From Candidatus Izemoplasmatales bacterium (lineage in GTDB: Bacteria; Bacillota_I; Bacilli_A; Izemoplasmatales; Hujiaoplasmataceae), in assembly GCA_050949045.1 (NCBI GenBank), contig JBMNEZ010000001.1, positions 96,001 through 160,000 on the forward strand: a stretch of 64,000 nucleotides of DNA, read 5' to 3'. Below the pieces are notes generated by a model. It searched no databases. It was not told the DNA's origin and saw only the letters and a program-made list of their open reading frames with translations. Below are positions 1-64,000 of this stretch, one piece after another. The translations under genes and the position numbers were made by a program. Positions within the stretch are counted from its first letter, which is position 1, and each line of letters opens with the position of its first letter.

Positions 1-691
1 CGACCTGTTCGAAAGGGGAATTGCCCAGGCGAAGCGGTTGGAGATCCCGGTTTTGGTTGAAGAAGCGATCGGGATCGACACTTTTGAAGGTTTTACAATC
101 AGGACTAATGTTCAAGGCCACGATGCACGTGTTGTTTTGCTTGCGACCGGCGCCAACAAGGCTGGATTGAAGGTCAAGGGCTTCTTGGATTATATAGGAA
201 AAGGCATCGCTTTTTGCGCCGTCTGCGACGGCTTTCTCTATCGAAACAAGAAGATTGGCATCGTCGGCACAGGTGATTTTATGATCGAGGAACTCGAAGT
301 ATTAGAAAATTTCAGTGATAGTATCACGATCTTCACCAATGGCGATCCGCTTGAAAAGACGCCAAAACGCCATCAGGTGATCACCGAGAAAATCATAGAA
401 ATCAAAGGCGAGGATACGGTTAAATCCGTGGAAACGACCGCCGGCGAACATGAGGTCGATGTTTTGTTCATCGCGATGGGAACCGCTTCGGCTACCGATT
501 TCGCTCTTCGAATGGGAGCATTTATTAAAAACAACAGCATTGTCGTGGACGAAGACTATATGACGAACATCCCCGGCTTATTTGCGGCCGGCGATTGCAT
601 CGGCGGGCTCAAACAAATCGCCAAGGCAGTCGATGACGGAGCTAAAGCCGCCATCGCCATCAATAAGTATTTGAAAGCTAAATCAACCTAA
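1..691 (+). CDS. trxB: Thioredoxin reductase-like FAD/NAD(P) disulfide oxidoreductase (5' partial)
   Basis: CAVCDG redox motif, LLATGA, TNIPGLFAAGD; frame stays open to the window start (DLFERGIAQAKRL). Confidence 0.85.
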   Translation, partial: DLFERGIAQAKRLEIPVLVEEAIGIDTFEGFTIRTNVQGHDARVVLLATGANKAGLKVKGFLDYIGKGIAFCAVCDGFLYRNKKIGIVGTGDFMIEELEVLENFSDSITIFTNGDPLEKTPKRHQVITEKIIEIKGEDTVKSVETTAGEHEVDVLFIAMGTASATDFALRMGAFIKNNSIVVDEDYMTNIPGLFAAGDCIGGLKQIAKAVDDGAKAAIAINKYLKAKST

Positions 692-716
692 AAATCTGAG
701 CAATCAGATTTTTTTG
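690..716 (+). terminator. Intrinsic terminator
   Basis: aaaaatctga-gcaa-tcagattttttt hairpin plus T-tract right after the stop. Confidence 0.65.
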
Positions 717-799
717 TCATTGGAGCAATCCGGCATCGTGCTACATTTTTGAGATTATTATGGTATAATCCGTATTGCATATGGCAAGGAGGGATTCTG

Positions 800-1081
800 A
801 TGGAAGAACTGATATCATATCGTGAAGAAATTGATGTGATCGACAAACAAATTCTCGCGCTCTTTTCTAGAAGAATGGCAGTTGTCGGCAAGATCGCCGG
901 TTACAAGATGAAAAAGGATATGATCGTCTACAATCAAACAAGGGAAGATGAAGTCGTGAACAAGAATATGGATAACTGCAAAAACGAAGAATTGAAGCCC
1001 TACTATCAGGAAGTCCTCGAGACAATCCTTCGGGTTTCGAAAGAATACCAAAAACAGATTATCTTAAGGAACACTATATGA
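800..1081 (+). CDS. Chorismate mutase (AroQ/type II)
   Basis: REEIDVIDKQILALFSRRM..K..RE motif; ATG at 800 after AGGAGG RBS. Confidence 0.85.
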   Translation: MEELISYREEIDVIDKQILALFSRRMAVVGKIAGYKMKKDMIVYNQTREDEVVNKNMDNCKNEELKPYYQEVLETILRVSKEYQKQIILRNTI

Positions 1082-2091
1082 GAATTATCGATCTTCGAAG
1101 CGACACGGTGACCAAACCGACCAAAGCGATGTATGAAGCGATTTTGGAAGCCGAAGTCGGCGACGATGTCTTCCAAGACGATCCGGAAACCAACAGACTC
1201 GAAGCGTTGTGCGCCGCCAAACTTGGGAAAGAGGCAGCGCTGTTTGTACCTTCGGGGACATTTTCAAACCAATTGGCAATCTTTACCCATTGCCTTCAAG
1301 GAGAAGAGGTCATTCTCGATCAAAACTCCCATATCGTCCAGCACGAATCTGGTGCTTCGGCCATCATTGCCGGAGTACAACTTTTCACGCTCCAAGGCGA
1401 TGTTGGGATGTGGGACTTGAATCAATTCGGCAAGGTCATTAAGGAGCGGACGATCTCAACGACCAGAACAAGACTGGTGTGTCTGGAAAACGCCTTCGGC
1501 GGCCGGGCTTTGTCACTGGATTATCTTCATGACGTGGCAAGGATTGCGAGAGCCGGAGGCTTGAAGATTCATTTGGACGGTGCGCGAATCTTCAATGCGG
1601 CGGTAGCTTTGGAAACGAACGCCAAAGCGATCGCTGAAGTAGCGGATTCCGTCAGTGTATGTCTTTCCAAGGGACTTGGGGCTCCGATCGGGACGCTACT
1701 CGTCGGAAGCACTGAATTCATCCGGGAAGCCCGGTTAAAACGGAAGCTGATGGGCGGCGGCATGCGACAGGTCGGCATCTTGGCGGCTTGCGGTAAAATC
1801 GCGCTCGAAACAATGCCTCTTCGTTTGAAAATCGACCATGATAATGCCCGATACATGGAATCTTTATTGCGCCAGATCCCGGGTTTAATGATAGATGAGC
1901 GCCAAAGAGACATCAACATGGTTTTCTTTGATATCGATGATGAACGCAAACTGGGGTTGGAAGCCTTTTTGGCAAAACACGGAGTCAAGACACTAGGATA
2001 CGAAAACGGCTTCCGCTTCGTCACGCATTATGATGTTGATCAAGCCGATATCAAAACGGCGATCGATTTGGTCGCAGCGTATTTTTCTTGA
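1078..2091 (+). CDS. ltaE: Low-specificity L-threonine aldolase
   Basis: IDLRSDTVTKPT, HLDGARIFNA, CLSKGLGAPIG (PLP lysine). Confidence 0.93.
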   Translation: MRIIDLRSDTVTKPTKAMYEAILEAEVGDDVFQDDPETNRLEALCAAKLGKEAALFVPSGTFSNQLAIFTHCLQGEEVILDQNSHIVQHESGASAIIAGVQLFTLQGDVGMWDLNQFGKVIKERTISTTRTRLVCLENAFGGRALSLDYLHDVARIARAGGLKIHLDGARIFNAAVALETNAKAIAEVADSVSVCLSKGLGAPIGTLLVGSTEFIREARLKRKLMGGGMRQVGILAACGKIALETMPLRLKIDHDNARYMESLLRQIPGLMIDERQRDINMVFFDIDDERKLGLEAFLAKHGVKTLGYENGFRFVTHYDVDQADIKTAIDLVAAYFS

Positions 2092-2108
2092 AACTATTAA
2101 TCAATGAT

Positions 2109-2142
2109 GACCGTCCTTTTATTACAATGGCGGTCCTTTTTT
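2109..2142 (+). terminator. Intrinsic terminator
   Basis: gaccgtc...ggcggtc stem followed by T-tract. Confidence 0.5.
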
Positions 2143-2305
2143 AAATGAGGCGATGTTGAATTGACTTGGCAGAAGCCATGGATCATGGACTAGTAAAATT
2201 TATTATTTCCGATTGGAAAATGGCGATTTCTCATGGAAGAGAAACACCGCATTCATATTCCATAATTATAGCAGGAAAAGATGATGTTGCCATTTAAAAA
2301 CGGAG

Positions 2306-2333
2306 TTGCTTATTTAATGAATAATGTTATAAT
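2306..2333 (+). promoter_or_regulatory. Sigma-A-like promoter for rnf operon
   Basis: TTGCTT, 16 bp, TATAAT with extended TG. Confidence 0.5.
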
Positions 2334-2384
2334 ATCATGGGGTAATAGAGACAAAAAAAACACCATGATCAAGGGAGGAACAAT

Positions 2385-3689
2385 GTGATGCTGTTACGAA
2401 GAATCAAAGGGATTCGAATCGAAGGGAAAAAGGCGATGTCCTGCTCTGCACTTTTACAGGATTATTTGGACCCTCCCGTTGTCGCTATTCCTCTGCTTCA
2501 AGGTAGCGCCCCTTTGAAGCCGGCAGTCGAAATAGGATCTTCCGTCAAGATCGGCGATATCATCGCGTATCGTGAAGGTTTAGGGGCCATGCCGATTCAC
2601 GCTTCCATCGCCGGGAAAGTGACGGCGATCAAGAAAGTTTGGCATGCCTGCGGCCGCATGGTCGAAGCATTGGAGATTGAAAACGATCATAGTGGAGCTC
2701 TCTCAGATTCTATCAAGCCGGAAATCGATCCAGAAGGCTTGGATAAAGATGCGCTGATCAAAAAAATGATCGATGCGGGCCTTGCCGGACTCGGCGGAGC
2801 CGGTTTTCCAACCTATGTCAAATATCAATCCGGATGCCCAATTGATACGATTATCATCAACGCCATTGAATGCGAACCGTATCTTACTTGTGATTATCTC
2901 TTGTCGGTCAGACATCCGGAAAAATTGGTGAAGGGTCTACACTACTTCATGAAAGCCGCCGGAGCCGAAAAGGGAGTCATCGCCTATAAAGGCTACAATC
3001 AGGCGGTCGAAGAAGCAATCAAGCCTTATCTCGAAAAGTATCCGGGAATTACCGCATTCCCCTTTAAAGATGTCTATCCGGCAGGTTGGCAAAAATATTT
3101 AACTGAAGCCATAACCGGAAAAACCTATTCTAAACTCCCCTCGGAAGCGGGCGCCATCGTAAACAACTCCGGTACGGCAATCGCTTTTGCGGATATGGTT
3201 GAAAACAATATTCCATTAATTGCCAGAAGTATCACCATCACCGGCGAGGGCATAACCAATCCGCAGAACTTCTATGTGCCGCTCGGGACGAAAGTGGCTG
3301 ATCTCGTTAAGCTTTGCGGTGGATACCGTGAAGGACTGGATCCGAAATATGCTTGGTATATCGCCGGTGGTCCGATGACCGGTCGGGCAATCTTGATCGA
3401 CGATCTTGTTGTGAGTGAAACATTGGGAGCCGTTGTTGTGATCCCAATGCCGAAAGAGAAACTGCATCCCGAATGCTTGGGTTGCGGGAAATGCGCGGAT
3501 GCCTGTCCGGCATTTCTTACCCCAACAGAAATCAAACGGGCAGCCGACATGAAAGACAAGGCGGCACTTATACAACTTCAAGCCGACAAATGCATCGCCT
3601 GCGGTCTTTGTTCATATGTCTGTCCGTCACATATTGAAATCACCGATGCCGTAGTCAAGGCCCGGGATTCTCTGAAGAAAGGAGCATAG
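2385..3689 (+). CDS. rnfC: Rnf complex subunit C
   Basis: GLGGAGFPTYVK, NAIECEPYLTCD, GGPMTG, two CxxCxxCxxxCP 4Fe-4S motifs. Confidence 0.93.
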   Translation: MMLLRRIKGIRIEGKKAMSCSALLQDYLDPPVVAIPLLQGSAPLKPAVEIGSSVKIGDIIAYREGLGAMPIHASIAGKVTAIKKVWHACGRMVEALEIENDHSGALSDSIKPEIDPEGLDKDALIKKMIDAGLAGLGGAGFPTYVKYQSGCPIDTIIINAIECEPYLTCDYLLSVRHPEKLVKGLHYFMKAAGAEKGVIAYKGYNQAVEEAIKPYLEKYPGITAFPFKDVYPAGWQKYLTEAITGKTYSKLPSEAGAIVNNSGTAIAFADMVENNIPLIARSITITGEGITNPQNFYVPLGTKVADLVKLCGGYREGLDPKYAWYIAGGPMTGRAILIDDLVVSETLGAVVVIPMPKEKLHPECLGCGKCADACPAFLTPTEIKRAADMKDKAALIQLQADKCIACGLCSYVCPSHIEITDAVVKARDSLKKGA

Positions 3690-3694
3690 GAAGA

Positions 3695-4885
3695 ATGGCC
3701 AGGTTTGCAAGCGGGAAAGCCCCGTTTCTGAGAATATCGGATCAACCTAATCAAGGGACCGGCATCATCATGCGTGATTTCATGATTGGTCTTATACCCG
3801 TCATTTTGTTTTCTTGGTACAAGAATGGTATTCAAGTGATGATTGACGGCAACATCGGCTTCTTGGAAATGCTCTATCCGCTCATCTTTATCATGTTGGG
3901 CGGTCTCTTGTCCACGGTCATGGAAGGGATCGTCTTTTACATCATCGATCCCGATTCAAGAAGTTTTAAAGGAATCTTGGAAAAACTCAGTACCTCGTAT
4001 GCGCTGATTCCCGGTGTTTTGCTTGCGATGATTTTACCGCTGTATACGCCGATCTGGGTCTTGATCTTTGGATGTTTCATGGGAACAGTCGTTGCGAAAA
4101 TGCTATTTGGCGGATTCGGGCACAATATCTTCAATCCGGCCTTGATCGGCTATCTGACGATTGCGGTGACCTTGACCGGTGTTATTAACGCCGCCGGAGG
4201 CGTCTTCAATGCCTCGGAAGTGCTCGTCGATGCCTATGCCGGCGCCACGCCGCTCACCTTGTTGTCCCGGATCAAGGAACTTGATTATGACAAACTGGTG
4301 GCTCCTTATGGAACTTTATGGAATTTCTTCCTCGGAATGATTCCGGGAGCACTGGCGGAAACCGGTGTCTTGGCAATTCTTATAAGTTATGCTTGGCTCG
4401 TTGCCCGGAAAGTCATCAAGTGGTTCACTCCGCTGGCCTATGTGGGAACTGTTTTTGTCATTTCATGGTTCATCGGCATCGCCGCTGGCGAAGCCGGAAT
4501 CTGGTTCCCGTTGTACAGCATCCTCTCCGGCGGCTTGATGTTCGGGGCCGTTTTCATGGCGACCGAACCGGTGACCACTCCGAAAAATCCGCTCGGGAAA
4601 TTGGTGTTTGCGTTGTTCTTGGGAGTGTTAACCGTGCTGTTCCGCTATGTCAGCGACTTGCCGGAAGGCGTGGCAACCTCGATCGTTTTCTTGAACATCT
4701 TCACTTTGCCCATTGATAATTGGACAGCCGTTTTGCGAGCCCAAGGGCTCAAAAAACAAACCGCAGTCAAAGCGGTCGTCCTCATATTGCTTTTTGTCCT
4801 TTTAATGGTCTACGCCATCTTGAAGGCCGGTTCAATGTATACCGCCTTAATTCGATTACCGAACTTGATCGGGAGGTGGTTCTGA
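3695..4885 (+). CDS. rnfD: Rnf complex subunit D
   Basis: FGGFGHNIFNPA, AGATPL flavinylation site, FMATEPVTTP; polytopic membrane protein. Confidence 0.92.
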   Translation: MARFASGKAPFLRISDQPNQGTGIIMRDFMIGLIPVILFSWYKNGIQVMIDGNIGFLEMLYPLIFIMLGGLLSTVMEGIVFYIIDPDSRSFKGILEKLSTSYALIPGVLLAMILPLYTPIWVLIFGCFMGTVVAKMLFGGFGHNIFNPALIGYLTIAVTLTGVINAAGGVFNASEVLVDAYAGATPLTLLSRIKELDYDKLVAPYGTLWNFFLGMIPGALAETGVLAILISYAWLVARKVIKWFTPLAYVGTVFVISWFIGIAAGEAGIWFPLYSILSGGLMFGAVFMATEPVTTPKNPLGKLVFALFLGVLTVLFRYVSDLPEGVATSIVFLNIFTLPIDNWTAVLRAQGLKKQTAVKAVVLILLFVLLMVYAILKAGSMYTALIRLPNLIGRWF

Positions 4886-6051
4886 TGAAAGCCTTCTTTG
4901 AGAAACATGGATTGACCCTGACGCTCGTTGCCGTTTTTGTGGTTATTTTTGCGCTTGGCGGCGTCTATAGCCGTTTCATGACAAATGAACTCAAAGAACA
5001 TATTGAAGAAAACGCCACCGGAGCCGAATATGAAAGATACCTCGCTTTGTTTCCCGGGGCCGATACCGTGACACCCTTCACGGCGGCCTCCGTCGCAAAA
5101 ACGTATCCCTTGTCCGGCGGACGCGGTGATTTTACCCCTTCGATAGTCAAGGCCTTAAAAATTCTTCAGGGATCAACGGAAAAAGGGGTCGTCTATGTAA
5201 TCGATACCCGTGGGAAAGAAGTGATGACGGTTGCCGTTGGCATTTCGAGTGAAACCGATGCCTGTGTCGGCATTGAGGTTTTGGCCCAAAATGAGACGCC
5301 GGGATATTATGTTCAATTAAGAAATGTTTTCTTCAGCTAATTCGATGCCAAAGATCTTGCCGATCTCGCGCTTTCAGTCGACAGCGTTGCCGGAGTAACT
5401 TACTCCAGTAAGGGTTTTGAAATAGCCTTGCTCTATGCTCGGGAGGTCTATGCTCTGGATTTTGATTTCGAAATTCCCACTGTCGCCATGACGCTCGTAG
5501 GTCTGGATTATAACTTTGACCCCTTGACTTTCATCGCCTCGCCCTATATCGCCAATGTCCTTTATGGCGATAATGATACCGAAGCCGCGATTTTGTTATC
5601 ACCCAGTTTTGATTATGTTGGACTTGTAGGTGGCGGAACTGATTTGGAAGAGGATTTCCAAACAGCGGTCAAAGCGCTGGCGCAAGGCGACGGATCGCTC
5701 AATACCCAAGCCTACTTTGAAAGTTTTGATAACGATACCAAAACCTTGGTCATGCGGACTAAAGGCTATATTTCCAATGCAATCAAAGCGACGATTGTGT
5801 TGAGCGAATCGTTGGATACCGTAGTGTCGATATCATTCTTGTCTCATGAAACCTATGCGCAACACGGTGGTTATGGTGATTATGTCGGCGCCCCGGCCCC
5901 GGCAGTCGAAAACAATCTCGCCAATCAATACTTGGCTGACGGCGATCCCAATGTCGATGGCGTGGCGGGCGCAACCGTCTCCTCCAATGCCGTTAGGTCT
6001 CTGCTTCAATTATTGGATGGCTTCGTCGAAGCTCAAAACGGAGGCGAATAA
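4885..6051 (+). pseudogene. RnfG-like protein with two FMN-binding domains, interrupted by in-frame TAA at 5338-5340
   Basis: ORFs 4885-5340 and 5428-6051 are in the same frame; the gap reads FDAKDLADLALSVDSVAGVTYSSKGFEIA with no other stop; N-terminal TM, QNETPGY, second motif DGVAGATVSS. Confidence 0.8.
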
Positions 6052-6052
6052 T

Positions 6053-6613
6053 ATGAAAAAAGCTCTGTCTTCTGCCATTGTTCTCTTGGTATTGGGCGTT
6101 GTCTGCGGTTCGATCTTGGCCCTCGTCAACTCGATTACCGCTCCGGTGATCGCTCAAAATGAATTGAATAAAAAAATGGAAGCCCTAGAGGCGTTTTTCG
6201 ATGATGAACTGGCCCTCAATCAAAAAATAGCCGATGTTTTCGATGTTGAAGAAGTTGCAGGTTCCGGCGGTGTCAAGGCAATATACCTATTGGAACACAA
6301 AACAACCAAAGCCAAAAGCGCCGTCTACAACGTCAGCGCCTTGGGATGGAAAACCAATGTCGAAATGATGATTGCCGTGGATGAAGATTTGACACTCCGC
6401 GGGTATGCTTTCGTGACAAACGGCGGCACTGAAGGCATCGGGCTCACGATGATCGGTGCCACGCTCAATTTGGCTGACAACATCCCGATTGCCGATGCCG
6501 TCATCGATTATGATGCCGTCGGCGGAGTTTCGGCTCCGGTGACCGGAAAAGGCGTCAAAGACTGTTTCCGACTCGTTGCCCAGCGGGCAGCTGCTGATTT
6601 GGGGGGTGAATGA
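6053..6613 (+). CDS. rnfG: RnfG-like FMN-binding subunit (second copy)
   Basis: N-terminal TM ending LALVNSITAPVI typical of RnfG; degenerate motif DAVGGVS; lies between rnfD and rnfE. Confidence 0.75.
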   Translation: MKKALSSAIVLLVLGVVCGSILALVNSITAPVIAQNELNKKMEALEAFFDDELALNQKIADVFDVEEVAGSGGVKAIYLLEHKTTKAKSAVYNVSALGWKTNVEMMIAVDEDLTLRGYAFVTNGGTEGIGLTMIGATLNLADNIPIADAVIDYDAVGGVSAPVTGKGVKDCFRLVAQRAAADLGGE

Positions 6614-6614
6614 G

Positions 6615-7289
6615 ATGACCGTCAAGGAAAATTTTCTTAAAGGTTTCGTCAAGGAAAATCCGTTGTTGGTTCAGGTTTTGGGACTGTGTCCGGCATTGGC
6701 CGTGACGACCAAGGTCGAAAACGCCATCGGGATGGGGTTTGCGGTCTTCTTTGTTTTGGTCTTATCCAATTTGCTCGTGTCGCTCGTGACTTTTCGCCCG
6801 AAGTTGAGGGAACTGGTCATGCCGGTGCGGATTCCGGTATACATCGTCTTGATCGCATCGCTTGTCGTGATTGTGGAGATGCTGATGAAAGCCTTCTTGC
6901 CGGAACTATTCCAATCGTTGGGAATCTTCATTCCCTTGATCGTGGTCAACTGTATCATCTTCGGCCGCGCCGAAGCTTATGCCGGCGATCACAAGCCCGG
7001 CGAAGCGATTGTCGATGGCGCGGGGATGGCGATTGGCTTTACCTTGGCAATCATGATCATCAGTTTGTTGAGAGAAGTATTGGGCGCCGGGAAGATCACG
7101 ATTTGGAAAGCGGCTGTTTTCGATCTCACTGGCCTTTATGATTTTCTGGGAATCGAACCGATCGGGATGTTTCTAAGGCCGGAAGGGGCCTTCATCACTA
7201 TGGGATTTCTCCTAGCGGCCGTAGCGGCGATCCAAAACTGGATCAATGCGAAAAAAACCGCAAAAGCGGATAGGGGAGGAAAACAATAA
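6615..7289 (+). CDS. rnfE: Rnf complex subunit E
   Basis: ENPLLVQVLGLCPALAVT, VRIPVYI, LGIFIPLIVVNCIIFGRAEAYA. Confidence 0.93.
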   Translation: MTVKENFLKGFVKENPLLVQVLGLCPALAVTTKVENAIGMGFAVFFVLVLSNLLVSLVTFRPKLRELVMPVRIPVYIVLIASLVVIVEMLMKAFLPELFQSLGIFIPLIVVNCIIFGRAEAYAGDHKPGEAIVDGAGMAIGFTLAIMIISLLREVLGAGKITIWKAAVFDLTGLYDFLGIEPIGMFLRPEGAFITMGFLLAAVAAIQNWINAKKTAKADRGGKQ

Positions 7290-7870
7290 TGTCCGGTCAA
7301 TCGTTACTTGTCATCGCCTTTACCGCCTTTTTCATTCAAAACGTGCTTCTCAACCAGTTCTTGGGGATTTGTTCTTTCATCGGGGTCGGGCAAAAACGGA
7401 GTTCAGCGTTCGGAATGGGGCTTGCGGTCATAGTCGTCATCGTCTTGGCCAGCATCGTCACCTTCGCGATCTACAATTATCTGATGTATCCCTTGCATCT
7501 CGAGTTCATGCGGACGATCTTCTTTATTCTGGTAATCGCGGCTTTGGTTCAGATGATTGAAACCATCATCAAACGATTTTCTCCAGCTCTCTACAAAGCC
7601 TTGGGAATCTATCTCCCGCTTATCACCACGAACTGCGCGGTTTTAGGAGTCGCTCTCACAAACATCAACGAAGGCTTCACCTTTGTCGAAATGCTCGTGT
7701 ATTCCACGGCGACCGCCTTTGGCTACCTCTTTGTCATGTATATCTATGCCATCATCCGGGAACGTGTCAGTTTGTCTCCGGTGCCGAAAGCCTTCCGCGG
7801 TATCCCGATCGCGATGATCATCGCAGCGATCCTTGCCATGATTTTTTCACGGTTTGGAGGGTTGATTTAA
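7289..7870 (+). CDS. rnfA: Rnf complex subunit A
   Basis: NVLLNQFLGICSFIG, LGIYLPLITTNCAVLG, VPKAFRGIPIA. Confidence 0.93.
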   Translation: MSGQSLLVIAFTAFFIQNVLLNQFLGICSFIGVGQKRSSAFGMGLAVIVVIVLASIVTFAIYNYLMYPLHLEFMRTIFFILVIAALVQMIETIIKRFSPALYKALGIYLPLITTNCAVLGVALTNINEGFTFVEMLVYSTATAFGYLFVMYIYAIIRERVSLSPVPKAFRGIPIAMIIAAILAMIFSRFGGLI

Positions 7871-7871
7871 G

Positions 7872-8162
7872 ATGCAAATCTTGATTGCGGCCGCCATACT
7901 CGGTGGATTAGGGTTCGTATTGGGATTGCTGATCTTTTTAGTTGAAAAGTATTTCGGTGTCGAAGTGGATTTGTCGGTCCGAGAAGTGGAAGAAATGTTG
8001 CCGGGAGTCAATTGCGGTTCCTGCGGTTTTGCGGGATGCCAAGAAATGGCTGTGGCGCTTTTGGAAAAAAACGCGGTTCCTAAGCAATGCAAGCCCTTGA
8101 GACAAGAAAAAGTTGTCGCTTTACAGGCGTATTTGGATGAATATTTCAAGAATAAACAATAA
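7872..8162 (+). CDS. rnfB: Short RnfB-like protein (TM + single FeS domain)
   Basis: N-terminal TM, LPGVNCGSCGFAGC...C; no ferredoxin domains follow. Confidence 0.8.
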   Translation: MQILIAAAILGGLGFVLGLLIFLVEKYFGVEVDLSVREVEEMLPGVNCGSCGFAGCQEMAVALLEKNAVPKQCKPLRQEKVVALQAYLDEYFKNKQ

Positions 8163-8179
8163 ACATATCAATCGTAAAA

Positions 8180-8207
8180 TGCCCTCGTCGCTGATGAGGG
8201 TTTTTTA
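8180..8207 (+). terminator. Intrinsic terminator of rnf operon
   Basis: gccctcgtc-gct-gatgagggt plus T-tract. Confidence 0.65.
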
Positions 8208-8240
8208 TGGAGTTAAAATGATTTTGCCGTCATGATTTTG

Positions 8241-8269
8241 TTGCAATATTCATTCATTCAGGTTATAAT
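8241..8269 (+). promoter_or_regulatory. Sigma-A-like promoter
   Basis: TTGCAA-17bp-TATAAT. Confidence 0.6.
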
Positions 8270-8308
8270 AGACAACTAGAGAACAATTAACATTATTAGG
8301 AGGAAATA

Positions 8309-9310
8309 ATGAAAAAGATTGGCTTATTACTTCTAGTTTTAATAGCATCCCTTGCTTTAACTGGATGCAAGACAAGTGAATTCAAAGTGGACGGAGAATT
8401 CACTGCTTTCGAAGCATCCGTGTATTCCAATGCGCCAATGGTGACCATGGTGACTGTGAAGATTGAAAAGGGCGAAATCGTGGATTTCACGATCGATTGT
8501 ATCCAAGGAAAACGGACCGAAACGGATGGAACCTATTCCTTTGCATTTAATGCAGAGTCGAAACGCGATCTCGGTTTCAATTACAAAATGCACTATTATA
8601 CGTACGCTGCAACAGACGACACCCCAACAATGGAAGAGTATCAGACTTGGTTGACGACCAATAACAGAAAAGAATGGTTCCAACAAGCCGACCTGATTGA
8701 AGCAGCTTGGTTGGCGAACGGCTATGATTCTGTGACGAAAAACACCGATGACAAATCGCCAGATTATGAAAGAATCGATAACGTAGCCGGAGTCACCATT
8801 AAAGACGGCGGTTATATCGAATTGGCAGCGGCAGCTGTCGAACTAGCCAAAAAAGGCAAGTTCCAAGCTTTGATCGCCACCAAAACTGACATCTATTTCG
8901 CATCGATGGTTGTCTCCCCAAAAGGCAAAGTTAGCGAACTAGTCATCGACACCCTGCAAGCGGCTCCTTCCGGAGCGGATTTTGCTTGGAAAGCCAAGAC
9001 GAAACAGGAGCTTGGAGATGAGTATGGGATGAAGGGCATAGGCCAAGCTTACACCTTTGCGGATGGTGTTTGGACCAAAAGCGCTACGGAAAAAGCATCG
9101 CTCGAATGGTACGAACAAGTCGCTTTGATCAGCGATTACGTGCTTGAGAACGGCTGGGATGCTAATCTTCAGGCAGTTGGCGGACGCGGTGGCTCCTTGA
9201 ATGGAACGACATTGCTCGACGATCTCGCCGGTGTGACAGTTCTTTCACAGACTTATTTCGATGTTCTCGAAAAATTGTTTGCTTGTCCCGCTAAAGGCGA
9301 AGTCAAGTAA
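8309..9310 (+). CDS. Lipoprotein with duplicated FMN-binding-like domain
   Basis: Lipobox LTGC; internal duplication (EWFQQADLI/EWYEQVALI; DNVAGVT/DDLAGVT). Confidence 0.7.
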   Translation: MKKIGLLLLVLIASLALTGCKTSEFKVDGEFTAFEASVYSNAPMVTMVTVKIEKGEIVDFTIDCIQGKRTETDGTYSFAFNAESKRDLGFNYKMHYYTYAATDDTPTMEEYQTWLTTNNRKEWFQQADLIEAAWLANGYDSVTKNTDDKSPDYERIDNVAGVTIKDGGYIELAAAAVELAKKGKFQALIATKTDIYFASMVVSPKGKVSELVIDTLQAAPSGADFAWKAKTKQELGDEYGMKGIGQAYTFADGVWTKSATEKASLEWYEQVALISDYVLENGWDANLQAVGGRGGSLNGTTLLDDLAGVTVLSQTYFDVLEKLFACPAKGEVK

Positions 9311-9331
9311 GATCGCGATAACTAAAGAATC

Positions 9332-9360
9332 AAGTTGCCTGTAAGGGCAACTTTTTCTTT
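9332..9360 (+). terminator. Intrinsic terminator
   Basis: aagttgcct-gtaa-gggcaactt plus T-tract. Confidence 0.75.
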
Positions 9361-9530
9361 GGGATAAAAATGAATCTTGTCATAATAGAACGGATTCGGT
9401 ATTGAGATTGCGATAGTGTGAAGGACCGCTTCTGAAAATCGGGATTCTCTTGGATTGCAGAAGCGTACCTGATTTGATATGTGCGCTTCCAAGAGTTGGC
9501 CGATTTTTTGCTTTCATCGAATTATTATGA

Positions 9531-9559
9531 TTTACAAAACCAATTATTTCAAGTAAAAT
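9531..9559 (+). promoter_or_regulatory. Promoter of tRNA-Lys
   Basis: TTTACA-17bp-TAAAAT just upstream of the tRNA. Confidence 0.55.
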
Positions 9560-9570
9560 ACTAGTTGTAT

Positions 9571-9646
9571 GCGCCATTAGCTCAGTCGGTAGAGCAAATG
9601 ACTCTTAATCATTGGGTCCTGGGTTCGAGTCCCTGATGGCGCACCA
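9571..9646 (+). tRNA. tRNA-Lys (anticodon CTT)
   Basis: 76 nt; acceptor GCGCCAT/ATGGCGC + ACCA, D-arm GCTCAGTCGGTAGAGC, anticodon arm AATGA-CTCTTAA-TCATT, GGTTCGAGTCC T-arm. Confidence 0.97.
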
Positions 9647-9648
9647 AG

Positions 9649-9683
9649 ATGATGATAAAGCCCTTCCGATCATGGAGGGCTTT
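9649..9683 (+). repeat. 35-bp direct repeat copy 1 (includes tRNA terminator hairpin)
   Basis: atgatgataaagcccttccgatcatggagggcttt; 3 mismatches to 21660-21694. Confidence 0.85.
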
Positions 9684-10055
9684 TAAATTCTTGTAATACC
9701 GCATAATCGTCAATTTTGTTTTTTGGTACGCCTATATAACATACCATGATTTTTTATATATGGTAGGCATACACTTAAAACAAACATTAACATTATTGGA
9801 AAACCTAATTATTGTTGAAAAAAAGTTTATATTAGCATATAATAAAATCGATAATGGTACAGTTTGTATAATTTGAAGATGCTTTTTAGAAAACGCTGAA
9901 AATAAAAAAACTAATTATACTTGTGCTCACTTTTATTTATTTCATTTGTCCACTTTGGAGTTATAATATCCAACTGTACTAATTTCAATGGTTTATTAGC
10001 TCTTTTTAGATATAGTTTGTCTATGATGTTTTTAATATTTTAATATAGGAGAAAT

Positions 10056-11441
10056 ATGGAAACGATTAAAAAGATCATTATTTTTTTCTTTACTATAATT
10101 TTTGATTTTGAATATGTTGTACAAATGCTGTGCATTTCATTTGCGACGGTTATTCTGCTTGGAAGAAGAATAACAAAAAACAAAAAGCAAATTTTAGTTA
10201 TTGTTATCGAAGTAATCGTGCTTACATGTCTTTTTGTCTTCCTTAATCTGTTTTACACCATACTTGCTTCATTTTGGAAATTTATACAACTTGGTTACAT
10301 TCACACTTTCTTTTCGGGGGTAATAATATATGCTCTATTTCGTAGCAAGCTTGTTATCAAAGCAAGAATATTGATGAGTTGTGTTGTTATTTCGCTAGCG
10401 GTATTATTGGGTGTCCTCGGGACAAGTTTAGGCCATTATATTGCTCGTTTTATACCAAGTTTTAATGTTGGTATAGCTAAAATAGTGTCCTATCTTGTTA
10501 TCGCGCTTTGTGCAGTAATTTTTAACAAGTACTCAATAACGGCTTATGAAATAACATGGCCCCACTTGGCGCTTAATATGATAATTATAACCATTACTAT
10601 TAGTTTGATGATCGGATATCAGGCGCTGAATATTGACAGAGACTTTCATTTGGCGGCTATACGATTTTTTGAAAAATACTTTGTGTTTTTGCTTATTGGC
10701 TTACTGATAATCAATGTTGCTGCGTATTTTATTACATATTATCTTTGTGTTGAAAAAGCAAAGGATATTTCCCTACAAACCATCAAAATGAAGGAACAGT
10801 CTGTTCAACAACAGTTGATGGTGTCAGAAAAAAGATTGAATGAATTATGCCATATTAAACACGATTTAAAAAATCAATATGCTTATATGAGTGTTTTATT
10901 AAAAGGCAAGAAATTTGATGAATTAGAGGCCTTTTTTGATGAAGTAACAGGCAGTTTCTCAAAGAAACTGTTTGCAAGTGTCGATAGTGGCAATACCGTT
11001 ATTGATTCTATTTTAAATTTAGAAATTTCAAAAGCGACTACAGTAGGTGTAAATATTGATGCGAGAATCAGCATTCCGCCCGAATTGCCCTTTTCTAAAA
11101 AGTCGCTGTTGAGTTTGATTGCCAATGCTATGGATAATGCCATTGAAGAAGTAAGCAAATGCAGGAAAGAAGGCTCAGTTATTAAGATTATACTTACTGT
11201 AAAAGGGGACTATCTATTATTCAATGTAGAGAACGAAACAGACCGTGAAGATGAGGAATTTATTTTGCCGATTAAAACAACAAGCAAAGCGAAAGACTAT
11301 ATGCGCGGAAACGGTACCACCATAATAAACAACATCATTAAAAAATATGATGGATTTTACAAGTGTTATGTTTTGAACAAAAAATTCATTTTCGAGAGCT
11401 GTCTCAATATGCAATATAAATCAGGTGGGGGAAACAAATGA
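10056..11441 (+). CDS. AgrC/VirS-like membrane sensor histidine kinase (GHKL)
   Basis: Multi-TM N-terminus, KHDLKNQ H-box, SGNTVIDSIL, NAMDNAIE, TTSK..GNGT; AT-rich. Confidence 0.88.
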   Translation: METIKKIIIFFFTIIFDFEYVVQMLCISFATVILLGRRITKNKKQILVIVIEVIVLTCLFVFLNLFYTILASFWKFIQLGYIHTFFSGVIIYALFRSKLVIKARILMSCVVISLAVLLGVLGTSLGHYIARFIPSFNVGIAKIVSYLVIALCAVIFNKYSITAYEITWPHLALNMIIITITISLMIGYQALNIDRDFHLAAIRFFEKYFVFLLIGLLIINVAAYFITYYLCVEKAKDISLQTIKMKEQSVQQQLMVSEKRLNELCHIKHDLKNQYAYMSVLLKGKKFDELEAFFDEVTGSFSKKLFASVDSGNTVIDSILNLEISKATTVGVNIDARISIPPELPFSKKSLLSLIANAMDNAIEEVSKCRKEGSVIKIILTVKGDYLLFNVENETDREDEEFILPIKTTSKAKDYMRGNGTTIINNIIKKYDGFYKCYVLNKKFIFESCLNMQYKSGGGNK

Positions 11442-12181
11442 AAAACCTAAACATAGCTGTTGTGGATGACGAGAAGAGCGCGTTGAACATTATTGGAGCA
11501 GCAATTAAATCAGTGTTTGAAAAAAACAATATAAATGCCAATATAGACTGTTATTTTCATCAAAAGGCTTTAAAGGAGTTACCTAAATATAACGAGTATG
11601 ACTTGTTTTTTTTGGATATTCACATGCCTGAAAAAAACGGCATTCTGTTTGGGAGAGAACTTGTTTCTTGTAAAAAAGATTGTGAAATAATTTTTGTCTC
11701 AAACGATTCGAGCAAGGTATTTGAAGCATTGGAAATCAATCCTTTTGGATATATACGAAAAGAAAATTTTTTGGATGATACCGCATCGACGATTGAGCGT
11801 TACATTAAGAAAAAAACCGCTGGATTAAGCGGGGCGTCATACATTGAGATAAAGAGCAGAAATGCAATAGAAAAAGTTAATGTTAATCTTATAGAGTATA
11901 TTGAGTGCTTCAGAAATGATCAGCATTTACATATGGTTGATGGGAGTTGTATTGTTGTACGTTCAAGAATGACAATTATTGAACAAAAATTAAGCCCATA
12001 TAATTTTTTGCGAATTCACAAAGGTTATATTGTTAATCTTGATTGTATAAGACGTTTTGAAACAAATGCAATTATTCTTAATTCGCAAAAGAAGTTACCT
12101 CTGGCGCGTGACAGAAAAAAAATAGTTAAAGAGAAATTTCTTGAATATGTTAATTCAAAAGGAGTATCAATAATCGGTTAA
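11438..12181 (+). CDS. LytTR-family response regulator
   Basis: IAVVDDE, FLDIHMPEKNG, FLRIHKGYIVN. Confidence 0.92.
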   Translation: MKNLNIAVVDDEKSALNIIGAAIKSVFEKNNINANIDCYFHQKALKELPKYNEYDLFFLDIHMPEKNGILFGRELVSCKKDCEIIFVSNDSSKVFEALEINPFGYIRKENFLDDTASTIERYIKKKTAGLSGASYIEIKSRNAIEKVNVNLIEYIECFRNDQHLHMVDGSCIVVRSRMTIIEQKLSPYNFLRIHKGYIVNLDCIRRFETNAIILNSQKKLPLARDRKKIVKEKFLEYVNSKGVSIIG

Positions 12182-12423
12182 AGAAACAACCGTATTTATA
12201 ATAGCTACACGCTGCTTATTAAACAATAAGTATTTTGGAATGCTTTTTGCATAGCGGAATGCTTTTTTTATACTTGGTAATTTTGTGATTTTACTGTTTT
12301 GTCTTAGATTTCAAGGTGATGGTAGCGTATTGATAAAGCATCGGCGCAAATCAAGATATTACGTTTATTAGCATATACATTATTATATTTTATAATTATT
12401 TACGTAATCCATCTTTACACTAT

Positions 12424-12532
12424 GCGATTTATCACTAAAACACTCCTTTTCGTCAATACAAACTACCGTTTGTCAACTCAATAACCTGTATGTCGTTTGG
12501 ATATTGTCTCATACTTAATTACATTCTATAAT
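12424..12532 (+). promoter_or_regulatory. Promoter of module 1 with putative LytTR direct repeats
   Basis: TTGTCT(12504)-17bp-TATAAT(12527) preceded by four imperfect repeats at 20-21 bp spacing. Confidence 0.55.
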
Positions 12533-12655
12533 TATTTTAAAGAAATAATTATGCAGTGGCATTTTATATAGTGGTATTTTATGAAATAGATATCATAATC
12601 GTTTTTTTGTGCGATTAGATATATATATTATTAATTTAAGGAGGAGCAAAAAAAA

Positions 12656-15600
12656 ATGCGAAGAACAAAACGTGGATTACTTAGACATGCAGGCACAAGG
12701 ATTTTTTCTTTATTTCTGTGTTTTTCTCTTTTGCTTCTAGGAGCGGGGAGCGTATATGCGACAGTATACAATCACCATTTCTATGGCGAAGACTGGACAT
12801 GGAGTCCTTCTGCTAAAAGTGCTGAAGAAGCCAAGGCCAATGCAATTAAGGTTGCAGAGCAAATCGCTGCTGAAGGCCAGGTACTTTTAAAGAATGAGAA
12901 TAGTACCTTGCCTCTTAGTGGAGATGAATGGCTGACTGTTTTTTCTACTACCAGCACAAAAGATTTAGCTTCTTACATTTCCGGTATAGAGGCTGGAGGC
13001 TTTAAGGTACACAGTACGACCTCAACCGATGTAAGCAAGTACACTCCAAGCGATATGCGCGCACATAGTTCCAGCGATGTAGCTGTAATTATTATGAGTG
13101 GAGAAGCTGAATCAAAAGGCGATTTCTTTAGTCCTGGTCCTTTTGGTGGCGGTGGTGGAGAAGGCGGATCTACAGCTAGCCTTGTCGAACCGGAAGACAA
13201 TAAGGATGCTTATGGCAATACTTACAAGCTTCCTAGCGGAAAAGATTTCGTACACAGGTTTTCTCCGATGAAAAAGGTAGGAGAAGAGACAGTAGCATAC
13301 AAACACAGTTTACAACTTCAAAACAAAGATGAAGAAATTATTAAGTATGCTAAAGACAATTTTAAAACAGTCATTGTTTTGCTTCAAAACGATATACCTA
13401 CCGAAATCGGCTCGCTTAAAATTGATCCTGGCATTGATGCCATTCTACTCGCGGGGCGTTTAGGAAATTACGGACATGAGCAAATAGGCTATGTTTTAAA
13501 CGGCTCAGTTAACCCCTCTGGGAGAACGGTAGACCTTTGGGCATGGGATCATTCAGGGCGTCCTTCTTGGTTCAACGACGGGAATACTAACAATATTTTC
13601 AGAAATGCAACTCAAGAAAGCGAATCAGATGTTTCGAATATGGGAATCACATCAGCGTTCCGTGTTGGTGAAGGATCTATATATTATGAGAGATCAGAGG
13701 CGTATTCTAAAGCCGATGATGAAACATATCCATATTATAAGAGAAGACCGCACGCTACAGGTGAAATTACTCCTCACGTATTTACTGTGCAGTATGAAGA
13801 GGATATTTACACTGGATACCGTTACTATGAAACCGCCGCAACAGAGGTAGCTTTGGGCAATTATGCCGCAGCTGGTTACGGCATCGACGGCGAAGCTTTT
13901 TATTACGATTCGGTTATCTATCCTTTCGGTTACGGGCTCAGTTATACCTCATTTGAATGGGAAGTAGTGAGTTCAGACCTTAGCGAATGGGCCAGAGTTT
14001 TGGCTTCTGAAAGCTCAAGCATCAATTTCCAAACCGGCGAAATAACCGTTAAGGTAAAAGTTACCAACGTTGGTTTGGTACCGGGCAAGGACGTAGTGGA
14101 AATTTACGGACACGCACCATATTACAAGAATGGTGTTTCTAAAGCGGAACACGTACTTGTAGGCTTTGAAAAAACTGGAATAATCCAGCCTGGTAAATCG
14201 CAGGTAGTTACTGTTTCTGTAAACGTTCAAGATCTTGCTTCGTATGATTACCTTGATGCTAACGGAAACGGCAACACAGGCTATGAGCTTGATAAAGTCG
14301 CAGATGCCGACTCAAAAGGCAACCCCTTACATGATAGCACTGGTAAATACCAGCTCCGTCTCATGAAAAACAGCCATGAATATGGCAATGACGATGCGGC
14401 TGAAATGACGATTGATCTTGCTAGCCCTTCGAGAGATTATTTCCTTAAACTCGATGACTTCACAGGAAACAGCGTCGACAATTTGTTCTCCGGAAAAGAC
14501 ATAAACAACACACTCGGATATGATCCAGGGACAGGTAAAACGCTGGTTGAAGAAGGCAAAATGACGATCCTAACCCGTGCAGATTTTGCAGGAACTTGGC
14601 CTCAGGCTGCGGGAACCACCACAGGTCCTAGCGGCGAAGAAAAAGGCTGGGATCTCGTAAGAAGCGACGAATATTACACTATGATTTCTGAGTTCGCTGA
14701 TTACAACGGAGAAAATTGGCAAGAGTTTTATAAGATAGTAAATAACGTAGAAACAATTCCTGCTGAAATAACAAATGAAGATAAAGCCGGTTTTGCTTGG
14801 TCTATTGACGCAGCAGAATTTGCAACGCTTACAACGGCTAAATACACACCTGAAGGCGGCACAGAACAAACAATTAATTGGGTACAAAGAGACCCAGCTG
14901 CCAATCTTTCTGAACTTCAAGAAAGCGATGATTGGCTGTGGTTTGCTGACATGATCAAGTATGAGTACAATGACGGTGGTATTGGCACATACATGTGGAC
15001 CAAGTTTATGAACCAGCTGACCTACAACGAGATGGTAGAATGGGTTACTAACGGTGGCAGAAGGACATCGGCCATTGATTCAGTAGGTAAGAGAGCGGCG
15101 GAATATGTGGACTCCAGTATAAGAATGGGAGGCACAAACCAAATTAGTTATGGTTATAATTCTGTTTCTAGCCGCACTTGGAATAAGGAACTTGCAAAGA
15201 AGAGAGGCATATGCATCGGCGAAACTGCTCTCTTTGATGGAAAAGAGGCATGGTATGCACCGGCATGCGACTTACACCGTAGCCCGTTTGCAGGTCGTAA
15301 CGACGAGTATTGGTCAGAAGACGGTTTCTTCTCAGGCTGGATGGCAGGCAGCGTGCTTGCGGGCACTCAGTCCACAGGAGTAATTTGTACCATCAAGCAC
15401 TTTGCTCTCAATGAAAGCGAGAACATGAGACAAAGCTTACATACATACCTTTCTGAACAAACTTTCCGTGAGCTGTATCTACCCGCATTCAAAATTTGTA
15501 TGCAAGAATGCGGTGCACAAGGTGTAATGACTGCATATAACTGTATTGGTGATATGCACGCATCTTCAGCTTACAATTTCCTTGTTGGTATGACCGAAAA

Positions 15601-16867
15601 AGAATGGGGCTTCGACGGCTTCAATATTTGTGACGCTGCCGATCCTTGGAAAGACTTCTACACTCATGACATGAGTCTCCGCTCAGGCGGGACGATGTTC
15701 CTATGCGATTGGAGAGCATCCAAAGAATATACTCCCGGTGATAAAGGGAACCTTGTTCAACTTTATCCTACTGGTGTATATAACGTAACTGATAACAAAG
15801 TCTATGTTAGAGAAAACGGTCAAGTAAAAGATTCTCCTGTAACGGTAGAATCATACACCAGCTGGTATTGGCTGCGATATCAAGTAATGCGTTCACTGTT
15901 TGTGGAAGCAAACAGCAATATCGCCAATAACGGCCTTAAACTTGACAACTTCAAGGATGCTACCTTGGCTGATGGAGCACAAGCGGTGGCCTATACAGCT
16001 AATATTGGGCTTGAAGGCGCAGATGCTTCTATTAGTACTTACACAGTAACTAGCGGCGCATTACCCAAAGGCTTATCAATTTCTAACGCCGGTGCGGTTA
16101 CAGGCACTCCCACCGAAGCAGGCGAGTTCACATTTAAGGTTAAATTCGTAAACGGATACTGGATTACAAAAGAAGCTACTTTCAATTTAACTGTGACCCC
16201 TTGCTTTACGATTGGTAGCGAAACTGAATTGAACGCTTTAGAAGTTGGCGCTGCTTTTGAAGGCTATATTGAATCAGAAGTAATTAAGATTGATGATACC
16301 TATACTTCCATAACATATGAACTTGCTCAAGGAAGCGCACTGCCCGAAGGGCTTACACTTTCAAAAACCGACGGCTTGATTTCGGGTACGCCTACGGTTC
16401 CGGGAACTTATAGTGTTACGTTTAATATAACACCTAAAAAAGCATCATCCGGCGGTGGTGGCGGCGGCTTCCCATGGGGTCCACGTCCAGGCAGCAGTTC
16501 AACTGTTTACAATTACACGGTCACTTTCGTTGTAACCGGAGATCCAATTGTTGAACCTAGCGGTCCCTTCTTCAGAATTGTTGATGGATTTGTTGAATAT
16601 TCTGAAGATAACGAAACTTGGGTACAAGTAATTGAGGTATCCGAACTGCAAGGCGACAAGGGCGACAAGGGCGACAAGGGCGATAAAGGTGACAAGGGCG
16701 ACAAGGGCGATGCTGGCGCAGCTGGTCCTGCCGGTCCTGCCGGTCCTGCTGGAAAAGATGCAGAACCGGTAAGCGGATGCGGAAGCTCGCTAACCGGAAC
16801 CGGAATCCTCGTTACCGGATTGCTGTCTCTCGGAGTACTATTCTTAAAACGCAGGAAGTCTGATTAA
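12656..16867 (+). CDS. Large surface GH3 glycosidase (permuted domains) with two putative Ig domains, collagen-like linker and Gly-Cys/TM/basic tail
   Basis: Signal peptide; [75 protein letters not shown]; LPxGL..GTPT Ig motifs; GDK/GPA repeats; [15 protein letters not shown]. Confidence 0.9.
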   Translation: MRRTKRGLLRHAGTRIFSLFLCFSLLLLGAGSVYATVYNHHFYGEDWTWSPSAKSAEEAKANAIKVAEQIAAEGQVLLKNENSTLPLSGDEWLTVFSTTSTKDLASYISGIEAGGFKVHSTTSTDVSKYTPSDMRAHSSSDVAVIIMSGEAESKGDFFSPGPFGGGGGEGGSTASLVEPEDNKDAYGNTYKLPSGKDFVHRFSPMKKVGEETVAYKHSLQLQNKDEEIIKYAKDNFKTVIVLLQNDIPTEIGSLKIDPGIDAILLAGRLGNYGHEQIGYVLNGSVNPSGRTVDLWAWDHSGRPSWFNDGNTNNIFRNATQESESDVSNMGITSAFRVGEGSIYYERSEAYSKADDETYPYYKRRPHATGEITPHVFTVQYEEDIYTGYRYYETAATEVALGNYAAAGYGIDGEAFYYDSVIYPFGYGLSYTSFEWEVVSSDLSEWARVLASESSSINFQTGEITVKVKVTNVGLVPGKDVVEIYGHAPYYKNGVSKAEHVLVGFEKTGIIQPGKSQVVTVSVNVQDLASYDYLDANGNGNTGYELDKVADADSKGNPLHDSTGKYQLRLMKNSHEYGNDDAAEMTIDLASPSRDYFLKLDDFTGNSVDNLFSGKDINNTLGYDPGTGKTLVEEGKMTILTRADFAGTWPQAAGTTTGPSGEEKGWDLVRSDEYYTMISEFADYNGENWQEFYKIVNNVETIPAEITNEDKAGFAWSIDAAEFATLTTAKYTPEGGTEQTINWVQRDPAANLSELQESDDWLWFADMIKYEYNDGGIGTYMWTKFMNQLTYNEMVEWVTNGGRRTSAIDSVGKRAAEYVDSSIRMGGTNQISYGYNSVSSRTWNKELAKKRGICIGETALFDGKEAWYAPACDLHRSPFAGRNDEYWSEDGFFSGWMAGSVLAGTQSTGVICTIKHFALNESENMRQSLHTYLSEQTFRELYLPAFKICMQECGAQGVMTAYNCIGDMHASSAYNFLVGMTEKEWGFDGFNICDAADPWKDFYTHDMSLRSGGTMFLCDWRASKEYTPGDKGNLVQLYPTGVYNVTDNKVYVRENGQVKDSPVTVESYTSWYWLRYQVMRSLFVEANSNIANNGLKLDNFKDATLADGAQAVAYTANIGLEGADASISTYTVTSGALPKGLSISNAGAVTGTPTEAGEFTFKVKFVNGYWITKEATFNLTVTPCFTIGSETELNALEVGAAFEGYIESEVIKIDDTYTSITYELAQGSALPEGLTLSKTDGLISGTPTVPGTYSVTFNITPKKASSGGGGGGFPWGPRPGSSSTVYNYTVTFVVTGDPIVEPSGPFFRIVDGFVEYSEDNETWVQVIEVSELQGDKGDKGDKGDKGDKGDKGDAGAAGPAGPAGPAGKDAEPVSGCGSSLTGTGILVTGLLSLGVLFLKRRKSD

Positions 16868-17007
16868 CAAAAGAAACAAGCAATAAAGATTTTAAGACAA
16901 TAGAAAGAATCAATTAAGCAGGCGGATATGTTGGGATTATTCTTTAATGCGCGGTAAAATATCGTTGTGATAAAGAATATCCCAACATTATCCGTTATTG
17001 TCAAATA
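16682..17007 (+). repeat. ~326-bp inverted repeat copy A (GH3 tail + downstream stem-loop)
   Basis: Reverse complement of 34530-34856; two substitutions and one 1-bp indel seen by eye. Confidence 0.93.
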
Positions 17008-17094
17008 TTTGGAGTAAGTGTAAATATTGTTTGAAAAAGCATTATTATGTTTGTATGCGACTATGTAAACGACAAAATAAATGTGAGGAAATCT

Positions 17095-18525
17095 ATGAAA
17101 CAAAAAAAGATGGCAACAACGCTCTTATCGTTTTTTCTGCTTTTTGTATTAGCATTGACCGTAGCTTGCACGAATTCTACGACGACGCAGCTTAGCATTA
17201 CCTTTGATTTGAACTATGAAAATGCTACTAGTCTGACGCAAAAAGTTTCTTACGGCGAATATCCCACAAAACCTGCTGATCCTCAAAGAGCAAAGTACGC
17301 CTTTTTAGGCTGGTACAGTGATAAAGATTTCCAACAGGAAGCAGATTTTGGCCAAGCCATTTCTACCAATGTAACATTTTATGCAAAATGGGAACTAAGA
17401 CAAGTAACAGTTATTTTTGATTATAACTATCCCGGCTCGGCTTCATCTAACCTTGATATAGACATTGGCGGTAATGCATCACGTCCGAAATCGCCCACGA
17501 GAGAAAACTACTTGTTTATCGGCTGGTTTACCGATGCCGAAGGAAATGATGAATTCGATTTTGATATTACCCTAATGGAAGACATTACTGTTTATGCAAA
17601 GTGGGAAGAGGTAAATAATTCTGTTCACGAGCATGTCGATGCGGATAATGACAATATATGCGATGAATGCGGGGAACCGATTTCTGCTCATGAGCATATT
17701 GATGCGAATAATGACAATATATGTGATGAATGCGGTAAAAAAATTGACGATAACATTATAACGTTAACATATTTTTGGAATTATGAAGGTGCTCCTGATA
17801 ATGGAGTGTATGACACAATTTATATGACCAAGAATAGAAAACCAAGCAAAATTAAAGCCAATCGGGATGGTTATTTTTTCTACGATTGGTTTACCGACCA
17901 AGAACTTACAAACAGGTTTGACATAAATGAAAGAGTAAATGAGGATATGACTTTGTATGCGTGCTGGTATTCAATTTACACCTTTGAAGCAGAGTATACA
18001 TATCTTGAAGAAATGGAAGGTCTAGGATATTCGGGTGATGCGTCTGGACTTAATGTGATAGAGCCTGATCATTACTCAATGAATGCCAGCAACGGCTATT
18101 ATGTTGGCTGGCTGTTTAATCCCGGACTTACAATAGAGTTCAACTTGACTTGCTCCGAGAGTACGGATACTGCTCATCTGGCGCTGAGGCTCAGCGCAGA
18201 GTTTCAGGATCTGATACTTAATTGGAAAGAGTTTACCGTTCAGGTGAATGGCACTAATTTGGTGTATGACGATATTTATTTTCTCAATGTTCCTGATGGT
18301 TCGGCAGATACAAAACGTCCATTTACTACGCACATCGTATCTAATAGAGTAACCCTTAACGAAGGTGAAAATGTTATTAAACTGATAGTAAGCAACGAAA
18401 ACAAGGGCGAGGGCGGCACAATGAGGGCTTCTGCGCCTATGGTAGACTGCATAATAATTTATTCTGACGCTCTAGTTGAATGGGGCGAAGGTTATCCCTT
18501 GACCGATAATCTCGATGGCAGATAA
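17095..18525 (+). CDS. Lipoprotein with InlB B-repeat-like domains, Cys/His/Asp repeats and C-terminal CBM6/35-like domain
   Basis: Lipobox LTVAC; three F.GWY/F...T.YA.W repeats; HEHxDAxNDNICDECG x2; YTFEAEY..SNGYYV..GENVIKL..GGT..APMVDCI. Confidence 0.75.
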   Translation: MKQKKMATTLLSFFLLFVLALTVACTNSTTTQLSITFDLNYENATSLTQKVSYGEYPTKPADPQRAKYAFLGWYSDKDFQQEADFGQAISTNVTFYAKWELRQVTVIFDYNYPGSASSNLDIDIGGNASRPKSPTRENYLFIGWFTDAEGNDEFDFDITLMEDITVYAKWEEVNNSVHEHVDADNDNICDECGEPISAHEHIDANNDNICDECGKKIDDNIITLTYFWNYEGAPDNGVYDTIYMTKNRKPSKIKANRDGYFFYDWFTDQELTNRFDINERVNEDMTLYACWYSIYTFEAEYTYLEEMEGLGYSGDASGLNVIEPDHYSMNASNGYYVGWLFNPGLTIEFNLTCSESTDTAHLALRLSAEFQDLILNWKEFTVQVNGTNLVYDDIYFLNVPDGSADTKRPFTTHIVSNRVTLNEGENVIKLIVSNENKGEGGTMRASAPMVDCIIIYSDALVEWGEGYPLTDNLDGR

Positions 18526-18535
18526 TTGAGGAGAA

Positions 18536-21484
18536 GTGCTAATGATTTTTAAACGCTTATTAGAAAAAAAACCATCGCGTTTTTGGTTTATATTCACGGT
18601 TATTATCAGCGTATTAATGATTGCAATCAATGCTGTCGCCATTTATTGGAGCGGTATAATCAGCATTGCATTACGCGGTGATATAGCGCACAAGGCGGAA
18701 AATGCCGAGGATGCAGTGGTGTATTACGAAAAAAGCACCTCAAGCAAGGATGAAGCTAATGCCCAAGCGCAAAGCATTACGCAAAGGATTGCCGAAGAGG
18801 GCTTTATTTTGTTGAAAAACGACAACGCCTTGCCTTTGAAAAAATCTGCGCAAGTGTCCGTCTTTGGCAAAAACTCTGTTAATCTCGTTTATGGCGGCTC
18901 GGGCTCGGGTGGTGGCGACGCTACGCTTCCAAAAAAGACGCTTTATGAAAGTCTTACATCACAGGGGATTGTTTTTAATCCAGTACTGAAAGCGTTTTAC
19001 GAGGATAACACTCTATCGGGACCCGGTAGAGAAAGTAATTCCGGCGACTTAGACAGTGGCGATACAGTCACTATTGGAACTGGAGAAACGCCACAAAGCA
19101 GTTATACCAACACTGTCAAGAACAGTTATGCAGATTATGCGGACGCGGCCATTGTCGTTTTTTCAAGAGTTGGCGGCGAAGGCTTTGATTTGCCTATGGT
19201 AGGCGCCAACGGCGCAAGGCATTATCTTGATTTAGATACAAATGAAAGAGACTTGCTTGAAAGTGTTTGTGCATCTGACTTTGAACATGTAATTGTTGTT
19301 CTCAACACTTTAAACATAATGGAAACAGGCTTTTTAAATGAATATGACGGAAAAATAGATGCCTGTATTTGGATTGGAGGACCAGGTTCAACAGGGATTA
19401 TGGCCTTGGGGAGAATACTTGACGGTACTGTTACTCCTTCAGGCCATACAACCAACACATGGCCCTATGATTTTAAAAAAGATCCTACTTGGAATAATTT
19501 TTCTGAAAGAGGAATATCAAAAGGTGACATCTATTTTAACACCGAAACGAACAAAAACACAGCGTATAACTACGTAAATTATGAAGAAGGAATTTATGTC
19601 GGTTATCGTTATTATGAGACGCGCGCTGCACAGGAACGTGAAAAAAACGGAAACGATAATTGGTATATAGAAAACGTTGCATTTCCATTCGGTTATGGGT
19701 TAAGTTACACCACTTTTAAATGGGAATTGACAAATAGTCAAAGCATAGATGGTGTTAAAATAAATAAGAATGGAAATTACTCAGTAACAGTCAATGTAAT
19801 TAATACAGGTTCTTATAAGGGCAAGGAAGTAGTTCAAATGTATGCAAAACTTCCTTATACAGCAAATGGTGTAGAGAAACCTTATGTGGTTTTGTGCGGT
19901 TATGCAAAAACAGATATGCTGTACCCTACCGCTGAAAAAGCAATTAATGCAGAAGAGGCAGCGGGAAATAAAAAGCCAAATTCCCAAAAAATCACGATCA
20001 CGTTTTCGCCTTATGATATCGCTTCTTACGATTACAGCAAAAAAAGCGGTCACGAAGGATACATAATTGAAAGTGGTGCTTATGAGCTCTTGTTGTGCAG
20101 CGATGCACACACAAGCAAGTTTTCTGTGCCGTTTAGTGTCGAAGATGACATTGTTTACGAAAACGATCCCATAACAAATACAAGAGTAGTCAACAGATAC
20201 ACCAATTGCGCAGACAGTGCTTTCAATTCGGATACGATGATTGCGGACTTCCAAATGAGCAGAAATGACTTATCTATCCTACCGGATGCGTATCAGGACG
20301 CCGACAGACAAGTTACAACTGAGTTTATCAACTTAATTGCAGACTTAACGCATAATAATCCAAACGCCGCCGGTATTACTGAAATGCCTAAACAAGGTAA
20401 GGTTGCAACAATGGATTTGGCGGGAGTGTTACAATATGACGCGGCAACCCAGACTTACTACGCAAACTACGATGACAATGCGAGTTGGGATGTTATTCTA
20501 GATGCTGTTTCTATCAACTCCATGCTAAATATGTATAACACCGCTGCATTTAAAACTAACAAGATCGATAACATTAACAAGCCTCAGACACTCGAATCCG
20601 ACGGACCTGTGGGATGGTGTAATTTCATTTCGCTTACTGATCCAACTTGGAAAGGAAACAATGTTTATACCTCACAGGTTGTTATGTCCGCAACATGGAA
20701 TGTCGATTTAATCGAGGAAATGGGCAAATGCGTAGGGGAAGAAGGCTTATGGGGCGCAGTTAACTCCGATGGTCGCCCTTACAGCGGCTGGTATGCGCCT
20801 GGAGTGAATATCCATCGCTCGCAATTTGGCGGTAGAAACTTTGAGTATTTTTCTGAAGATAGCTATTTGACAGGCACAATGGGCGCAGCGGAAATAAAAG
20901 GCTGCCAGTCAAAGGGCGTTTATTGCTATGTGAAGCATTTTGCGGTAAACGAACAGGAAACTCATCGAATGGGGGCCTGCAACTGGCTTACCGAGCAGGC
21001 TTTGCGTGAACTGTATCTAAAACCGTTTGAGATAGTGGTCAAGCAGGGAAAAACAAGAGCCATGATGTCCAGCTTTACACGTATAGGAACAAGATGGACA
21101 GGCGGAGATTATAGGCTTTTGACAGAGATATTACGTGACGAATGGGGATTTAGAGGCACAGTTATTTGCGATTACAATGCGACAAGCAATTTTATGAATT
21201 GTAGACAAATGGTATATGCAGGCGGAGATTTAAATCTTTGTTCCTCCATTAGTAAGCAATGGAATGACTTTGACAGTACATCTGCCGTAGATGTAACAAT
21301 GTTGAGAAACGCAACAAAAAATGTGCTCTATACTGTGGCCAACTCAAACGCTATGAATAGTCTAAGCTATTATTACACGCTCGCTACATGGAAGATTTGC
21401 CTTATTGTGGCAGATGTTTTGACTGTGTTGGGTCTTGCAGTATGGGGAATTCTAGCCATTCGCAAATCACGTAAAATGCTTTAA
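18536..21484 (+). CDS. Membrane-anchored GH3 beta-glycosidase (permuted domains, TM at both ends)
   Basis: RVGGEGFDL, YEEGIYVGYRYYET, SDGPVG, HRSQFGGRNFEYFSED, KHFAVNEQE, EWGFRGTVICD. Confidence 0.92.
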   Translation: MLMIFKRLLEKKPSRFWFIFTVIISVLMIAINAVAIYWSGIISIALRGDIAHKAENAEDAVVYYEKSTSSKDEANAQAQSITQRIAEEGFILLKNDNALPLKKSAQVSVFGKNSVNLVYGGSGSGGGDATLPKKTLYESLTSQGIVFNPVLKAFYEDNTLSGPGRESNSGDLDSGDTVTIGTGETPQSSYTNTVKNSYADYADAAIVVFSRVGGEGFDLPMVGANGARHYLDLDTNERDLLESVCASDFEHVIVVLNTLNIMETGFLNEYDGKIDACIWIGGPGSTGIMALGRILDGTVTPSGHTTNTWPYDFKKDPTWNNFSERGISKGDIYFNTETNKNTAYNYVNYEEGIYVGYRYYETRAAQEREKNGNDNWYIENVAFPFGYGLSYTTFKWELTNSQSIDGVKINKNGNYSVTVNVINTGSYKGKEVVQMYAKLPYTANGVEKPYVVLCGYAKTDMLYPTAEKAINAEEAAGNKKPNSQKITITFSPYDIASYDYSKKSGHEGYIIESGAYELLLCSDAHTSKFSVPFSVEDDIVYENDPITNTRVVNRYTNCADSAFNSDTMIADFQMSRNDLSILPDAYQDADRQVTTEFINLIADLTHNNPNAAGITEMPKQGKVATMDLAGVLQYDAATQTYYANYDDNASWDVILDAVSINSMLNMYNTAAFKTNKIDNINKPQTLESDGPVGWCNFISLTDPTWKGNNVYTSQVVMSATWNVDLIEEMGKCVGEEGLWGAVNSDGRPYSGWYAPGVNIHRSQFGGRNFEYFSEDSYLTGTMGAAEIKGCQSKGVYCYVKHFAVNEQETHRMGACNWLTEQALRELYLKPFEIVVKQGKTRAMMSSFTRIGTRWTGGDYRLLTEILRDEWGFRGTVICDYNATSNFMNCRQMVYAGGDLNLCSSISKQWNDFDSTSAVDVTMLRNATKNVLYTVANSNAMNSLSYYYTLATWKICLIVADVLTVLGLAVWGILAIRKSRKML

Positions 21485-21659
21485 TGATGACTAGTCAATA
21501 GGATAGCGACAAATCACTTGCGAAAGCATAGGGAATACAACTGTGTCATCAATAACCCAAGATTATGAAACATTATGCAATTAGAATATATGAACTGACA
21601 ATATTAAATAATTTTAATAATAGGTTATTTTCGTATTTCCATGCTTTTGATGAACTTAC

Positions 21660-21694
21660 ATGATGATAAAGCCCTCCCGATTAAGGAGGGCTTT
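21660..21694 (+). repeat. 35-bp direct repeat copy 2
   Basis: atgatgataaagccctcccgattaaggagggcttt. Confidence 0.85.
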
Positions 21695-22026
21695 ATGATA
21701 CAAAATTTACATTTTCATTGAATACTTTCGACACTACACATTATTGGATAATATACAAACAATACTACATAATCAATTCGAATACGTAAATATTAACCCT
21801 ATGTTGGAATAAGTTTTACTGGATTTGTATTGATAAATTTCTTTCAAAACGTCCGCAACACATATTATTCACTCAATAATATATTTAATCATGAACAATG
21901 TTTTTTATCTTGATTTGTATATCTGTTTGCTAAATTGAGCTATTTTTTAGATGGCAATACTTGTATACTGTTTTTTAATTACGTGCTATAATACAGTAAA
22001 CTTTTGAAACACTACTGGAGGTATTT

Positions 22027-23445
22027 ATGTTTCTTTCAACTTTTCAAAACAGCAACTATTTTTACTGGCAATTGGTTATCCAATTTGGGATTGTATCGTT
22101 AATGTTACTGATTGCCAATATTATCCGACGAAAAGTTAAAGTATTCAGGAATTTGTTGTTTCCTACCGCTATCATAGCGGGGTTTATCGGATTAGGCGTC
22201 AAGTATCTGATTTTTGGATTAGATGTTCAAATTGACGGACAATTGATATTGACCAATGATTTTTTAGAAGCGGTTACCTATCATACCATTGCGCTCGGAT
22301 TTATTTCTATGGGATTAAAAAGTTTCAAAGATGAAAGCACCAAAAAATATAATGGCAAACCTTTTAAAACGGGTTTGGTTATCGTAAACACATATTTACT
22401 ACAAGGTATTGTTGGTGTAGCCATAACGATAATCCTGTCCTATATATTTGTCGAAATAGCTCCTTTTGCCGGATTGCTTTTACCAATGGGCTATGGACAA
22501 GGGCCGGGACAGGCAGCCAATATCGGCGGTTTATTTGAAGAAAACGGTTTTGTCGGTGGGAAGTCATTTGGATTGTCTATTGCGGCCTTCGGCATTCTTT
22601 GGGCTTGCACAGCCGGGATCTATTATATCAATAAAAGATCTAAGGAAGGGAAAATCCAACGAGCTGACGAAGAAATCGCCCAAGTAGTCTCGGCTGAAGA
22701 AATCGAATCAATAGATGAAATTCCTGTTAGTGAAGCGATTGACAAAATGAGTATTCAAATCATTTTGATCAGTGTCACATATGCTTTGAGTTTTCTATTT
22801 ATGAAAACAGTAACGACATTAATCAACATTAAGGAAGTTACCGGATTAATTTGGGGCTTTAACTTTATTTTTGGAATGCTCTTCGCTATGTTTGTCAAGA
22901 TGATTTTGAAGGGCCTAAGAAAAAGCAAACTGATGAAGCGTAAATATACAAACGAATATATGTTAAACCGGATTACCGGTGTGGTATTTGACTATATGAT
23001 AGTTGCCGGTATTATGTCAATCAATATCGAAGTGCTCGCAAATACTGGTTTATGGGTTGGATTGCTGGTAATCACGACCGTTGGGGGCATTTTAACTTAC
23101 CGTTACTTGCGTTATACGGTCAAGAGAATATACCCGGATTACGAACATCAAGCATTTGCGGTTCTGTTTGGAAATTTAGCCGGGACCGCTTCGAATGGCA
23201 TCGCTTTATTGCGAGAAATCGATCCTGATTTTAAAACGCCGGCAGCGGATGACTTAGTCACCGGTTCTTCAACAGCCGTTTTGTTTGGTGCGCCGCTATT
23301 GGCGATCACAGCATTGATATATCAGCCTAAATGGTATTACCTGTGGGGCTCTTGGGTCGTAATGATCATCTTTTTTGTACTTTTTTCTTTCTTACTGTTC
23401 AAGAAGCCCGCTAAAACGAAAAAGGCAAAAAAACAAACTGATTAA
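22027..23445 (+). CDS. Sodium:glutamate symporter family (GltS-like) protein
   Basis: PTAIIAGFIGL, GYGQGPGQA, GNLAGTASNGIALLREIDP; many TM segments. Confidence 0.75.
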   Translation: MFLSTFQNSNYFYWQLVIQFGIVSLMLLIANIIRRKVKVFRNLLFPTAIIAGFIGLGVKYLIFGLDVQIDGQLILTNDFLEAVTYHTIALGFISMGLKSFKDESTKKYNGKPFKTGLVIVNTYLLQGIVGVAITIILSYIFVEIAPFAGLLLPMGYGQGPGQAANIGGLFEENGFVGGKSFGLSIAAFGILWACTAGIYYINKRSKEGKIQRADEEIAQVVSAEEIESIDEIPVSEAIDKMSIQIILISVTYALSFLFMKTVTTLINIKEVTGLIWGFNFIFGMLFAMFVKMILKGLRKSKLMKRKYTNEYMLNRITGVVFDYMIVAGIMSINIEVLANTGLWVGLLVITTVGGILTYRYLRYTVKRIYPDYEHQAFAVLFGNLAGTASNGIALLREIDPDFKTPAADDLVTGSSTAVLFGAPLLAITALIYQPKWYYLWGSWVVMIIFFVLFSFLLFKKPAKTKKAKKQTD

Positions 23446-23465
23446 TATACTGCAATTGATTAACA

Positions 23466-23500
23466 AAATCCGAGTGAAGTGTTTTCATTCGGATTTTTTT
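23466..23500. terminator. Terminator between convergent genes
   Basis: aaaatccgagtgaa...ttcattcggatttttt. Confidence 0.7.
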
Positions 23501-23613
23501 GATTTCAAGTGGTCGGAGTTGACGACCATTGCGAAAAGCGTGGATCACAAAGAATGGAGTCCGAAACTAAAAAAAGTCTGTGGAATGAACATCAACGGCC
23601 ACAGGCATTTTAT

Positions 23614-24579
23614 TTATTCAAAAGGGTATTTAAGTTTGATCAACTTACGTATCTGGTCGAGATAAGACATTGATTCTCTCGATGCTTCATGAGTCATGAT
23701 TGGATCTTCCAACAAGCCGTTTTCGATATCATCCGCAAACGCGATAATTTCATGGACAAAACCGTCGCCTTTATAAGGGATTGTGATTTTTTTGCCATCG
23801 ATGGATACTACTTGACAGCCGAAAAATCTTTTAAGTTCGATGCAGGAGTTGCTGTACTCCAGTCTGGCTTTGTTTGAGAGGAACCTTTTCATACTGGAGC
23901 GAAGTCTGATTTTTGCATCGTTTTCATCGGTAATGAGGACGTCGCATTCGGAGTCTACTCCGGTTTTGGTGAATGCGGCGCTTGCGACAATGGTTTTCAC
24001 CGGCACTTTCTTCACATAGTTATACAGGCTGAGATTATATACTCCCAAATCGAGCAGGCTTCCTCCTGCCAGATCAGGGTTCATCAGCCTTTTTTTAGGA
24101 GAACTGAACAGGGCCAAGGGATGACCAAACTCAATGGTTGCCTTTTTGAGATCGCCAAGTTTTCCGGAATCAACCAGACTTTTCACATATTTTACAGCAG
24201 GGAGAAACCTTGTCCACAGCGCTTCCATTATTAAGACATTGTTCGTTTTGGCTGCTTTGATTAGTTCTTCATATTGATGTAGATTGACGGTGATCGGTTT
24301 CTCGACGAGGACATGCTTTTTGTTCTTGATGAACAACAAAGCCAGCTCATAGTGGAAGGTATGAGGCGTTGCGATGTATGCCGCATCGATGACATCGCTT
24401 TTTGCCATATCCGAGTAACTGGAGAATGCATGTTCGAGACCAAGCGCTTTTTTGTATGCTTCAGCCTTATCGATTGTCCGCGAAGCAACAGCGGTTATCA
24501 CGGCGTTATCGACCAACTTGATATCTTTGCAGAATCTCTTGGCGATTCCGCCGGCACCGACGATACCGAATCTTACCAT
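23614..24579 (-). CDS. Gfo/Idh/MocA-family oxidoreductase
   Basis: FGIVGAGGIA, YIATPH, HVLVEKP, MEALWTRFLP, GGSLLDLGVY; ATG at 24579 after GGAGG. Confidence 0.9.
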   Translation of the reverse strand: MVRFGIVGAGGIAKRFCKDIKLVDNAVITAVASRTIDKAEAYKKALGLEHAFSSYSDMAKSDVIDAAYIATPHTFHYELALLFIKNKKHVLVEKPITVNLHQYEELIKAAKTNNVLIMEALWTRFLPAVKYVKSLVDSGKLGDLKKATIEFGHPLALFSSPKKRLMNPDLAGGSLLDLGVYNLSLYNYVKKVPVKTIVASAAFTKTGVDSECDVLITDENDAKIRLRSSMKRFLSNKARLEYSNSCIELKRFFGCQVVSIDGKKITIPYKGDGFVHEIIAFADDIENGLLEDPIMTHEASRESMSYLDQIRKLIKLKYPFE

Positions 24580-24957
24580 TAGACGTCCTCCGTTTAGAAT
24601 TGACTTTTTTACAGAAAAGCCAATATGCATAATCAAACGATGATTTTTTGTTTCTGTGATAGAGCATACCAAAGATGGTTTGACAGATATTATTTTATGC
24701 GAATTCATCGAAATGCACAATATCAATGAAAGGATTTCCGTAAACCGTTGACGGTAGTTTATCTGATCTTATGCCAAAGTCAATAAATGAATGGTATAAT
24801 TTACATATATGTGAAAGATTACGACTCTCTGTTATAGTGCATATTGACTAATAAAAGTTATTGGCACTGACTGATTTCTCCGTATCAGTTTCTATATACT
24901 GTAATCTCTCGTTTTTCAACTGTATATGGTTTCATCGCGTGTTTTGGAGGAAGACAG

Positions 24958-25761
24958 ATGGCAAACTTGATTAAACACAAGAAAATCTTGATAATTCTCA
25001 CATCATTATTCATTTTGGTGATCCTGGCGAGCCAATTTTTGCGATTGACGTTCTTTACCGATGATCTGACAAAGAAAATGGCCAATGATATTTCTATTAG
25101 GCTGGGCATGGGATTGATATTCTTGTTTATGATGTATTACATGGGGTATTGTCTTTTCAAAAAACCCGGGAAATCGTGGATACAATTACTTTTTGTTTTG
25201 ATTCCGGGTTTATTAATATCCATAAACAACTTTCCGATAAGCGCTTATTTGTCATCGCGAACCACTTTAACCGAGCCAATCCATACTGTCTTTTTTTATG
25301 CGGTTGAGTGTTTGGCAATCGGCTTTTTTGAAGAAACGGTTTTTCGAGGAGTTATTCTGTTGGTTTTGTTACAGAGGTTGCCGCAAACCAAGCGCGGAAG
25401 TTTCATGGCGATCATTGTTTCCTCGGCTCTTTTCGGCTTGACTCATCTTTTCAATTTGTTTGTTGGGGCGGCAGTTCCAGACACGTTGATTCAAGTGGGA
25501 TATTCTTTTTTGATGGGGGCTATGTGGAGTGTGATATATATTGCGACAGAAAACTTGCTGTTCCCCATCCTGCTTCATGCATCCTACAACTTTTTCGGAG
25601 AGGTGTTGTTTCGCCTGGGAACCGTATCAAACCGGTTTGATTTTCCGACCATACTGGTCACTTCCATTTTGGCAGTTTTGGCAATCATGGCATATTCGCT
25701 TGTTTTCTGTAAAATCAAACAAGAGGATCTTGCCAATATCGGCGCAAGCGATTCCCGGTAA
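24958..25761 (+). CDS. CPBP-family (type II CAAX/Abi) intramembrane glutamic endopeptidase
   Basis: EETVFRG, FGLTH, HASYN motifs; polytopic membrane protein. Confidence 0.9.
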   Translation: MANLIKHKKILIILTSLFILVILASQFLRLTFFTDDLTKKMANDISIRLGMGLIFLFMMYYMGYCLFKKPGKSWIQLLFVLIPGLLISINNFPISAYLSSRTTLTEPIHTVFFYAVECLAIGFFEETVFRGVILLVLLQRLPQTKRGSFMAIIVSSALFGLTHLFNLFVGAAVPDTLIQVGYSFLMGAMWSVIYIATENLLFPILLHASYNFFGEVLFRLGTVSNRFDFPTILVTSILAVLAIMAYSLVFCKIKQEDLANIGASDSR

Positions 25762-26012
25762 TCGATTGTATCGCTACTGCAAATTGACTAATTTGTCTTT
25801 TGGTATGGGCAATTATTTGTGAAACAAAATACCGCCATATGTATGAATATTCCCTTTGGGGTCGCCTAAAAATGTTATAATATTGTTAGAGAATTATTTG
25901 TAATGGCGATCATGGGAAATGAAAATAATCCGCTAACGATTCAAAAGAAGAATCATAATATTCTTTATTCTTATATGTGAACATATAGGACAGGACAAAG
26001 GAGCCGCAACAA

Positions 26013-27326
26013 ATGAATTTGACAAATAATTACAAACACTTGGCAATTGACATTGGAGCGAGCGGGGGAACTGCAGTTGTCGGATCTAGCGGTTCTGATC
26101 GGCAAAAACTGCTTGAGGTATACCGCTTTAACAACCAAATGGAAAATTCGGATGCTGGACTGGTATGGAATATCAACCATCTTTTCAAAGAAATCCTGAC
26201 AAGCATCAAGATCGCTTCTGAAAAATATCCCGATCTCAAATCCGTAGGAATTGACACGTGGGGAGTCGACTACGTTTTAATGAACGGCGATGAACCGTTA
26301 CTTCCGGTCTATGCTTATCGAAATGACAGGACAAAGAGCGTGATCGATGAAGTACATGGCATTATCCCCTTTGAAAAATTGTATGGCATGACGGGCTGCC
26401 AGTTCCAAAGGTTCAATACCCTGTATCAGCTATATGCGGACAAACAGGCAAATCGCCTTGAAAAAGCAAGCGACTTTCTGATGTTGCCTGACTATTTCTA
26501 TTACAGACTGACAGGTATAAAAACACATGAGTATACCAATGCAACGACGACCGGAATGGTTAACCCCTTAACCGGAGAATTTGATCAAGATCTTGTTCGG
26601 ACATTGGGAATGCCGAAGCGCTTGTTTCCGAAAATCACGCAACCAGGATTATGTCAACCGGTCAGGAAAGAATATTCAAAAACAGGCTTAATTTCGGTTC
26701 TAGTCGCAACTCATGACACCGCAAGCGCCGTTGAATCCCTTGATATTTCCGGCAACACGATTTATATTTCAAGCGGAACTTGGTCTTTGATTGGTGTCAA
26801 GAGAGACAAGCCGATCCGCTCCGAACAAGCCATGAAAAGCAACTTCACAAATGAAGGCGGGCTTGGCTACACCCGTTTTCAAAAAAATATCATGGGGCTT
26901 TGGATAGTGCAGGAGTTGAAGAGAGAATTCAATATTGAAACCTATGAAGAGATGGTCCGACTGGCTAAGATGAGCTGTTATCAGAAGACCTTTGATGTGA
27001 ATGACTCTCGTTATCTATCTCCGAAATCAATGTATCGAGAAATTGAGATGGAGTTAAGAAAGCGCTATGACAAATCACCGGAAAACAAAGGAGATATCAT
27101 CAATTCCGTCTTCCACAGCTTGGCAAAATGCTATTCGGTGGCTGTCGAGGAAATTGAAACCATCACCGGGAAGAAATACGATTCCATCATCATTTTTGGC
27201 GGAGGAGCCAAAAACAATTATCTCAATTCCTTGGTTGAAAACTACACTAAAAAAACAGTCAATGCGTATCCGATAGAAGCGTCAGCTCTCGGCAACATAA
27301 AAATACAAAGTGAAGTGATAAAATGA
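26013..27326 (+). CDS. rhaB: Rhamnulokinase
   Basis: LAIDIGASGG, GIDTWGVDY, THDTASAV, YISSGTWSLIG, FTNEGG, KNIMGLW. Confidence 0.92.
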   Translation: MNLTNNYKHLAIDIGASGGTAVVGSSGSDRQKLLEVYRFNNQMENSDAGLVWNINHLFKEILTSIKIASEKYPDLKSVGIDTWGVDYVLMNGDEPLLPVYAYRNDRTKSVIDEVHGIIPFEKLYGMTGCQFQRFNTLYQLYADKQANRLEKASDFLMLPDYFYYRLTGIKTHEYTNATTTGMVNPLTGEFDQDLVRTLGMPKRLFPKITQPGLCQPVRKEYSKTGLISVLVATHDTASAVESLDISGNTIYISSGTWSLIGVKRDKPIRSEQAMKSNFTNEGGLGYTRFQKNIMGLWIVQELKREFNIETYEEMVRLAKMSCYQKTFDVNDSRYLSPKSMYREIEMELRKRYDKSPENKGDIINSVFHSLAKCYSVAVEEIETITGKKYDSIIIFGGGAKNNYLNSLVENYTKKTVNAYPIEASALGNIKIQSEVIK

Positions 27327-28567
27327 AACGATTTGAAGAAGCGAAAATCATCTACTCCCAATACGGAATCGATGTCGGCAAGGCAATCGAGACGGTCAGG
27401 AACATTCCCATTTCCATCCATTGCTGGCAAGGCGATGATGTCTCAGGCTTCGAGCACGGCTCGGTTTTGAGCGGTGGAATCCAAACAACTGGAAATTATC
27501 CCGGGAAGGCAAGAGATTTCGAAGAGTTGAAAATGGATTTCTTGGAAGCGATCAAGCATATTCCAGGAACCAAAAGAATCAATCTTCATGCCATGTACGC
27601 CGTTGCCGGCGGAATGGCAGACAGAAGCAAGTTGAAACCCAAGCATTTCGAGCCGTGGCTTGATTATGCCTTGAAAAACAACTTAAAGATCGATTTCAAT
27701 CCGACTTTCTTTGCCCATCCGATGGTAAAAGACAATCTGACTTTGTCGTCTCCAGACGACTCCGTCCGTTCTTATTGGATTGAACACGGCAAGGCTTGTC
27801 GGGAAATCGCGGCATACATCGGCGAAAAGCAAGGCTCGCCATGCCTGTGCAACATCTGGATTCCGGATGGCATGAAAGACATTCCGGCAGATCGCATCGG
27901 TCCAAGGCAGAGGCTCAAGAACTCGCTCGATCAGATTCTTGATCAAACCTATCCGGAAGAATATATCATTGATGCAATCGAAAGCAAGGTGTTCGGCATC
28001 GGGCTTGAAAGCTATACGGTCGGTTCGTCCGAGTTCTATATGAACTACGCAAAAGAAAAAGGAATTTGTTGTTTGCTTGACAATGGCCATTACCACCCAA
28101 CTGAAAATGTCGCGGACAAAATATCCTCGATGCTTCTATTTAACAAGCATGTGGCTTTTCACATCACCCGACCGGTACGATGGGACAGCGATCACGTCGT
28201 GCGTCTTGATGATGTCATAAAAGAAATCGCGCAAGAGATCATCGCTTCGGGAGAAACAGAGCGTTTTTTGATCGGGCTTGACTTCTTTGACGCGTCGATC
28301 AACCGCATCGTCGCTTGGGTAATTGGCTCAAGGAACTTTCAAAAAGCCTTGTTGGAAGCAGCCTTGACGCCTCATAGGGAACTAAAACAACTACAAGACA
28401 GCGGTGATTTCACCAAACTTTTGGCATTGCAGGAGGAACTGAAGACTTTGCCTTTCTACGATATCTGGAATAAATACTGCATAGAAGAACAAGTAGCTCC
28501 GGATATGAAATGGTACGAAGAAGTGAAAGCATACGAAAAGAAAGTTCTGCTTCCGAGAGGTTCGTAA
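27323..28567 (+). CDS. rhaA: L-rhamnose isomerase
   Basis: ISIHCWQGDDVSGFE, GNYPGKAR, ESKVFGIGLESYTVGS, RPVRWDSDHV, IGLDFFDASINR. Confidence 0.96.
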   Translation: MKRFEEAKIIYSQYGIDVGKAIETVRNIPISIHCWQGDDVSGFEHGSVLSGGIQTTGNYPGKARDFEELKMDFLEAIKHIPGTKRINLHAMYAVAGGMADRSKLKPKHFEPWLDYALKNNLKIDFNPTFFAHPMVKDNLTLSSPDDSVRSYWIEHGKACREIAAYIGEKQGSPCLCNIWIPDGMKDIPADRIGPRQRLKNSLDQILDQTYPEEYIIDAIESKVFGIGLESYTVGSSEFYMNYAKEKGICCLLDNGHYHPTENVADKISSMLLFNKHVAFHITRPVRWDSDHVVRLDDVIKEIAQEIIASGETERFLIGLDFFDASINRIVAWVIGSRNFQKALLEAALTPHRELKQLQDSGDFTKLLALQEELKTLPFYDIWNKYCIEEQVAPDMKWYEEVKAYEKKVLLPRGS

Positions 28568-28590
28568 GCAACCATCCATAGTACTATATT

Positions 28591-28630
28591 GCCCCGCAGA
28601 AGGTCTCAAGAATTTTTGCAGGGCTTTTTT
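28591..28630 (+). terminator. Terminator after rhaA
   Basis: gccccgcagaag...tttttgcagggc plus T-tract. Confidence 0.6.
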
Positions 28631-28730
28631 ATTTAAAAAAGCAATTACCATGTAATTTATTACCAATTGAACAAAAAAGGAGAGTCAACCATGTAACTCT
28701 CCCTTAAAAATTCGATTGAAGCCGATGTGA

Positions 28731-31700
28731 TTATGATTTAACCTTGAAAATGTTTTTTCTCTTATCGAGATCGCTCAATACGTACATGGCGGCGCTAATT
28801 ACAGTAAGAACAATGAATACAACTGTCAGCGCAGTTATTATGACTTTCCACCACACGGCAACAGGCTGTAGGCGTGTAAGGTTTGAATAACCATCCATGG
28901 AGGCACTGTAATTTGCCACAACGAAGAGCAACCGGTGCATGGATTCTCTGAGATTGATATTGAATGAGGGGCTGTTTCTCAAGTCGCTGGTGAAGCCGCT
29001 CAAAGTGCCTTTATCTAAGAAACAATCCGTTCCGTTCATGAAGCCGTCGTCATACACCATGAACAGCTTCCCGTTGGAACCGGCCATATCGGTAAGGGTG
29101 TACCCGTCGAAAGCCCACTCATCTCGAAGAATGTTCATCATAAGATTGTCGTTTGCACTTGTCCATAAACAGCCGGCACGATTAAATGATGTCATAATCG
29201 CATGAGAATTACCCATATCTGGACGAAGCGCATATTCCCAGGGCAACAGATATATTTCCCTTGCGGCCTGCTCATTCATCCAAATGCAGATGCCATTGCG
29301 ATTTGTCTCCTCGTCATTAAAGATGAAATGCTTTGGATGGGCGACAACGCCTTGTCGCTGCATTGCCAGAATTTCGTATACGGCGGCGATGCCGCTCAAG
29401 AATGGATCTTCGGAATAATATTCTGAAGCTCTCCCTCCGAATGCAACCCGATGCATATTCAATCCGGGAGCGTAAAGTCCGTGAAGATGTTTTTGCGATG
29501 GGTCGTGACCGCTTCGGCCATCTGCCGCAATCGCTTCGCCGACCTTATCGTAAATCTCCAAACTGAATGTTGATGCGATAATTCCTTCACAACTCATTGA
29601 AGAATATCCTTCAGCTGTGTTGCTGATGCCGTAAGGGCCGTCATCTTCATCGGTCATCGGTTTTGCCACGCTTGCAAGAGCAGGTGTAAAACCGTAACAG
29701 TTCGTCAGAGTAATAAACATGTCTTCCTGTGATATCTTATTTAAGAGCAGATCCCATTTAGGATCCGTATACGGCAATCCCGCCATCATCGCAAGGGTCA
29801 AGTTGGAACTCAAGTCATTGAAAGTAGGCATGACAGCGTTATTGTATTCAACGATGGTCTTGTGGCTTGTGATATCGTATTTTTCTTCCACCATGTTGGT
29901 CAAAGAAAGGGTCGTCACCCCCGAGGGCAGCGTGCCCAACCAATTATTGCGTGATACATAGACAACGTCACCGTTTTCGGCGGCCTCATTAGTAACACCG
30001 GAGAAGCGGTTGGGATCCATATAATCAAGTTGATTGGTAATCTTTGTTTCAACCGCAGTATCGCTGAGCGTATTGGGGGTTGATGCCGATTTTGCCGTGG
30101 ACTTGGAAAACACCTCGGAGTCAACGTTTGCTTGAGAAAGCACCAGTTTTACCAAATTGTCATCTCCGTCGGCGTCCATATTGCTGTTTGCTTTAGTATA
30201 ACCTTTTGCGGCCAAAATATTATTGACGGCATCGTGCGAGTCCTTCGCTACGGTGAGATAATAATCTCCTTCATTAAGAATGTATGTTTGTGCATTCTGT
30301 GAATCATACATTCTGAACTGCTCGAAGGCTACCCTCATCCGCTCCATATTCATTTTATCGGTTACTGTTGCGCTAAGAGTCTCACTCGCTCCGGGTTGAA
30401 GCAGGCTTGTTTTTCCAAAACCGACAAGTTCAACAGAAGGGACCTCAATCCCAAACATGCGTGCATAATCGGAATATGGTTTTTGCAGGTATATTTGCAC
30501 CACTTCTTTGCCGGCTTTGGCGCCGGTGTTTGTCACGGTGACGCTCACATTGAAGGCAGTGGTTTTATTGTTTTCATCCTTCTCCTCTGTGACAGTCAAG
30601 TCGCTGAATGCAAAATCGGTATACGACAAGCCATACCCAAAGGGATAAGCAACATCTTGATAATAATCGTATTCGCCCACGCCGGCAGTCACCATGACAT
30701 AGTCTTCATAGCGAGTCTCATAGTAACGGTAGCCTACATAGACGCCTTCTACATAAACGCCGTAGTACATTTGCGAACTATTTAGCTGTAACGCCTCTGA
30801 ATTTGCGTATTCTGAGGAAAAACCGTCGTTTTCTCGCCAATACATCGCTGCGGGAGAAGAAAAAGTATCCATTAAATAAGTGTCCGAAAGTTTGCCAGAA
30901 GGATTTATTTCTCCAATCAGCGCTTTTGCGACAGCATTCATACCGGTTGCTCCGGGAAGGCCTATCCATATCGCTGCGTCAATGTCATAGTTGTCGTCAA
31001 ATAGAAAATCACATTGAACGGTAACCGCTGAATTAATCAAAACGATGATTTTGTCGATCTCGCCTTTACTCTTTTTTTCAGCCAGTTGCTCTAAAATGCC
31101 AAGTTCGTTAGAAGTAAGCGTTAAATAACTACCGTCAATGCCGTCACTATCTTTCCAGGAAATGTCAACACCTTCCCCGCTTTCACGGGTGATAACGGCT
31201 ATGACCGTTCCGCCATGACTGGTATATTCATCGCTTATTCCTGCCAACTTGTATGTATTCCAAGAAGGTTCATCGGTTTTGAAAACGCCACCTTTGATAC
31301 CGCGTTTGGTCTGACCTTCACCGGTTGCCAAAAAGTTAAATATTTTGTCATTTACATTAAGATTGGTTTCTTCTTTAAGAGCTGTGTAAAGGTCAATAAG
31401 TTCACCTTGACGGCGAACCCCCGGGCCGTGTGTGGCATAGAAAATCTTACCGGCGCCGCTGATGGCAAAGGAAACATTTGAAGTTGGGTCGAGAGGCAGA
31501 GCGTTATTGTCGTTCTTTAATAGGACCAATCCCTCTGCTTGCACCTCTTCGTTAACGGCACGATAATACTCTTCGATATCCTCGGCGGTTTTAAAGAGCG
31601 GCCAACTGATGAATTTTTCAACTTCTCCCGCCTTAGGCTTTTCTTTGACTTCGATATAGTCTACCGTTCCCAAAAAAGAACTTATTTCGTTGTTAAACGG

Positions 31701-31805
31701 GACGATTGCGGCATTGACAACAAGCATCACCATCACAAGTGAGGCAAATGTGACAAATAATGTTTCCCATAGTTTCTTAATCAACAATTTTTTAAATGTT
31801 TTCAT
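28731..31805 (-). CDS. Membrane-anchored GH3 beta-glycosidase (module 2 partner; TM at both ends)
   Basis: EGLVLLKNDN, RESGEGVD, YVEGVYVGYRYYET, DDGPYG, HRVAFGGRASEYYSED, KHFIFN, EWAFDGYTLTD. Confidence 0.92.
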   Translation of the reverse strand: MKTFKKLLIKKLWETLFVTFASLVMVMLVVNAAIVPFNNEISSFLGTVDYIEVKEKPKAGEVEKFISWPLFKTAEDIEEYYRAVNEEVQAEGLVLLKNDNNALPLDPTSNVSFAISGAGKIFYATHGPGVRRQGELIDLYTALKEETNLNVNDKIFNFLATGEGQTKRGIKGGVFKTDEPSWNTYKLAGISDEYTSHGGTVIAVITRESGEGVDISWKDSDGIDGSYLTLTSNELGILEQLAEKKSKGEIDKIIVLINSAVTVQCDFLFDDNYDIDAAIWIGLPGATGMNAVAKALIGEINPSGKLSDTYLMDTFSSPAAMYWRENDGFSSEYANSEALQLNSSQMYYGVYVEGVYVGYRYYETRYEDYVMVTAGVGEYDYYQDVAYPFGYGLSYTDFAFSDLTVTEEKDENNKTTAFNVSVTVTNTGAKAGKEVVQIYLQKPYSDYARMFGIEVPSVELVGFGKTSLLQPGASETLSATVTDKMNMERMRVAFEQFRMYDSQNAQTYILNEGDYYLTVAKDSHDAVNNILAAKGYTKANSNMDADGDDNLVKLVLSQANVDSEVFSKSTAKSASTPNTLSDTAVETKITNQLDYMDPNRFSGVTNEAAENGDVVYVSRNNWLGTLPSGVTTLSLTNMVEEKYDITSHKTIVEYNNAVMPTFNDLSSNLTLAMMAGLPYTDPKWDLLLNKISQEDMFITLTNCYGFTPALASVAKPMTDEDDGPYGISNTAEGYSSMSCEGIIASTFSLEIYDKVGEAIAADGRSGHDPSQKHLHGLYAPGLNMHRVAFGGRASEYYSEDPFLSGIAAVYEILAMQRQGVVAHPKHFIFNDEETNRNGICIWMNEQAAREIYLLPWEYALRPDMGNSHAIMTSFNRAGCLWTSANDNLMMNILRDEWAFDGYTLTDMAGSNGKLFMVYDDGFMNGTDCFLDKGTLSGFTSDLRNSPSFNINLRESMHRLLFVVANYSASMDGYSNLTRLQPVAVWWKVIITALTVVFIVLTVISAAMYVLSDLDKRKNIFKVKS

Positions 31806-31806
31806 A

Positions 31807-32343
31807 TTAATCTCCCATTGCCCCGGCATCTGTTTGCTGATGGTTTTTCGCTTTATCAGTTTTGTAATAGCTGGATTTCTGAATCAAAGCAACAATCAAT
31901 GTGACTATTATCGCCACAAAGGTGCCTATCAGTTTGAAAAAATAACTGCTTGAAAGAACAGGATCCACAGGATCGCCCACAGTGCCCGATACGATTGGAT
32001 AAAGAATTGTGCCTATAAGCGAATATTCGGCGAGTATGCTCATAAAGAAACTGTATATCAGCGCGACAAAGGCGAAATACATGAGAAAACGTTTATAACT
32101 CAAGATATCTAAAATCATGGGGTTATTAACAAGAAAACTCTCGCCAACGCTTGCGCCGATGGCAATCATAATAAATATGACTGCCAAGATGTCCGCCGCC
32201 ACGACCTCGCGAGAAACGTTTCCGCCGTTAAATTCCGAAGCGCAGTTCAGTGCATACAAGAATAGTGCAACAACCGCAAGCACCAGCGCCAGAACGGATA
32301 GATAAAAACTCGTTTGTTTATAGAACATTTTGATTTTATTCAT
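31807..32343 (-). CDS. Hypothetical ~4-TM membrane protein
   Basis: Hydrophobic ORF with GGGAG RBS, tightly coupled to the downstream GH3. Confidence 0.75.
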   Translation of the reverse strand: MNKIKMFYKQTSFYLSVLALVLAVVALFLYALNCASEFNGGNVSREVVAADILAVIFIMIAIGASVGESFLVNNPMILDILSYKRFLMYFAFVALIYSFFMSILAEYSLIGTILYPIVSGTVGDPVDPVLSSSYFFKLIGTFVAIIVTLIVALIQKSSYYKTDKAKNHQQTDAGAMGD

Positions 32344-32399
32344 AGTTCTCTCCCTTACATAAGCTTTTTACATTAAGAGACTGTAAAGCAAATAACGGT

Positions 32400-34517
32400 T
32401 TATCCTCTCTTTACTCCGTCTTTTAGATAATATTCATAATCAAACATCGTCAACTCGACTGACGAGTAAAGATATATGCAGTCTATGATCGGCGCTTCAG
32501 AATGGAAGGTTCCGCCGTGATTTTTGTTATTGCTGACGAGTAACGTAATTAAGTTGGTGCCTTTCTTGAGCGTCAAGCCTTCAATAATAAAGATGTCTTC
32601 AAAGGGCGTTTTGTCCGTTGACAAGTCGCCAGACTCTACCAAGTTCGCCATCGGCAAGTACATTCCGCCGTATGCCAACCACGTTTTCGGCTCCGCGCCT
32701 TCCCACTCGCCGTTAACGACTATTTTGAAATCGGTATCTGAAATAAAGTTGTAAAGAGGTCCGCCTTCTTCTTTGGACTTGGCCCCAAAGAACTGGTACG
32801 ATTCGCTGGAAGCGCGGATATAAAGCACGGCATCGGTCTCTTCTTCTTCAGCTTCGATCACAAAATCAAGAGAGGCGCCGTAATAATAAAGTTCTCTGAC
32901 AAAATACCCGTTGCTGACATTGCCGCCACGGACAAAGGTATGATCCATTATCAATCCCTCTTCGAAGGAGTTGGTCGATGTTCCTTGACCTAGCTTGTCA
33001 TGAAAATTCACTGCTTCCGCTTCAAAAGTATACTTTTTGAGCATTTTGCCATATACATTCGTATCTGCGATTAGATTCATGCTCGTACTGAACTTCGTTG
33101 TGAAGGCTTTGTCCCTGTACCAACCTGCAAAGACATAATTAGCTATGACTGGATCTTGAGGGGAGTTGTTCCCTACTGTTCCGTTATATTCCACTTCGAC
33201 TAAGGCGTGTGAGACGTCGCCGGCGCCGATATCATAGTAGTAATTCACTTTGATATCTTCATATTGCACCGCATCTTCAATCCATTTTGCGTAGAGCGTC
33301 AGATCACTGACTACGGGTGTATCCGCTAGAGTAAACTGATTGAGGCATCCGGGCTCGGTAAACCAACCGCCGAATGAATAGCCATCCCGTGCCAGCACTG
33401 AGAAATTTTGAATATACTTTTTATACTTGATAGTTTGTTTCGCGGGCTGTTCGGGCGGATTTTCAAAGTTGTAATCAAATTTGATCTCATATTCGCTTAA
33501 TGTCCAACCGGCATAAACAGTCAGATCATCGTTGATGCTCGAAAGGTCAGCGAGATGCTCTTGAGGAAGAGGGTCTTCCGAATTGGGATTGGTTTTGATC
33601 ATGTACCAACCGGCAAAATCGTGCCCCACGTAGGTCAAGGCGTCTTCTATTGTCTCTGCCTCTGTTTCAATCGAGGTGTTTTTGGCGACCAAATAGCTCA
33701 AGTTCAAGCTATCGTCAAGAACGCCGCCGTTTAGATTGAATGACACATTGTAGGCATTGCGGCTCCAACGCGCATAAATGGTAACATTTGAATCGAGCGG
33801 CGTTTCAAAATCAAAAGGTTCACCGCCGGTCGGCTTGGTATACCAACCGACAAATTCATATTGATCCCTTGTAGGTGCATCTACACTGATTGCTTCGCCC
33901 AGTTTTACCGCTTTGACGACGGGTGCGGGCGAACCGATATAGTTATAATCTATTGTCAAATATGCTTTTTGTTTTGACCATCCAGCATAAAGAGTAATGT
34001 CACTGGATACTGCCGAATCAAAATCATAGACCTGTGTACATTCTTTGTCTGTATACCAGTTAACAAAAGCATAAGTCTCATCTTCATCGTAAATGGGATT
34101 CTCGGGTAAGGCAAACACTGAATCTTTTTCGATTGCATATATTTCATCCATCGTCCGGTAATTAAGGAATTTCAAAGTGACGAGGCTTACCGCGTCATTT
34201 CTTTGCCATTTCGCATAAACGGTAATATTGTCATTCAATGGCTGCAAATGATCATATGCCACCGTTGCATCTTCTTTTTCGCTTAACATCCATCCTACAA
34301 AGTCAAAACCTGTACGTGAAGGATTGGCGGGAAGAGTGATAGACTGTCCTGCTTCAACGGTGATTTTTGCATAAATTCCCTGATAATTGTCATGAAAAAA
34401 GACAGTATGCACTTTAAGTCTTTCATCTTCGACGGGACGACCACATGCACCGAGGGCACTTATACATAATATCAAGAGAGATATAAACGGGATAAAGAAA
34501 TATAGTTTCTTATTCAT
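32400..34517 (-). CDS. Lipoprotein with ~6 InlB B-repeat-like domains and C-terminal CBM6/35-like domain
   Basis: Lipobox LGAC; repeated F.GWY...T.YA.W units; YTFEAEA..SNGYFV..GTNLITL..GGT..APIIDCI. Confidence 0.78.
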   Translation of the reverse strand: MNKKLYFFIPFISLLILCISALGACGRPVEDERLKVHTVFFHDNYQGIYAKITVEAGQSITLPANPSRTGFDFVGWMLSEKEDATVAYDHLQPLNDNITVYAKWQRNDAVSLVTLKFLNYRTMDEIYAIEKDSVFALPENPIYDEDETYAFVNWYTDKECTQVYDFDSAVSSDITLYAGWSKQKAYLTIDYNYIGSPAPVVKAVKLGEAISVDAPTRDQYEFVGWYTKPTGGEPFDFETPLDSNVTIYARWSRNAYNVSFNLNGGVLDDSLNLSYLVAKNTSIETEAETIEDALTYVGHDFAGWYMIKTNPNSEDPLPQEHLADLSSINDDLTVYAGWTLSEYEIKFDYNFENPPEQPAKQTIKYKKYIQNFSVLARDGYSFGGWFTEPGCLNQFTLADTPVVSDLTLYAKWIEDAVQYEDIKVNYYYDIGAGDVSHALVEVEYNGTVGNNSPQDPVIANYVFAGWYRDKAFTTKFSTSMNLIADTNVYGKMLKKYTFEAEAVNFHDKLGQGTSTNSFEEGLIMDHTFVRGGNVSNGYFVRELYYYGASLDFVIEAEEEETDAVLYIRASSESYQFFGAKSKEEGGPLYNFISDTDFKIVVNGEWEGAEPKTWLAYGGMYLPMANLVESGDLSTDKTPFEDIFIIEGLTLKKGTNLITLLVSNNKNHGGTFHSEAPIIDCIYLYSSVELTMFDYEYYLKDGVKRG

Positions 34518-34529
34518 TGCATACTCCTT

Positions 34530-34856
34530 TATTTGACAATTAACGGATAATGTTGGGATATTCTTTATCACAACGATATTTTACCGCGCATTAAAGAATA
34601 ATCCCAACATATCCGCCTGCTTAATTGATTCTTTCTATTGTCTTAAAATCTTTATTGCTTGTTTCTTTTGTTAATCAGACTTCCTGCGTTTTAAGAATAG
34701 TACTCCGAGAGACAGCAATCCGGTAACGAGGATTCCGGTTCCGGTTAGCGAGCTTCCGCATCCGCTTATCGGTTCTGCATCTTTTCCAGCAGGACCGGCA
34801 GGACCGGCAGGACCAGCTGCACCAGCATCGCCCTTGTCGCCCTTGTCACCTTTATC
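34530..34856 (-). repeat. ~326-bp inverted repeat copy B
   Basis: Reverse complement of 16682-17007. Confidence 0.93.
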
Positions 34857-37800
34857 ACCTTTAGCACCAGGATCACCCTTAGCACCAGGATCTCCCTTAG
34901 CACCAGGATCACCCTTAGCACCAGGATCGCCCTTGGCACCAGGATCGCCCTTAGCACCAGGATCGCCCTTTTCGCCGGCAGGGCCAGCTGGGCCTTCAAT
35001 GACACCAAGATTAACAACAGTGCCGTCTGAGAAGGTTACGAGCAATTCGCCTTCGTCGTTAATTTCCGTGGAAGCGATGCTGCCGTGTCCTACGACGATG
35101 GTGTATTCAGCGGAGCCTTTAATCCATCTATCAAATATTCCTTGTACGGTCACGGTGAAGGTTCCGATTTCGTCTGTGCTTCCAGTGATGATGCCTGTTT
35201 TTCTGTTCAATGCCAAACCTTCAGGCAGCATTCCGGAGGTAATTTGATAATCAAATATCGTTGCTTTATCTTTGGCGCCCGCAAAGCCAACATCAAGACT
35301 GACTGTTTCTTTCGCATCGACGATGAATTTGCCGGGAGTCCATTGAGATACGATGATACCGTTTTGAGAATGACCTGCATTTGCATATTCGCTATACATG
35401 ATCATGGCGCTGTAGCGAACAATGTACCATTGGTTATTGGAATAGTAAATGTCCTGCGTAGTATCCTGAGTTAGCGCTTCAGCTTCTGCAGGAACGAATT
35501 CACCGGCTGCGTGAGCCGCAATAAACCTATAATAACTTACACTGGTTTCTCCTGTAATCTTAACAAGATCGTTGATATTATAGGCTTTGGTAACGTCGAA
35601 TTCTTCAAATCTGGATGCATCCTCACCACCAAGTGTTTTTCTTCCAATATAGACGCCGCCAAGCGAGCCGGTAAGCTCATTGACATATTCCGGATCCCAA
35701 CGGCCTGAATAGGTGTTGTTTGCCGGGGTGCCCAGGTTGGTCGTGTTGTTTCCGCCAGGAGCGTGGTTGTGGCCAGTGCGAAGCATCAGGTCTTCAGAAG
35801 CGACATTGGCTTGTGGCGAGTACATATCGGGATGGAAGAAGAAGTTTGGACGGCCCCATTCCTCGCGTACAAGGATGTTGCACATATTGAAGCTCACCGG
35901 GGTAGGAACTGAACCGATACGGCCAAACGCCGACATCGCACCTTCGCTATTGCCTTCTTGAATCGCAATTTGCCATGGCTTCAAGTAGATTTCTCGCAGT
36001 GCCTGTTCTGAAACCCAAGCAAAGAGGTCACCCGAGTTACGATTGGTTTCTTGGTCGTTCAAGAGCATGTGTTTCAAGTGGCTTGTTACGCCGCGATCTT
36101 GAATGCCCTTGACAACTGCCTGAGCCATCCAGCCGGCATGGAAACCATCTTGTGAATAGTACTCGTTGTTACGACCTGAGAAAGGAGTCCGATGGAAGTT
36201 GATAGCCGGATTGAGCCATTGTGTTCTCTTGGTGTTCGTATTCAAGTTCTTTAGCAGGCCCATGTTGGCAGTGACTGCCCCTTGTTTGTAGCCAAGCTCA
36301 AGATTCCAGGTTGCTCCGATTGTCGCATTGCAGCACCAGGTGTATGTACCGTTAAAGTTAGTCGGGGAGTCAGCAATACCGCCAGTGGGAATTCCGAGGT
36401 TGGGAACAGGGTTACCATTGTTACCGCCACTCCAGCAAGCTGTATAGAAGTCGTTCCATGTCCACTGGTTCATGAACTTAAGCCAGACTTGTCTGCCCGT
36501 CATGCCGGCAAACTTGCCTTTGGCGATCATGCTGTCGTCATTGAAAACAATGCCGTTTAACTCACCAAACAGGATCCAATCATCGCCCGCAGCTTCTTTT
36601 GCCAAAGCTTGATAATCGGTATTTCCTACTTTGTTGGGAATTTGACTCCATCCCTCCATCATGGCGGCAGTAACGTCATAAAGTCCCGCTTGATTGCCAA
36701 GATAGCCGTTTAGACCTGCATCGCCTATAAATAATTTATCAGAGTATACATAATCACCGGTGTTGGTCTTCGTCTGTAACTCCGCTTCCATCACATCAGC
36801 GATATAAGAGGCATGAGTTACTTCTTCAACGTTGGCATCTTCGCCTGTTTTGATAAGTCTCATCGAAGCTGAGAAGTTTTGGCAATTTGTTCTGGTGTTG
36901 AAGGAAGCGCCCACTGCAATCGCCGCTGTGACTCTGACATTGTTGGTTGTTTCGCCGCCCCAACGAGTCGATTTGTATGTTACAAAGTCGCCTACTTCAT
37001 AAGCTTGAGTGGCAATTCCGTTTGCGATCGGGCCGTTGTCTTTAAAGACAATCGTAGCGATAGTTTTGATGACTTTGTAAATTCTATTACTGTCTACCAG
37101 ATAAGAATTTAGTGGAAAATCGCCGTCCACTGAAATTGGTGGAATAGCCTCGGTGTCCTTTGTGGCTTTATAAACCGCTTTACTATCTTCCACTCCAAAC
37201 TCATCATTAGTTTTATAAGCAGTTGATGTGGAGAAGTAAGCATACTCAGGCTTCCATTGATTCAGATCATAATTGTGATAATAATCCATCAAATCCGCAA
37301 ATGCCTTCGTGACGATCAAGCCACCGTCAAAGACGCCGGACAGTGTATCGACTTCCGCTTCATTAAATGGTCCCGCAGCATGATTTGCTTTAAACTTGTA
37401 ATAACTTACATTAGATGTTCCTGTCACTCCAGGTGTTACTGTGGTTATTTTGACAACATCGCCGATCACATAGGCTTTTGTAATGTCGAATTCCGAAAAG
37501 CTGGAAACAGGAACGCCGTCAACCGTGGTGACGGGAGCTTTTGGGAATGTCTGGACCATGTCAGATCTGGAAAGCAACTCTTGTTCTTTACTGAACAACT
37601 TGTCGTCATCATCAATTACGCCGTCGCCGTTCCAATCCACATCATTATTGCGGAGAGAATTGCTTCTGCCGTTTTCTTTCGAGAAAAGGTTCACAATTTC
37701 ATTGTCGGAAAAGTCGTCAAGTGCAAGTTTCGCATCGCCGTTGATTGTCAAAGTAATTTTTGCCGTAGCATTTGTGCAATGCGAGGTGTTGGAGGCAAAC

Positions 37801-39281
37801 AGATTGTATACTCCGCCTTCCAACTCAAAGCCCTTGAATCCGTTGCTATTCGCATCGGCATAATCATAAGAAGCCATATCTTGCAAATTAACATCGAGTT
37901 TCATAATCTGAAATTCGCCAGGATTGAGAAGATTTGTCTTTGCATAGGCAACCAGATTTACGGAAGCTTTTTCGATTTCTCCTCTTGTATAAGGAGCCTG
38001 TGAATAGATTTCCACTACTTCTTTGCCTGCCTCATCACCAGTATTCGTCACTTTGACGATCAGAGAAACCGTCTTAATCTTGGCAGGCGAGAATAATGAA
38101 GAACTGATATCCGCTTCATCAAGTTCACTGTGTGTGATCGACAAGATTTCCGTATTAAAGCTGGCATAAGACAAACCATAGCCGAATGGATAGACGACAT
38201 TGTCGGCATACCATGCGTCTGCCTGGGCTAAGCCGCCCGGCGAGCCGGCTTTACTCAATACGCCGTCGACATAATTCAGGTTTCCAGCCAGAATTTCCGC
38301 GTAAACGGTCTCATAATACTTGTATCCGATATAGATATCTTCGGAATAATCCACACCATGCAGAGAAATCGGGACCGGTTGGCTGCCGTCTTCTCTTAAA
38401 TATTTGTTGCTGCCAGCATCATTTTGAACGTTCGCAATGGAGTTGTACCAAGTTGGATCGAGCGAAAAGTCTTTTGGCCACACGTCAACGAGTTTGCCAG
38501 AGGGGTTCCACTCGCCGCTTAACAATTTTGGAATCGCCTTGATCCCATTTGCGCCGGGACGTCCGATATACATAATCGCATCCACTTTATTGTCATTATG
38601 AAGATTGTACATCTCCATTGGAGTGGATGTATTAAGAAGAACGACGACTTTGTCGCAGAGAGCCGCGGCCTTATCGATCATAGCAATTTCCTTTGCTGTA
38701 AGCATCAGGAAGTGTTTGAGATCGTTACCGTCTGAGTTTCTAGCCAAGCGTTTATGTTGCCAACCGCCGATGTTTTCTACTGCATCATTGGCAAGTTCGC
38801 TTGTTGCTACAGCAAGGTCTGATCCTTCACCGCCACCGCGTTTGAGAACCACAACTGCCACATCAGCGAATCCTTCAACATCTTTTGAGGCTGCCCCTGC
38901 AGCAGCATCCTCATTGATCAGAGTTGGATTCACCTCAAACCCATCGGCATCAAGCACGTCGATTACTTTATGGCTACCGCCCTGTAAAGAAGCTGCCGCA
39001 GCACCGAATACCGTTACGCCTTTGGCTTTGCTAAAAGGCAAGGCGTTATCTTTGTTCTTGAGCAGAACAGAGCCTTCTCCGGTAAGTTGAATATTCAATT
39101 CTGCAGCTGCGGCAGTAGCTTCGTCCTGCGTCTCATAGGTGGGAATCGCAATCCCGCCGTTGGCAGCGTAGGCACGAGAGCCGCTAAACAGGTATGCTGA
39201 TACCGCAGTCGCAAGCGCCAAAGTCAAAACCAGCATACATTTTCCAAGTATAAACCCGTTGTTTTTGCTTCTTCCTTTCAT
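34671..39281 (-). CDS. Large surface GH3 glycosidase with inserted small modules, Ig domain, collagen-like linker and Gly-Cys/TM/basic tail
   Basis: [58 protein letters not shown]; (GAKGDP)n; [15 protein letters not shown]. Confidence 0.9.
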
Positions 39282-39670
39282 AAATCTTTCCTCCTAAAAT
39301 ATATTTTATATTAATAGTAACTACGACAGTTATCTATGATTTTAATTGCTATCGGTAGTTACATCTGATTTTAAGGTTAGTCCTTGGATAGATTTCCATA
39401 TATGAATACAAGATGCAAGACATATTGCAATCAGCCTTACAAGAAAGAAAAGATAATGAATGAATATAGAGCGGGCATAAAAATAGGATTGGTTTATGCA
39501 TACAAACAAAAAAAGTACACAAATCCGTTATATTCTGATCAGTAACTGATAATAAGCAGTCAAAAAATCAACAGTTTACAGAATGGTATACTTGCTTGAT
39601 TGAAAGATTGCTATCCACAAAAGCGCCAAAAATGAGTCAAAGCATGCAGGCACTAAAGATAAATGATATA

Positions 39671-39717
39671 AGAAAACGCTTTCAATCAACTTTACCACAA
39701 CATAAAGAAATTTTCAA
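39671..39717 (-). promoter_or_regulatory. Module 2 promoter with cre/LacI-type operator near +1
   Basis: Minus strand TTGAAA-17bp-TAAAGT with extended TG, followed by TGAAAGCGTTTTCT. Confidence 0.6.
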
Positions 39718-39801
39718 TGTTATTCAAAGCAGAATGCCTATTATTGCGGTTTTGATGCGTAACCTTAGAAAATATGTGCAGTGTTAATAAGCTATACATA
39801 A

Positions 39802-42156
39802 TTAAGAAACACTGATTTCTTGGCTGTTCGCTCCGTATTTGCTTGTTGCCATAACGATGATTTTTTTACTGTTGTTGTCGGGTCTGATAATAGCCTGTGC
39901 TTGGCCGTAATACGTGTCGGTAATATCGGTTGTATAGCCTCTAGCGTTATATGGGCAACCGTTGCCCAACCCTAGAAGTTTGCCGCCTTTGACGGATACT
40001 TTTATCTCCGCTTTTTCAAAAGGTTTCACAACTCCGTTTTTATCAGTCAAACTGATGTTCACGTAACACAGGGAGTTTCTCTTTACAGAGTTTTTTTCGG
40101 GTTTCAATGTGAGTATTGTTTCTGGTTGTGCCGTTTTCAATGAAGTTCTGGCAATCTCATTATTATCTTTATCCAAAGCGACCGCGATGACTTCGCCGTC
40201 ATAATATCTAGCAGAATAGATGACTTTGCAGTCCTTGCGTGTCCTTTTAACGCCGATCAAGCGATTATTGATGTATAGTGCCGCCTTGTAAGCGCGAGTG
40301 TATACCTCAATTTTTGTTTTTTTACCGTTGTAGCCGTTCCATGCCCAGCTTTGCAGGGCATTGGTCATTTTCCAGGCCGAGGGAGAATGCCGCTTACTTG
40401 TAATGCTGACTGGTCTGACGGCAATATTGATCTTGTCTAACTCGAAAGCCACGCGCGTGTAGGCGAGTTCCGCGGTTTTGTTGCCGGTGATATCTATTCT
40501 TCCCGATCCTGCTGTCAGCCATCCGACGCCTTGATTAAACTCGGGGGCATATTCTTTGTATTCCCATGCGCCTACGCCCACTTCGCCGAGATAGTCAATG
40601 CCTGCCCAGACGAAATCGCCAATCAATGAAGGATGTTTTTTGGCTAATTCATAAAATTTGTAGGCGTCTTTACAAAAGGTTTCTGTTCCCAGAATAACGC
40701 GATTCGGATATTTTTTGATATCTTTTTTGTAACGCAGAATGCCATAATTGTATCCTGCGACATCCAACTTCGCGAAGGCAGCTCTTGTCTTGAGGTCGCA
40801 GCCGCGCAGAGTGGCACCCAGTTTCATGAATTTATCACCGAACAACCCGGCGAAGTAATTGAAGAAAGCACTGCCCACAGGTTTGTTTTTTTGCGCTTTT
40901 TTGTCACTGTATACGCCAAAGCCGAGAGAATACAAATAATTGAAGAAGATGTTAATGCCGCATGTTACCGGTCTTGTGCTATCGAGTTCATGGCAATAAT
41001 CGGTCATTTTTCCGCAAAGCTCGATGCCTCTTTTTTCCGATGTTTCCGCCACTTCATTGCCGATTGAATACATGATCACGCTGGGATGATTGTAATCCTT
41101 ATCTATCATTGCTTTTAAGTCTTGTTCGTAATTGCTTTCCACATTCGTGGCATAATCATATTTAGTTTTATGAATATACCACATGTCGACATATTCATCT
41201 ACCACCAGCATGCCGAGGCGATCACAGGCAGTGAGCAAGGCTTTGGAACAGGGGTTATGCGCCGAGCGGATAGCATTATACCCGCTTTCCTTAAGAATCC
41301 TTATCTTTCTTTCTTCAGCGAAATCATAGGCGCACGCTCCAAGCAAGCCGTTATCATGGTGGATGCAAGCTCCGCGAAGGATAATTCTCTCGCCATTGAT
41401 ACAAAAACCCTTACTGCTATTGCATTCGATCTCTCTGATGCCAAAGGTTTCTTCGAGGGAATCGTTCTTGAAATCGACGCGACAGCGATAAAGATTGGGC
41501 GCATTAGGACTCCATAATAGGGCGTTTTTAATTTCGGCTTTGACTTTTAAAGCGCCTTCACTATAACCAGAAAACGAATAAACTGATCGGCCTTTATCAT
41601 CGTACAAAGACAAAGAAACATCGCCCTTAGCAGTGGTATTAATCGAGATTTCTACTGTTGCCGGAAAATATGAAAGTGTTTTGATCTTAACGCCATTTAT
41701 TTCAATATGTTCTTTTTCCGCCAAGTACATGAATACCGGGCGATAGATGCCGGCACCCGAATACCAACGGCTGTTCGGCTGGTCAGAATTTTTAACCAAC
41801 ACCTTGATATTGTTTTCTCTATCAAAATGAACGTAAGCGCTTATTTCAAAGTGAAAACCGGTATATCCATAATCGTGAGAAAACACTTTTTTGTCGTTTA
41901 TCAATATTTCAGCATTCCGGTATATTCCTTCGAATTCAAGAAAAATTTTCTTATTTGAATATTCTTGGGGGACAAAAAAATCTTTTTCATAAACATAATC
42001 ATAGGCTTCAAACCAACTTATGTTGACCCCGCCGGCGCTGTCACGGCTCCTATTTTCATGAATCATCGCATCATGAGGAAGGGTAATATCAATTTTATTA
42101 CCCTCCTTATTCGCCCTGTGGTATTTCCAATTGTCGTTGAACGGTATTTTATTCAT
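39802..42156 (-). CDS. GH2 beta-galactosidase-like glycosidase (no signal peptide)
   Basis: LEFEGIY, SRWYSGAGIYR, GACIHHDNG, NAIRSAHNP, NHPSVIMYSIGNE, GTET, WAGIDYLGE. Confidence 0.92.
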   Translation of the reverse strand: MNKIPFNDNWKYHRANKEGNKIDITLPHDAMIHENRSRDSAGGVNISWFEAYDYVYEKDFFVPQEYSNKKIFLEFEGIYRNAEILINDKKVFSHDYGYTGFHFEISAYVHFDRENNIKVLVKNSDQPNSRWYSGAGIYRPVFMYLAEKEHIEINGVKIKTLSYFPATVEISINTTAKGDVSLSLYDDKGRSVYSFSGYSEGALKVKAEIKNALLWSPNAPNLYRCRVDFKNDSLEETFGIREIECNSSKGFCINGERIILRGACIHHDNGLLGACAYDFAEERKIRILKESGYNAIRSAHNPCSKALLTACDRLGMLVVDEYVDMWYIHKTKYDYATNVESNYEQDLKAMIDKDYNHPSVIMYSIGNEVAETSEKRGIELCGKMTDYCHELDSTRPVTCGINIFFNYLYSLGFGVYSDKKAQKNKPVGSAFFNYFAGLFGDKFMKLGATLRGCDLKTRAAFAKLDVAGYNYGILRYKKDIKKYPNRVILGTETFCKDAYKFYELAKKHPSLIGDFVWAGIDYLGEVGVGAWEYKEYAPEFNQGVGWLTAGSGRIDITGNKTAELAYTRVAFELDKINIAVRPVSITSKRHSPSAWKMTNALQSWAWNGYNGKKTKIEVYTRAYKAALYINNRLIGVKRTRKDCKVIYSARYYDGEVIAVALDKDNNEIARTSLKTAQPETILTLKPEKNSVKRNSLCYVNISLTDKNGVVKPFEKAEIKVSVKGGKLLGLGNGCPYNARGYTTDITDTYYGQAQAIIRPDNNSKKIIVMATSKYGANSQEISVS

Positions 42157-42172
42157 CTTAATATTTCAGTTC

Positions 42173-43789
42173 TTATTTGTCTTTAGAAGCTTGAGCTCTT
42201 TTCTCTTTTTTCTCTTGCTCTTCTCTTTCCGCTTCTTCTTGTTCTAAGCGCAAGCGCTCTGCCGGATCCAACCAGACGCCGCCTGCGGCAAGGACTTCGG
42301 CTTTTTGATAGGCAAGGATCTTCTCCTGGTCTTCTTTCAAGTTCTTTTCAACATTAAGGAAAATCATCAATACGGCAATGATTGCATAACAAATAAGTTC
42401 CACAAGCAGAAACGAGATTACAAAAATATTTTCAACATCCGGGCCAACACCGACAGAAGGATCATAATCACTGTTTAACAACATGAAATTGATAAAGGCC
42501 ATGGATACTCCTAGCAAGCCAACCATGATCGATCCATAAACCGCCATTGTAAAACCGTCGCTTCGGAAATGGTTTTTCGCTTCAAGATGGTCAAGCACGT
42601 CAGAAAGCAAAGCCAAAGACACGTACATTGCCGGGATTGAACCGATTCCTTTCAAAACGATACCGGCGCATACCCAATAGAAGTTGTTAACATCAATGAA
42701 ACTCAATGCCCCGCCCAATACCGAGATGATCATTCCGATCAAAATCGATTTCTGCTTGGTCAGTTTGTTTGCGATAGGCCACGCAACGACCATTCCGATT
42801 GCGGTCGGTATTCCGCCAACTATGCCAAGCAAGCCCATTGCCTGGCCGCCCGTTATCGTTCCTTTCAGAACGTAATCGCAAAAATAGGTCATCGAACCGT
42901 TTTTTACAAGGCCGCCCAGTTGAAACAATAGAAAATAGACAATAATCAACCACCAGTATTTGTTGGAAACAACAGCCTTTATCTGTTGAAGCATGGGGAT
43001 TGTTTTTTTCTCAATGTCTAATTTCACGCCTTCTTCGGTAATTCTTTCGCGAGTATTGTAGTATTCGATCAGTACGCCGACAAAAGTAATCACCGAGAGC
43101 ACGATGACAAATATCTTCCAATTATTCAAGCTGGCGGCGGCGTTTATTACCTCTACACCGCCGGGTCCCTCTTCCAACACAAACAACAAATGCTGGAAAA
43201 AGATCGGTACGACCGCACTCGCCACAATCCCGACAGCCGCAACCGCCGAAGCATTGGAAAAAGTTGACAACAGCCCCCGTTTCTTGGGGTTTCTTGTTGA
43301 AAGAGCGACCATCGAACTGTGGCTGGCGTAAAATATCGGATAGAAAAACGCATAGTAGAGATTATAGGAAATGCAAATCCAAATCATTTGCACTGTTACG
43401 TTTGTACTCGGAACCATAATGACAGCCAACAAACCAACAGGCAACAACAAGGAAGAAAGCAACATATAAGGCCTAGCCTTGCCTTGTGAAGTTCTGGTTT
43501 TATCTATCAATCTGCCGCTCAGTAAATTTCCAATAATAACTAGTATTACGGAAAGCAAGGGCAACAAAACTGAGATGTACCCGAAAGTGGCTTTGTTTGT
43601 CCAGCCAATGACATCCGAATAATAGCGGTTTAAGTAAGAACCGAATACCGCATTAGAAATCAAAGCAAGAAAAGGACCGATAAAATACCCCAAGATCATT
43701 TCCTTGGGTTTTACTTCTGCGGACTTAATGGTTGTCCTCAGGAGCGGGTTATCCATAAACCCCTTTTTGACTGTTTGTTCTGTTGCCAT
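42173..43789 (-). CDS. MFS/GPH-family glycoside:cation symporter
   Basis: GRLIDKTRTSQGKARPY, TRERIT, about 12 TM segments. Confidence 0.88.
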   Translation of the reverse strand: MATEQTVKKGFMDNPLLRTTIKSAEVKPKEMILGYFIGPFLALISNAVFGSYLNRYYSDVIGWTNKATFGYISVLLPLLSVILVIIGNLLSGRLIDKTRTSQGKARPYMLLSSLLLPVGLLAVIMVPSTNVTVQMIWICISYNLYYAFFYPIFYASHSSMVALSTRNPKKRGLLSTFSNASAVAAVGIVASAVVPIFFQHLLFVLEEGPGGVEVINAAASLNNWKIFVIVLSVITFVGVLIEYYNTRERITEEGVKLDIEKKTIPMLQQIKAVVSNKYWWLIIVYFLLFQLGGLVKNGSMTYFCDYVLKGTITGGQAMGLLGIVGGIPTAIGMVVAWPIANKLTKQKSILIGMIISVLGGALSFIDVNNFYWVCAGIVLKGIGSIPAMYVSLALLSDVLDHLEAKNHFRSDGFTMAVYGSIMVGLLGVSMAFINFMLLNSDYDPSVGVGPDVENIFVISFLLVELICYAIIAVLMIFLNVEKNLKEDQEKILAYQKAEVLAAGGVWLDPAERLRLEQEEAEREEQEKKEKRAQASKDK

Positions 43790-43801
43790 GTTAACCTCCG
43801 T

Positions 43802-46357
43802 TTATTTTATTTTTTGATCAAAAGAAAACTCACCGCTATGCAAAAGTTTTTCCTCACCGTTAGGCATGATTAAATGGCACTTAGTCCCAACGGGAATTTC
43901 CACATCAATATTGAATCTGTCATCTTCTATCCGCCAACTGCTCTTTATCATTCCATAGGGGGCTTCAAAAGATGCCGAGGCGAATGTTAGTCCGCCGCCT
44001 AAAACGGGTTTTATTCTGAATTCGGCATAGCCTCCCTTGATGGGTTCGATACCCGCGATTCTCTTGTAAAAGAAGTTGCCTACAGCACCATTGGCATAAT
44101 GGTTGAAAGAAACCATTCCCTTGGTGCCGTCATCGGCTCCGGTATTAGATCCACCGTCAGGTTTTAGAGCATCCCAACGCTCCCAAAGCGTGGTTGCCCC
44201 GGCTTTAACTTGATAAAGCCATGAAGGGCAGCTTTCCGTAAGCAGCATCTTATAAGCGTCTTCCACATGGCCATTATCACAAAGGGCAAAAAGAATATAC
44301 GGCGTTCCGGGGAAACCGGTAGCTATGTTGTAATTGTTTTCTCTGACGAGCCTCGCCAGGTTCGCCGCTGCTTTTGCTTTGGTTTCCCCCTTGAAGACTT
44401 CGTAGACGATAGGCAACACGTAAGCGGTTTGGAACTCGTTTTTCAACTTGCCGTTGCCGTCGGTAAACACTTTTATGTATGCATCGGAAATTTCTTGATA
44501 TAAATTATTGTAATATTGTGCATCCTCGCCGTATCCCAATTCATTGGCGATCTTGACCATCAGCCTACAAGAGTTGGCGAAGCATGCCGTAGCTGTCCAT
44601 TTCCCCCTTCTCATCCAGGCCCATAGGCCGAGATTGGGCGCACACCAGTCTCCGTAATGATGGCCCAAACTCCAGATGCGTCTCCTTGTGCCGAAAGAGA
44701 AGAGCTGCGCCCAAAACTTGCACGCCTTGAGATACCTTTTCATTGAATTGTAATTTGATTTCAAAACTTTGATATTGCCCCTTGCTTGGTATTCCGCCCA
44801 AGGGACCAGTATGCAACTATCTCCCCAATGGTCGATAGCCATTACGAAAATGGATTCATAGTTTGTAGGAAAGACCACATGGGGTATGGTAACCGGGATC
44901 CCACCAGTCCTTTTTTGATCGGTACGCAGATCCCTTAGCCATTTGTTATAAAAACGCGAGGTGTCGAAATTGAAAGATGCAGTGGCGGAGAACAGCGCAA
45001 TGTCTCCCGTCCAACCCATTCTTTCATCACGCTGGGGGCAGTCCATCGGAATATCGACAAAGTTGGATTTGGTGCTCCATACAATATTGCTTTGCAGTTG
45101 ATTGAGCAATTCGTTAGAGCAGTTGAATGTCCCCGTTCTTTTGATATCTGAATATAATGCCAGGGCGGATAATTTCAAATCTTTTTGCTTTATTCCTTCG
45201 ACGCTTACATAACGAAAACCCATAAATGTAAATGAGGGGGAATATTCCTGCTTTTTATTGCCATTGCAGATATAGGTAAGTTCTGCTTTGGCACTTCTTA
45301 AAGGCTTTGTAAAGAGTTTGCCATCCATTAGAATTTCGGCATGCCTGAATATGATTTTCTGGTCTTTTTTGCAATTAGAAAAGCTCGCTTTGATTACTCC
45401 TGCGAAATTCTGTCCGAAATCATATATTAAAGTGCCATCATCCAAAGTAGTTATTTCGATTGGTTTAAACTCTTCATGGGCACGGACGAGATCGCCGTAT
45501 GTTACGCGTAAAACGGGATTGAATTTGACCTTTTCAATACCAGCGTCAATCCAAGAAGATTCGTTTAAGTCAACTCTGGCATCATAAACTTCGCCGTCAT
45601 AAAAATCGGCTTCCCTTACAGATCCCTCTCTTGTGACAAGCCAGGTGTTGTCTGTGCCGATAACAGCGGTTGTGCCATCTGTATACTCAACTCTTATTTC
45701 GCAAAGGAATGCCTGCTTTTTCGCAAAGATCCTATTTCTGAGGCTGTGGGTGAATTTTCCTACCGCCCAACCACCGCAGACCGTTGCGGTGAGGATGTCT
45801 TTTCCGCTTAGATTATCGGTGATGTCGTAAATCTGATACTGCATTTGGTTATGATACGATGTAAAGCCGGGGGTAAAATAGTCTTTGCCAATCTTCTTTC
45901 CATTGATGTTGATCTCGTATATCCCCAAGGCCGTGCTACAAACCCGCACTCGCTTAATTGGCTTTTCAAAGACTAGTTCTTTTTTGAATACCATCGGCTC
46001 GGGAGACACTTTTTTCCGTGTGAATTTATATGTGGGATCGCTTATCCACGCACCCTGCCACGGAAGGCCCATCCTTCCTGTTTCAAAGGTGGTTTGTGCC
46101 TCCGCTTTTTGGGAATGGTTATCCTCGGCCACCACATTGACGAGATAGGTGGTAAATGGTTTGAGTTTTTCGCCGCCATAGGAAATACCGATCTGGCTAT
46201 CCGTTGTTGTATTCCAGCCGTTGACGCTGATTTTTGCTTTGTTTAACCTAGTATCGGGAATATCGCTTTCAAGCGCAAAAGAAAACTGCGGTCGCTCCTT
46301 ATCGGTGATACAGTTTTCTTTTAGATTCTCGGTCTTGATGTATGATATTTTCAACAT
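43802..46357 (-). CDS. GH78 alpha-L-rhamnosidase
   Basis: TALGIYE, DFGQNFAG, DCPQRDERMGWTGD, ATTLWERWD, SFNHYANG. Confidence 0.94.
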   Translation of the reverse strand: MLKISYIKTENLKENCITDKERPQFSFALESDIPDTRLNKAKISVNGWNTTTDSQIGISYGGEKLKPFTTYLVNVVAEDNHSQKAEAQTTFETGRMGLPWQGAWISDPTYKFTRKKVSPEPMVFKKELVFEKPIKRVRVCSTALGIYEININGKKIGKDYFTPGFTSYHNQMQYQIYDITDNLSGKDILTATVCGGWAVGKFTHSLRNRIFAKKQAFLCEIRVEYTDGTTAVIGTDNTWLVTREGSVREADFYDGEVYDARVDLNESSWIDAGIEKVKFNPVLRVTYGDLVRAHEEFKPIEITTLDDGTLIYDFGQNFAGVIKASFSNCKKDQKIIFRHAEILMDGKLFTKPLRSAKAELTYICNGNKKQEYSPSFTFMGFRYVSVEGIKQKDLKLSALALYSDIKRTGTFNCSNELLNQLQSNIVWSTKSNFVDIPMDCPQRDERMGWTGDIALFSATASFNFDTSRFYNKWLRDLRTDQKRTGGIPVTIPHVVFPTNYESIFVMAIDHWGDSCILVPWAEYQARGNIKVLKSNYNSMKRYLKACKFWAQLFSFGTRRRIWSLGHHYGDWCAPNLGLWAWMRRGKWTATACFANSCRLMVKIANELGYGEDAQYYNNLYQEISDAYIKVFTDGNGKLKNEFQTAYVLPIVYEVFKGETKAKAAANLARLVRENNYNIATGFPGTPYILFALCDNGHVEDAYKMLLTESCPSWLYQVKAGATTLWERWDALKPDGGSNTGADDGTKGMVSFNHYANGAVGNFFYKRIAGIEPIKGGYAEFRIKPVLGGGLTFASASFEAPYGMIKSSWRIEDDRFNIDVEIPVGTKCHLIMPNGEEKLLHSGEFSFDQKIK

Positions 46358-46589
46358 AACAGAATACCTCCCATTTACAAATCAAAAGGTGTTATTGCGG
46401 AATGCCTGCCATAACATCATTATTAATTGCCGTTTGCGATAACTGTTATCATCAAATCACCTATCACAAATAACCGTAATATGTAATTTTCATTTATTGA
46501 TTTTATATCATCATTATCTAAAATCATTACATTTTTTTCAATGCCTATTTCCTAAATTATTGGTTTTTAAACGTAATCTTAGCGTAACG

Positions 46590-46615
46590 AAAAAAGGATA
46601 GTAAATTATCCTTTT
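46590..46615 (-). terminator. Terminator after sensor kinase
   Basis: aaaaggata..tatcctttt hairpin with T-tract on the minus strand. Confidence 0.55.
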
Positions 46616-46678
46616 GTTTTTGCTTTCATTATTCTTATGTAGCATGATTATTTGACTACATAACGGCAGATAGAAAGC

Positions 46679-47956
46679 TTAATCGGTTGTCGGTATCAGG
46701 ATATTCAACTGAAACAGATTGTTTTTTGTATCAATGGAGAGGATCCCTCCATATTTTTCTACGATCATCTTGATGCTTTTCATCCCAAATCCGTGATAAT
46801 TTTTATCGGCTTTTGTTGTTTGAGGCAAATCATCAAACATGTTGATATTGCCTTGATACTGGTTTTCTAGGTGTATCGATACCATGTTCATATTTTTTTT
46901 GATATGAATGCTGATAGTCTTGTTGTCGCTGTCGATGTTTTGCACCGCTTCGATCGAATTATCAAGCGCGTTGCCAAAAAGAGAGTAGATATCAGACGAG
47001 CGCATGAAGGAAAGAATATTGCCGTCAGCTATGCAATTGATTTTTATATTGTATTTTGCGCACGCATATGCCTTTTCAAATAGGATGATATCCAAGGCTT
47101 CGTTACCGGTTCTTAAGTTTATGTCGAACATTGATATTATTTCGTTTAACTCTCCGATTTCTTCAGAGCTGATTCGGCCTTCAAGTTGAGACAATTGATG
47201 TTTCATATCATGGAATTTGACATTGAATAGTTCAAAAGTGTGCTTGGAGGATCGCAACTGTTTTTTTTGTAGAACAAGCATCTGCTCCAAGGTTGCCAAT
47301 TCTTTACCTTTGAAAGTGATTTCTAGCAAGCTGTATTGATAGCTTAGAGTTAATAAACAACATAAAATATCATAAATGGCAAGCATAGAATATACTGAAT
47401 AGTCTTCCCTGTAACTGTATTGACCCAACACAATGGACACTAATGTCAGGGAAATGGTCAGCAGTATGATTTGATTGTTTTTGAACGCCGTAATATCGTA
47501 TCTTTCCAAACGTTTAGCAAACAGAAAATAGAAAAGCACGTATACAATCGGCAAAGCCGCAAAATAAAAGATCGAAGTGTCAGCCAGCCCGAATTTAATT
47601 TCACCGATGCTTTGAAATATTTCTCCGAGTTTATAGGCGCTGTGCTGAGTGGCGAAGGCGCTGATTTCACAAAAAATAGCGGTTCTTAAAGGTATTTTGA
47701 AACAAAACATCAATAGCATGGTTGTGATAATCACAATTGATGTGAATTTCAATATATCCCAAGGAGTATAACGCGTTTCAAAAAAATTCCAAATAAATAG
47801 TATTAAGATCAGTATCGAAAAGCACAAAAGCACGCGAAGAAGAAAATGGTTCCGTCTTTTTAGAGTATAGACAAACATGATGTTTGTAATCAGCATTTCG
47901 AGGCCAAAGCCATATTTCTCAAACAATTCTTTTATAAACTCAAAAAATGGGCTCAT
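46679..47956 (-). CDS. AgrC-like sensor histidine kinase (GHKL)
   Basis: KFHDMKHQ, TGNEALDIIL, LFGNALDNSIEA, TTKADKNYHGFGMKSI. Confidence 0.9.
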   Translation of the reverse strand: MSPFFEFIKELFEKYGFGLEMLITNIMFVYTLKRRNHFLLRVLLCFSILILILFIWNFFETRYTPWDILKFTSIVIITTMLLMFCFKIPLRTAIFCEISAFATQHSAYKLGEIFQSIGEIKFGLADTSIFYFAALPIVYVLFYFLFAKRLERYDITAFKNNQIILLTISLTLVSIVLGQYSYREDYSVYSMLAIYDILCCLLTLSYQYSLLEITFKGKELATLEQMLVLQKKQLRSSKHTFELFNVKFHDMKHQLSQLEGRISSEEIGELNEIISMFDINLRTGNEALDIILFEKAYACAKYNIKINCIADGNILSFMRSSDIYSLFGNALDNSIEAVQNIDSDNKTISIHIKKNMNMVSIHLENQYQGNINMFDDLPQTTKADKNYHGFGMKSIKMIVEKYGGILSIDTKNNLFQLNILIPTTD

Positions 47957-48669
47957 ACAAAATTACCTTGCCCCAACCAGTCCGCAAGTTCCATCAGAAA
48001 TTTCTTCTTTTTTGGATGACTGATTAGAAGCGTATCATCATTTTTCATCAATATCGTCATTCCGCTTATCGACTTGATATATCTTGGGTTGACCAAATAA
48101 CAGTTGTTGCAGCGCATAAAATTGTTGGGTTTCAAACGCTTTTCATATTCGGTTAACGATCCGGTAGCCACTACTGTCTCTTCATTGGTGTGAAAATGAA
48201 TTTTATGCCCGGTCACTTCTAAATACAACAATTCGCTGATTGGCAATCTAATAAAACCACGGGCTTTTGAGATCACAATCTCAGCATCTTGATTGGCTCT
48301 CACGATTTTCAGCGCTTTATCCATTTTTTGAGCTATGGTAGCGTAATTTACAGGCTTTACAACAAAATCTAAGGCATCGACCTCGTACCCCTTAACGGCA
48401 TATTGAGCCATGTTAGTAACAAAAATTATAATTACCTGTTTATCGGCCCGCCTTATTTTTCTAGCGGCTTCAAGTCCGTTGATATCAGGTATTTCGATAT
48501 CCATGAAGATAATATTGTAAATCTTTTTGTATTCCGATAAAAAACTGACCGCTTCATCAAATTTTTTAATATTCAATTTTACATTGTTTAATTCAGAGTA
48601 TTTTTTTAGATAATTTTCTATTAAGTTCGAATCAGATGCGTTGTCTTCTACAACGGCTACATTTATCAT
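47953..48669 (-). CDS. LytTR-family response regulator
   Basis: VAVVED, FMDIEIPDING, GYEVDALDFVVKP, FMRCNNCYLVN. Confidence 0.93.
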   Translation of the reverse strand: MINVAVVEDNASDSNLIENYLKKYSELNNVKLNIKKFDEAVSFLSEYKKIYNIIFMDIEIPDINGLEAARKIRRADKQVIIIFVTNMAQYAVKGYEVDALDFVVKPVNYATIAQKMDKALKIVRANQDAEIVISKARGFIRLPISELLYLEVTGHKIHFHTNEETVVATGSLTEYEKRLKPNNFMRCNNCYLVNPRYIKSISGMTILMKNDDTLLISHPKKKKFLMELADWLGQGNFV

Positions 48670-48756
48670 TTTCTAGACCCCCTTACTGCTTACTGAGATG
48701 ATGGGCATGATGAGGCAATGAATTAATAGAACGTTTTCATCGCATCGGTGTTGTCT

Positions 48757-50046
48757 CTATTTTAGATTAAAGGCAATATCGATCTCATCGATCCGATCTT
48801 GGGTGATGGGATTGATCGATCCGATTTTTGTCGCATCGATGATAGTCTTCGCAGTGAATTCAGCGACTTCCAATCTGTCGAACGCATTGATGATGGTGGA
48901 GCCAACGGTTAATACAAAATCATTTTCCGCCAGAATGACGGGGGTGGATCGGTTGATTTTGTCGACCAAAGCTTGTGGATTCAAGATAGACAATCCATAG
49001 GGAATGCGAACCAAATCACGGATCATAATGTAAGACTCCGGAATCGTGCGGGGGTCAATCGGTGCTTTTGTAATGCCAAAAGCCATCATATGCGTTGGTT
49101 GGGCGATGACGATTGCATTGACTTCGGGATGACGATCATAAATCAATTTATGCAAATCAACTGAACGTGAAGGCTGTTTTCCGTATTCACGTAAACCATT
49201 TTGAATGAGAACAATCTCTTCGGGCTCTAAGTATTTTCGGTCAATCCCATAAGGAGTGATCAGGAAGTTATTTTCATCCAGTCGCTGTGAGAAGGTTCCC
49301 ATCGTGCTGGTGAACAAGTCTTGGTCATATGCCCGATGGATGAGAGCACACATCTCCTTGCGTGCTTTCTTTTCTTGTGAGGTAATTTCAACGGGCTGGA
49401 ACTCGTCAGGGAGTTTTTGGCCTTTTTTCAGATTGAGTTTGATTTCCTCGTCGGTTAAGGCGGTGGCTTCACCCAACTGTTTTGCGATAATGTTCAATTT
49501 GGCGCAGTGTTCCAAGGTTTCAAAAATCTTGAATGCGTTAAACATATTATCGGCACAAGCTACAACGCCATGATTTTCCATGATGACGACGTTATGCCCC
49601 TTAGCGAACTGGGCGGATATTTTTCGTCCCAGTTTTTCACTCCCGGGCAAATCATAATCCGCAAAACCGATTTCACCGCAAACCAAATGAGGCAAAGGGA
49701 TGATTTTTGTATTCGGGACTTTGCCGACCAAACTGAAACTAACCAATGAATGTGGATGGGCGTGAAGGACAGCTTTCACATCGGGCCTAACTTTATAGAC
49801 GTGTTTATGAAAGGGGGTTTCCACAGAAGGACGGTGCTTTCCGATTACCCTTCCATCCGGCTTTATTTGGCAAATGTCCGCGGTGGTCAAGGCGCCTTTG
49901 TCAATTCCAGAAGGCGTGATCCAAATATCGCCTTTATCGTCAAGGATGGACAGATTTCCTCCCGATGTGGTTGTCATTTGTTTCTTATAAATCCGATTGA
50001 TCAACAAGACAATTTGTTCTGCAGGATGCATATGCACAAAATTCAT
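48757..50046 (-). CDS. Class II aldolase/adducin family protein with two tandem domains (probable rhamnulose-1-phosphate aldolase)
   Basis: TTTSGGNLS, ITPSG, PSVETPFH, HAHP, MENHG in domain 1; degenerate second copy. Confidence 0.82.
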   Translation of the reverse strand: MNFVHMHPAEQIVLLINRIYKKQMTTTSGGNLSILDDKGDIWITPSGIDKGALTTADICQIKPDGRVIGKHRPSVETPFHKHVYKVRPDVKAVLHAHPHSLVSFSLVGKVPNTKIIPLPHLVCGEIGFADYDLPGSEKLGRKISAQFAKGHNVVIMENHGVVACADNMFNAFKIFETLEHCAKLNIIAKQLGEATALTDEEIKLNLKKGQKLPDEFQPVEITSQEKKARKEMCALIHRAYDQDLFTSTMGTFSQRLDENNFLITPYGIDRKYLEPEEIVLIQNGLREYGKQPSRSVDLHKLIYDRHPEVNAIVIAQPTHMMAFGITKAPIDPRTIPESYIMIRDLVRIPYGLSILNPQALVDKINRSTPVILAENDFVLTVGSTIINAFDRLEVAEFTAKTIIDATKIGSINPITQDRIDEIDIAFNLK

Positions 50047-50072
50047 TTGTACCTTCCTTTCCCTTGAAAATG

Positions 50073-50297
50073 CTAGAAACCTTGATATTCTCCCTTGACT
50101 TTGATTGAGTAGAGGATGTTCTCAAATTCCCTTGCTTAATGAAGCCATGTCATGAAACCTCCTCAAGAAATTGGCTTTACTGAAATTTTTGAGTTTACAC
50201 GCCACTGATTTATCATAAATGTTGCCGGGGATATCCTTGAACGTTATTTTTCTTTTTCCTAAAATTTTTTTGGAGTGATAAACTGTGATTTTGGCAT
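50073..50297 (-). pseudogene. Frameshifted, truncated 5' remnant of a fused-alpha/beta 2-oxoacid dehydrogenase E1 gene
   Basis: Joining three reading-frame segments gives MPKSQFITPK-KILGKRKITFKDIPGNIYDKS...FHDMA-REFENILYSIKVKGEYQGF*; starts 12 bp after lpdA stop; family recognised from memory. Confidence 0.65.
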
Positions 50298-50309
50298 TTG
50301 ACACCCTTT

Positions 50310-51683
50310 TTAGATGCGAAAAAGCGCATCTTTGACAAGCTCGCCTACGGTAGGATGCGGATAGATGAGGCGCTTGATTTCTTTGATATCGATTTCCAGA
50401 TTCAGCATCGCGCCCAAGAATACGGCGATCTCGCTAGCGTATAATGATAACATATGCGCACCGATCAACGTATTTTTCTTTTGGTCGATGATCAGTTTGA
50501 GAAAGCCTCCGCGGTCATTGCTTTCAGCCATGTGGCGCCCTGAATAGGCGATCGGCAAGGTTACGGTTTTGAAGTCGTATCCCGCTTTGTTGGCATCAGC
50601 CTCCGTATAACCAACCGAGCACGCTTCTAATGAAGTGTAGATGACCGAGGGGATGACATTATAATTGATTTGATCTTTTTTGCCGGTCAGATTGTTGAAA
50701 CAGACTTCGGCTTCCCGGTATGCCGTATGGGCAAGCATGACTTTGCCGTTGACATCGCCGATGGCGTAGACATTGGCGACATTGGTATTCATCTGTTCAT
50801 CTGTAACGATGGAACCGTCTTTTCTTAATTCAACATTTATTGATTCCAAACCGAGGCCTGCCGTGTTGGCTTTTCTGCCGGCGGACAATAAGGCACAGTC
50901 ATGAGTAATAGTGTGGTATTGTTGGTTGTTGTCTAGATATGTGATTTTCTGTGGTTCGATTTTCGTAACTTTAGCATTTAAGATTAAGGCAACGCCTTTT
51001 GCTTTGAGAAGTCTTTTCAATCCCTTGGAAAGGTCGGCGTCGATTCCGCCGCCGATATCAGGCAACATCTCGATGATGGTTACTTCGCTTCCCACTTGAG
51101 AGAAATACATCGCCATTTCAAGTCCGATCACGCCGCCGCCGATTATACTGAGTTTCTGGGGTATTTCTTGAAGATCGAGAATCTCTCTGCTTGTCAACAT
51201 TGTACCATTTTTGATTGCATCGGTCAAACCTTCGATAGGCGGAATAAATGGTATAGAACCGGTGGCGGAGATCAACTTTCTGCCGGTATATTCGACATCA
51301 CCAACAATAATGGTGAAACCGGAAGCGGTCTTTCCTGTGATTTTTGCAGACCCACTGACTACATCGACATTTGCTGACTTCAACATGTAGTCTACTCCAG
51401 CGACCAAAGTTTTGACAACTTGATTTTTGCGTTTGACAACTGCACGCTGGTCATATGAAACATCTTTGACATGGATGCCGTAATCGGCTCCATGTTTTGC
51501 ATGACTGTAAAGCTTGGCGCTGTGCAGAAACGCTTTGCTGGGGATGCAACCCTCATTCAGACAGACTCCACCCAGTTTGTTTTTTTCCACTATCAAAGTG
51601 CTCAGACCGGCTTTTCCAGCTAGAAAAGCCGCATGATAGCCTCCCGGCCCGCCGCCAATGACGATTAAATCATAAACATTCAT
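50310..51683 (-). CDS. lpdA: Dihydrolipoyl dehydrogenase
   Basis: IGGGPGGY, GGVCLNEGCIPSK, MLAHTAYRE, HPTVGE; ATG at 51683 after GAGGAGG. Confidence 0.94.
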   Translation of the reverse strand: MNVYDLIVIGGGPGGYHAAFLAGKAGLSTLIVEKNKLGGVCLNEGCIPSKAFLHSAKLYSHAKHGADYGIHVKDVSYDQRAVVKRKNQVVKTLVAGVDYMLKSANVDVVSGSAKITGKTASGFTIIVGDVEYTGRKLISATGSIPFIPPIEGLTDAIKNGTMLTSREILDLQEIPQKLSIIGGGVIGLEMAMYFSQVGSEVTIIEMLPDIGGGIDADLSKGLKRLLKAKGVALILNAKVTKIEPQKITYLDNNQQYHTITHDCALLSAGRKANTAGLGLESINVELRKDGSIVTDEQMNTNVANVYAIGDVNGKVMLAHTAYREAEVCFNNLTGKKDQINYNVIPSVIYTSLEACSVGYTEADANKAGYDFKTVTLPIAYSGRHMAESNDRGGFLKLIIDQKKNTLIGAHMLSLYASEIAVFLGAMLNLEIDIKEIKRLIYPHPTVGELVKDALFRI

Positions 51684-52046
51684 CTTCTGCCTCCTCTTTT
51701 GGGCCTTTTCAATAAAACGGATATCTACAAAAAGCATATCACAGTATCAAACTTTTACATAGTCGATTTTGTGAAATATGGAGTGTCGTTGCCTTGGTTC
51801 GAGTATTTTTTCATCACTTTTAACCTGTTAATTTAACTAATTCATGTAATCAATCAATGCTTGTCATATCAATTATAACAGAAAACTACAAACTATTCTC
51901 AAAACTCATTTATGAGTTTGCTGGACTTATTTATGGTCGTGTTATCCAAATTATTTTGTATTTTGTATCGCCATATTGGTTGTTAATACAAATCATGTAT
52001 GAATATTGACAGATTATGCCCTGTTAATTTTATTGCGGAATCATTG

Positions 52047-52086
52047 TGATATAATGAATTTAACGAAATAAAGAAAGCGTTTTACT
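52047..52086 (+). promoter_or_regulatory. Extended -10 plus cre/LacI-type operator upstream of module 3
   Basis: TGaTATAAT followed by AAGAAAGCGTTTTACT. Confidence 0.5.
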
Positions 52087-52291
52087 AACACAAAGCTATC
52101 ATTTTTATAAATTTTTTCTCTTTTCAATAACTTTAGAATAACGTTTGGAGAAGCGCGTTGTTGTTGACGGCTTTCTTCATATGAACTTAATATCTCTAAC
52201 GGTTTTATGAAACAAAATGGATCAAGGCAGATTTTCCATGCGTATATTAGGATGAAAATCCATAATATAAAAAATATATAAGGAGGAAAAC

Positions 52292-55200
52292 ATGAAAAGA
52301 TCGACGTTTTCAAAAATCGAAATGAGTACAAGACGGATTGCTCTTGTCGCAGTTATGCTTTTCACTGCGCTTTGTTTTGTATTCGTTTTGATGTCATCAT
52401 CTGCAGCGCAAGCCGAAGGCTTGGGTGGTACAGGCTATACAACAGCTTATTCCAGCCAAGAAGAAGTGTATGACGCTGCCAATCTGTTCAATGAACGGAT
52501 GGTTGAGGAAGGAATTGTTCTTCTAAAGAATGTTGACAATGCCCTTCCACTTGCTAAGGGCTCGATGATCAACGTGCTTGGCAAAAACTCTGCCAACATT
52601 GCGATCGGAGGAACCGGTTCAAGTACCGGATCAGGATCCGTAGAAGCCAGAAAGGCAATCAGCTTGTACCAAAGTTTGGCAAATGCGGAATTTGTACTCA
52701 ACCCTGCACTCGTAGCATTCTACGAGAACAACACATTATCCGGAACCGGAAGACGAGCTCCGAATATGGGTGCAAATCTTACGGGCTTGAGCACCGGAGA
52801 AACTCCTCCGGAAATGTATTCTGCGGAATTAAAAGCTACCTATGCTGATTATGATGATGCATCAATCGTCGTAATTACTCGTATTGGTGGTGAAGGTTAT
52901 GATCTCCCAACAACGATGCTAGCTAGTGGGCTACCAATGGCTGGATCTTTAGAAGGGGATCATTACTTAGAGCTTGACTTATATGAAAAAGCGATATTTG
53001 CTTCTTTGGAAGAGGATCCAAGCGTTAGCAAAGTTATCGTAATCGTCAATGCCAGCCAGCAAATGGAACTTGGTTTCTTGAATGATTCCGTTAATTACTC
53101 CAAAGTCAAAGCAGCGATTTGGGTCGGTGGACCTGGACAATCAGGCGTTGCCTCTATCGGAAGAATATTGAATGGCGACGTTAATCCGTCCGGACGTCTC
53201 GTTGATACTTTTGCCGCAGACTTCTCCAAAGACCCTGTGTGGTACAACTTTGGCAATTCTGGTGGCAGGCATACGAATGGCACTCTCGACGAAGAAGGCA
53301 ATTTCACCACTCCTAATGGATATCCCCGTTTCGTAAACTATGAAGAGGGAATCTACCTAGGCTATCGTTATTGGGAAACTGCCGGCTACGATAAAAACGA
53401 TAACTGGGCTTGGTATGACCAAAATGTTGTATTCCCGCTTGGCTATGGTTTGAGCTATACCTCGTTTAGTTGGGAACTCGTTGGCGAGCCAACCATTCCT
53501 ACCACTTTCACTGCGACCGCTGAAGTTGAAGTAACCGTAAAAGTTACCAATACAGGCTCTGTTGCAGGAAAAGATGTTGTTCAACTGTATTACACAGCTC
53601 CTTACTACAATGGTGGCATTGAAAAATCGTATGTTAGATTGGCCGACTTTGCCAAAACGCCACTGCTTGAACCAGACGCCTCTGCTAATGTTACAATGAA
53701 AGTTTCACTTAAGGACCTTGCATCATATGACTATAACGATGCCAACGGCAACGACTATAAGGGCTATGAACTTGAAGCTGGGAATTACGTTTTTAGAGTA
53801 TTGAAAAACGCCAATGCCCGTTCGGTTAACGGCGTTGCCGACTTCACGATGACTGTTCCTGAAGATAATGAAAAACCGGCAACTGCAGGCAAAACCGGAG
53901 TAATGTTTACACACGATGAAAAGACCGGCGCCTTAATCAAAAACCTGTTCGATGATGTATCGCAAAAAGCCATTAACGGTACACTTGAAGACAAAGCGAC
54001 CGAGGCTGTTAGAGACAGTGGCGGCTTCATGAATGTCATGACACGCGCCACAGAGAGTGGCGGTCTTGCCGGTACTATCCCAACAGACTATCCGAGCAAC
54101 GAAAAACGAACTGTTTCGGCGGCGTTCAGAAATTCTTATGCGACACCGTCCAATACAGCAACTCGTGACGCTGCCGACTTGGTCAGTCCATGGTACAAGG
54201 AAGAGTTTCCAACACAAGCCGCCAACGATCAGGGCGAAGTGACAGTCTTCTTAAAAGATTTGATTGGAAAAGATTTCGATGATCCTCTTTGGGACGCTTT
54301 CCTCAATCAGATGACATATTACGAAATGGCATATCTTATCGGTCACGGAGCTTTCCATACATACCCAATCGAAAGATTAGGAAAACCATGGTCTGTCGAA
54401 ATTGACGGACCGGTTGGATTGGTTCCAAGACAGGTAAACGGACCATTGATGGATATCAATAATCATGTATCATGCGTATATGCGACACAACCCGTAGTCG
54501 CAGCAACCTGGAACAAGGAATTGGTCAAAGAATATGGCCAAATGACTGGAGAAGAATCAATTTGGGGAAATACCAACTATGCATATTCAGGTATTTATGG
54601 CCCCGGATTGAACATTCACCGTTCACCGTTCTCAGGACGTAACTTCGAGTATTACAGTGAAGATGGTGTTTTATCAGGAAAAATGGCCGGAGCTTACTGC
54701 TTAGGAGCGTACGAGAAAGGCTTGTACACAATGATGAAACACTATGTGCTCAATGACCAAGAAACGAACCGAAACGGTATCCAAACTTGGGCAGATGAGC
54801 AGACAATGCGTGAAATCTACTTCTTGCCTTTTGAAAAAGCTATTAAAGATGGAAATTCAAGAGGAGCGATGGCTGCTTATAATAGTATTGGCAAGACCTG
54901 GACCGGTGCAAGCTATGCCTTGATGACCGACTTGACTCGTAATGAGTGGGGATTCGAGGGAATGATTATCACTGACTGGGGTTCATATTCAGCTACGACA
55001 AACAACTGGATGATTCGTGCCGGAACCGATTTGTTGCTTGGCGGAAGTAGGGAAGGCACTCTGATTTTTGAAGGAGCCGATCTCACGCCCACACATGCTT
55101 GGGCGCTCAGAAGAGCAACCAAAGCCATAATGTTCACCGTTGCCAACAGCAACGCAATGATACCGAGACTACAGTATGCTGCCGGAGCAGCTCCCAGTCC

Positions 55201-57490
55201 TTTCCGAACCGGGATTGAGTATTCGATGGATGCTTCCGGAGTCTCCGGAAACTATGATTTCGGCGAATTTGAAGTAACGTATTCAGCAGATGAGCGTTTG
55301 CCTGAAGGATTGGAAATCGATCCTGAGACTGGCCTCATAACTGGTATCATTGCGGCAAGCGGAGCCTCACAGTCCTACACGTTTACTGTCACCGGCAGTG
55401 TTCCTGCGGGTACAGCGCTTACCGATGCCGTTTCTCGAGAATTCACCATTAATCAGGCAAGCATCACAGAAATCCCCGCCTTGGCTAATGGCAGGGTCGG
55501 GGTACCATATTTCTCCGATGCAATTCAAATATCATTAAACTTGGAGATTGACCCAAGTGAAATCACATATCAGTTGGATCCGGGTCTAAGGCAAGGTTGG
55601 ACATGGATAAGACGTGGTTCAGCAGCGCTTCCTCAAGGACTAGTGATCAATAATGACGGAACGATTACCGGTACACCGACTCAGGCAATTACTAGAACGG
55701 TTACTTTCCTAGTTTCTGCGCCCGGTTTCGTAGACACATTGATTACTCGCACTATAACTATCTTGCCAGCAATTCCGGTGATCACATTTGGCGATGCAAT
55801 ATTACCGGCGGGAGAAGTGGGCTCTCAATACGAAGCACAACTCGTTGCCAGTGGCGCGGAGGGCATCACCTTTGCTTCAGAAAATCTCCCTGCAGGATTA
55901 ACGCTTGCCGCTAACGGCTTGATCTCTGGAACTCCAACAGTCGTAGGAACTTATCTCTTTGAAGTAACCGCTTCAGCGGAAGGCGCAACATCAACTGTTG
56001 CTTCAATCGCTCTTAACGTAGCCGAGGAAGCTGAAATAATCCTTCCTGCCATCGTATTCAACGACAGGAAGCTTGATGCTGGAAAAGTCGGTGTTGCATA
56101 CAGCGCGACTCTTACTGCTAGCGGAGCCGATGGCATCACCTTTGCTTCAGAAAATCTCCCTGCAGGGTTAACGCTTGCCGCTAACGGCTCGATCTCTGGC
56201 ACTCCAACTGAAGCCGGAACTTATCTCTTTAAAGTAATTGCTTCAGCGGAAGGAGCAACATCAACTGTTGCTTCAATCGTTCTTAGCGTAGCCGAGGAAG
56301 ATGAAGTAATCCTTCCTGTCATCGTATTCAGCGACAGGAAGCTCGACTCTGGAAAAGTCGGTGTTGCATACAGCGCGACTCTCACTGCTAGCGGAGCCAC
56401 AGGCATCACCTTTGCTTCAGAAAATCTCCCTGCAGGGTTAACGCTCGCCGCTAACGGAAAACTTTCTGGTACTCCGACTCAAGCTGGAACATACCTTATT
56501 ACAGTGACTGCTTCTGCAACTGGTGCGCAATCGGCAACTGCTTCAATCGTTCTTAGCGTAGCCGAGGAAGATGAAGTAATCCTTCCTATCATCGTATTCA
56601 GCGACAGGAAGCTCGACGCTGGAAAAGTCGGTGTTGCATACAGCGCGACTCTCACTGCTAGCGGAGCCACAGGCATCACCTTTGCTTCAGAAAATCTACC
56701 TGCAGGATTAACGCTCGCCGCTAACGGAAAACTTTCTGGTACTCCGACTCAAGCTGGAATATACCTTATTACAGTGACTGCTTCTGCAACGGGCGCGCAA
56801 TCGACAACTGCTTCAATCGTTCTTAGCGTAGCCGAGGAAGATGAAGTAATCCTTCCTGTCATCGTATTCAACGACAGGAAGCTCGATGCTGGAAAAGTCG
56901 GTGTTGCATACAACGCGACTCTCACTGCTAGTGGAGCCACAGGCATCACCTTTGCTTCAGAAAATCTCCCTGCAGGATTAACGCTCGCCGCTAACGGAAA
57001 ACTTTCTGGTACTCCGACTCAAGCTGGAACATACCTTATTACAGTGACTGCTTCTGCAACGGGCGCGCAATCGACAACTGCTTCAATCGTGCTTAGTGTT
57101 TCCCCCGCTGCTGCAACCGAGGCACCGGCAATTTCATTCAATAGTGCATTGTTGGCTTCTGGAACTGTAGGAACAGCATACAGCGCGACTCTCACTGCTA
57201 GCGGAGCCGAAGGCATCACCTTTGCCTCAAGCGACCTACCTGCCGGCTTGACTCTCAACGAAGACGGATCTATCTCTGGCACTCCGACTCAAGCTGGAAC
57301 ATACTTGTTCACAGTTACGGCCTCTGCTACTGGAGCACAATCGGCTACAGCATCAATTGCGATTCACATTGCATCAGTAGCCGCTCCGATAACTGGTTGC
57401 GCATCAGCTTTGACCGTCTCGACGATCATCATGACATTGTTGACGTCAATGGTAGCTGGAGTCTTCATCTTTATCAGGAAACGTCAATAA
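52292..57490 (+). CDS. Large surface GH3 glycosidase with ~8 putative Ig domains and Gly-Cys/TM/basic tail
   Basis: RIGGEGYDL, YEEGIYLGYRYWET, IDGPVG, HRSPFSGRNFEYYSED, EWGFEGMIITD; LPAGLTL..G.LSGTPT repeats; TGCASAL-TM-RKRQ. Confidence 0.92.
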   Translation: MKRSTFSKIEMSTRRIALVAVMLFTALCFVFVLMSSSAAQAEGLGGTGYTTAYSSQEEVYDAANLFNERMVEEGIVLLKNVDNALPLAKGSMINVLGKNSANIAIGGTGSSTGSGSVEARKAISLYQSLANAEFVLNPALVAFYENNTLSGTGRRAPNMGANLTGLSTGETPPEMYSAELKATYADYDDASIVVITRIGGEGYDLPTTMLASGLPMAGSLEGDHYLELDLYEKAIFASLEEDPSVSKVIVIVNASQQMELGFLNDSVNYSKVKAAIWVGGPGQSGVASIGRILNGDVNPSGRLVDTFAADFSKDPVWYNFGNSGGRHTNGTLDEEGNFTTPNGYPRFVNYEEGIYLGYRYWETAGYDKNDNWAWYDQNVVFPLGYGLSYTSFSWELVGEPTIPTTFTATAEVEVTVKVTNTGSVAGKDVVQLYYTAPYYNGGIEKSYVRLADFAKTPLLEPDASANVTMKVSLKDLASYDYNDANGNDYKGYELEAGNYVFRVLKNANARSVNGVADFTMTVPEDNEKPATAGKTGVMFTHDEKTGALIKNLFDDVSQKAINGTLEDKATEAVRDSGGFMNVMTRATESGGLAGTIPTDYPSNEKRTVSAAFRNSYATPSNTATRDAADLVSPWYKEEFPTQAANDQGEVTVFLKDLIGKDFDDPLWDAFLNQMTYYEMAYLIGHGAFHTYPIERLGKPWSVEIDGPVGLVPRQVNGPLMDINNHVSCVYATQPVVAATWNKELVKEYGQMTGEESIWGNTNYAYSGIYGPGLNIHRSPFSGRNFEYYSEDGVLSGKMAGAYCLGAYEKGLYTMMKHYVLNDQETNRNGIQTWADEQTMREIYFLPFEKAIKDGNSRGAMAAYNSIGKTWTGASYALMTDLTRNEWGFEGMIITDWGSYSATTNNWMIRAGTDLLLGGSREGTLIFEGADLTPTHAWALRRATKAIMFTVANSNAMIPRLQYAAGAAPSPFRTGIEYSMDASGVSGNYDFGEFEVTYSADERLPEGLEIDPETGLITGIIAASGASQSYTFTVTGSVPAGTALTDAVSREFTINQASITEIPALANGRVGVPYFSDAIQISLNLEIDPSEITYQLDPGLRQGWTWIRRGSAALPQGLVINNDGTITGTPTQAITRTVTFLVSAPGFVDTLITRTITILPAIPVITFGDAILPAGEVGSQYEAQLVASGAEGITFASENLPAGLTLAANGLISGTPTVVGTYLFEVTASAEGATSTVASIALNVAEEAEIILPAIVFNDRKLDAGKVGVAYSATLTASGADGITFASENLPAGLTLAANGSISGTPTEAGTYLFKVIASAEGATSTVASIVLSVAEEDEVILPVIVFSDRKLDSGKVGVAYSATLTASGATGITFASENLPAGLTLAANGKLSGTPTQAGTYLITVTASATGAQSATASIVLSVAEEDEVILPIIVFSDRKLDAGKVGVAYSATLTASGATGITFASENLPAGLTLAANGKLSGTPTQAGIYLITVTASATGAQSTTASIVLSVAEEDEVILPVIVFNDRKLDAGKVGVAYNATLTASGATGITFASENLPAGLTLAANGKLSGTPTQAGTYLITVTASATGAQSTTASIVLSVSPAAATEAPAISFNSALLASGTVGTAYSATLTASGAEGITFASSDLPAGLTLNEDGSISGTPTQAGTYLFTVTASATGAQSATASIAIHIASVAAPITGCASALTVSTIIMTLLTSMVAGVFIFIRKRQ
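55850..57350 (+). repeat. Tandem 270-bp (90-aa) Ig-domain repeats
   Basis: ttcaatcgttcttagcgtagccgaggaag recurs at 56272, 56542, 56812; central copies near-identical. Confidence 0.92.
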
Positions 57491-57531
57491 TTGCATCAAA
57501 CTCATTTACACAGATAGATTAACTTGATATA

Positions 57532-57588
57532 ATTCGTTTGGAACGCTATAGGCAGATTACTGTCTATAGCGTTTCCGACGATTATTTT
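57532..57588 (+). terminator. Strong intergenic stem-loop between module 3 GH3 and lipoprotein
   Basis: ggaacgctataggcag-atta-ctgtctatagcgtttcc followed by T-rich tract. Confidence 0.7.
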
Positions 57589-57630
57589 TACTATCTATCT
57601 TAGCTGTAATCACAATTTTGGAGGAAATCC

Positions 57631-58797
57631 ATGTTAAAAAAACTACTTATTCTACTGACTATCTTCGTATCAACAACAATACTAATAGCGTGTGTTGATA
57701 CAACGACAACTGTGGGTATGGTTAAAACAACAACGACTGTTTCTGGTTCCACAAGTACTTCTGTTACCAATACTCCCAAAACAACTACTTCCGCGATCTC
57801 CCCTTCCACAACAACCACTTCCATCAGCACCGCCCCTCCCGGGACAACCACTTCCATCAGCACCGCCCCTCCCGGGACAACCATTCCCATTAGTACCACT
57901 CTTCCCGTAACAACCACTGACGGCACGACTTCGATCAATACCGGACCGGCGACATTGAATTATCAAGGCGCCGCATTGGCCAATGGTACAGTTGGGATAC
58001 AATACTCTGCTAACATCAATACCGCAACCGGCGCTAGTGGAATCACATACTCTTTGAAGTCGGGAAGTTTGCTTCCAGACGGATTGTCGCTTGCAGGAGG
58101 TATTATCACAGGGATTCCGACTGTCGCAGGGACAAAGCAATTTGTAATTGTTGCCGACGCGAGCAACGCGGTTGCCCCAGTAGAAGCGACTTTCACGATT
58201 GTAATCGAAGAAGAAGAGCCTACTGGTCCAAAAACATACATTTTTGAAGCCGAATATGTTGATTTCACCGATGTTTGGGGTTCAGGGTGGTCAAATACCC
58301 AAACCGAATGGGGGATGGTTGCCGGCGATGGGGTCACAACACCGGTAAGCAATGGGATGTATGTCGCCTACTTTGTTCCCCCGGCGGGATCTTTAAAATT
58401 CCCCTTCACTTCTGATGCAGCGGGGACAGGTAAACTAACCTTCTCTATGGTCTCGGAGTATGTTAAAAACTGGTTTGGCGAATTTGATGCGATTCATCTG
58501 AATCCCGAGATCATGAAACTCAAGATTAATGGCACCGAGATAAGCTACGAGGTATTTGTATTGGGTGTTAACGGACCTACAGAAGCCTTCAAAGAATACG
58601 TCTTTTTGGAAGAATTTGCCATTCGTCAAGGTGAAAACATGATTGAGATTATCATGGAATCATCCAACGATTATTTCCCCGGAAGAGTTGGGGGAGGCCC
58701 AAACGTTGACTACATGAAGATCGAATCTGAATTGAACTTGGTTATGAAAAAAACTTGTTCGACAGTCGATGAAGTCATCTTACGACGAGGTTATTAA
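57631..58797 (+). CDS. Lipoprotein with Ser/Thr/Pro linker, one Ig domain and C-terminal CBM6/35-like domain
   Basis: Lipobox LIAC; TTTSISTAPPG repeats; LPDGLSL..GIPT; YIFEAEY..SNGMYV..GENMIEI..GGPNVDYM. Confidence 0.78.
   Translation: MLKKLLILLTIFVSTTILIACVDTTTTVGMVKTTTTVSGSTSTSVTNTPKTTTSAISPSTTTTSISTAPPGTTTSISTAPPGTTIPISTTLPVTTTDGTTSINTGPATLNYQGAALANGTVGIQYSANINTATGASGITYSLKSGSLLPDGLSLAGGIITGIPTVAGTKQFVIVADASNAVAPVEATFTIVIEEEEPTGPKTYIFEAEYVDFTDVWGSGWSNTQTEWGMVAGDGVTTPVSNGMYVAYFVPPAGSLKFPFTSDAAGTGKLTFSMVSEYVKNWFGEFDAIHLNPEIMKLKINGTEISYEVFVLGVNGPTEAFKEYVFLEEFAIRQGENMIEIIMESSNDYFPGRVGGGPNVDYMKIESELNLVMKKTCSTVDEVILRRGY
57811..57883 (+). repeat. 33-bp tandem repeat (about 2.2 copies)
   Basis: acaaccacttccatcagcaccgcccctcccggg x2 + acaacca. 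Confidence 0.9.
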
Positions 58798-58808
58798 TAA
58801 TTATCCAA

Positions 58809-58848
58809 AATACTACACAACGCATTTTTTGTTGTGTAGTATTGATTT
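58809..58848 (+). terminator. Terminator after lipoprotein
   Basis: aatactacacaac...gttgtgtagtatt hairpin. Confidence 0.65.
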
Positions 58849-59473
58849 TGGCATTGAAAAGGGCAAAAAATAGCATTTGTTTTGTAATGTCTTTACATAA
58901 TTAATAACTTGATTGAAAGTACTTGTTTTCTAATAGTCTATCTTTCAAACCAATCAGCATTTTGCCTGATAGGTTTCAACACATCATATAAACTAGCAAT
59001 CGATAATTAATTAAATAATTATCTTGTTGCCGTTATTTTGTGAGGATTTCTAAGCGTATCCAATTCATATGCTTGGGTGAGATGGCAAATATTGTACTGT
59101 AATTTGACAAGAGCCTTTGATTGCACGAATATTTTTCTATTCAGAATTGCTTTGCGACTTAAAAATACTTGGAATCAATGGTTTTCTTTATGCAATTTAG
59201 TTGTTTTTGATCCGAACTTGTTTTTAAGGCTGAGCATCATAGTATAAATCTGTCAGCCATTCAGCGGCTATGTCTTGTGCTCGGCCTGGATAACCGTAAT
59301 TGAAGTTTCATATTCAAAATCATGTAGGTATTAATCAGCATAATAACTTTTATGATTTGAATTATAATTCAAACTAGGACAGTCGATTTTTCTTTATTCA
59401 GTATTAAATTTAGGTTAAATATATAATATAAATTTGACAATATTTTCCAATGATTTACAGAGGGGGAAAAAAG

Positions 59474-62431
59474 ATGAAGATAATATGGAAAAACTTAAGC
59501 ACAAGAATATGGCTAATCATATCAGCAATACTTTCTTTCTTAATGCTCATAACCATAATAGCTGTGCAAATACCGTTTTTGAGTCAAACGATGAATACAT
59601 TGTTTGGCGGAGAAAGAAGAATCATTACCAGCCCTTCCGGCGAGAGTTATATGTATTATGAATCTGATTACTTTTCGAAAGCGTTGACCTTGCAAGAGGC
59701 CAATAAACTTAACGAACAAATCGTCGGAGAAGGCGTAGTGCTTCTAAAAAATGATAATAACGCGCTTCCAATTACCGGCTCTAAAGATATTAGTGTTTTT
59801 GGCAAGAATTCAGTCAATCTAGTTTATGGCGGATCGGGATCCGGTGAAAAAAGCGATATGCTCGATACGGATTTATATAGCAGTTTAGAAGACGCGGGAT
59901 TTACGACAAATCCTATTTTAAAAGCGTTTTATAAAGATAACTCCAAGTCTGGTAACGGGCGACCAGCCAATCCTTCAATCGGCGCTCAGTTAACCGGATT
60001 TCCAACTGGAGAAACACCAATTTCAAGTTATACACAGGATGTCAGGAACAGTTATAACCAATATGATGACGCCGCGATTGTCGTTTTTTCGAGAATCGGC
60101 GGTGAGGGCTATGATCTTCCGAGAACGATGCAAGTAAGCTTTACTGATCCTTCTGCAGTAGAAGGGGCTTCCAGCGCCCAGGATCACTATCTTCAGCTAG
60201 ACGCCAATGAAAAGGCGCTTCTTGAAGAAGTAAAAGCAAACTTCAGCAAAGTAATCGTTTTGATCAACAGCGCTACGACGATGGAACTGGGCGATCTTCA
60301 AGACGATGATGAAATCGACAGTATTCTTTGGATTGCCACAACCGGAGGAACGGGAATCAATGCAGTAGGTGATGTGTTGAGCGGCAAGATCAACCCTTCC
60401 GGTCGTACTGTCGCGACATATGCAAGAAACTTTAGAAACGATCCGACTTGGCATAACTTCGCATATAACGGTGTTAAAAACGGCAACCGTTACGTGGTTG
60501 GCGAAATTAATAGACCGTTCTATTTCGTTGATTATGAGGAAGGCATCTATGTCGGGTACCGTTATTATGAAACCAGAGGATTTGAAGAGATAAAGGCCAA
60601 TCCAGCTAGCACGTGGTACGAAGACAATGTCGTTTATCCTTTTGGTTTCGGATTGAGTTATACATCGTTTAAATGGGAAATAAGCTCCACATCATACCCT
60701 GATGAGTCCGTCTTGACTAAAAACGGAGTTATTGAAGTGACAGTGAAAGTTAAAAACACAGGCACTGTAAAAGGCAAAGAAGTTGTCCAATTATATTACA
60801 CGGCGCCATATACGAATGGCGGCATCGAAAAAGCCCATGTCGTGTTGGGGGCATTTGCCAAGACCAATGTGCTAAATCCTAACCAAAGCCAAGAACTAAA
60901 ATTGAGCCTAAAAGTCATGGATATGGCATCTTATGATTATAATGATGCCAATAACAACGGATTTAAAGGTTATGAACTTGAAGGCGGGAACTATGAGATC
61001 AAAATTATGAAAAACGCTCATGAACTGGTTGATTCTCTGACATACTCGGTTCCTGCAGGTGGGTTCAAAGTCGACTCTGATACCGAGTATGGAGTTCAGC
61101 CTGAAAATCGTTTTGATGATGTCAGTTCCAAGATTAATAGTGTTAATGTCGAGCAAACCGGCGGAACGATGACACTTATGTCAAGGGCGAATTTCGCTGG
61201 CACGATGCCTTCGACACCGACTCTCGCCGATCGTACAGTTAGTTCCGGATTCATTGACAGTCTAGCCTATCCCCAACAACCATGGACTGTGGATCAGGGC
61301 AAGCCGTATTACACAGCTAATGCTCCGATTCAGGCAAGTTCGGAACTATCGGAAAACGAAGTCAATTTAATGCTTTACGACATGATCGGCGTCGCTTACG
61401 ATGATCCTTCATGGGACACTTTCCTCAACCAATTGACGGTCGGGCAGATGGCTACTCTGATTGGCAGCGGCAACTTCCACACCGAGCCGCTTGTCAACCT
61501 CGGAAAACCGCGGACAACGGATCCCGACGGACCTGTCGGGTTCACCAATTTCATGGAAATCGGCGAAGCCACCGTCTATGACACCTGTTTTTATGCCAGT
61601 CCCTCGATTGTCGCGGCCACTTGGAACGTCGAACTCGCTTTTGAACAAGGCAAGATGGTCGGCAACGAAGGCATTTGGGGGAATGACCGGGGCGATCAGG
61701 CTCCTTATTCGGGCTGGTACGCTCCCGCTGTCAATATCCACCGGACTCCCTTCTCGGGTAGGAACTGGGAATATTACAGTGAAGATGGATTCTTGTCGGG
61801 TAAAATGGCAGCCAATGTGATTTTGGGAGCGAAGGAAAAAGGGGTCTACACCTTTATCAAACACTTTGCCGTCAACGATCAGGAGACGAACCGCGATTCG
61901 AACGGCTTGTTGACATGGCTTGACGAGCAGACGATGCGCGAGATCTATTTGAAACCGTTCGAGATGGCTGTCAAGGAAGGCAAGACGACCGCGATTATGT
62001 CATCATTTAACAGACTCGGCAAGGTTTGGGCAGGCGGAAGCTACGAATTGCTGACGGAAGTGTTGCGGAACGAATGGGGATTTAAAGGCACGGTTATCAC
62101 CGACTACAACGTTTATGCCCATATGCCCGCAGACCAGATGATTCGTGCCGGTGGCGATTTGAACCTGATCCAAGACAAGCGTCCGACGACATCAAACGAA
62201 GCTTTGACCAGCACTCAGATATCATTGATGCGCCAAGCTTCAAAGAACATCCTGTTCACCGTAGTCAACAGCAACGCGATGAACGGCTTGGGGGCCAACG
62301 CCACCATCAGATACATTTTGCCGCGTTGGAAAGTTGCGATGATCATCATCGAAAGTTCAATTGCCGGGTTGATTATAATCTCCGGGGCCATCTTGATTAC
62401 TAGTGTTTACAAAAAGAAACCGATTGTTTAA
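59474..62431 (+). CDS. Membrane-anchored GH3 beta-glycosidase (module 3 partner; TM at both ends)
   Basis: [60 protein letters not shown]. Confidence 0.93.
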   Translation: MKIIWKNLSTRIWLIISAILSFLMLITIIAVQIPFLSQTMNTLFGGERRIITSPSGESYMYYESDYFSKALTLQEANKLNEQIVGEGVVLLKNDNNALPITGSKDISVFGKNSVNLVYGGSGSGEKSDMLDTDLYSSLEDAGFTTNPILKAFYKDNSKSGNGRPANPSIGAQLTGFPTGETPISSYTQDVRNSYNQYDDAAIVVFSRIGGEGYDLPRTMQVSFTDPSAVEGASSAQDHYLQLDANEKALLEEVKANFSKVIVLINSATTMELGDLQDDDEIDSILWIATTGGTGINAVGDVLSGKINPSGRTVATYARNFRNDPTWHNFAYNGVKNGNRYVVGEINRPFYFVDYEEGIYVGYRYYETRGFEEIKANPASTWYEDNVVYPFGFGLSYTSFKWEISSTSYPDESVLTKNGVIEVTVKVKNTGTVKGKEVVQLYYTAPYTNGGIEKAHVVLGAFAKTNVLNPNQSQELKLSLKVMDMASYDYNDANNNGFKGYELEGGNYEIKIMKNAHELVDSLTYSVPAGGFKVDSDTEYGVQPENRFDDVSSKINSVNVEQTGGTMTLMSRANFAGTMPSTPTLADRTVSSGFIDSLAYPQQPWTVDQGKPYYTANAPIQASSELSENEVNLMLYDMIGVAYDDPSWDTFLNQLTVGQMATLIGSGNFHTEPLVNLGKPRTTDPDGPVGFTNFMEIGEATVYDTCFYASPSIVAATWNVELAFEQGKMVGNEGIWGNDRGDQAPYSGWYAPAVNIHRTPFSGRNWEYYSEDGFLSGKMAANVILGAKEKGVYTFIKHFAVNDQETNRDSNGLLTWLDEQTMREIYLKPFEMAVKEGKTTAIMSSFNRLGKVWAGGSYELLTEVLRNEWGFKGTVITDYNVYAHMPADQMIRAGGDLNLIQDKRPTTSNEALTSTQISLMRQASKNILFTVVNSNAMNGLGANATIRYILPRWKVAMIIIESSIAGLIIISGAILITSVYKKKPIV

Positions 62432-62487
62432 TACTGATTTTTCAGCATCAAATCTGAAATAACGTCAAAACCTGTTAATCTTTACTA

Positions 62488-62524
62488 AAAATAGGTATCG
62501 TTTCCAACAAATGATACCTATTTT
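62488..62524 (+). terminator. Terminator after GH3
   Basis: aaaataggtatc...gatacctatttt. Confidence 0.65.
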
Positions 62525-62738
62525 CTTTAAGGTGAGGAGAAGAGAGTCTTTTTTCATTGTAACATCGCCATAATTCTTTGGTTTATCAGGGCCTACTTTC
62601 AAGGACTTGCTTTACTAATGATATTCTTTTTCTCCTATACTAACATAAGGGTTGACCGCCTCCGCCTAGACGAAGTGTTTTTTCTCTAATTATTGAAGTT
62701 GAACTCAATTGTATCAATATGCAATAAGCTCAAATACA

Positions 62739-62771
62739 TAGAACAGCCGGCTTGACAAGCCGGCTGTTCTA
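62739..62771. other. Perfect 16-bp-arm palindrome (possible terminator of the minus-strand operon)
   Basis: tagaacagccggcttg-a-caagccggctgttcta. Confidence 0.6.
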
Positions 62772-62871
62772 CATGTTATTAGAAGATGTTATGAAAGAAA
62801 CTTATAGGCATCAAATTTGATTAACGGATTAGCTCAGTTTCATGCGAAATGTCAGAAATTTGTAGATGGGA

Positions 62872-63597
62872 TTAACTTTCCTTTTTTTCCAGTTCTTCTT
62901 TTTTCTCTTTACTTTGTGGGAATATGACTTTGAAGATTGGGAAGAATACCCAGAAGGAGATCGCGGAGTAGATGATCATGGTAATGAAGTCGGCGATCGT
63001 TTCACCGGTTGCGCCCCAACCCCAAATATTCATAAGCAAATTGTAGATCGGTACCGTGTACAACCCTCTGGCGGCCGAGGCAAAGATGGTTATCGCCACA
63101 TAGGCGACAGCGTACCAAAAAGCGGCCTTCCAGGGATTGCCATCGGATTTGAATGTGATGTTTCTTTGGGCAAAGAAGTTGATGACCTGGGCAATTAACA
63201 AAGTGATTTGAACAGCGAGGAAAAAGGCGAGACCGCCACCACCGCCGCTTGCCAGAGTCCCGGCTTTAAAATCAAAGATAAAGTAGTCCGACCCATCAAT
63301 GTTCTTCCCTAGTTGCCAGATTTGGAAATTAATGTTGATAAGATTGGTCTTCGCAAAAATGGCTTTCAGGATCGGCATCAAGATCATCTGTAAAACGGTA
63401 ACGCCGTTACTTAACATGAAAAACACAAGAAATTGAGCTACGTTCGGGAATCTCTTTTTGAACTTTTTCCAGAGATTGACCCACCATTGGACAAAACGGG
63501 ATTGACCTAACTTTCTAAAAAATTCTTTGACTTTACTTGGTTTTTCTTCTTGTGTGACCGGAGCTTCAACTTCGGCCATTTCTTTTTCTTCACTCAT
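62872..63597 (-). CDS. Membrane protein, possibly GtrA-like
   Basis: QFLVFF, AQVINFFAQRNITFKS, SFWVFFPIFKVIF; about 4 TM segments. Confidence 0.65.
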   Translation of the reverse strand: MSEEKEMAEVEAPVTQEEKPSKVKEFFRKLGQSRFVQWWVNLWKKFKKRFPNVAQFLVFFMLSNGVTVLQMILMPILKAIFAKTNLININFQIWQLGKNIDGSDYFIFDFKAGTLASGGGGGLAFFLAVQITLLIAQVINFFAQRNITFKSDGNPWKAAFWYAVAYVAITIFASAARGLYTVPIYNLLMNIWGWGATGETIADFITMIIYSAISFWVFFPIFKVIFPQSKEKKEELEKKES

Positions 63598-64000
63598 GCC
63601 TCTTTCACCTTTCTATTTTTTGTTTTATTTTTCTTTGAACGTTTTTTTCCTTCCGCAAAGAATTTGCCCAAGCCTTTGAAGAAGCGGCCGTTGAACATCA
63701 TGATCAGGCCATCAAGCTGTCCCATGGTGATCATCCCGCCGGACATATGGGCGAGCCCTCGCATTGGCAAATGGAGAACTCCCATTGCCAGAGTATTGGA
63801 CAATGATCTCATTCCAAAGAAACGAAGGAACTTGATCGCAAAGCGGACGCCACCGGAAAAAGCTCTTCCGACCCACCGCTTGGAGTACCTCAACTGTTCA
63901 ACGGTCGTGTTGTATCCAACAACGAGGCGGTTCTTTTTATAAAAATCATATGTTGCCTTCGGCACGGGACGGCCGAGGATGTTTTCGAATTCTTCGCTTG
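63594..64000 (-). CDS. C-terminal end of a probable GH3 beta-glucosidase (5' part outside window)
   Basis: Frame open to the window edge: SEEFENILGRPVP..TVEQLRY..LPMRGLAHMSGG..NGRFFKGL, resembling Firmicutes GH3 C-termini from memory. Confidence 0.65.
   Translation of the reverse strand, partial: SEEFENILGRPVPKATYDFYKKNRLVVGYNTTVEQLRYSKRWVGRAFSGGVRFAIKFLRFFGMRSLSNTLAMGVLHLPMRGLAHMSGGMITMGQLDGLIMMFNGRFFKGLGKFFAEGKKRSKKNKTKNRKVKEA

Follow-up and report, generated by a model that had tools for sequence, protein, structure and literature searches.

Gram-positive PULs are defined by a carbohydrate-active enzyme together with a linked regulator and a linked carbohydrate transport system, Sus systems by the TonB-dependent SusC/SusD pair, and the three-component GtrA/GtrB/GtrC glycosylation systems by a GT2 glycosyltransferase, a GtrA-like flippase and a GT-C transferase. 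Among the GH3 enzymes of permuted domain order are GlyA1 (PDB 5K6L), a broad beta-glycosidase active on glucobioses and lichenan whose C-terminal domain is predicted to be CBM6/CBM35-like (PMC5104943), the Paenibacillus barengoltzii beta-glucosidase 5WUG, and BrGH3A, which has no signal peptide (PMC11233000); the accessible parts of these two papers describe GlyA1 and BrGH3A as single enzymes that act on soluble glucobioses and aryl glycosides. Cys-type sorting systems with CPBP sortases have been described for the MYXO-, JDVT-, Synerg- and CGP-CTERM signals (bioRxiv 10.1101/2023.06.07.544157; PMC11980579), and the words "Firmicutes", "Bacillota" and "monoderm" are absent from the main text of the Haft preprint, the supplements of which could list further signals of this type (bioRxiv 10.1101/2023.06.07.544157).

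The window, as we call the whole stretch of 64,000 nucleotides analysed here, comes from the 1.36-Mb genome of a Candidatus Izemoplasmatales bacterium and contains three copies of a module whose genes we designate A (a large permuted GH3), B (a lipoprotein) and C (a permuted GH3 with two transmembrane segments, TMs; Table 1). The recurring three-gene order that a preliminary description had placed at 12656-21484(+), 39281-28731(-) and 52292-62431(+) agrees with the open reading frames in every case, as do the single N-terminal and single C-terminal TM of C1, C2 and C3, the lipobox-like Cys, differing stalks and common C-terminal domain of B1, B2 and B3, and, in the gene annotation of the window, the lack of an ABC transporter within any module. 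Other parts of that description have to be amended. The genome holds five modules, two of them beyond the window (G000:509189-518029 and 1342450-1351901); the A-B-C layout applies to modules 1 and 3, whereas module 2 carries a fourth gene, D, for a 4-TM protein between B and C; and the Gly-Cys (GC) tail that completes the architecture of A1, A2 and A3 is optional elsewhere, since the A protein of the module at 509189-518029 has an N-terminal lipobox and collagen without such a tail. In module 3, B3 and C3 are 653 nt apart with a second hairpin between them. Past the window edge the cytoplasmic GH3 gene is followed by GHKL/LytTR genes, a GT2, a GH3 copy with 98.7% identity, and the genes for Lgt and UDP-galactopyranose mutase.

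Table 1. Coordinates of genes, C-terminal signals, hairpins and repeats in the window
Feature	Position	Strand	Description
GHKL sensor kinase (multi-TM) and LytTR response regulator, 5' of module 1	10056..12181	+	Pfam HATPase_c_5, LytTR, Response_reg
A1	12656..16867	+	1403 aa; signal peptide, permuted GH3, 2 He_PIG, collagen, GC tail
340-nt arm: collagen end, GC tail and hairpin of modules 1 and 2	16658..16997	.	96% complementary to 34541-34880
Tripartite Cys-containing C-terminal signal of A1	16763..16864	+	GC motif, TM, basic cluster
Long hairpin between A1 and B1	16918..17001	+	z -7.0; not called as terminator
B1 lipoprotein	17047..18525 (likely start 17095)	+	InlB-B repeats; CBM35/CBM6-fold domain (modelled), residues 309-492
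C1 double-TM permuted GH3, conserved C clade	18536..21484	+	982 aa
Hairpin after C1	21660..21694	+	End of an RNA-run contig
CPBP (Rce1-like) intramembrane protease	24958..25761	+	Candidate sortase for GC tail
FGGY kinase and L-rhamnose isomerase (rhamnose catabolism)	26013..28567	+	Pfam
C2 double-TM permuted GH3, separate Cd clade	28731..31829	-	1032 aa
D2 4-TM protein	31807..32343	-	178 aa, no Pfam family
B2 lipoprotein	32400..34571 (likely start 34517)	-	B domain behind six InlB-B repeats
A2 permuted GH3	34671..39281	-	1536 aa; He_PIG, collagen, GC tail
C-terminal signal of A2	34674-34775	-	Same tail type as A1
GH2, GPH-type MFS transporter and GH78 alpha-L-rhamnosidase, 5' of A2	39802..46357	-	Pfam
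LytTR/GHKL pair and class II aldolase	46679..50046	-	Pfam
A3 permuted GH3, near C clade	52292..57490	+	1732 aa; 8 He_PIG repeats, GC tail
C-terminal signal of A3	57383-57487	+	Same tail type as A1
Hairpin between A3 and B3	57506..57609	+	z -8.9; overlaps 11-of-12 promoter-like site 57505-57533
B3 lipoprotein	57631..58797	+	Thr/Ser linker, one He_PIG-like repeat, B domain
Hairpin after B3	58804..58850	+	Followed by some 600 nt of AT-rich spacer
C3 double-TM permuted GH3, C clade	59450..62431	+	993 aa
GtrA-like 4-TM protein	62872..63597	-	Pfam; co-distributed with module
Cytoplasmic standard-order GH3, 3' end	63594..64000	-	Runs past window edge

The module recurs in other genomes, as the preliminary description had expected of both the gene order and the surroundings of the lipoprotein domain. 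Among 80 genome loci drawn from Clostridia, Bacilli and Mollicutes, a permuted GH3 lies on both sides of B for 63 of 79 B genes and on at least one side for 78 of 79; the sampled genomes are kin, and these counts overstate independence. In a phylum sample of 399/400 genomes the B domain was found in 10 of 399 and the C profile scored above 1000 bits in exactly those 10, five of which stand outside the rows of the C alignment; 27 other genomes gave weaker permuted-GH3 matches only (at most 854 bits). Orthologous trios occur in another family or class, A1-B1-C1 with loci L044/L057, A2-B2-D2-C2 with L029 and A3-B3-C3 with L035/L022, and the order may vary (B-C-x-A in L070/L073, A-C-B in L099/L101). 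These observations show A, B and C to be three co-inherited surface proteins. The lengths of the A and B stalks were also considered as a matched pair, but the correlation in 69 trios (rho 0.66) dropped to 0.22 (p 0.29) when kin were collapsed into 25 groups, and the idea was abandoned. L018 and L019, duplicates of L040 and L039, were left out of this comparison and of the counts of transporters and of long-locus neighbours given below.

All six GH3s of the window show the permuted order by Pfam, with the sandwich N-terminal, the FnIII domain in the middle and the barrel C-terminal; in A1-A3 the GH3_C sandwich, Fn3-like domain and GH3_N barrel are continued by He_PIG Ig repeats, with or without collagen, and by the GC, TM and basic tail. 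A model of a C homolog matches 5WUG and 5K6L best (TM 0.73-0.74 over about 900 columns, 26-28% identity), the likeness residing in the sandwich-FnIII-barrel fold, and the module enzymes have catalytic residues in common with GlyA1, 5WUG and BrGH3A. Nucleophile and probable acid/base are D993/E169 in A1, D1152/E152 in A2 and D895/E201 in A3, and nucleophile and acid/base are D879/E215 in C1, D914/E219 in C2 and D885/E219 in C3. Among 170 aligned GH3s the nucleophile Asp is kept in 168 and, of the -1 subsite residues D, R, K and H, the K and H in 169, while the acid/base Glu is found in 64/64 C, 20/21 Cd and 68 A rows; some members of one Lachnospiraceae-type A clade are unaligned there. Directly behind the nucleophile stands F/Y in C and M in Cd, and A varies at this position. 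Judged by these predicted residues, both GH3 classes look catalytically intact. SN243, at one time considered as the nearest enzyme, was set aside as a NagZ-like GH3 of another type, with a His/Asp dyad. As far as GlyA1 and BrGH3A are described in the accessible text, the module differs from them in having two membrane-tethered GH3 classes, one on either side of a CBM-fold lipoprotein that is a protein of its own. That the characterised permuted GH3s use soluble glucobioses and aryl glycosides (PMC5104943, PMC11233000, in the parts available) was counted against a glycolipid substrate.

The barrel cores of the copies within the genome are as diverged as had been claimed (30-38% identity for A, 32-57% for C), and across the loci compared the median barrel identity is 52.5% for C vs 36.1% for A, so that by sequence A is hypervariable and C comparatively conserved. 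Diversification for different substrates, as previously proposed for the copies, thus suits the variability of A but not the relative constancy of C. Exchange of A while B and C stay is seen between L025 and L028 (identity 40% for A, 55% for B and 72% for C), and the anchoring of A is likewise interchangeable, by a Cys-type tail, a plain TM or a lipobox, or with an N-terminal signal only. As for D, the 4-TM partner that comes with the Cd clade, module 5 holds a 143-aa homolog of D2, and in four loci a D homolog forms the N-terminal part of a Cd-clade GH3; a relationship of D to GtrA was rejected, there being no similarity.

The part that the B proteins share is a domain of the last ~180 residues (26-34% identity to B1), which ends at most 10 residues from the C-terminus in 167 of 171 homologs and represents an unnamed family of 918 clusters at 50% identity. 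It is carried by stalks that contain InlB-B repeats in B1 (3 Pfam stretches) and B2 (6) and a Thr/Ser linker with one He_PIG-like repeat in B3; only matches covering the B domain itself were followed in the searches, matches to the InlB repeats being left out. Across loci B is a lipoprotein or a secreted protein, and two further loci encode fusions of the form GH3-Ig-TM-TM-B. The model of the domain (pLDDT 78.7) has CBM35/CBM6 modules as its top Foldseek and VIA matches (3ZM8, 2W46, 2VZP; Z 12-14), in one CBM35 comparison with a VIA Z of 14.0 and an rmsd of 2.1 over 124 residues. As modelled, the domain thus has the CBM35/CBM6 jelly-roll fold, and sugar binding is putative. It begins with a conserved E-A-E and contains a late P-x-x-D motif, which we take to resemble the CBM35/CBM6 calcium site. 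The likeness does not extend to sequence searches: none of 20 B members gave a CBM_6 or CBM_35 Pfam match at E 0.1, and a profile search of the PDB returned no sequence relative, the C-terminal domain of GlyA1 included. The B domain also differs from CBM35/CBM6 modules in its longer loops, its conserved C-terminal tail and its almost invariable place at the end of a stalked surface protein.

The GC tails resemble the MYXO-, JDVT-, Synerg- and CGP-CTERM signals in being tripartite, invariant-Cys tails that occur on unrelated proteins and are co-distributed with a CPBP protease. We collected 53 distinct tails; the 45 put into an alignment, selected because they have GC, show no variation at G and C, and similar tails end unrelated surface proteins such as a pullulanase, a subtilase, an endonuclease I and a GHL10 protein. 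The protease gene at 24958..25761, situated between modules 1 and 2 and the sole CPBP found in the genome, encodes the conserved motifs EExxxR and FxxxH and a late His. The tail co-occurs with one CPBP subfamily: tails were found in 13 of 18 genomes with a strong protease match vs 5 of 281 others, and of the remaining strong-match genomes two have weaker-scoring tails and three have none. The pair belongs to none of the four described signals and sortase families and, unlike them, is found in monoderm Bacillota; MYXO-CTERM models match 1/45 and 3/45 tails (at E 0.03 and 0.43), NCBIfam Cys-type models match weakly, and the protease of the window falls below every myxosortase cut-off (far below MrtJ, MrtS and Mrt_core). 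On this comparison of sequences and distributions, the GC tail and its CPBP protease are a candidate Cys-type sorting system of monoderms, and the tails of A in this genome are putatively lipidated and probably cut by this protease.

The stem-loop noted earlier downstream of A proved to be a strong hairpin in all five modules of the genome (z -5.7 to -8.9, 0/200 shuffles each). Scans for promoters and terminators gave no more sites than they did in shuffled sequence, and an Rfam scan returned tRNA-Lys only. In the contigs of one RNA run, a contig spans B1-C1 to the terminal hairpin, and 23004-26987 and part of A1 (15700-16363) have no RNA cover. The 340-nt arms of modules 1 and 2 probably reflect recent conversion; inversion between them would swap B1-C1 with B2-D2-C2. 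The arm repeat is collapsed in contigs, and the one opposite-strand joint (run X7) is located in collagen repeats; the assembled A/B/C pairing of the two modules agrees with the orthologous trios elsewhere.

A GHKL or LytTR regulator is present in 55 of 82 loci of at least 15 kb. Surface carbohydrate-active enzymes, a binding-type lipoprotein and a linked regulator are features that the module has in common with Gram-positive PULs and Sus systems. Unlike a Gram-positive PUL, it seldom has a linked sugar transporter: ABC sugar permease homologues were found in 4/80 loci and MFS proteins in 3/80, floors set by the two ABC and one MFS query proteins and the 10-kb flanks used. A GPH-type MFS does lie two genes from A2, and in L029 the orthologous module likewise has MFS and GH78 genes at its flanks. 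ABC permease homologues were located some 7 kb upstream of module 5, and the genome encodes four homologues of one ABC sugar permease elsewhere. The rhamnose catabolism, GH2, GH78 and MFS genes around module 2, such as flank ordinary catabolic loci, were counted against a glycolipid substrate. In contrast to Sus, no SusC/SusD is seen among the window genes or recurrent neighbours, and both enzymes are exo-type GH3s. As in GtrABC systems, GT2 and GtrA-like genes adjoin the module (8/80 and 12/80 loci, respectively, by Pfam, some matches being below cut-off); no GT-C-like gene was noticed in the list of the 32 most recurrent neighbour clusters. A GtrA-like gene occurs in 8 of 10 B-positive vs 2 of 34 B-negative genomes, adjoins other permuted GH3s in two genomes without B, and has a cytoplasmic GH3 as its fixed neighbour; Glf scored above cut-off in all five B-positive genomes tested and lies beside the module in three. 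A GT2/GtrA/Glf cassette accompanies 29 of the 82 long loci and an MBOAT/SGNH-like one 8 of 82, never together, and just 37 of 82 have either lipid-linked cassette. The cell probably scavenges lipid, since its genome gave no FabA/FabZ match and one weak partial ketoacyl-synthase match; fatty-acid auxotrophy is common in small genomes of this kind, so that lipid scavenging permits a glycolipid model but does not discriminate.

We regard it as an even prospect that the module is a conserved cell-surface exo-glycosidase set of monoderm Bacillota that strips sugars off membrane-surface glycoconjugates. The capture-and-hydrolysis idea of the preliminary description survives in the gene order, the matching presence of B and C, the orthologous trios, the modelled B fold, the apparently intact GH3s and the fusions. 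Its likeness to Sus is loose: no endo-acting enzyme recurs among the neighbours, and the recurrent partners are GtrA-like/GT2/Glf genes and a cytoplasmic GH3, or an MBOAT/acyl-CoA ligase set, which points to lipid-linked glycoconjugates more than to polysaccharide. The putative substrates are more likely glycolipids or amphipathic glycosides than polysaccharide. In such a scheme the AgrC/AgrA-like GHKL/LytTR pair would induce the operon, and the hairpin between A and B might make A more abundant than B and C. A, its GC tail probably lipidated and cut as described above, would take off outer, substrate-specific sugars, B would hold the substrate or dock it to a GH3, and C, held against the membrane by its two TMs, would remove the inner, beta-linked sugar closest to the bilayer. 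The favoured substrates are glycosides that partition into membranes (glycolipids, or glycosides of the steryl or saponin type). The trimmed product or aglycone might then pass, without an ABC importer, to the GtrA-like protein, the cytoplasmic GH3 and GT2/Glf, or else to the MBOAT/acyl-CoA ligase set, with sugar use and lipid salvage as the end.

The reading that competes most closely is a Sus-like module that captures and hydrolyses soluble oligosaccharides of plants or the ends of polysaccharides (beta-glucans, xylosides, arabino- and galactosides) and leaves import of the monosaccharides to unlinked transporters, of which the ABC permease homologues elsewhere in the genome might be examples. 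We consider it somewhat unlikely. The modelled B fold is that of polysaccharide-binding CBM35/CBM6 modules, the nearest solved enzymes, 5WUG and 5K6L, include GlyA1 with its activity on glucobioses and lichenan (PMC5104943, as far as available), carriers of the module come from digesters, rumen and gut, and GH43, GH2, GH78 or MFS genes stand in some loci; against this, no endo-acting carbohydrate-active enzyme recurs among the clustered neighbours, a sugar transporter is seldom linked, and the double-TM anchoring of C, the 4-TM D with its fusions and the co-distribution with GtrA-like genes would be left without an explanation.

A bolder form of the glycoconjugate reading appears doubtful when taken as a whole. 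It would be a transporter-free foraging by lipid-scavenging monoderms, in which A-B-C(-D) cuts glycolipids or amphipathic glycosides back to a monoglycoside whose lipid is itself the carrier that the GtrA-like protein flips inward. The sugar would be released by the cytoplasmic GH3, and the lipid rebuilt by GT2/Glf or MBOAT enzymes into the cell's own glycolipid, such as Galf-diacylglycerol; anchoring would be due to a further Cys-type sorting system that uses a CPBP sortase of its own and, as far as searched, has no precedent in monoderms.

The same partner genes could be read in the opposite direction, as a biosynthetic envelope system in which retaining GH3s act as transglycosylases in place of GT-C, GT2 and Glf attach a sugar, for example Galf, to a lipid that is then flipped by the GtrA-like protein, and outside the cell a glycolipid or lipoglycan is assembled or altered by C and A and acylated by the MBOAT set. 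The two cassettes do resemble outward transfer systems, and the C protein of L034, in a locus that continues GH3-GtrA-GT2-Glf, is identical to P0187, which NCBI assigns to Haploplasma axanthum, a species that has been cultured. The title of a paper cited in PMC7666875 reports galactofuranosyl diacylglycerol and acyl diglucosylcholesterol in Acholeplasma axanthum; the diglucosylcholesterol is alpha-linked, a linkage that GH3 would not make. Sensor pairs, trios that have spread horizontally as a whole, several divergent copies per genome and the patchy presence of the module (8/71 family and 10/399 phylum-sample genomes) fit foraging better than synthesis of the core envelope, and the long stalks would keep A away from lipid donors, which makes the biosynthetic reading quite unlikely. 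That the genes are just a co-regulated cluster of independent surface enzymes and a general adhesin and form no functional unit, as the order variants, the distance of C3 from B3 with its promoter-like site, and the exchangeability of A might suggest, is most improbable given the matching presence of B and the C clade, the B-GH3 fusions, the orthologous trios across classes and the near-constant terminal position of the B domain.

The three-gene set is apparently undescribed so far; in the main texts of a mostly open-access literature we found no published description of the module or of a monoderm sorting pair. Among uncultured Clostridia and mollicute-like Bacilli from gut, rumen and digesters it is a common possession, yet its GH3s are annotated as plain beta-glucosidases and its B domain and 4-TM partner bear no family name. 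The member encoded by Haploplasma axanthum makes questions about the module testable, and the module offers a model for surface sugar cleavage in monoderm cells without a linked ABC importer. Should it act on glycolipids or plant glycosides, the module would be relevant to the deglycosylation of dietary compounds by gut microbes and to their recycling of lipids. With the GC tail and CPBP protease, the range of myxosortase-type sorting would come to include monoderms, among them wall-less cells, in which there is no peptidoglycan for a sortase to use.

The source genome (1,356,138 bases in one contig, completeness 98.3%), whose DNA is present in anaerobic digesters, carries the three modules that the preliminary description placed in the window, at coordinates that match ORFs there. 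Each consists of a stalked permuted GH3 (A), a lipoprotein with a C-terminal B domain (B) and a permuted GH3 with two transmembrane segments (C). There are further modules outside the window, and 10 of the 12 GH3 genes detected in the genome belong to modules. A four-TM gene (D) sits between B and C in modules 2 and 5, and in module 3 these genes lie 653 nt apart with a hairpin in between. The stem-loop said to follow the first gene is real in all five modules, and in a 50-nt scan, which missed both long hairpins of the window, it surpassed the best of five base shuffles by >3 kcal in 65 of 74 trios.

Coordinates of features in the source genome (G000, contig C1; window positions count from the start of the window) and in comparison loci (L numbers)
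Feature	Coordinates	Remarks
Rnf-type electron transport operon	window 2385-7870	Named from sequences
tRNA-Lys	window 9571-9646	
35-nt hairpin, two copies	window 9649-9683; 21660-21694	91%; after tRNA-Lys and after C of module 1
340-nt inverted repeat	window 16658-16997; 34541-34880	96%; spans collagen end, Gly-Cys tail and hairpin of two genes with 32% identical barrel cores; recombination here would exchange downstream partners of modules 1 and 2
CPBP protease	window 24958-25761	Between modules 1 and 2
D family	window 31807-32343(-); L002:10498-10929	Unnamed, 4-TM, conserved Y-I-x-N-V...I-D-G loop; free-standing or fused with Cd-clade GH3s; an Atlas cluster of 3050 members resembles it
Modules outside window	G000 509189-518029; 1342450-1351901	
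Genes upstream of module 5	G000:C1:1333388-1341243	ABC permeases, epimerase-like and GH130-like genes (named from sequences), GH5 lipoprotein; resembles a mannan locus
Genes after module 5	L002:13971-18138; G000:C1:2-2455	Two SGNH-like LRR/InlB proteins, MBOAT, AMP-binding ligase
Duplicated cytoplasmic GH3	L003:1594-4119(-); 7673-10123(-)	Beside GtrA-like gene; copies lie 6 kb apart and are 98.7% identical as DNA across 2.5 kb
Lipoprotein esterases	L024:9647-11959; L026:22-3420	EstA Ig-like plus hydrolase, one or two distant B-like domains; L026 copy heads a tandem of GH3 modules
Natural fusions	L089:2611-6702; L094:5810-10537	Permuted GH3, Ig stalk, two TMs, C-terminal B domain

Within the family, the B domain is found in 8 of 71 genomes (the source genome counted); six of the seven positive relatives have A, B and C in order, with A cut by a contig end in three, and in the seventh the contig stops within B. 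A scan of species genomes, from which 80 of 95 loci were kept, led mostly to Clostridia, plus some Bacilli and Mollicutes; three loci labelled Bacteroidales may be mis-binned. The gene order is conserved in other genomes: of the 79 free-standing B genes, 63 lie between two permuted GH3 genes and 78 have at least one such neighbour, the sole exception (L045) standing at a contig end. Two further loci encode GH3-Ig-TM-TM-B fusions. Among 61 shorter metagenome loci, GH3 genes occur on both sides in 32, and the 6 that have no GH3 neighbour are all on contigs <2.8 kb. An even sample of the phylum has B in 10 of 399 genomes, and exactly these ten (five of them outside the alignment) gave C-profile scores >1000 bits in a comparison that scored only two candidates per genome, with weaker permuted-GH3 matches in 27 others; many sampled genomes are kin, and module counts are thus not independent. 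Orthologous trios exist elsewhere for every trio of the window: for module 1 in the Clostridia loci L044 and L057, for module 2 in L029 and for module 3 in L035 and L022. The module is thus passed on as a unit.

A FastTree analysis of 170 barrel cores places the C enzymes in a tight clade (support 0.99, median identity 52.5%) and the D-associated enzymes (Cd) in a distinct one (support 1.0), where four proteins carry D as an N-terminal fusion; the A class is diverse (median identity 36.1%) and non-monophyletic, with A of module 3 near C. The nucleophile Asp is retained in 168 of the 170 GH3s; the acid/base Glu is present in every one of the 64 C rows aligned and in the majority of A rows. In Thermotoga Bgl3B the nucleophile is followed by Trp; the residue at this position is F or Y in C, M in Cd and, in the majority of A rows, G, I, M or A, a pattern that suggests that specificity varies chiefly in A. 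A model of the core of one C homolog (pLDDT 84.9) best matched 5WUG and GlyA1 (5K6L-O). According to PMC5104943, GlyA1 defined the permuted GH3 subfamily, is a broad beta-glycosidase and carries at its C-terminus a predicted CBM6/CBM35-like domain; PMC11233000 describes BrGH3A as favouring laminaribiose and having no signal peptide.

Structure modelling and structural comparison gave the B domain a CBM35/CBM6-like fold, and it has no match to the Pfam CBM35 or CBM6 family. The domain has 918 representatives at 50% identity and lies ≤10 residues from the C-terminus in 167 of 171 homologs examined, 145 of which carry a lipobox by our own pattern. Across 70 trios the similarity of B tracks A (rho 0.52) above C (0.35), with swaps both ways. 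The surface trio is co-inherited: its GH3 sites are intact, it includes a CBM-fold adaptor, its anchors are interchangeable and its hairpin is conserved.

The Gly-Cys (GC) tail, a GC motif followed by a TM and a basic cluster, is found in the source genome solely on four A proteins. Long or stalked GH3s gave 80 distinct tails; GC precedes the TM in 53 and is missing from 27 (five of them on C or Cd proteins), so that the GC tail is optional as an anchor. It occurs in each of the 7 loci where a CPBP gene adjoins, and the CPBP gene of the window is the only one detected in the source genome. Matches to this CPBP subfamily at E 1e-38 or better occur in 16 of 25 genomes with a module tail (3 of the 16 in or near the training set) versus 3 of 29 without, and all three of the latter have GC tails elsewhere. 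Among protease-negative genomes, no GC tails were found in G244, G327 and G603, and the sole match in G204 is weak and on a tail without Cys. In an unselected sample, tails occur in 13 of 18 strong-protease genomes versus 5 of 281 others, with the source genome having trained both profiles and G150 and G196 the tail profile. The five strong-protease genomes without tails include two with weaker-scoring tails and three with none; of the five converse cases, three have weak near-full-length protease matches and two have none. GC tails also terminate unrelated surface enzymes, and in related genomes (L199-L213) they were seen on pullulanases, subtilases, endonuclease I proteins, a GHL10 protein and an unnamed ~825-aa protein. 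By these sequence criteria, the tail and one CPBP subfamily are candidates for a general sorting system. Four Cys-type signals and their CPBP sortases, described in bioRxiv 10.1101/2023.06.07.544157 and PMC11980579, are similar to this pair; the GC tails and the window protease fit none of the models for those four sets.

Neighbours in the 80 loci include LytTR (44), GHKL (35), D (16), cytoplasmic GH3 (14), GtrA-like (12), GT2 (8) and Glf (3) genes, with ABC permease homologues in at least 4 loci and MFS in at least 3. The cytoplasmic GH3 is nearest to an alpha-L-arabinopyranosidase model, at 733 of 1300 bits and under the cut-off. Among 82 loci ≥15 kb, the GtrA/GT2/Glf set occurs in 29 and an MBOAT/SGNH-like set in 8, never together, and 45 loci have neither; a GtrA-like gene occurs in 8 of 10 genomes with B and in 2 of 34 without it, and a broken fragment of one was also seen. 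In the source genome the MBOAT gene crosses the contig ends, so that the contig looks circular. Of 159 loci, 14 have SGNH-like genes, 5 have MBOAT and 7 (L039, L053, L066, L084, L104, L119 and L131) have DegV-family fatty-acid-binding genes in their flanks, the last a raw count. The source genome gave no match to FabA/FabZ and one weak partial ketoacyl-synthase match. The C protein of L034 is identical to P0187, which is named Haploplasma axanthum, the same species as Acholeplasma axanthum, and this locus continues into GH3, GtrA-like, GT2 and Glf genes. The review PMC7666875 credits Acholeplasma axanthum, in its text and reference list, with galactofuranosyl diacylglycerol and alpha-linked diglucosylcholesterol.

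Judged solely from gene context, amphipathic glycoconjugates are the substrates that we favour, at about an even chance, because of the double anchor of C, the integral-membrane D, the lipid-linked accessory genes and the few linked sugar importers. Soluble oligosaccharides, with those few importers in view, seem rather unlikely; a role in biosynthetic transglycosylation is improbable. That the genes form a loose cluster is, beside inheritance as a unit, scarcely credible.

Part of module 1 is present in six RNA runs, and in each of three DNA runs all 30 bins have cover. A contig from one RNA run (16724-21659) ends at the hairpin after C of module 1, with no cover at 23004-26987 and 15700-16363 and patchy cover of module 2 in the same run; it hints at transcription of module 1, short of demonstrating a single transcript. 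In the proposed mechanism, the operon would be induced via a membrane-embedded sensor, A would trim outer sugars, B would hold the substrate and C would make the final cut at the bilayer. Clostridial cellulosome operons undergo selective RNA stabilisation, and by analogy the hairpin might set an excess of A. Permuted GH3s, CBM35/CBM6 folds and Cys-type sorting are already known; a search of a paper library with few subscription journals and no supplements found no description of the module, the B or D families or a monoderm tail-protease pair. We regard the module as real, widespread and apparently undescribed, a variant among surface systems for glycoside foraging that has a candidate sorting system attached.

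Follow-up and report, generated by a model that had tools for sequence, protein, structure and literature searches.

Giant GH3 enzymes of a wall-less Izemoplasmatales bacterium end in a three-part tail in which a Gly-Cys motif precedes a hydrophobic helix and a basic cluster. This tail is probably a C-terminal lipid-anchoring signal, whose Cys would be lipidated by a second, Cys-type Lgt and whose helix would be trimmed by an Rce1-type protease where one is present. The tail occurs almost only in genomes with the second lipid-attaching enzyme, and no published description of the tail, or of the pairing of second Lgt and protease, was found in the literature searched.

Three tails lie within the window, that is, the whole stretch of 64,000 nucleotides that was analysed. 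Giant GH3 A (12656..16867, plus strand; 1403 aa) comprises an N-terminal signal peptide, a permuted GH3 (domain order C-domain, Fn3, N-domain), Ig repeats, a collagen-like Gly-X-Y spacer (16652..16759, plus strand; Pfam Collagen on residues 1333-1368, 24.5 bits, under the cut-off of 27.2) and tail A (16763..16867, plus strand), which consists of a Ser-Gly-Cys motif (Cys codon 16778-16780), a hydrophobic helix and a KRRK cluster. Giant GH3 B (34671..39281, minus strand; 1536 aa) shares this architecture with a longer spacer (about 34779-34994), and its tail B (34671..34775, minus strand; Cys codon 34758-34760) is a near-identical copy of tail A. Giant GH3 C (52292..57490, plus strand; 1732 aa) lacks a collagen spacer, shows eight Ig matches to He_PIG and terminates in tail C (57383..57490, plus strand) with a Thr-Gly-Cys motif (Cys codon 57398-57400), a helix and an RKR cluster. 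An earlier sequence-only reading had placed the three tails correctly, on the right strands and in the frames of these GH3 ORFs, and its statement that they contain no LPxTG was confirmed. The same applies to the partner GH3s (18536..21484, plus strand; 28731..31829, minus strand; 59450..62431, plus strand), which it had described as having plain tails: all three end in a transmembrane segment (TM) and basic residues without Gly-Cys and serve as internal controls. Its view that tail C diverged separately also stands, as this sequence is independent of tails A and B, but the latter two are not independent of each other. The final 192 bp of genes A and B (16676-16867 versus 34671-34862) are 97.9% identical, the enzyme bodies sharing about 29% identity at the protein level; tails A and B are one recently copied 192-bp block, which reduces the number of independent tails in the window from three to two.

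The host genome (G000; single contig, 98% complete) encodes four tail carriers, all of them GH3 paralogs, the fourth being located at G000:C1:1342450-1347027; no further carrier was found by a tail-profile search of its 1227 called ORFs. Another product, g1126486, shows a Cys near a C-terminal helix, but the tail profile does not score it. Instead of a tail, a fifth GH3 paralog (G000:C1:509189-513307) carries a lipobox at its N-terminus, followed by a collagen spacer; in G005, a genome in which the second Lgt was not found, no giant GH3 other than this lipobox type was seen. In relatives the tail terminates at least five unrelated protein families, and its carriers include GH3, GH13 pullulanase, PUD/Ig proteins, GHL10, NAGPA and a group of 820-940 aa without Pfam match. 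The prediction that the tail would recur on unrelated secreted proteins was thus borne out among relatives and not in the host genome, where it is confined to GH3 paralogs. Positive genomes across the order have 1-5 matches each. Full-length carriers show basic and hydrophobic N-termini (putative signal peptides, judged by eye), and homologs without the signal exist, namely plain-TM and tail-less GH3 and pullulanase proteins.

Among 41 aligned tails the Cys is present in all, Gly in 39, and Thr or Ser at position -2 in 38 (Thr alone in 30), and in 40 of them the first basic residue lies 21-28 residues from the Cys. The motif originally proposed, P-x-[ST]-G-C-x-S-x-L, is too narrow as a written pattern, only the Cys being invariant and the Gly nearly so. 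The occurrence of Gly-Cys before the helix exceeds chance: 93 of the 120 GH3 homologs listed have a TM and a basic end, and 67 of these 93 show Gly-Cys right before the helix, as compared with 83 of 5601 (1.5%) same-sized windows taken from protein bodies. The other 26 TM tails have no Gly-Cys and 27 of the 120 homologs have no TM tail, so that the Gly-Cys is not universal among these homologs. Clostridia appear among the source names of the GH3 homologs.

The tail follows the second Lgt at several taxonomic levels. When 124 genomes of this order are divided by presence of the second Lgt, 39 of the 47 that have it and 2 of the 77 that do not show the Cys tail, a count that leaves out three matches without Cys and is biased in that some of the tail-profile seeds were found beside the second Lgt (four in the first profile, two in the second). 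A within-genus exact test over nine informative genera gave 39 observed versus 28.2 expected (P 5.5e-10, overstated by kinship). In the class outside the order (349 genomes) 16 genomes had tail matches; the 14 Cys-bearing ones all occur among the 70 genomes with the second Lgt and the two Cys-less ones both among the 279 without. The converse relation is looser, as 56 of those 70 carriers had no tail match at E 1e-4, and a more permissive search of 10 such carriers of a Cys-type Lgt detected true tails in three and none in seven, including all five of family f19. A phylum-wide search returned mostly the families of the class search again and no new positive genome. Pullulanase TM tails display Gly-Cys in 18 of 28 cases where the genome has the second Lgt, versus 2 of 47 (and Ser-Cys in another 2 of 47) where it was not found; in the latter set Cys is absent from 42 tails and in one more occurs only in an upstream repeat. 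One of the two Gly-Cys genomes in that set, G120, has a more distant Cys-type Lgt. The pullulanase count leaves out G080 (contig break) and G083, G089 and G125 (only weak matches, near E 1e-101 to 1e-103). The genomes scored do not include G259 and G445. Exceptions include five tail-bearing genomes that show a canonical Lgt only (G080, G100 and G116-G118; 86-92% complete), the tails of G116-G118 having a longer, charged spacer, and G043, which has both enzymes and a sole tail-like match with Phe instead of Cys.

The second Lgt, the candidate lipid transferase for the tail, is encoded at G000:C1:168355-169200 (minus strand), 8.4 kb beyond the window end. It matches PF01790 with 115 bits (cut-off 24.9) and the fold of Escherichia coli Lgt (5AZB; E 4e-8). 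Aligned to 5AZB, it retains the counterparts of E. coli Y26, R143, G154, R239, E243 and R246, which include four of the six essential residues of the E. coli enzyme (Y26, H103, R143, N146, G154, R239). The position of H103 is occupied by Leu, Ile or Met and that of N146 by Cys in 120 of 120 aligned sequences, and E151 is replaced by Cys in the second Lgt. Neither H103 nor N146 is dispensable in the E. coli enzyme, and Lgts with N146C/E151C have been noted in print (PMC13251419). Conserved residues of the second Lgt include Arg132, Cys135, Cys140 and Cys141. Cys-type Lgts bear the signature G-R-x-G-C-F-x-A-G-C-C-[YF]-G, and in G139 such an enzyme is the sole Lgt found. The gene adjoins tail genes in three settings (a maltose ABC cluster, a NAGPA-domain gene and a GH3 island) and is distant from them in G047, G039 and G392; given this separation, the link between tail and second Lgt does not reflect co-transfer alone.

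The candidate cognate protease is a CPBP/Rce1-type glutamic intramembrane protease of 267 aa (24958..25761, plus strand) that scores 66.4 bits on PF02517 (cut-off 22.4). It contains the motifs E125-E126-x-x-F-R130, H163 and H207-x-x-Y-N211, plus a subfamily-specific NNFP. In relatives its ortholog adjoins the second Lgt, as seen in 19 of the 25 genomes that have this protease. Its top fold match is MmRce1 (4CAD; probability 0.99, E 0.04), and a search of solved structures by sequence with the protease profile gave no match. Metagenome loci of the protease have an adjacent Lgt in 43 of 80 cases; in G000 the two genes are 46.6 kb apart. Scoring of 8000 longer candidates brought up no Lgt-CPBP fusion, a negative result of little weight. 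The other CPBP of G000 (575826-576932, FxLYD-fused) was rejected as the cognate enzyme, as similar proteins of the 360-400 aa type occur with and without the tail.

According to the mechanism proposed, Sec would export the enzyme by means of its N-terminal signal peptide, and the C-terminal helix would halt transfer, leaving the Lys/Arg cluster inside and exposing Gly-Cys on the outside of the single membrane. The second, Cys-type Lgt would then place a lipid, most likely diacylglyceryl from phosphatidylglycerol, on the tail Cys, a step suggested by co-occurrence, gene order and the conserved active-site residues. Where present, the Rce1-type protease would cut after the lipidated Cys and free the helix, as suggested by its gene coupling and by analogy with MrtX, whose cleavage of TraA requires the Cys and for which an Lgt-like transferase has been proposed as the lipidating enzyme (PMC11980579). 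The product would be a large sugar-degrading enzyme tethered C-terminally on a collagen-like or Ig stalk, an ordinary lipoprotein in mirror image. Where the window-type protease is absent, the helix would probably be retained, or be cut by another protease. Both cleavage and lipidation are inferred steps.

These two steps are not equally secure. It is conceivable, if rather unlikely, that the helix simply stays in place once the second Lgt has modified the Cys, which would give a double anchor, and that the CPBP has another role, such as acylating the protein further in the manner of LnsB (a CPBP-family protein) or turning over the helix. In twenty genomes of the family the tail and the second Lgt are present but the window-type protease is not, and in G018 (single contig, 97% complete), which has both tail and second Lgt, the only PF02517 gene is of the common 364-aa type; 'cleaved' is therefore a weaker claim than 'lipidated'. 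Moreover, of the two enzymes it is the Lgt that the tail tracks much more closely (39 of 41 tail genomes), NCBIfam NF041768 is a CPBP family named lipoprotein N-acylation protein, and a Myxococcus xanthus mrtX mutant still shows some uncleaved protein on the surface (PMC11980579). A CPBP of the 360-400 aa type could stand in where the cognate protease is missing. Intermediate CPBP matches of 53-76 bits were seen in G019, G027, G031, G076 and G086. Retention of the helix as the rule fits poorly, however, with the EExxFR, H163 and HxxYN motifs being kept across 15 orthologs, with the second Lgt being present in all 25 genomes that have the window-type protease (less than 200 bp away in 19 of them), with the location of the protease inside or beside tail-bearing GH3 cassettes in the host genus, and with the lack of an LnsB model among its NCBIfam matches.

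It is quite improbable that tail lipidation is the work of the housekeeping Lgt, with the second Lgt serving ordinary N-terminal lipoproteins of the sugar islands and merely travelling with the tail genes. The tails of this genome are all lipobox-like ([LVI]-[ST]-G-C), each GH3 cassette includes an N-terminal lipoprotein, and MrtX processes TraA in E. coli, where the ordinary Lgt is alone (PMC11980579). The five genomes with only the canonical Lgt are also consistent with this possibility, as are the Cys-type Lgts without tails in family f19 and the N146C of Leptospira Lgt (PMC13251419). Lipobox-like tails, however, account for 0 of 68 homolog tails and 1 of 38 other aligned tails, the former count leading to rejection of a lipobox as the general rule, and co-occurrence persists where the genes are unlinked. 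In addition, a PF01790 gene is present in 61 of 61 genomes searched, so that a housekeeping Lgt cannot explain the absence of the Cys from 42 of 47 pullulanase tails.

Least probable is a plain membrane anchor with an unmodified Cys, engaged in disulfide pairing of enzyme dimers or inherited with a copied tail module: copying of tails between paralogs can exaggerate their conservation, many genomes equip the same enzymes with plain TM tails, some tails have a second Cys three or four residues downstream and two paralogs have collagen-like stalks, but the Cys is kept in tails merely 16-42% identical to the first tail, on unrelated proteins, and its presence goes along with that of a lipid-transferase homolog, both within genera and in an independent set of genomes.

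Neither sortase, exosortase, penicillin-binding protein, MurA or Mur ligase nor other peptidoglycan genes were found in the 98%-complete host genome, in agreement with the earlier suggestion that the lineage may lack a wall for sortase anchoring. An EPSP-synthase match was rejected as MurA and read as AroA because it sits in an aromatic-synthesis operon, and a Mur-ligase match was read as FolC because it comes after valS. Anchoring of the tails by sortase, exosortase or peptidoglycan was discarded, as the corresponding genes were not found, and the one rhomboid gene of the genome is distant from the tail carriers. A promoter/terminator scan (52 sites versus 39.7 +/- 7.0 in shuffles) was uninformative. 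The proposal that this wall-less lineage uses an anchoring signal of the Cys-CTERM kind is accordingly supported by unrelated carriers in relatives, the lack of a detectable sortase and co-occurring candidate enzymes.

No curated Cys-CTERM model fits the tail, as the comparison with existing CTERM HMMs called for in the earlier reading revealed. MYXO-CTERM is similar in its three-part tail, an invariant Cys that often forms Gly-Cys, many unrelated secreted clients and a CPBP/Rce1-type protease (the myxosortases MrtX, MrtC and MrtP; 10.1101/2023.06.07.544157; PMC11980579), and Lgt-like lipidation has been proposed for it in print (PMC11980579). Tail A reaches 13.1 bits on TIGR03382 (cut-off 15.85), TIGR03901 and TIGR03382 match 2 and 1 of the 41 tails at E up to 1, and full-length window proteins gave no match to the MYXO-CTERM models; on the myxosortase core NF040914 (Mrt_core) the window CPBP scores 23 bits versus a cut-off of 100 and the other CPBP of the genome has no match. 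Unlike myxobacteria, the host has one membrane and no wall, hence no type II secretion step; the basic cluster of the window tails has Lys besides Arg and there is usually one Cys; the protease is missing from 20 tail-bearing genomes; and a protease-coupled second Lgt is present, none being reported for myxobacteria in the available text of PMC11980579. Synerg-CTERM (TIGR04564)/MrtS, JDVT-CTERM (NF033191)/MrtJ and CGP-CTERM (TIGR04288)/MrtA likewise show a small-residue motif ending in Cys, then a TM and a basic cluster, with a CPBP partner, and JDVT-CTERM clients adjoin their own protease as do the GH3 cassettes of the host genus. However, the tails described here have no invariant helix Pro, Asp-Pro or Cys-Gly-Pro, and those systems belong to other phyla, with no partner Lgt described in the available text of 10.1101/2023.06.07.544157. 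Their models lie outside the 25 of 34 families listed, and each therefore matches at most 1 of 41 tails; against cut-offs of 130 for MrtS and 75 for MrtJ, the window protease reaches no more than 23.6 and 28 bits, MrtA not being among the matches listed.

Ordinary lipoproteins (lipobox, Lgt, LspA) also place a Cys next to a helix on the outer side of the membrane and involve an Lgt-fold enzyme together with a membrane protease, and the lipobox-bearing GH3 paralog of G000 takes this N-terminal lipid route. In the tail, by contrast, topology is reversed (a C-terminal Cys before the helix) and there is generally no lipobox, the Lgt differs at the H103, N146 and E151 positions as noted, and the protease is a CPBP instead of LspA. 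The LPXTG/sortase A system shares only the three-part layout, the motif being absent here and no sortase or peptidoglycan genes having been found; TIGR01167 gives borderline scores of 15.2-15.5 and 16.8 bits on the TM and basic part (cut-off 15.9) and such proteins may be mislabelled. GlyGly-CTERM/rhombosortase and PEP-/PGF-CTERM/exo-/archaeosortase resemble the present system in a motif that abuts the helix, a membrane-embedded enzyme and a lipid anchor on the new C-terminus, but these signals have no Cys.

For the published Cys-CTERM systems the protease is known or predicted and the lipid transferase is not identified in the available texts (10.1101/2023.06.07.544157; PMC11980579); the second Lgt is a named candidate for this lipidating step. 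More tentatively, Cys-type Lgts may be dedicated reverse-topology lipid transferases, their own Cys possibly catalytic, which with an optional Rce1-type protease would give single-membrane and wall-less bacteria a second, complete pathway for lipoproteins and supply the missing lipidating step of MYXO-CTERM-like systems. Natural controls are at hand in orthologs with and without the Cys, the N-terminal-lipid paralog and genomes with and without the protease. If the lipid-anchoring reading is true, a function could be assigned to a divergent and widespread class of Lgts that currently carry the ordinary Lgt annotation, and a class of lipoproteins invisible to N-terminal predictors would come into view. 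It would also explain how free-living wall-less bacteria, for which sortase anchoring is unusable, display polysaccharide-degrading enzymes of 1,000-1,700 residues.

The three giant GH3 enzymes of the window (A, 12656-16867, + strand; B, 34671-39281, - strand; C, 52292-57490, + strand) are secreted glycosidases in which the domain order is permuted and Ig repeats occur; two of them have a collagen-like spacer. All three end in [ST]-Gly-Cys, then a hydrophobic helix and finally a basic cluster. The sequence-only reading had placed these tripartite tails correctly, and its description of the partner GH3s as having plain transmembrane (TM) tails is confirmed, since none of the three has Gly-Cys ahead of its C-terminal helix and basic residues. 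Tails A and B have 192 bp in common at 97.9% identity on enzyme bodies about 29% identical; one was therefore copied from the other and the two count once. The third tail sequence of the host genome (G000) is found on a fourth GH3, outside the window. Copied tail blocks between distant paralogs (16676-16867 and 34671-34862, 192 bp at 98%) extend in part to this fourth paralog (G000:C1:1342450-1347027, whole-contig numbering; 93 bp at 89%, ending near the Cys), and near-identical tails on different GH3s also occur in three relatives (G044, G046, G054). The four host tails score 47-55 bits with the tail profile, of whose training set all four are members, and the profile found no further carrier among the 1227 ORFs of the host genome (next-best score 6.5 bits). 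All host tails (window; G000:C1:1346902-1347006) have a branched aliphatic residue three positions ahead of the Cys and thus resemble a lipobox, unlike the homolog tails (0/68).

Five cassette copies occur in the host (window 12656-21484, 28731-39281 and 52292-62431; G000:C1:509189-518029 and 1342450-1351901). In each, a giant GH3 is accompanied by an N-terminal lipoprotein and by a partner GH3 that has helices at both termini. Those GH3s that were scanned show the order C-domain, Fn3, N-domain; two of the lipoproteins have InlB-type repeats and another (57631-58797) has no Pfam match. Between lipoprotein and partner GH3, 31807-32343 encodes a 178-aa four-helix membrane protein without Pfam or NCBIfam match, and a 143-aa gene (G000:C1:1348498-1348929) occupies the equivalent position within its cassette.

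Tail profiles built from 14 and then 41 tails matched 34 and 44, respectively, of the 124 genomes of the order Izemoplasmatales. The motif first proposed, P-x-[ST]-G-C-x-S-x-L, is too narrow: across the 41 tails the Cys is its one invariant position. The expectation that unrelated secreted proteins carry the tail was borne out in relatives, where a Pfam scan of 18 carriers returned five families (GH3, GH13 pullulanase, PUD/Ig proteins, GHL10 and NAGPA) and left 5/18 without a match; the host carriers are all GH3s. Of the 7173 homologs found for GH3 B, 120 were listed; 93 of these 120 end in a TM and basic tail, with Gly-Cys ahead of the helix in 67 of the 93 (background 1.5%). The tail-bearing homologs listed carry source names such as Acholeplasmataceae, Clostridia, Ca. 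Coproplasma and Bacillales.

The tail works like the MYXO-, Synerg-, JDVT- and CGP-CTERM signals, the analogy first proposed, but it falls outside all four by their membership tests. In the suggested comparison with the existing CTERM HMMs, no curated Cys-CTERM model fits, and the helix portion alone scores borderline on the LPXTG model. In several pullulanase and NAGPA tails (L136, L129, L125, L128) the Cys is followed by another, three or four residues on, which is reminiscent of the two-Cys form of MYXO-CTERM. In the parts of these sources consulted, the Haft preprint (10.1101/2023.06.07.544157) describes no Bacillota system and names no enzyme that modifies the Cys; PMC11980579 shows Cys-dependent cleavage, proposes Lgt as the transferase and mentions neither Firmicutes nor Bacillota; and PMC13721041 does not mention CTERM. 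Neither this tail nor an Lgt-CPBP pair was found described in the literature covered, consulted in part and largely exclusive of subscription journals. The tail system is a variant of the Cys-CTERM kind, not previously described in the literature found.

The host genome encodes two Lgts, one canonical and one Cys-type. In the housekeeping gene (G000:C1:1290409-1291650) the Lgt domain is preceded by a long N-terminal extension that contains a lipobox-like Cys; Lgts are mostly 410-450 aa in family f1 versus about 300 in family f2. The second Lgt (G000:C1:168355-169200; signature G-R-I-G-C-F-L-A-G-C-C-Y-G) lies 8.4 kb beyond the window, where the same sugar island ends. Directly downstream of it, two cytoplasmic GH3 genes (G000:C1:159594-162119 and 165673-168123), near-identical and separated by 6 kb, lie on either side of a two-component pair and a glycosyltransferase (all named by eye). 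In alignment with E. coli Lgt, the second Lgt retains the Y26, R143, G154, R239, E243 and R246 positions and has Leu at H103 and Cys at N146 and E151; its predicted model matches 5AZB. All 120 sequences aligned (the host's and 119 close homologs) share the three cysteines without exception, and source names of second-Lgt homologs include Izemoplasmatales and Izimaplasma. The consulted part of PMC13251419 mentions N146C/E151C Lgts as distant homologs, with no special role assigned.

Tail and second Lgt occur together. Once three order-level matches lacking Cys had been dropped, the tail was present in 39/47 genomes of the order with the second Lgt versus 2/77 without; a within-genus test gave 28.2 tail genomes expected and 39 observed (P 5.5e-10, inflated by kinship and by six seeds picked beside Lgt). 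Among 349 genomes of the same class outside the order, all 14 Cys-containing matches fell in the 70 with the second Lgt and 0 in the 279 without. As an ortholog control, a surface pullulanase was found in 91/124 genomes and its C-terminus read from 87 of these. With the second Lgt present, 18/28 TM tails had Gly-Cys (6 ends lacked a TM); with it absent, 42/47 had no Cys (9 ends lacked a TM), the other five comprising two Gly-Cys, two Ser-Cys and one with Cys only in an upstream repeat. G120, a Gly-Cys exception, has a more distant Cys-type Lgt missed by the first query, and the Gly-Cys/Ser-Cys tails of a single genus (L381, L384 and L401 in G116, G118 and G117), with a longer, charged spacer ahead of the helix and only a canonical Lgt found, are either relics or a separate variant.

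In the membrane topology proposed for the tail, the second Lgt would transfer lipid to it and a CPBP/Rce1-type protease (24958-25761) would cleave it; this full two-enzyme scheme probably operates in the host. Catalytic motifs of the candidate protease are intact in alignment, MmRce1 is the best fold match of its predicted model, and it scores far below every myxosortase cut-off. Orthologs occur in 25/124 genomes of the order, all 25 with the second Lgt, which lies within 200 bp in 19; of 80 metagenome loci, 48 contain the Lgt and 43 have it adjacent, while in 22 either no protease ORF was scored or the upstream sequence is shorter than 500 bp. Two close protease loci carry the names Ca. Izemoplasmatales and Acholeplasmataceae bacterium. 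In the host's genus the protease adjoins GH3 cassettes, not the second Lgt, and no Lgt-CPBP fusion was found among 8000 longer candidates scored, which is weak evidence. Set against these associations, 20 genomes of the host's family have tail and second Lgt and no protease ortholog (best score at most 76 bits, versus at least 317 for orthologs), and the only PF02517 gene of G018 is of the common type; cleavage is thus optional or performed by another enzyme. Lipidation without cleavage is unlikely for the host.

Modification of the tail by the housekeeping Lgt is improbable given the co-occurrence, although G080 and G100 each combine tails with a single canonical Lgt. The Cys-type enzyme also occurs without a detected tail in 56/70 carrier genomes outside the order (threshold E 1e-4); a looser search of ten of these, run only in genomes with the Cys-type Lgt, gave true tails in three and none in seven. 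The looser search found none in 5/5 genomes of family f19, where the Cys-type Lgt sits among housekeeping genes without the protease (four loci read, L246-L249); genes resembling enolase and rRNA methyltransferase (named by eye) lie close to this conserved locus. The only Lgt found in G139 is of the Cys type. That the tail is an unmodified membrane anchor is very improbable. G043 has both candidate enzymes and a pullulanase tail (L166, G043:C1:289926-290027) with Phe for Cys.

The fifth host GH3 paralog (G000:C1:509189-513307) starts with an N-terminal lipobox, continues with a collagen-like spacer and lacks the C-terminal tail, its anchor having shifted to the opposite end of the protein. The sole giant GH3 seen in G005 is of this type, and no second Lgt was found there. 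The suggestion of a wall-less lineage without sortase anchoring agrees with the host genome (one contig, 1.36 Mb, 98.3% complete), in which no sortase, penicillin-binding transpeptidase or exosortase was found, and with a cultured Izemoplasmatales member described as wall-less in the part of PMC10470597 consulted. The sole EPSP-synthase and Mur-ligase matches in the host, considered as Mur-pathway genes, were rejected for their aroA-like and folC-like contexts.

For the missing lipidation step of the Cys-CTERM signals, the second Lgt is a named and testable candidate.
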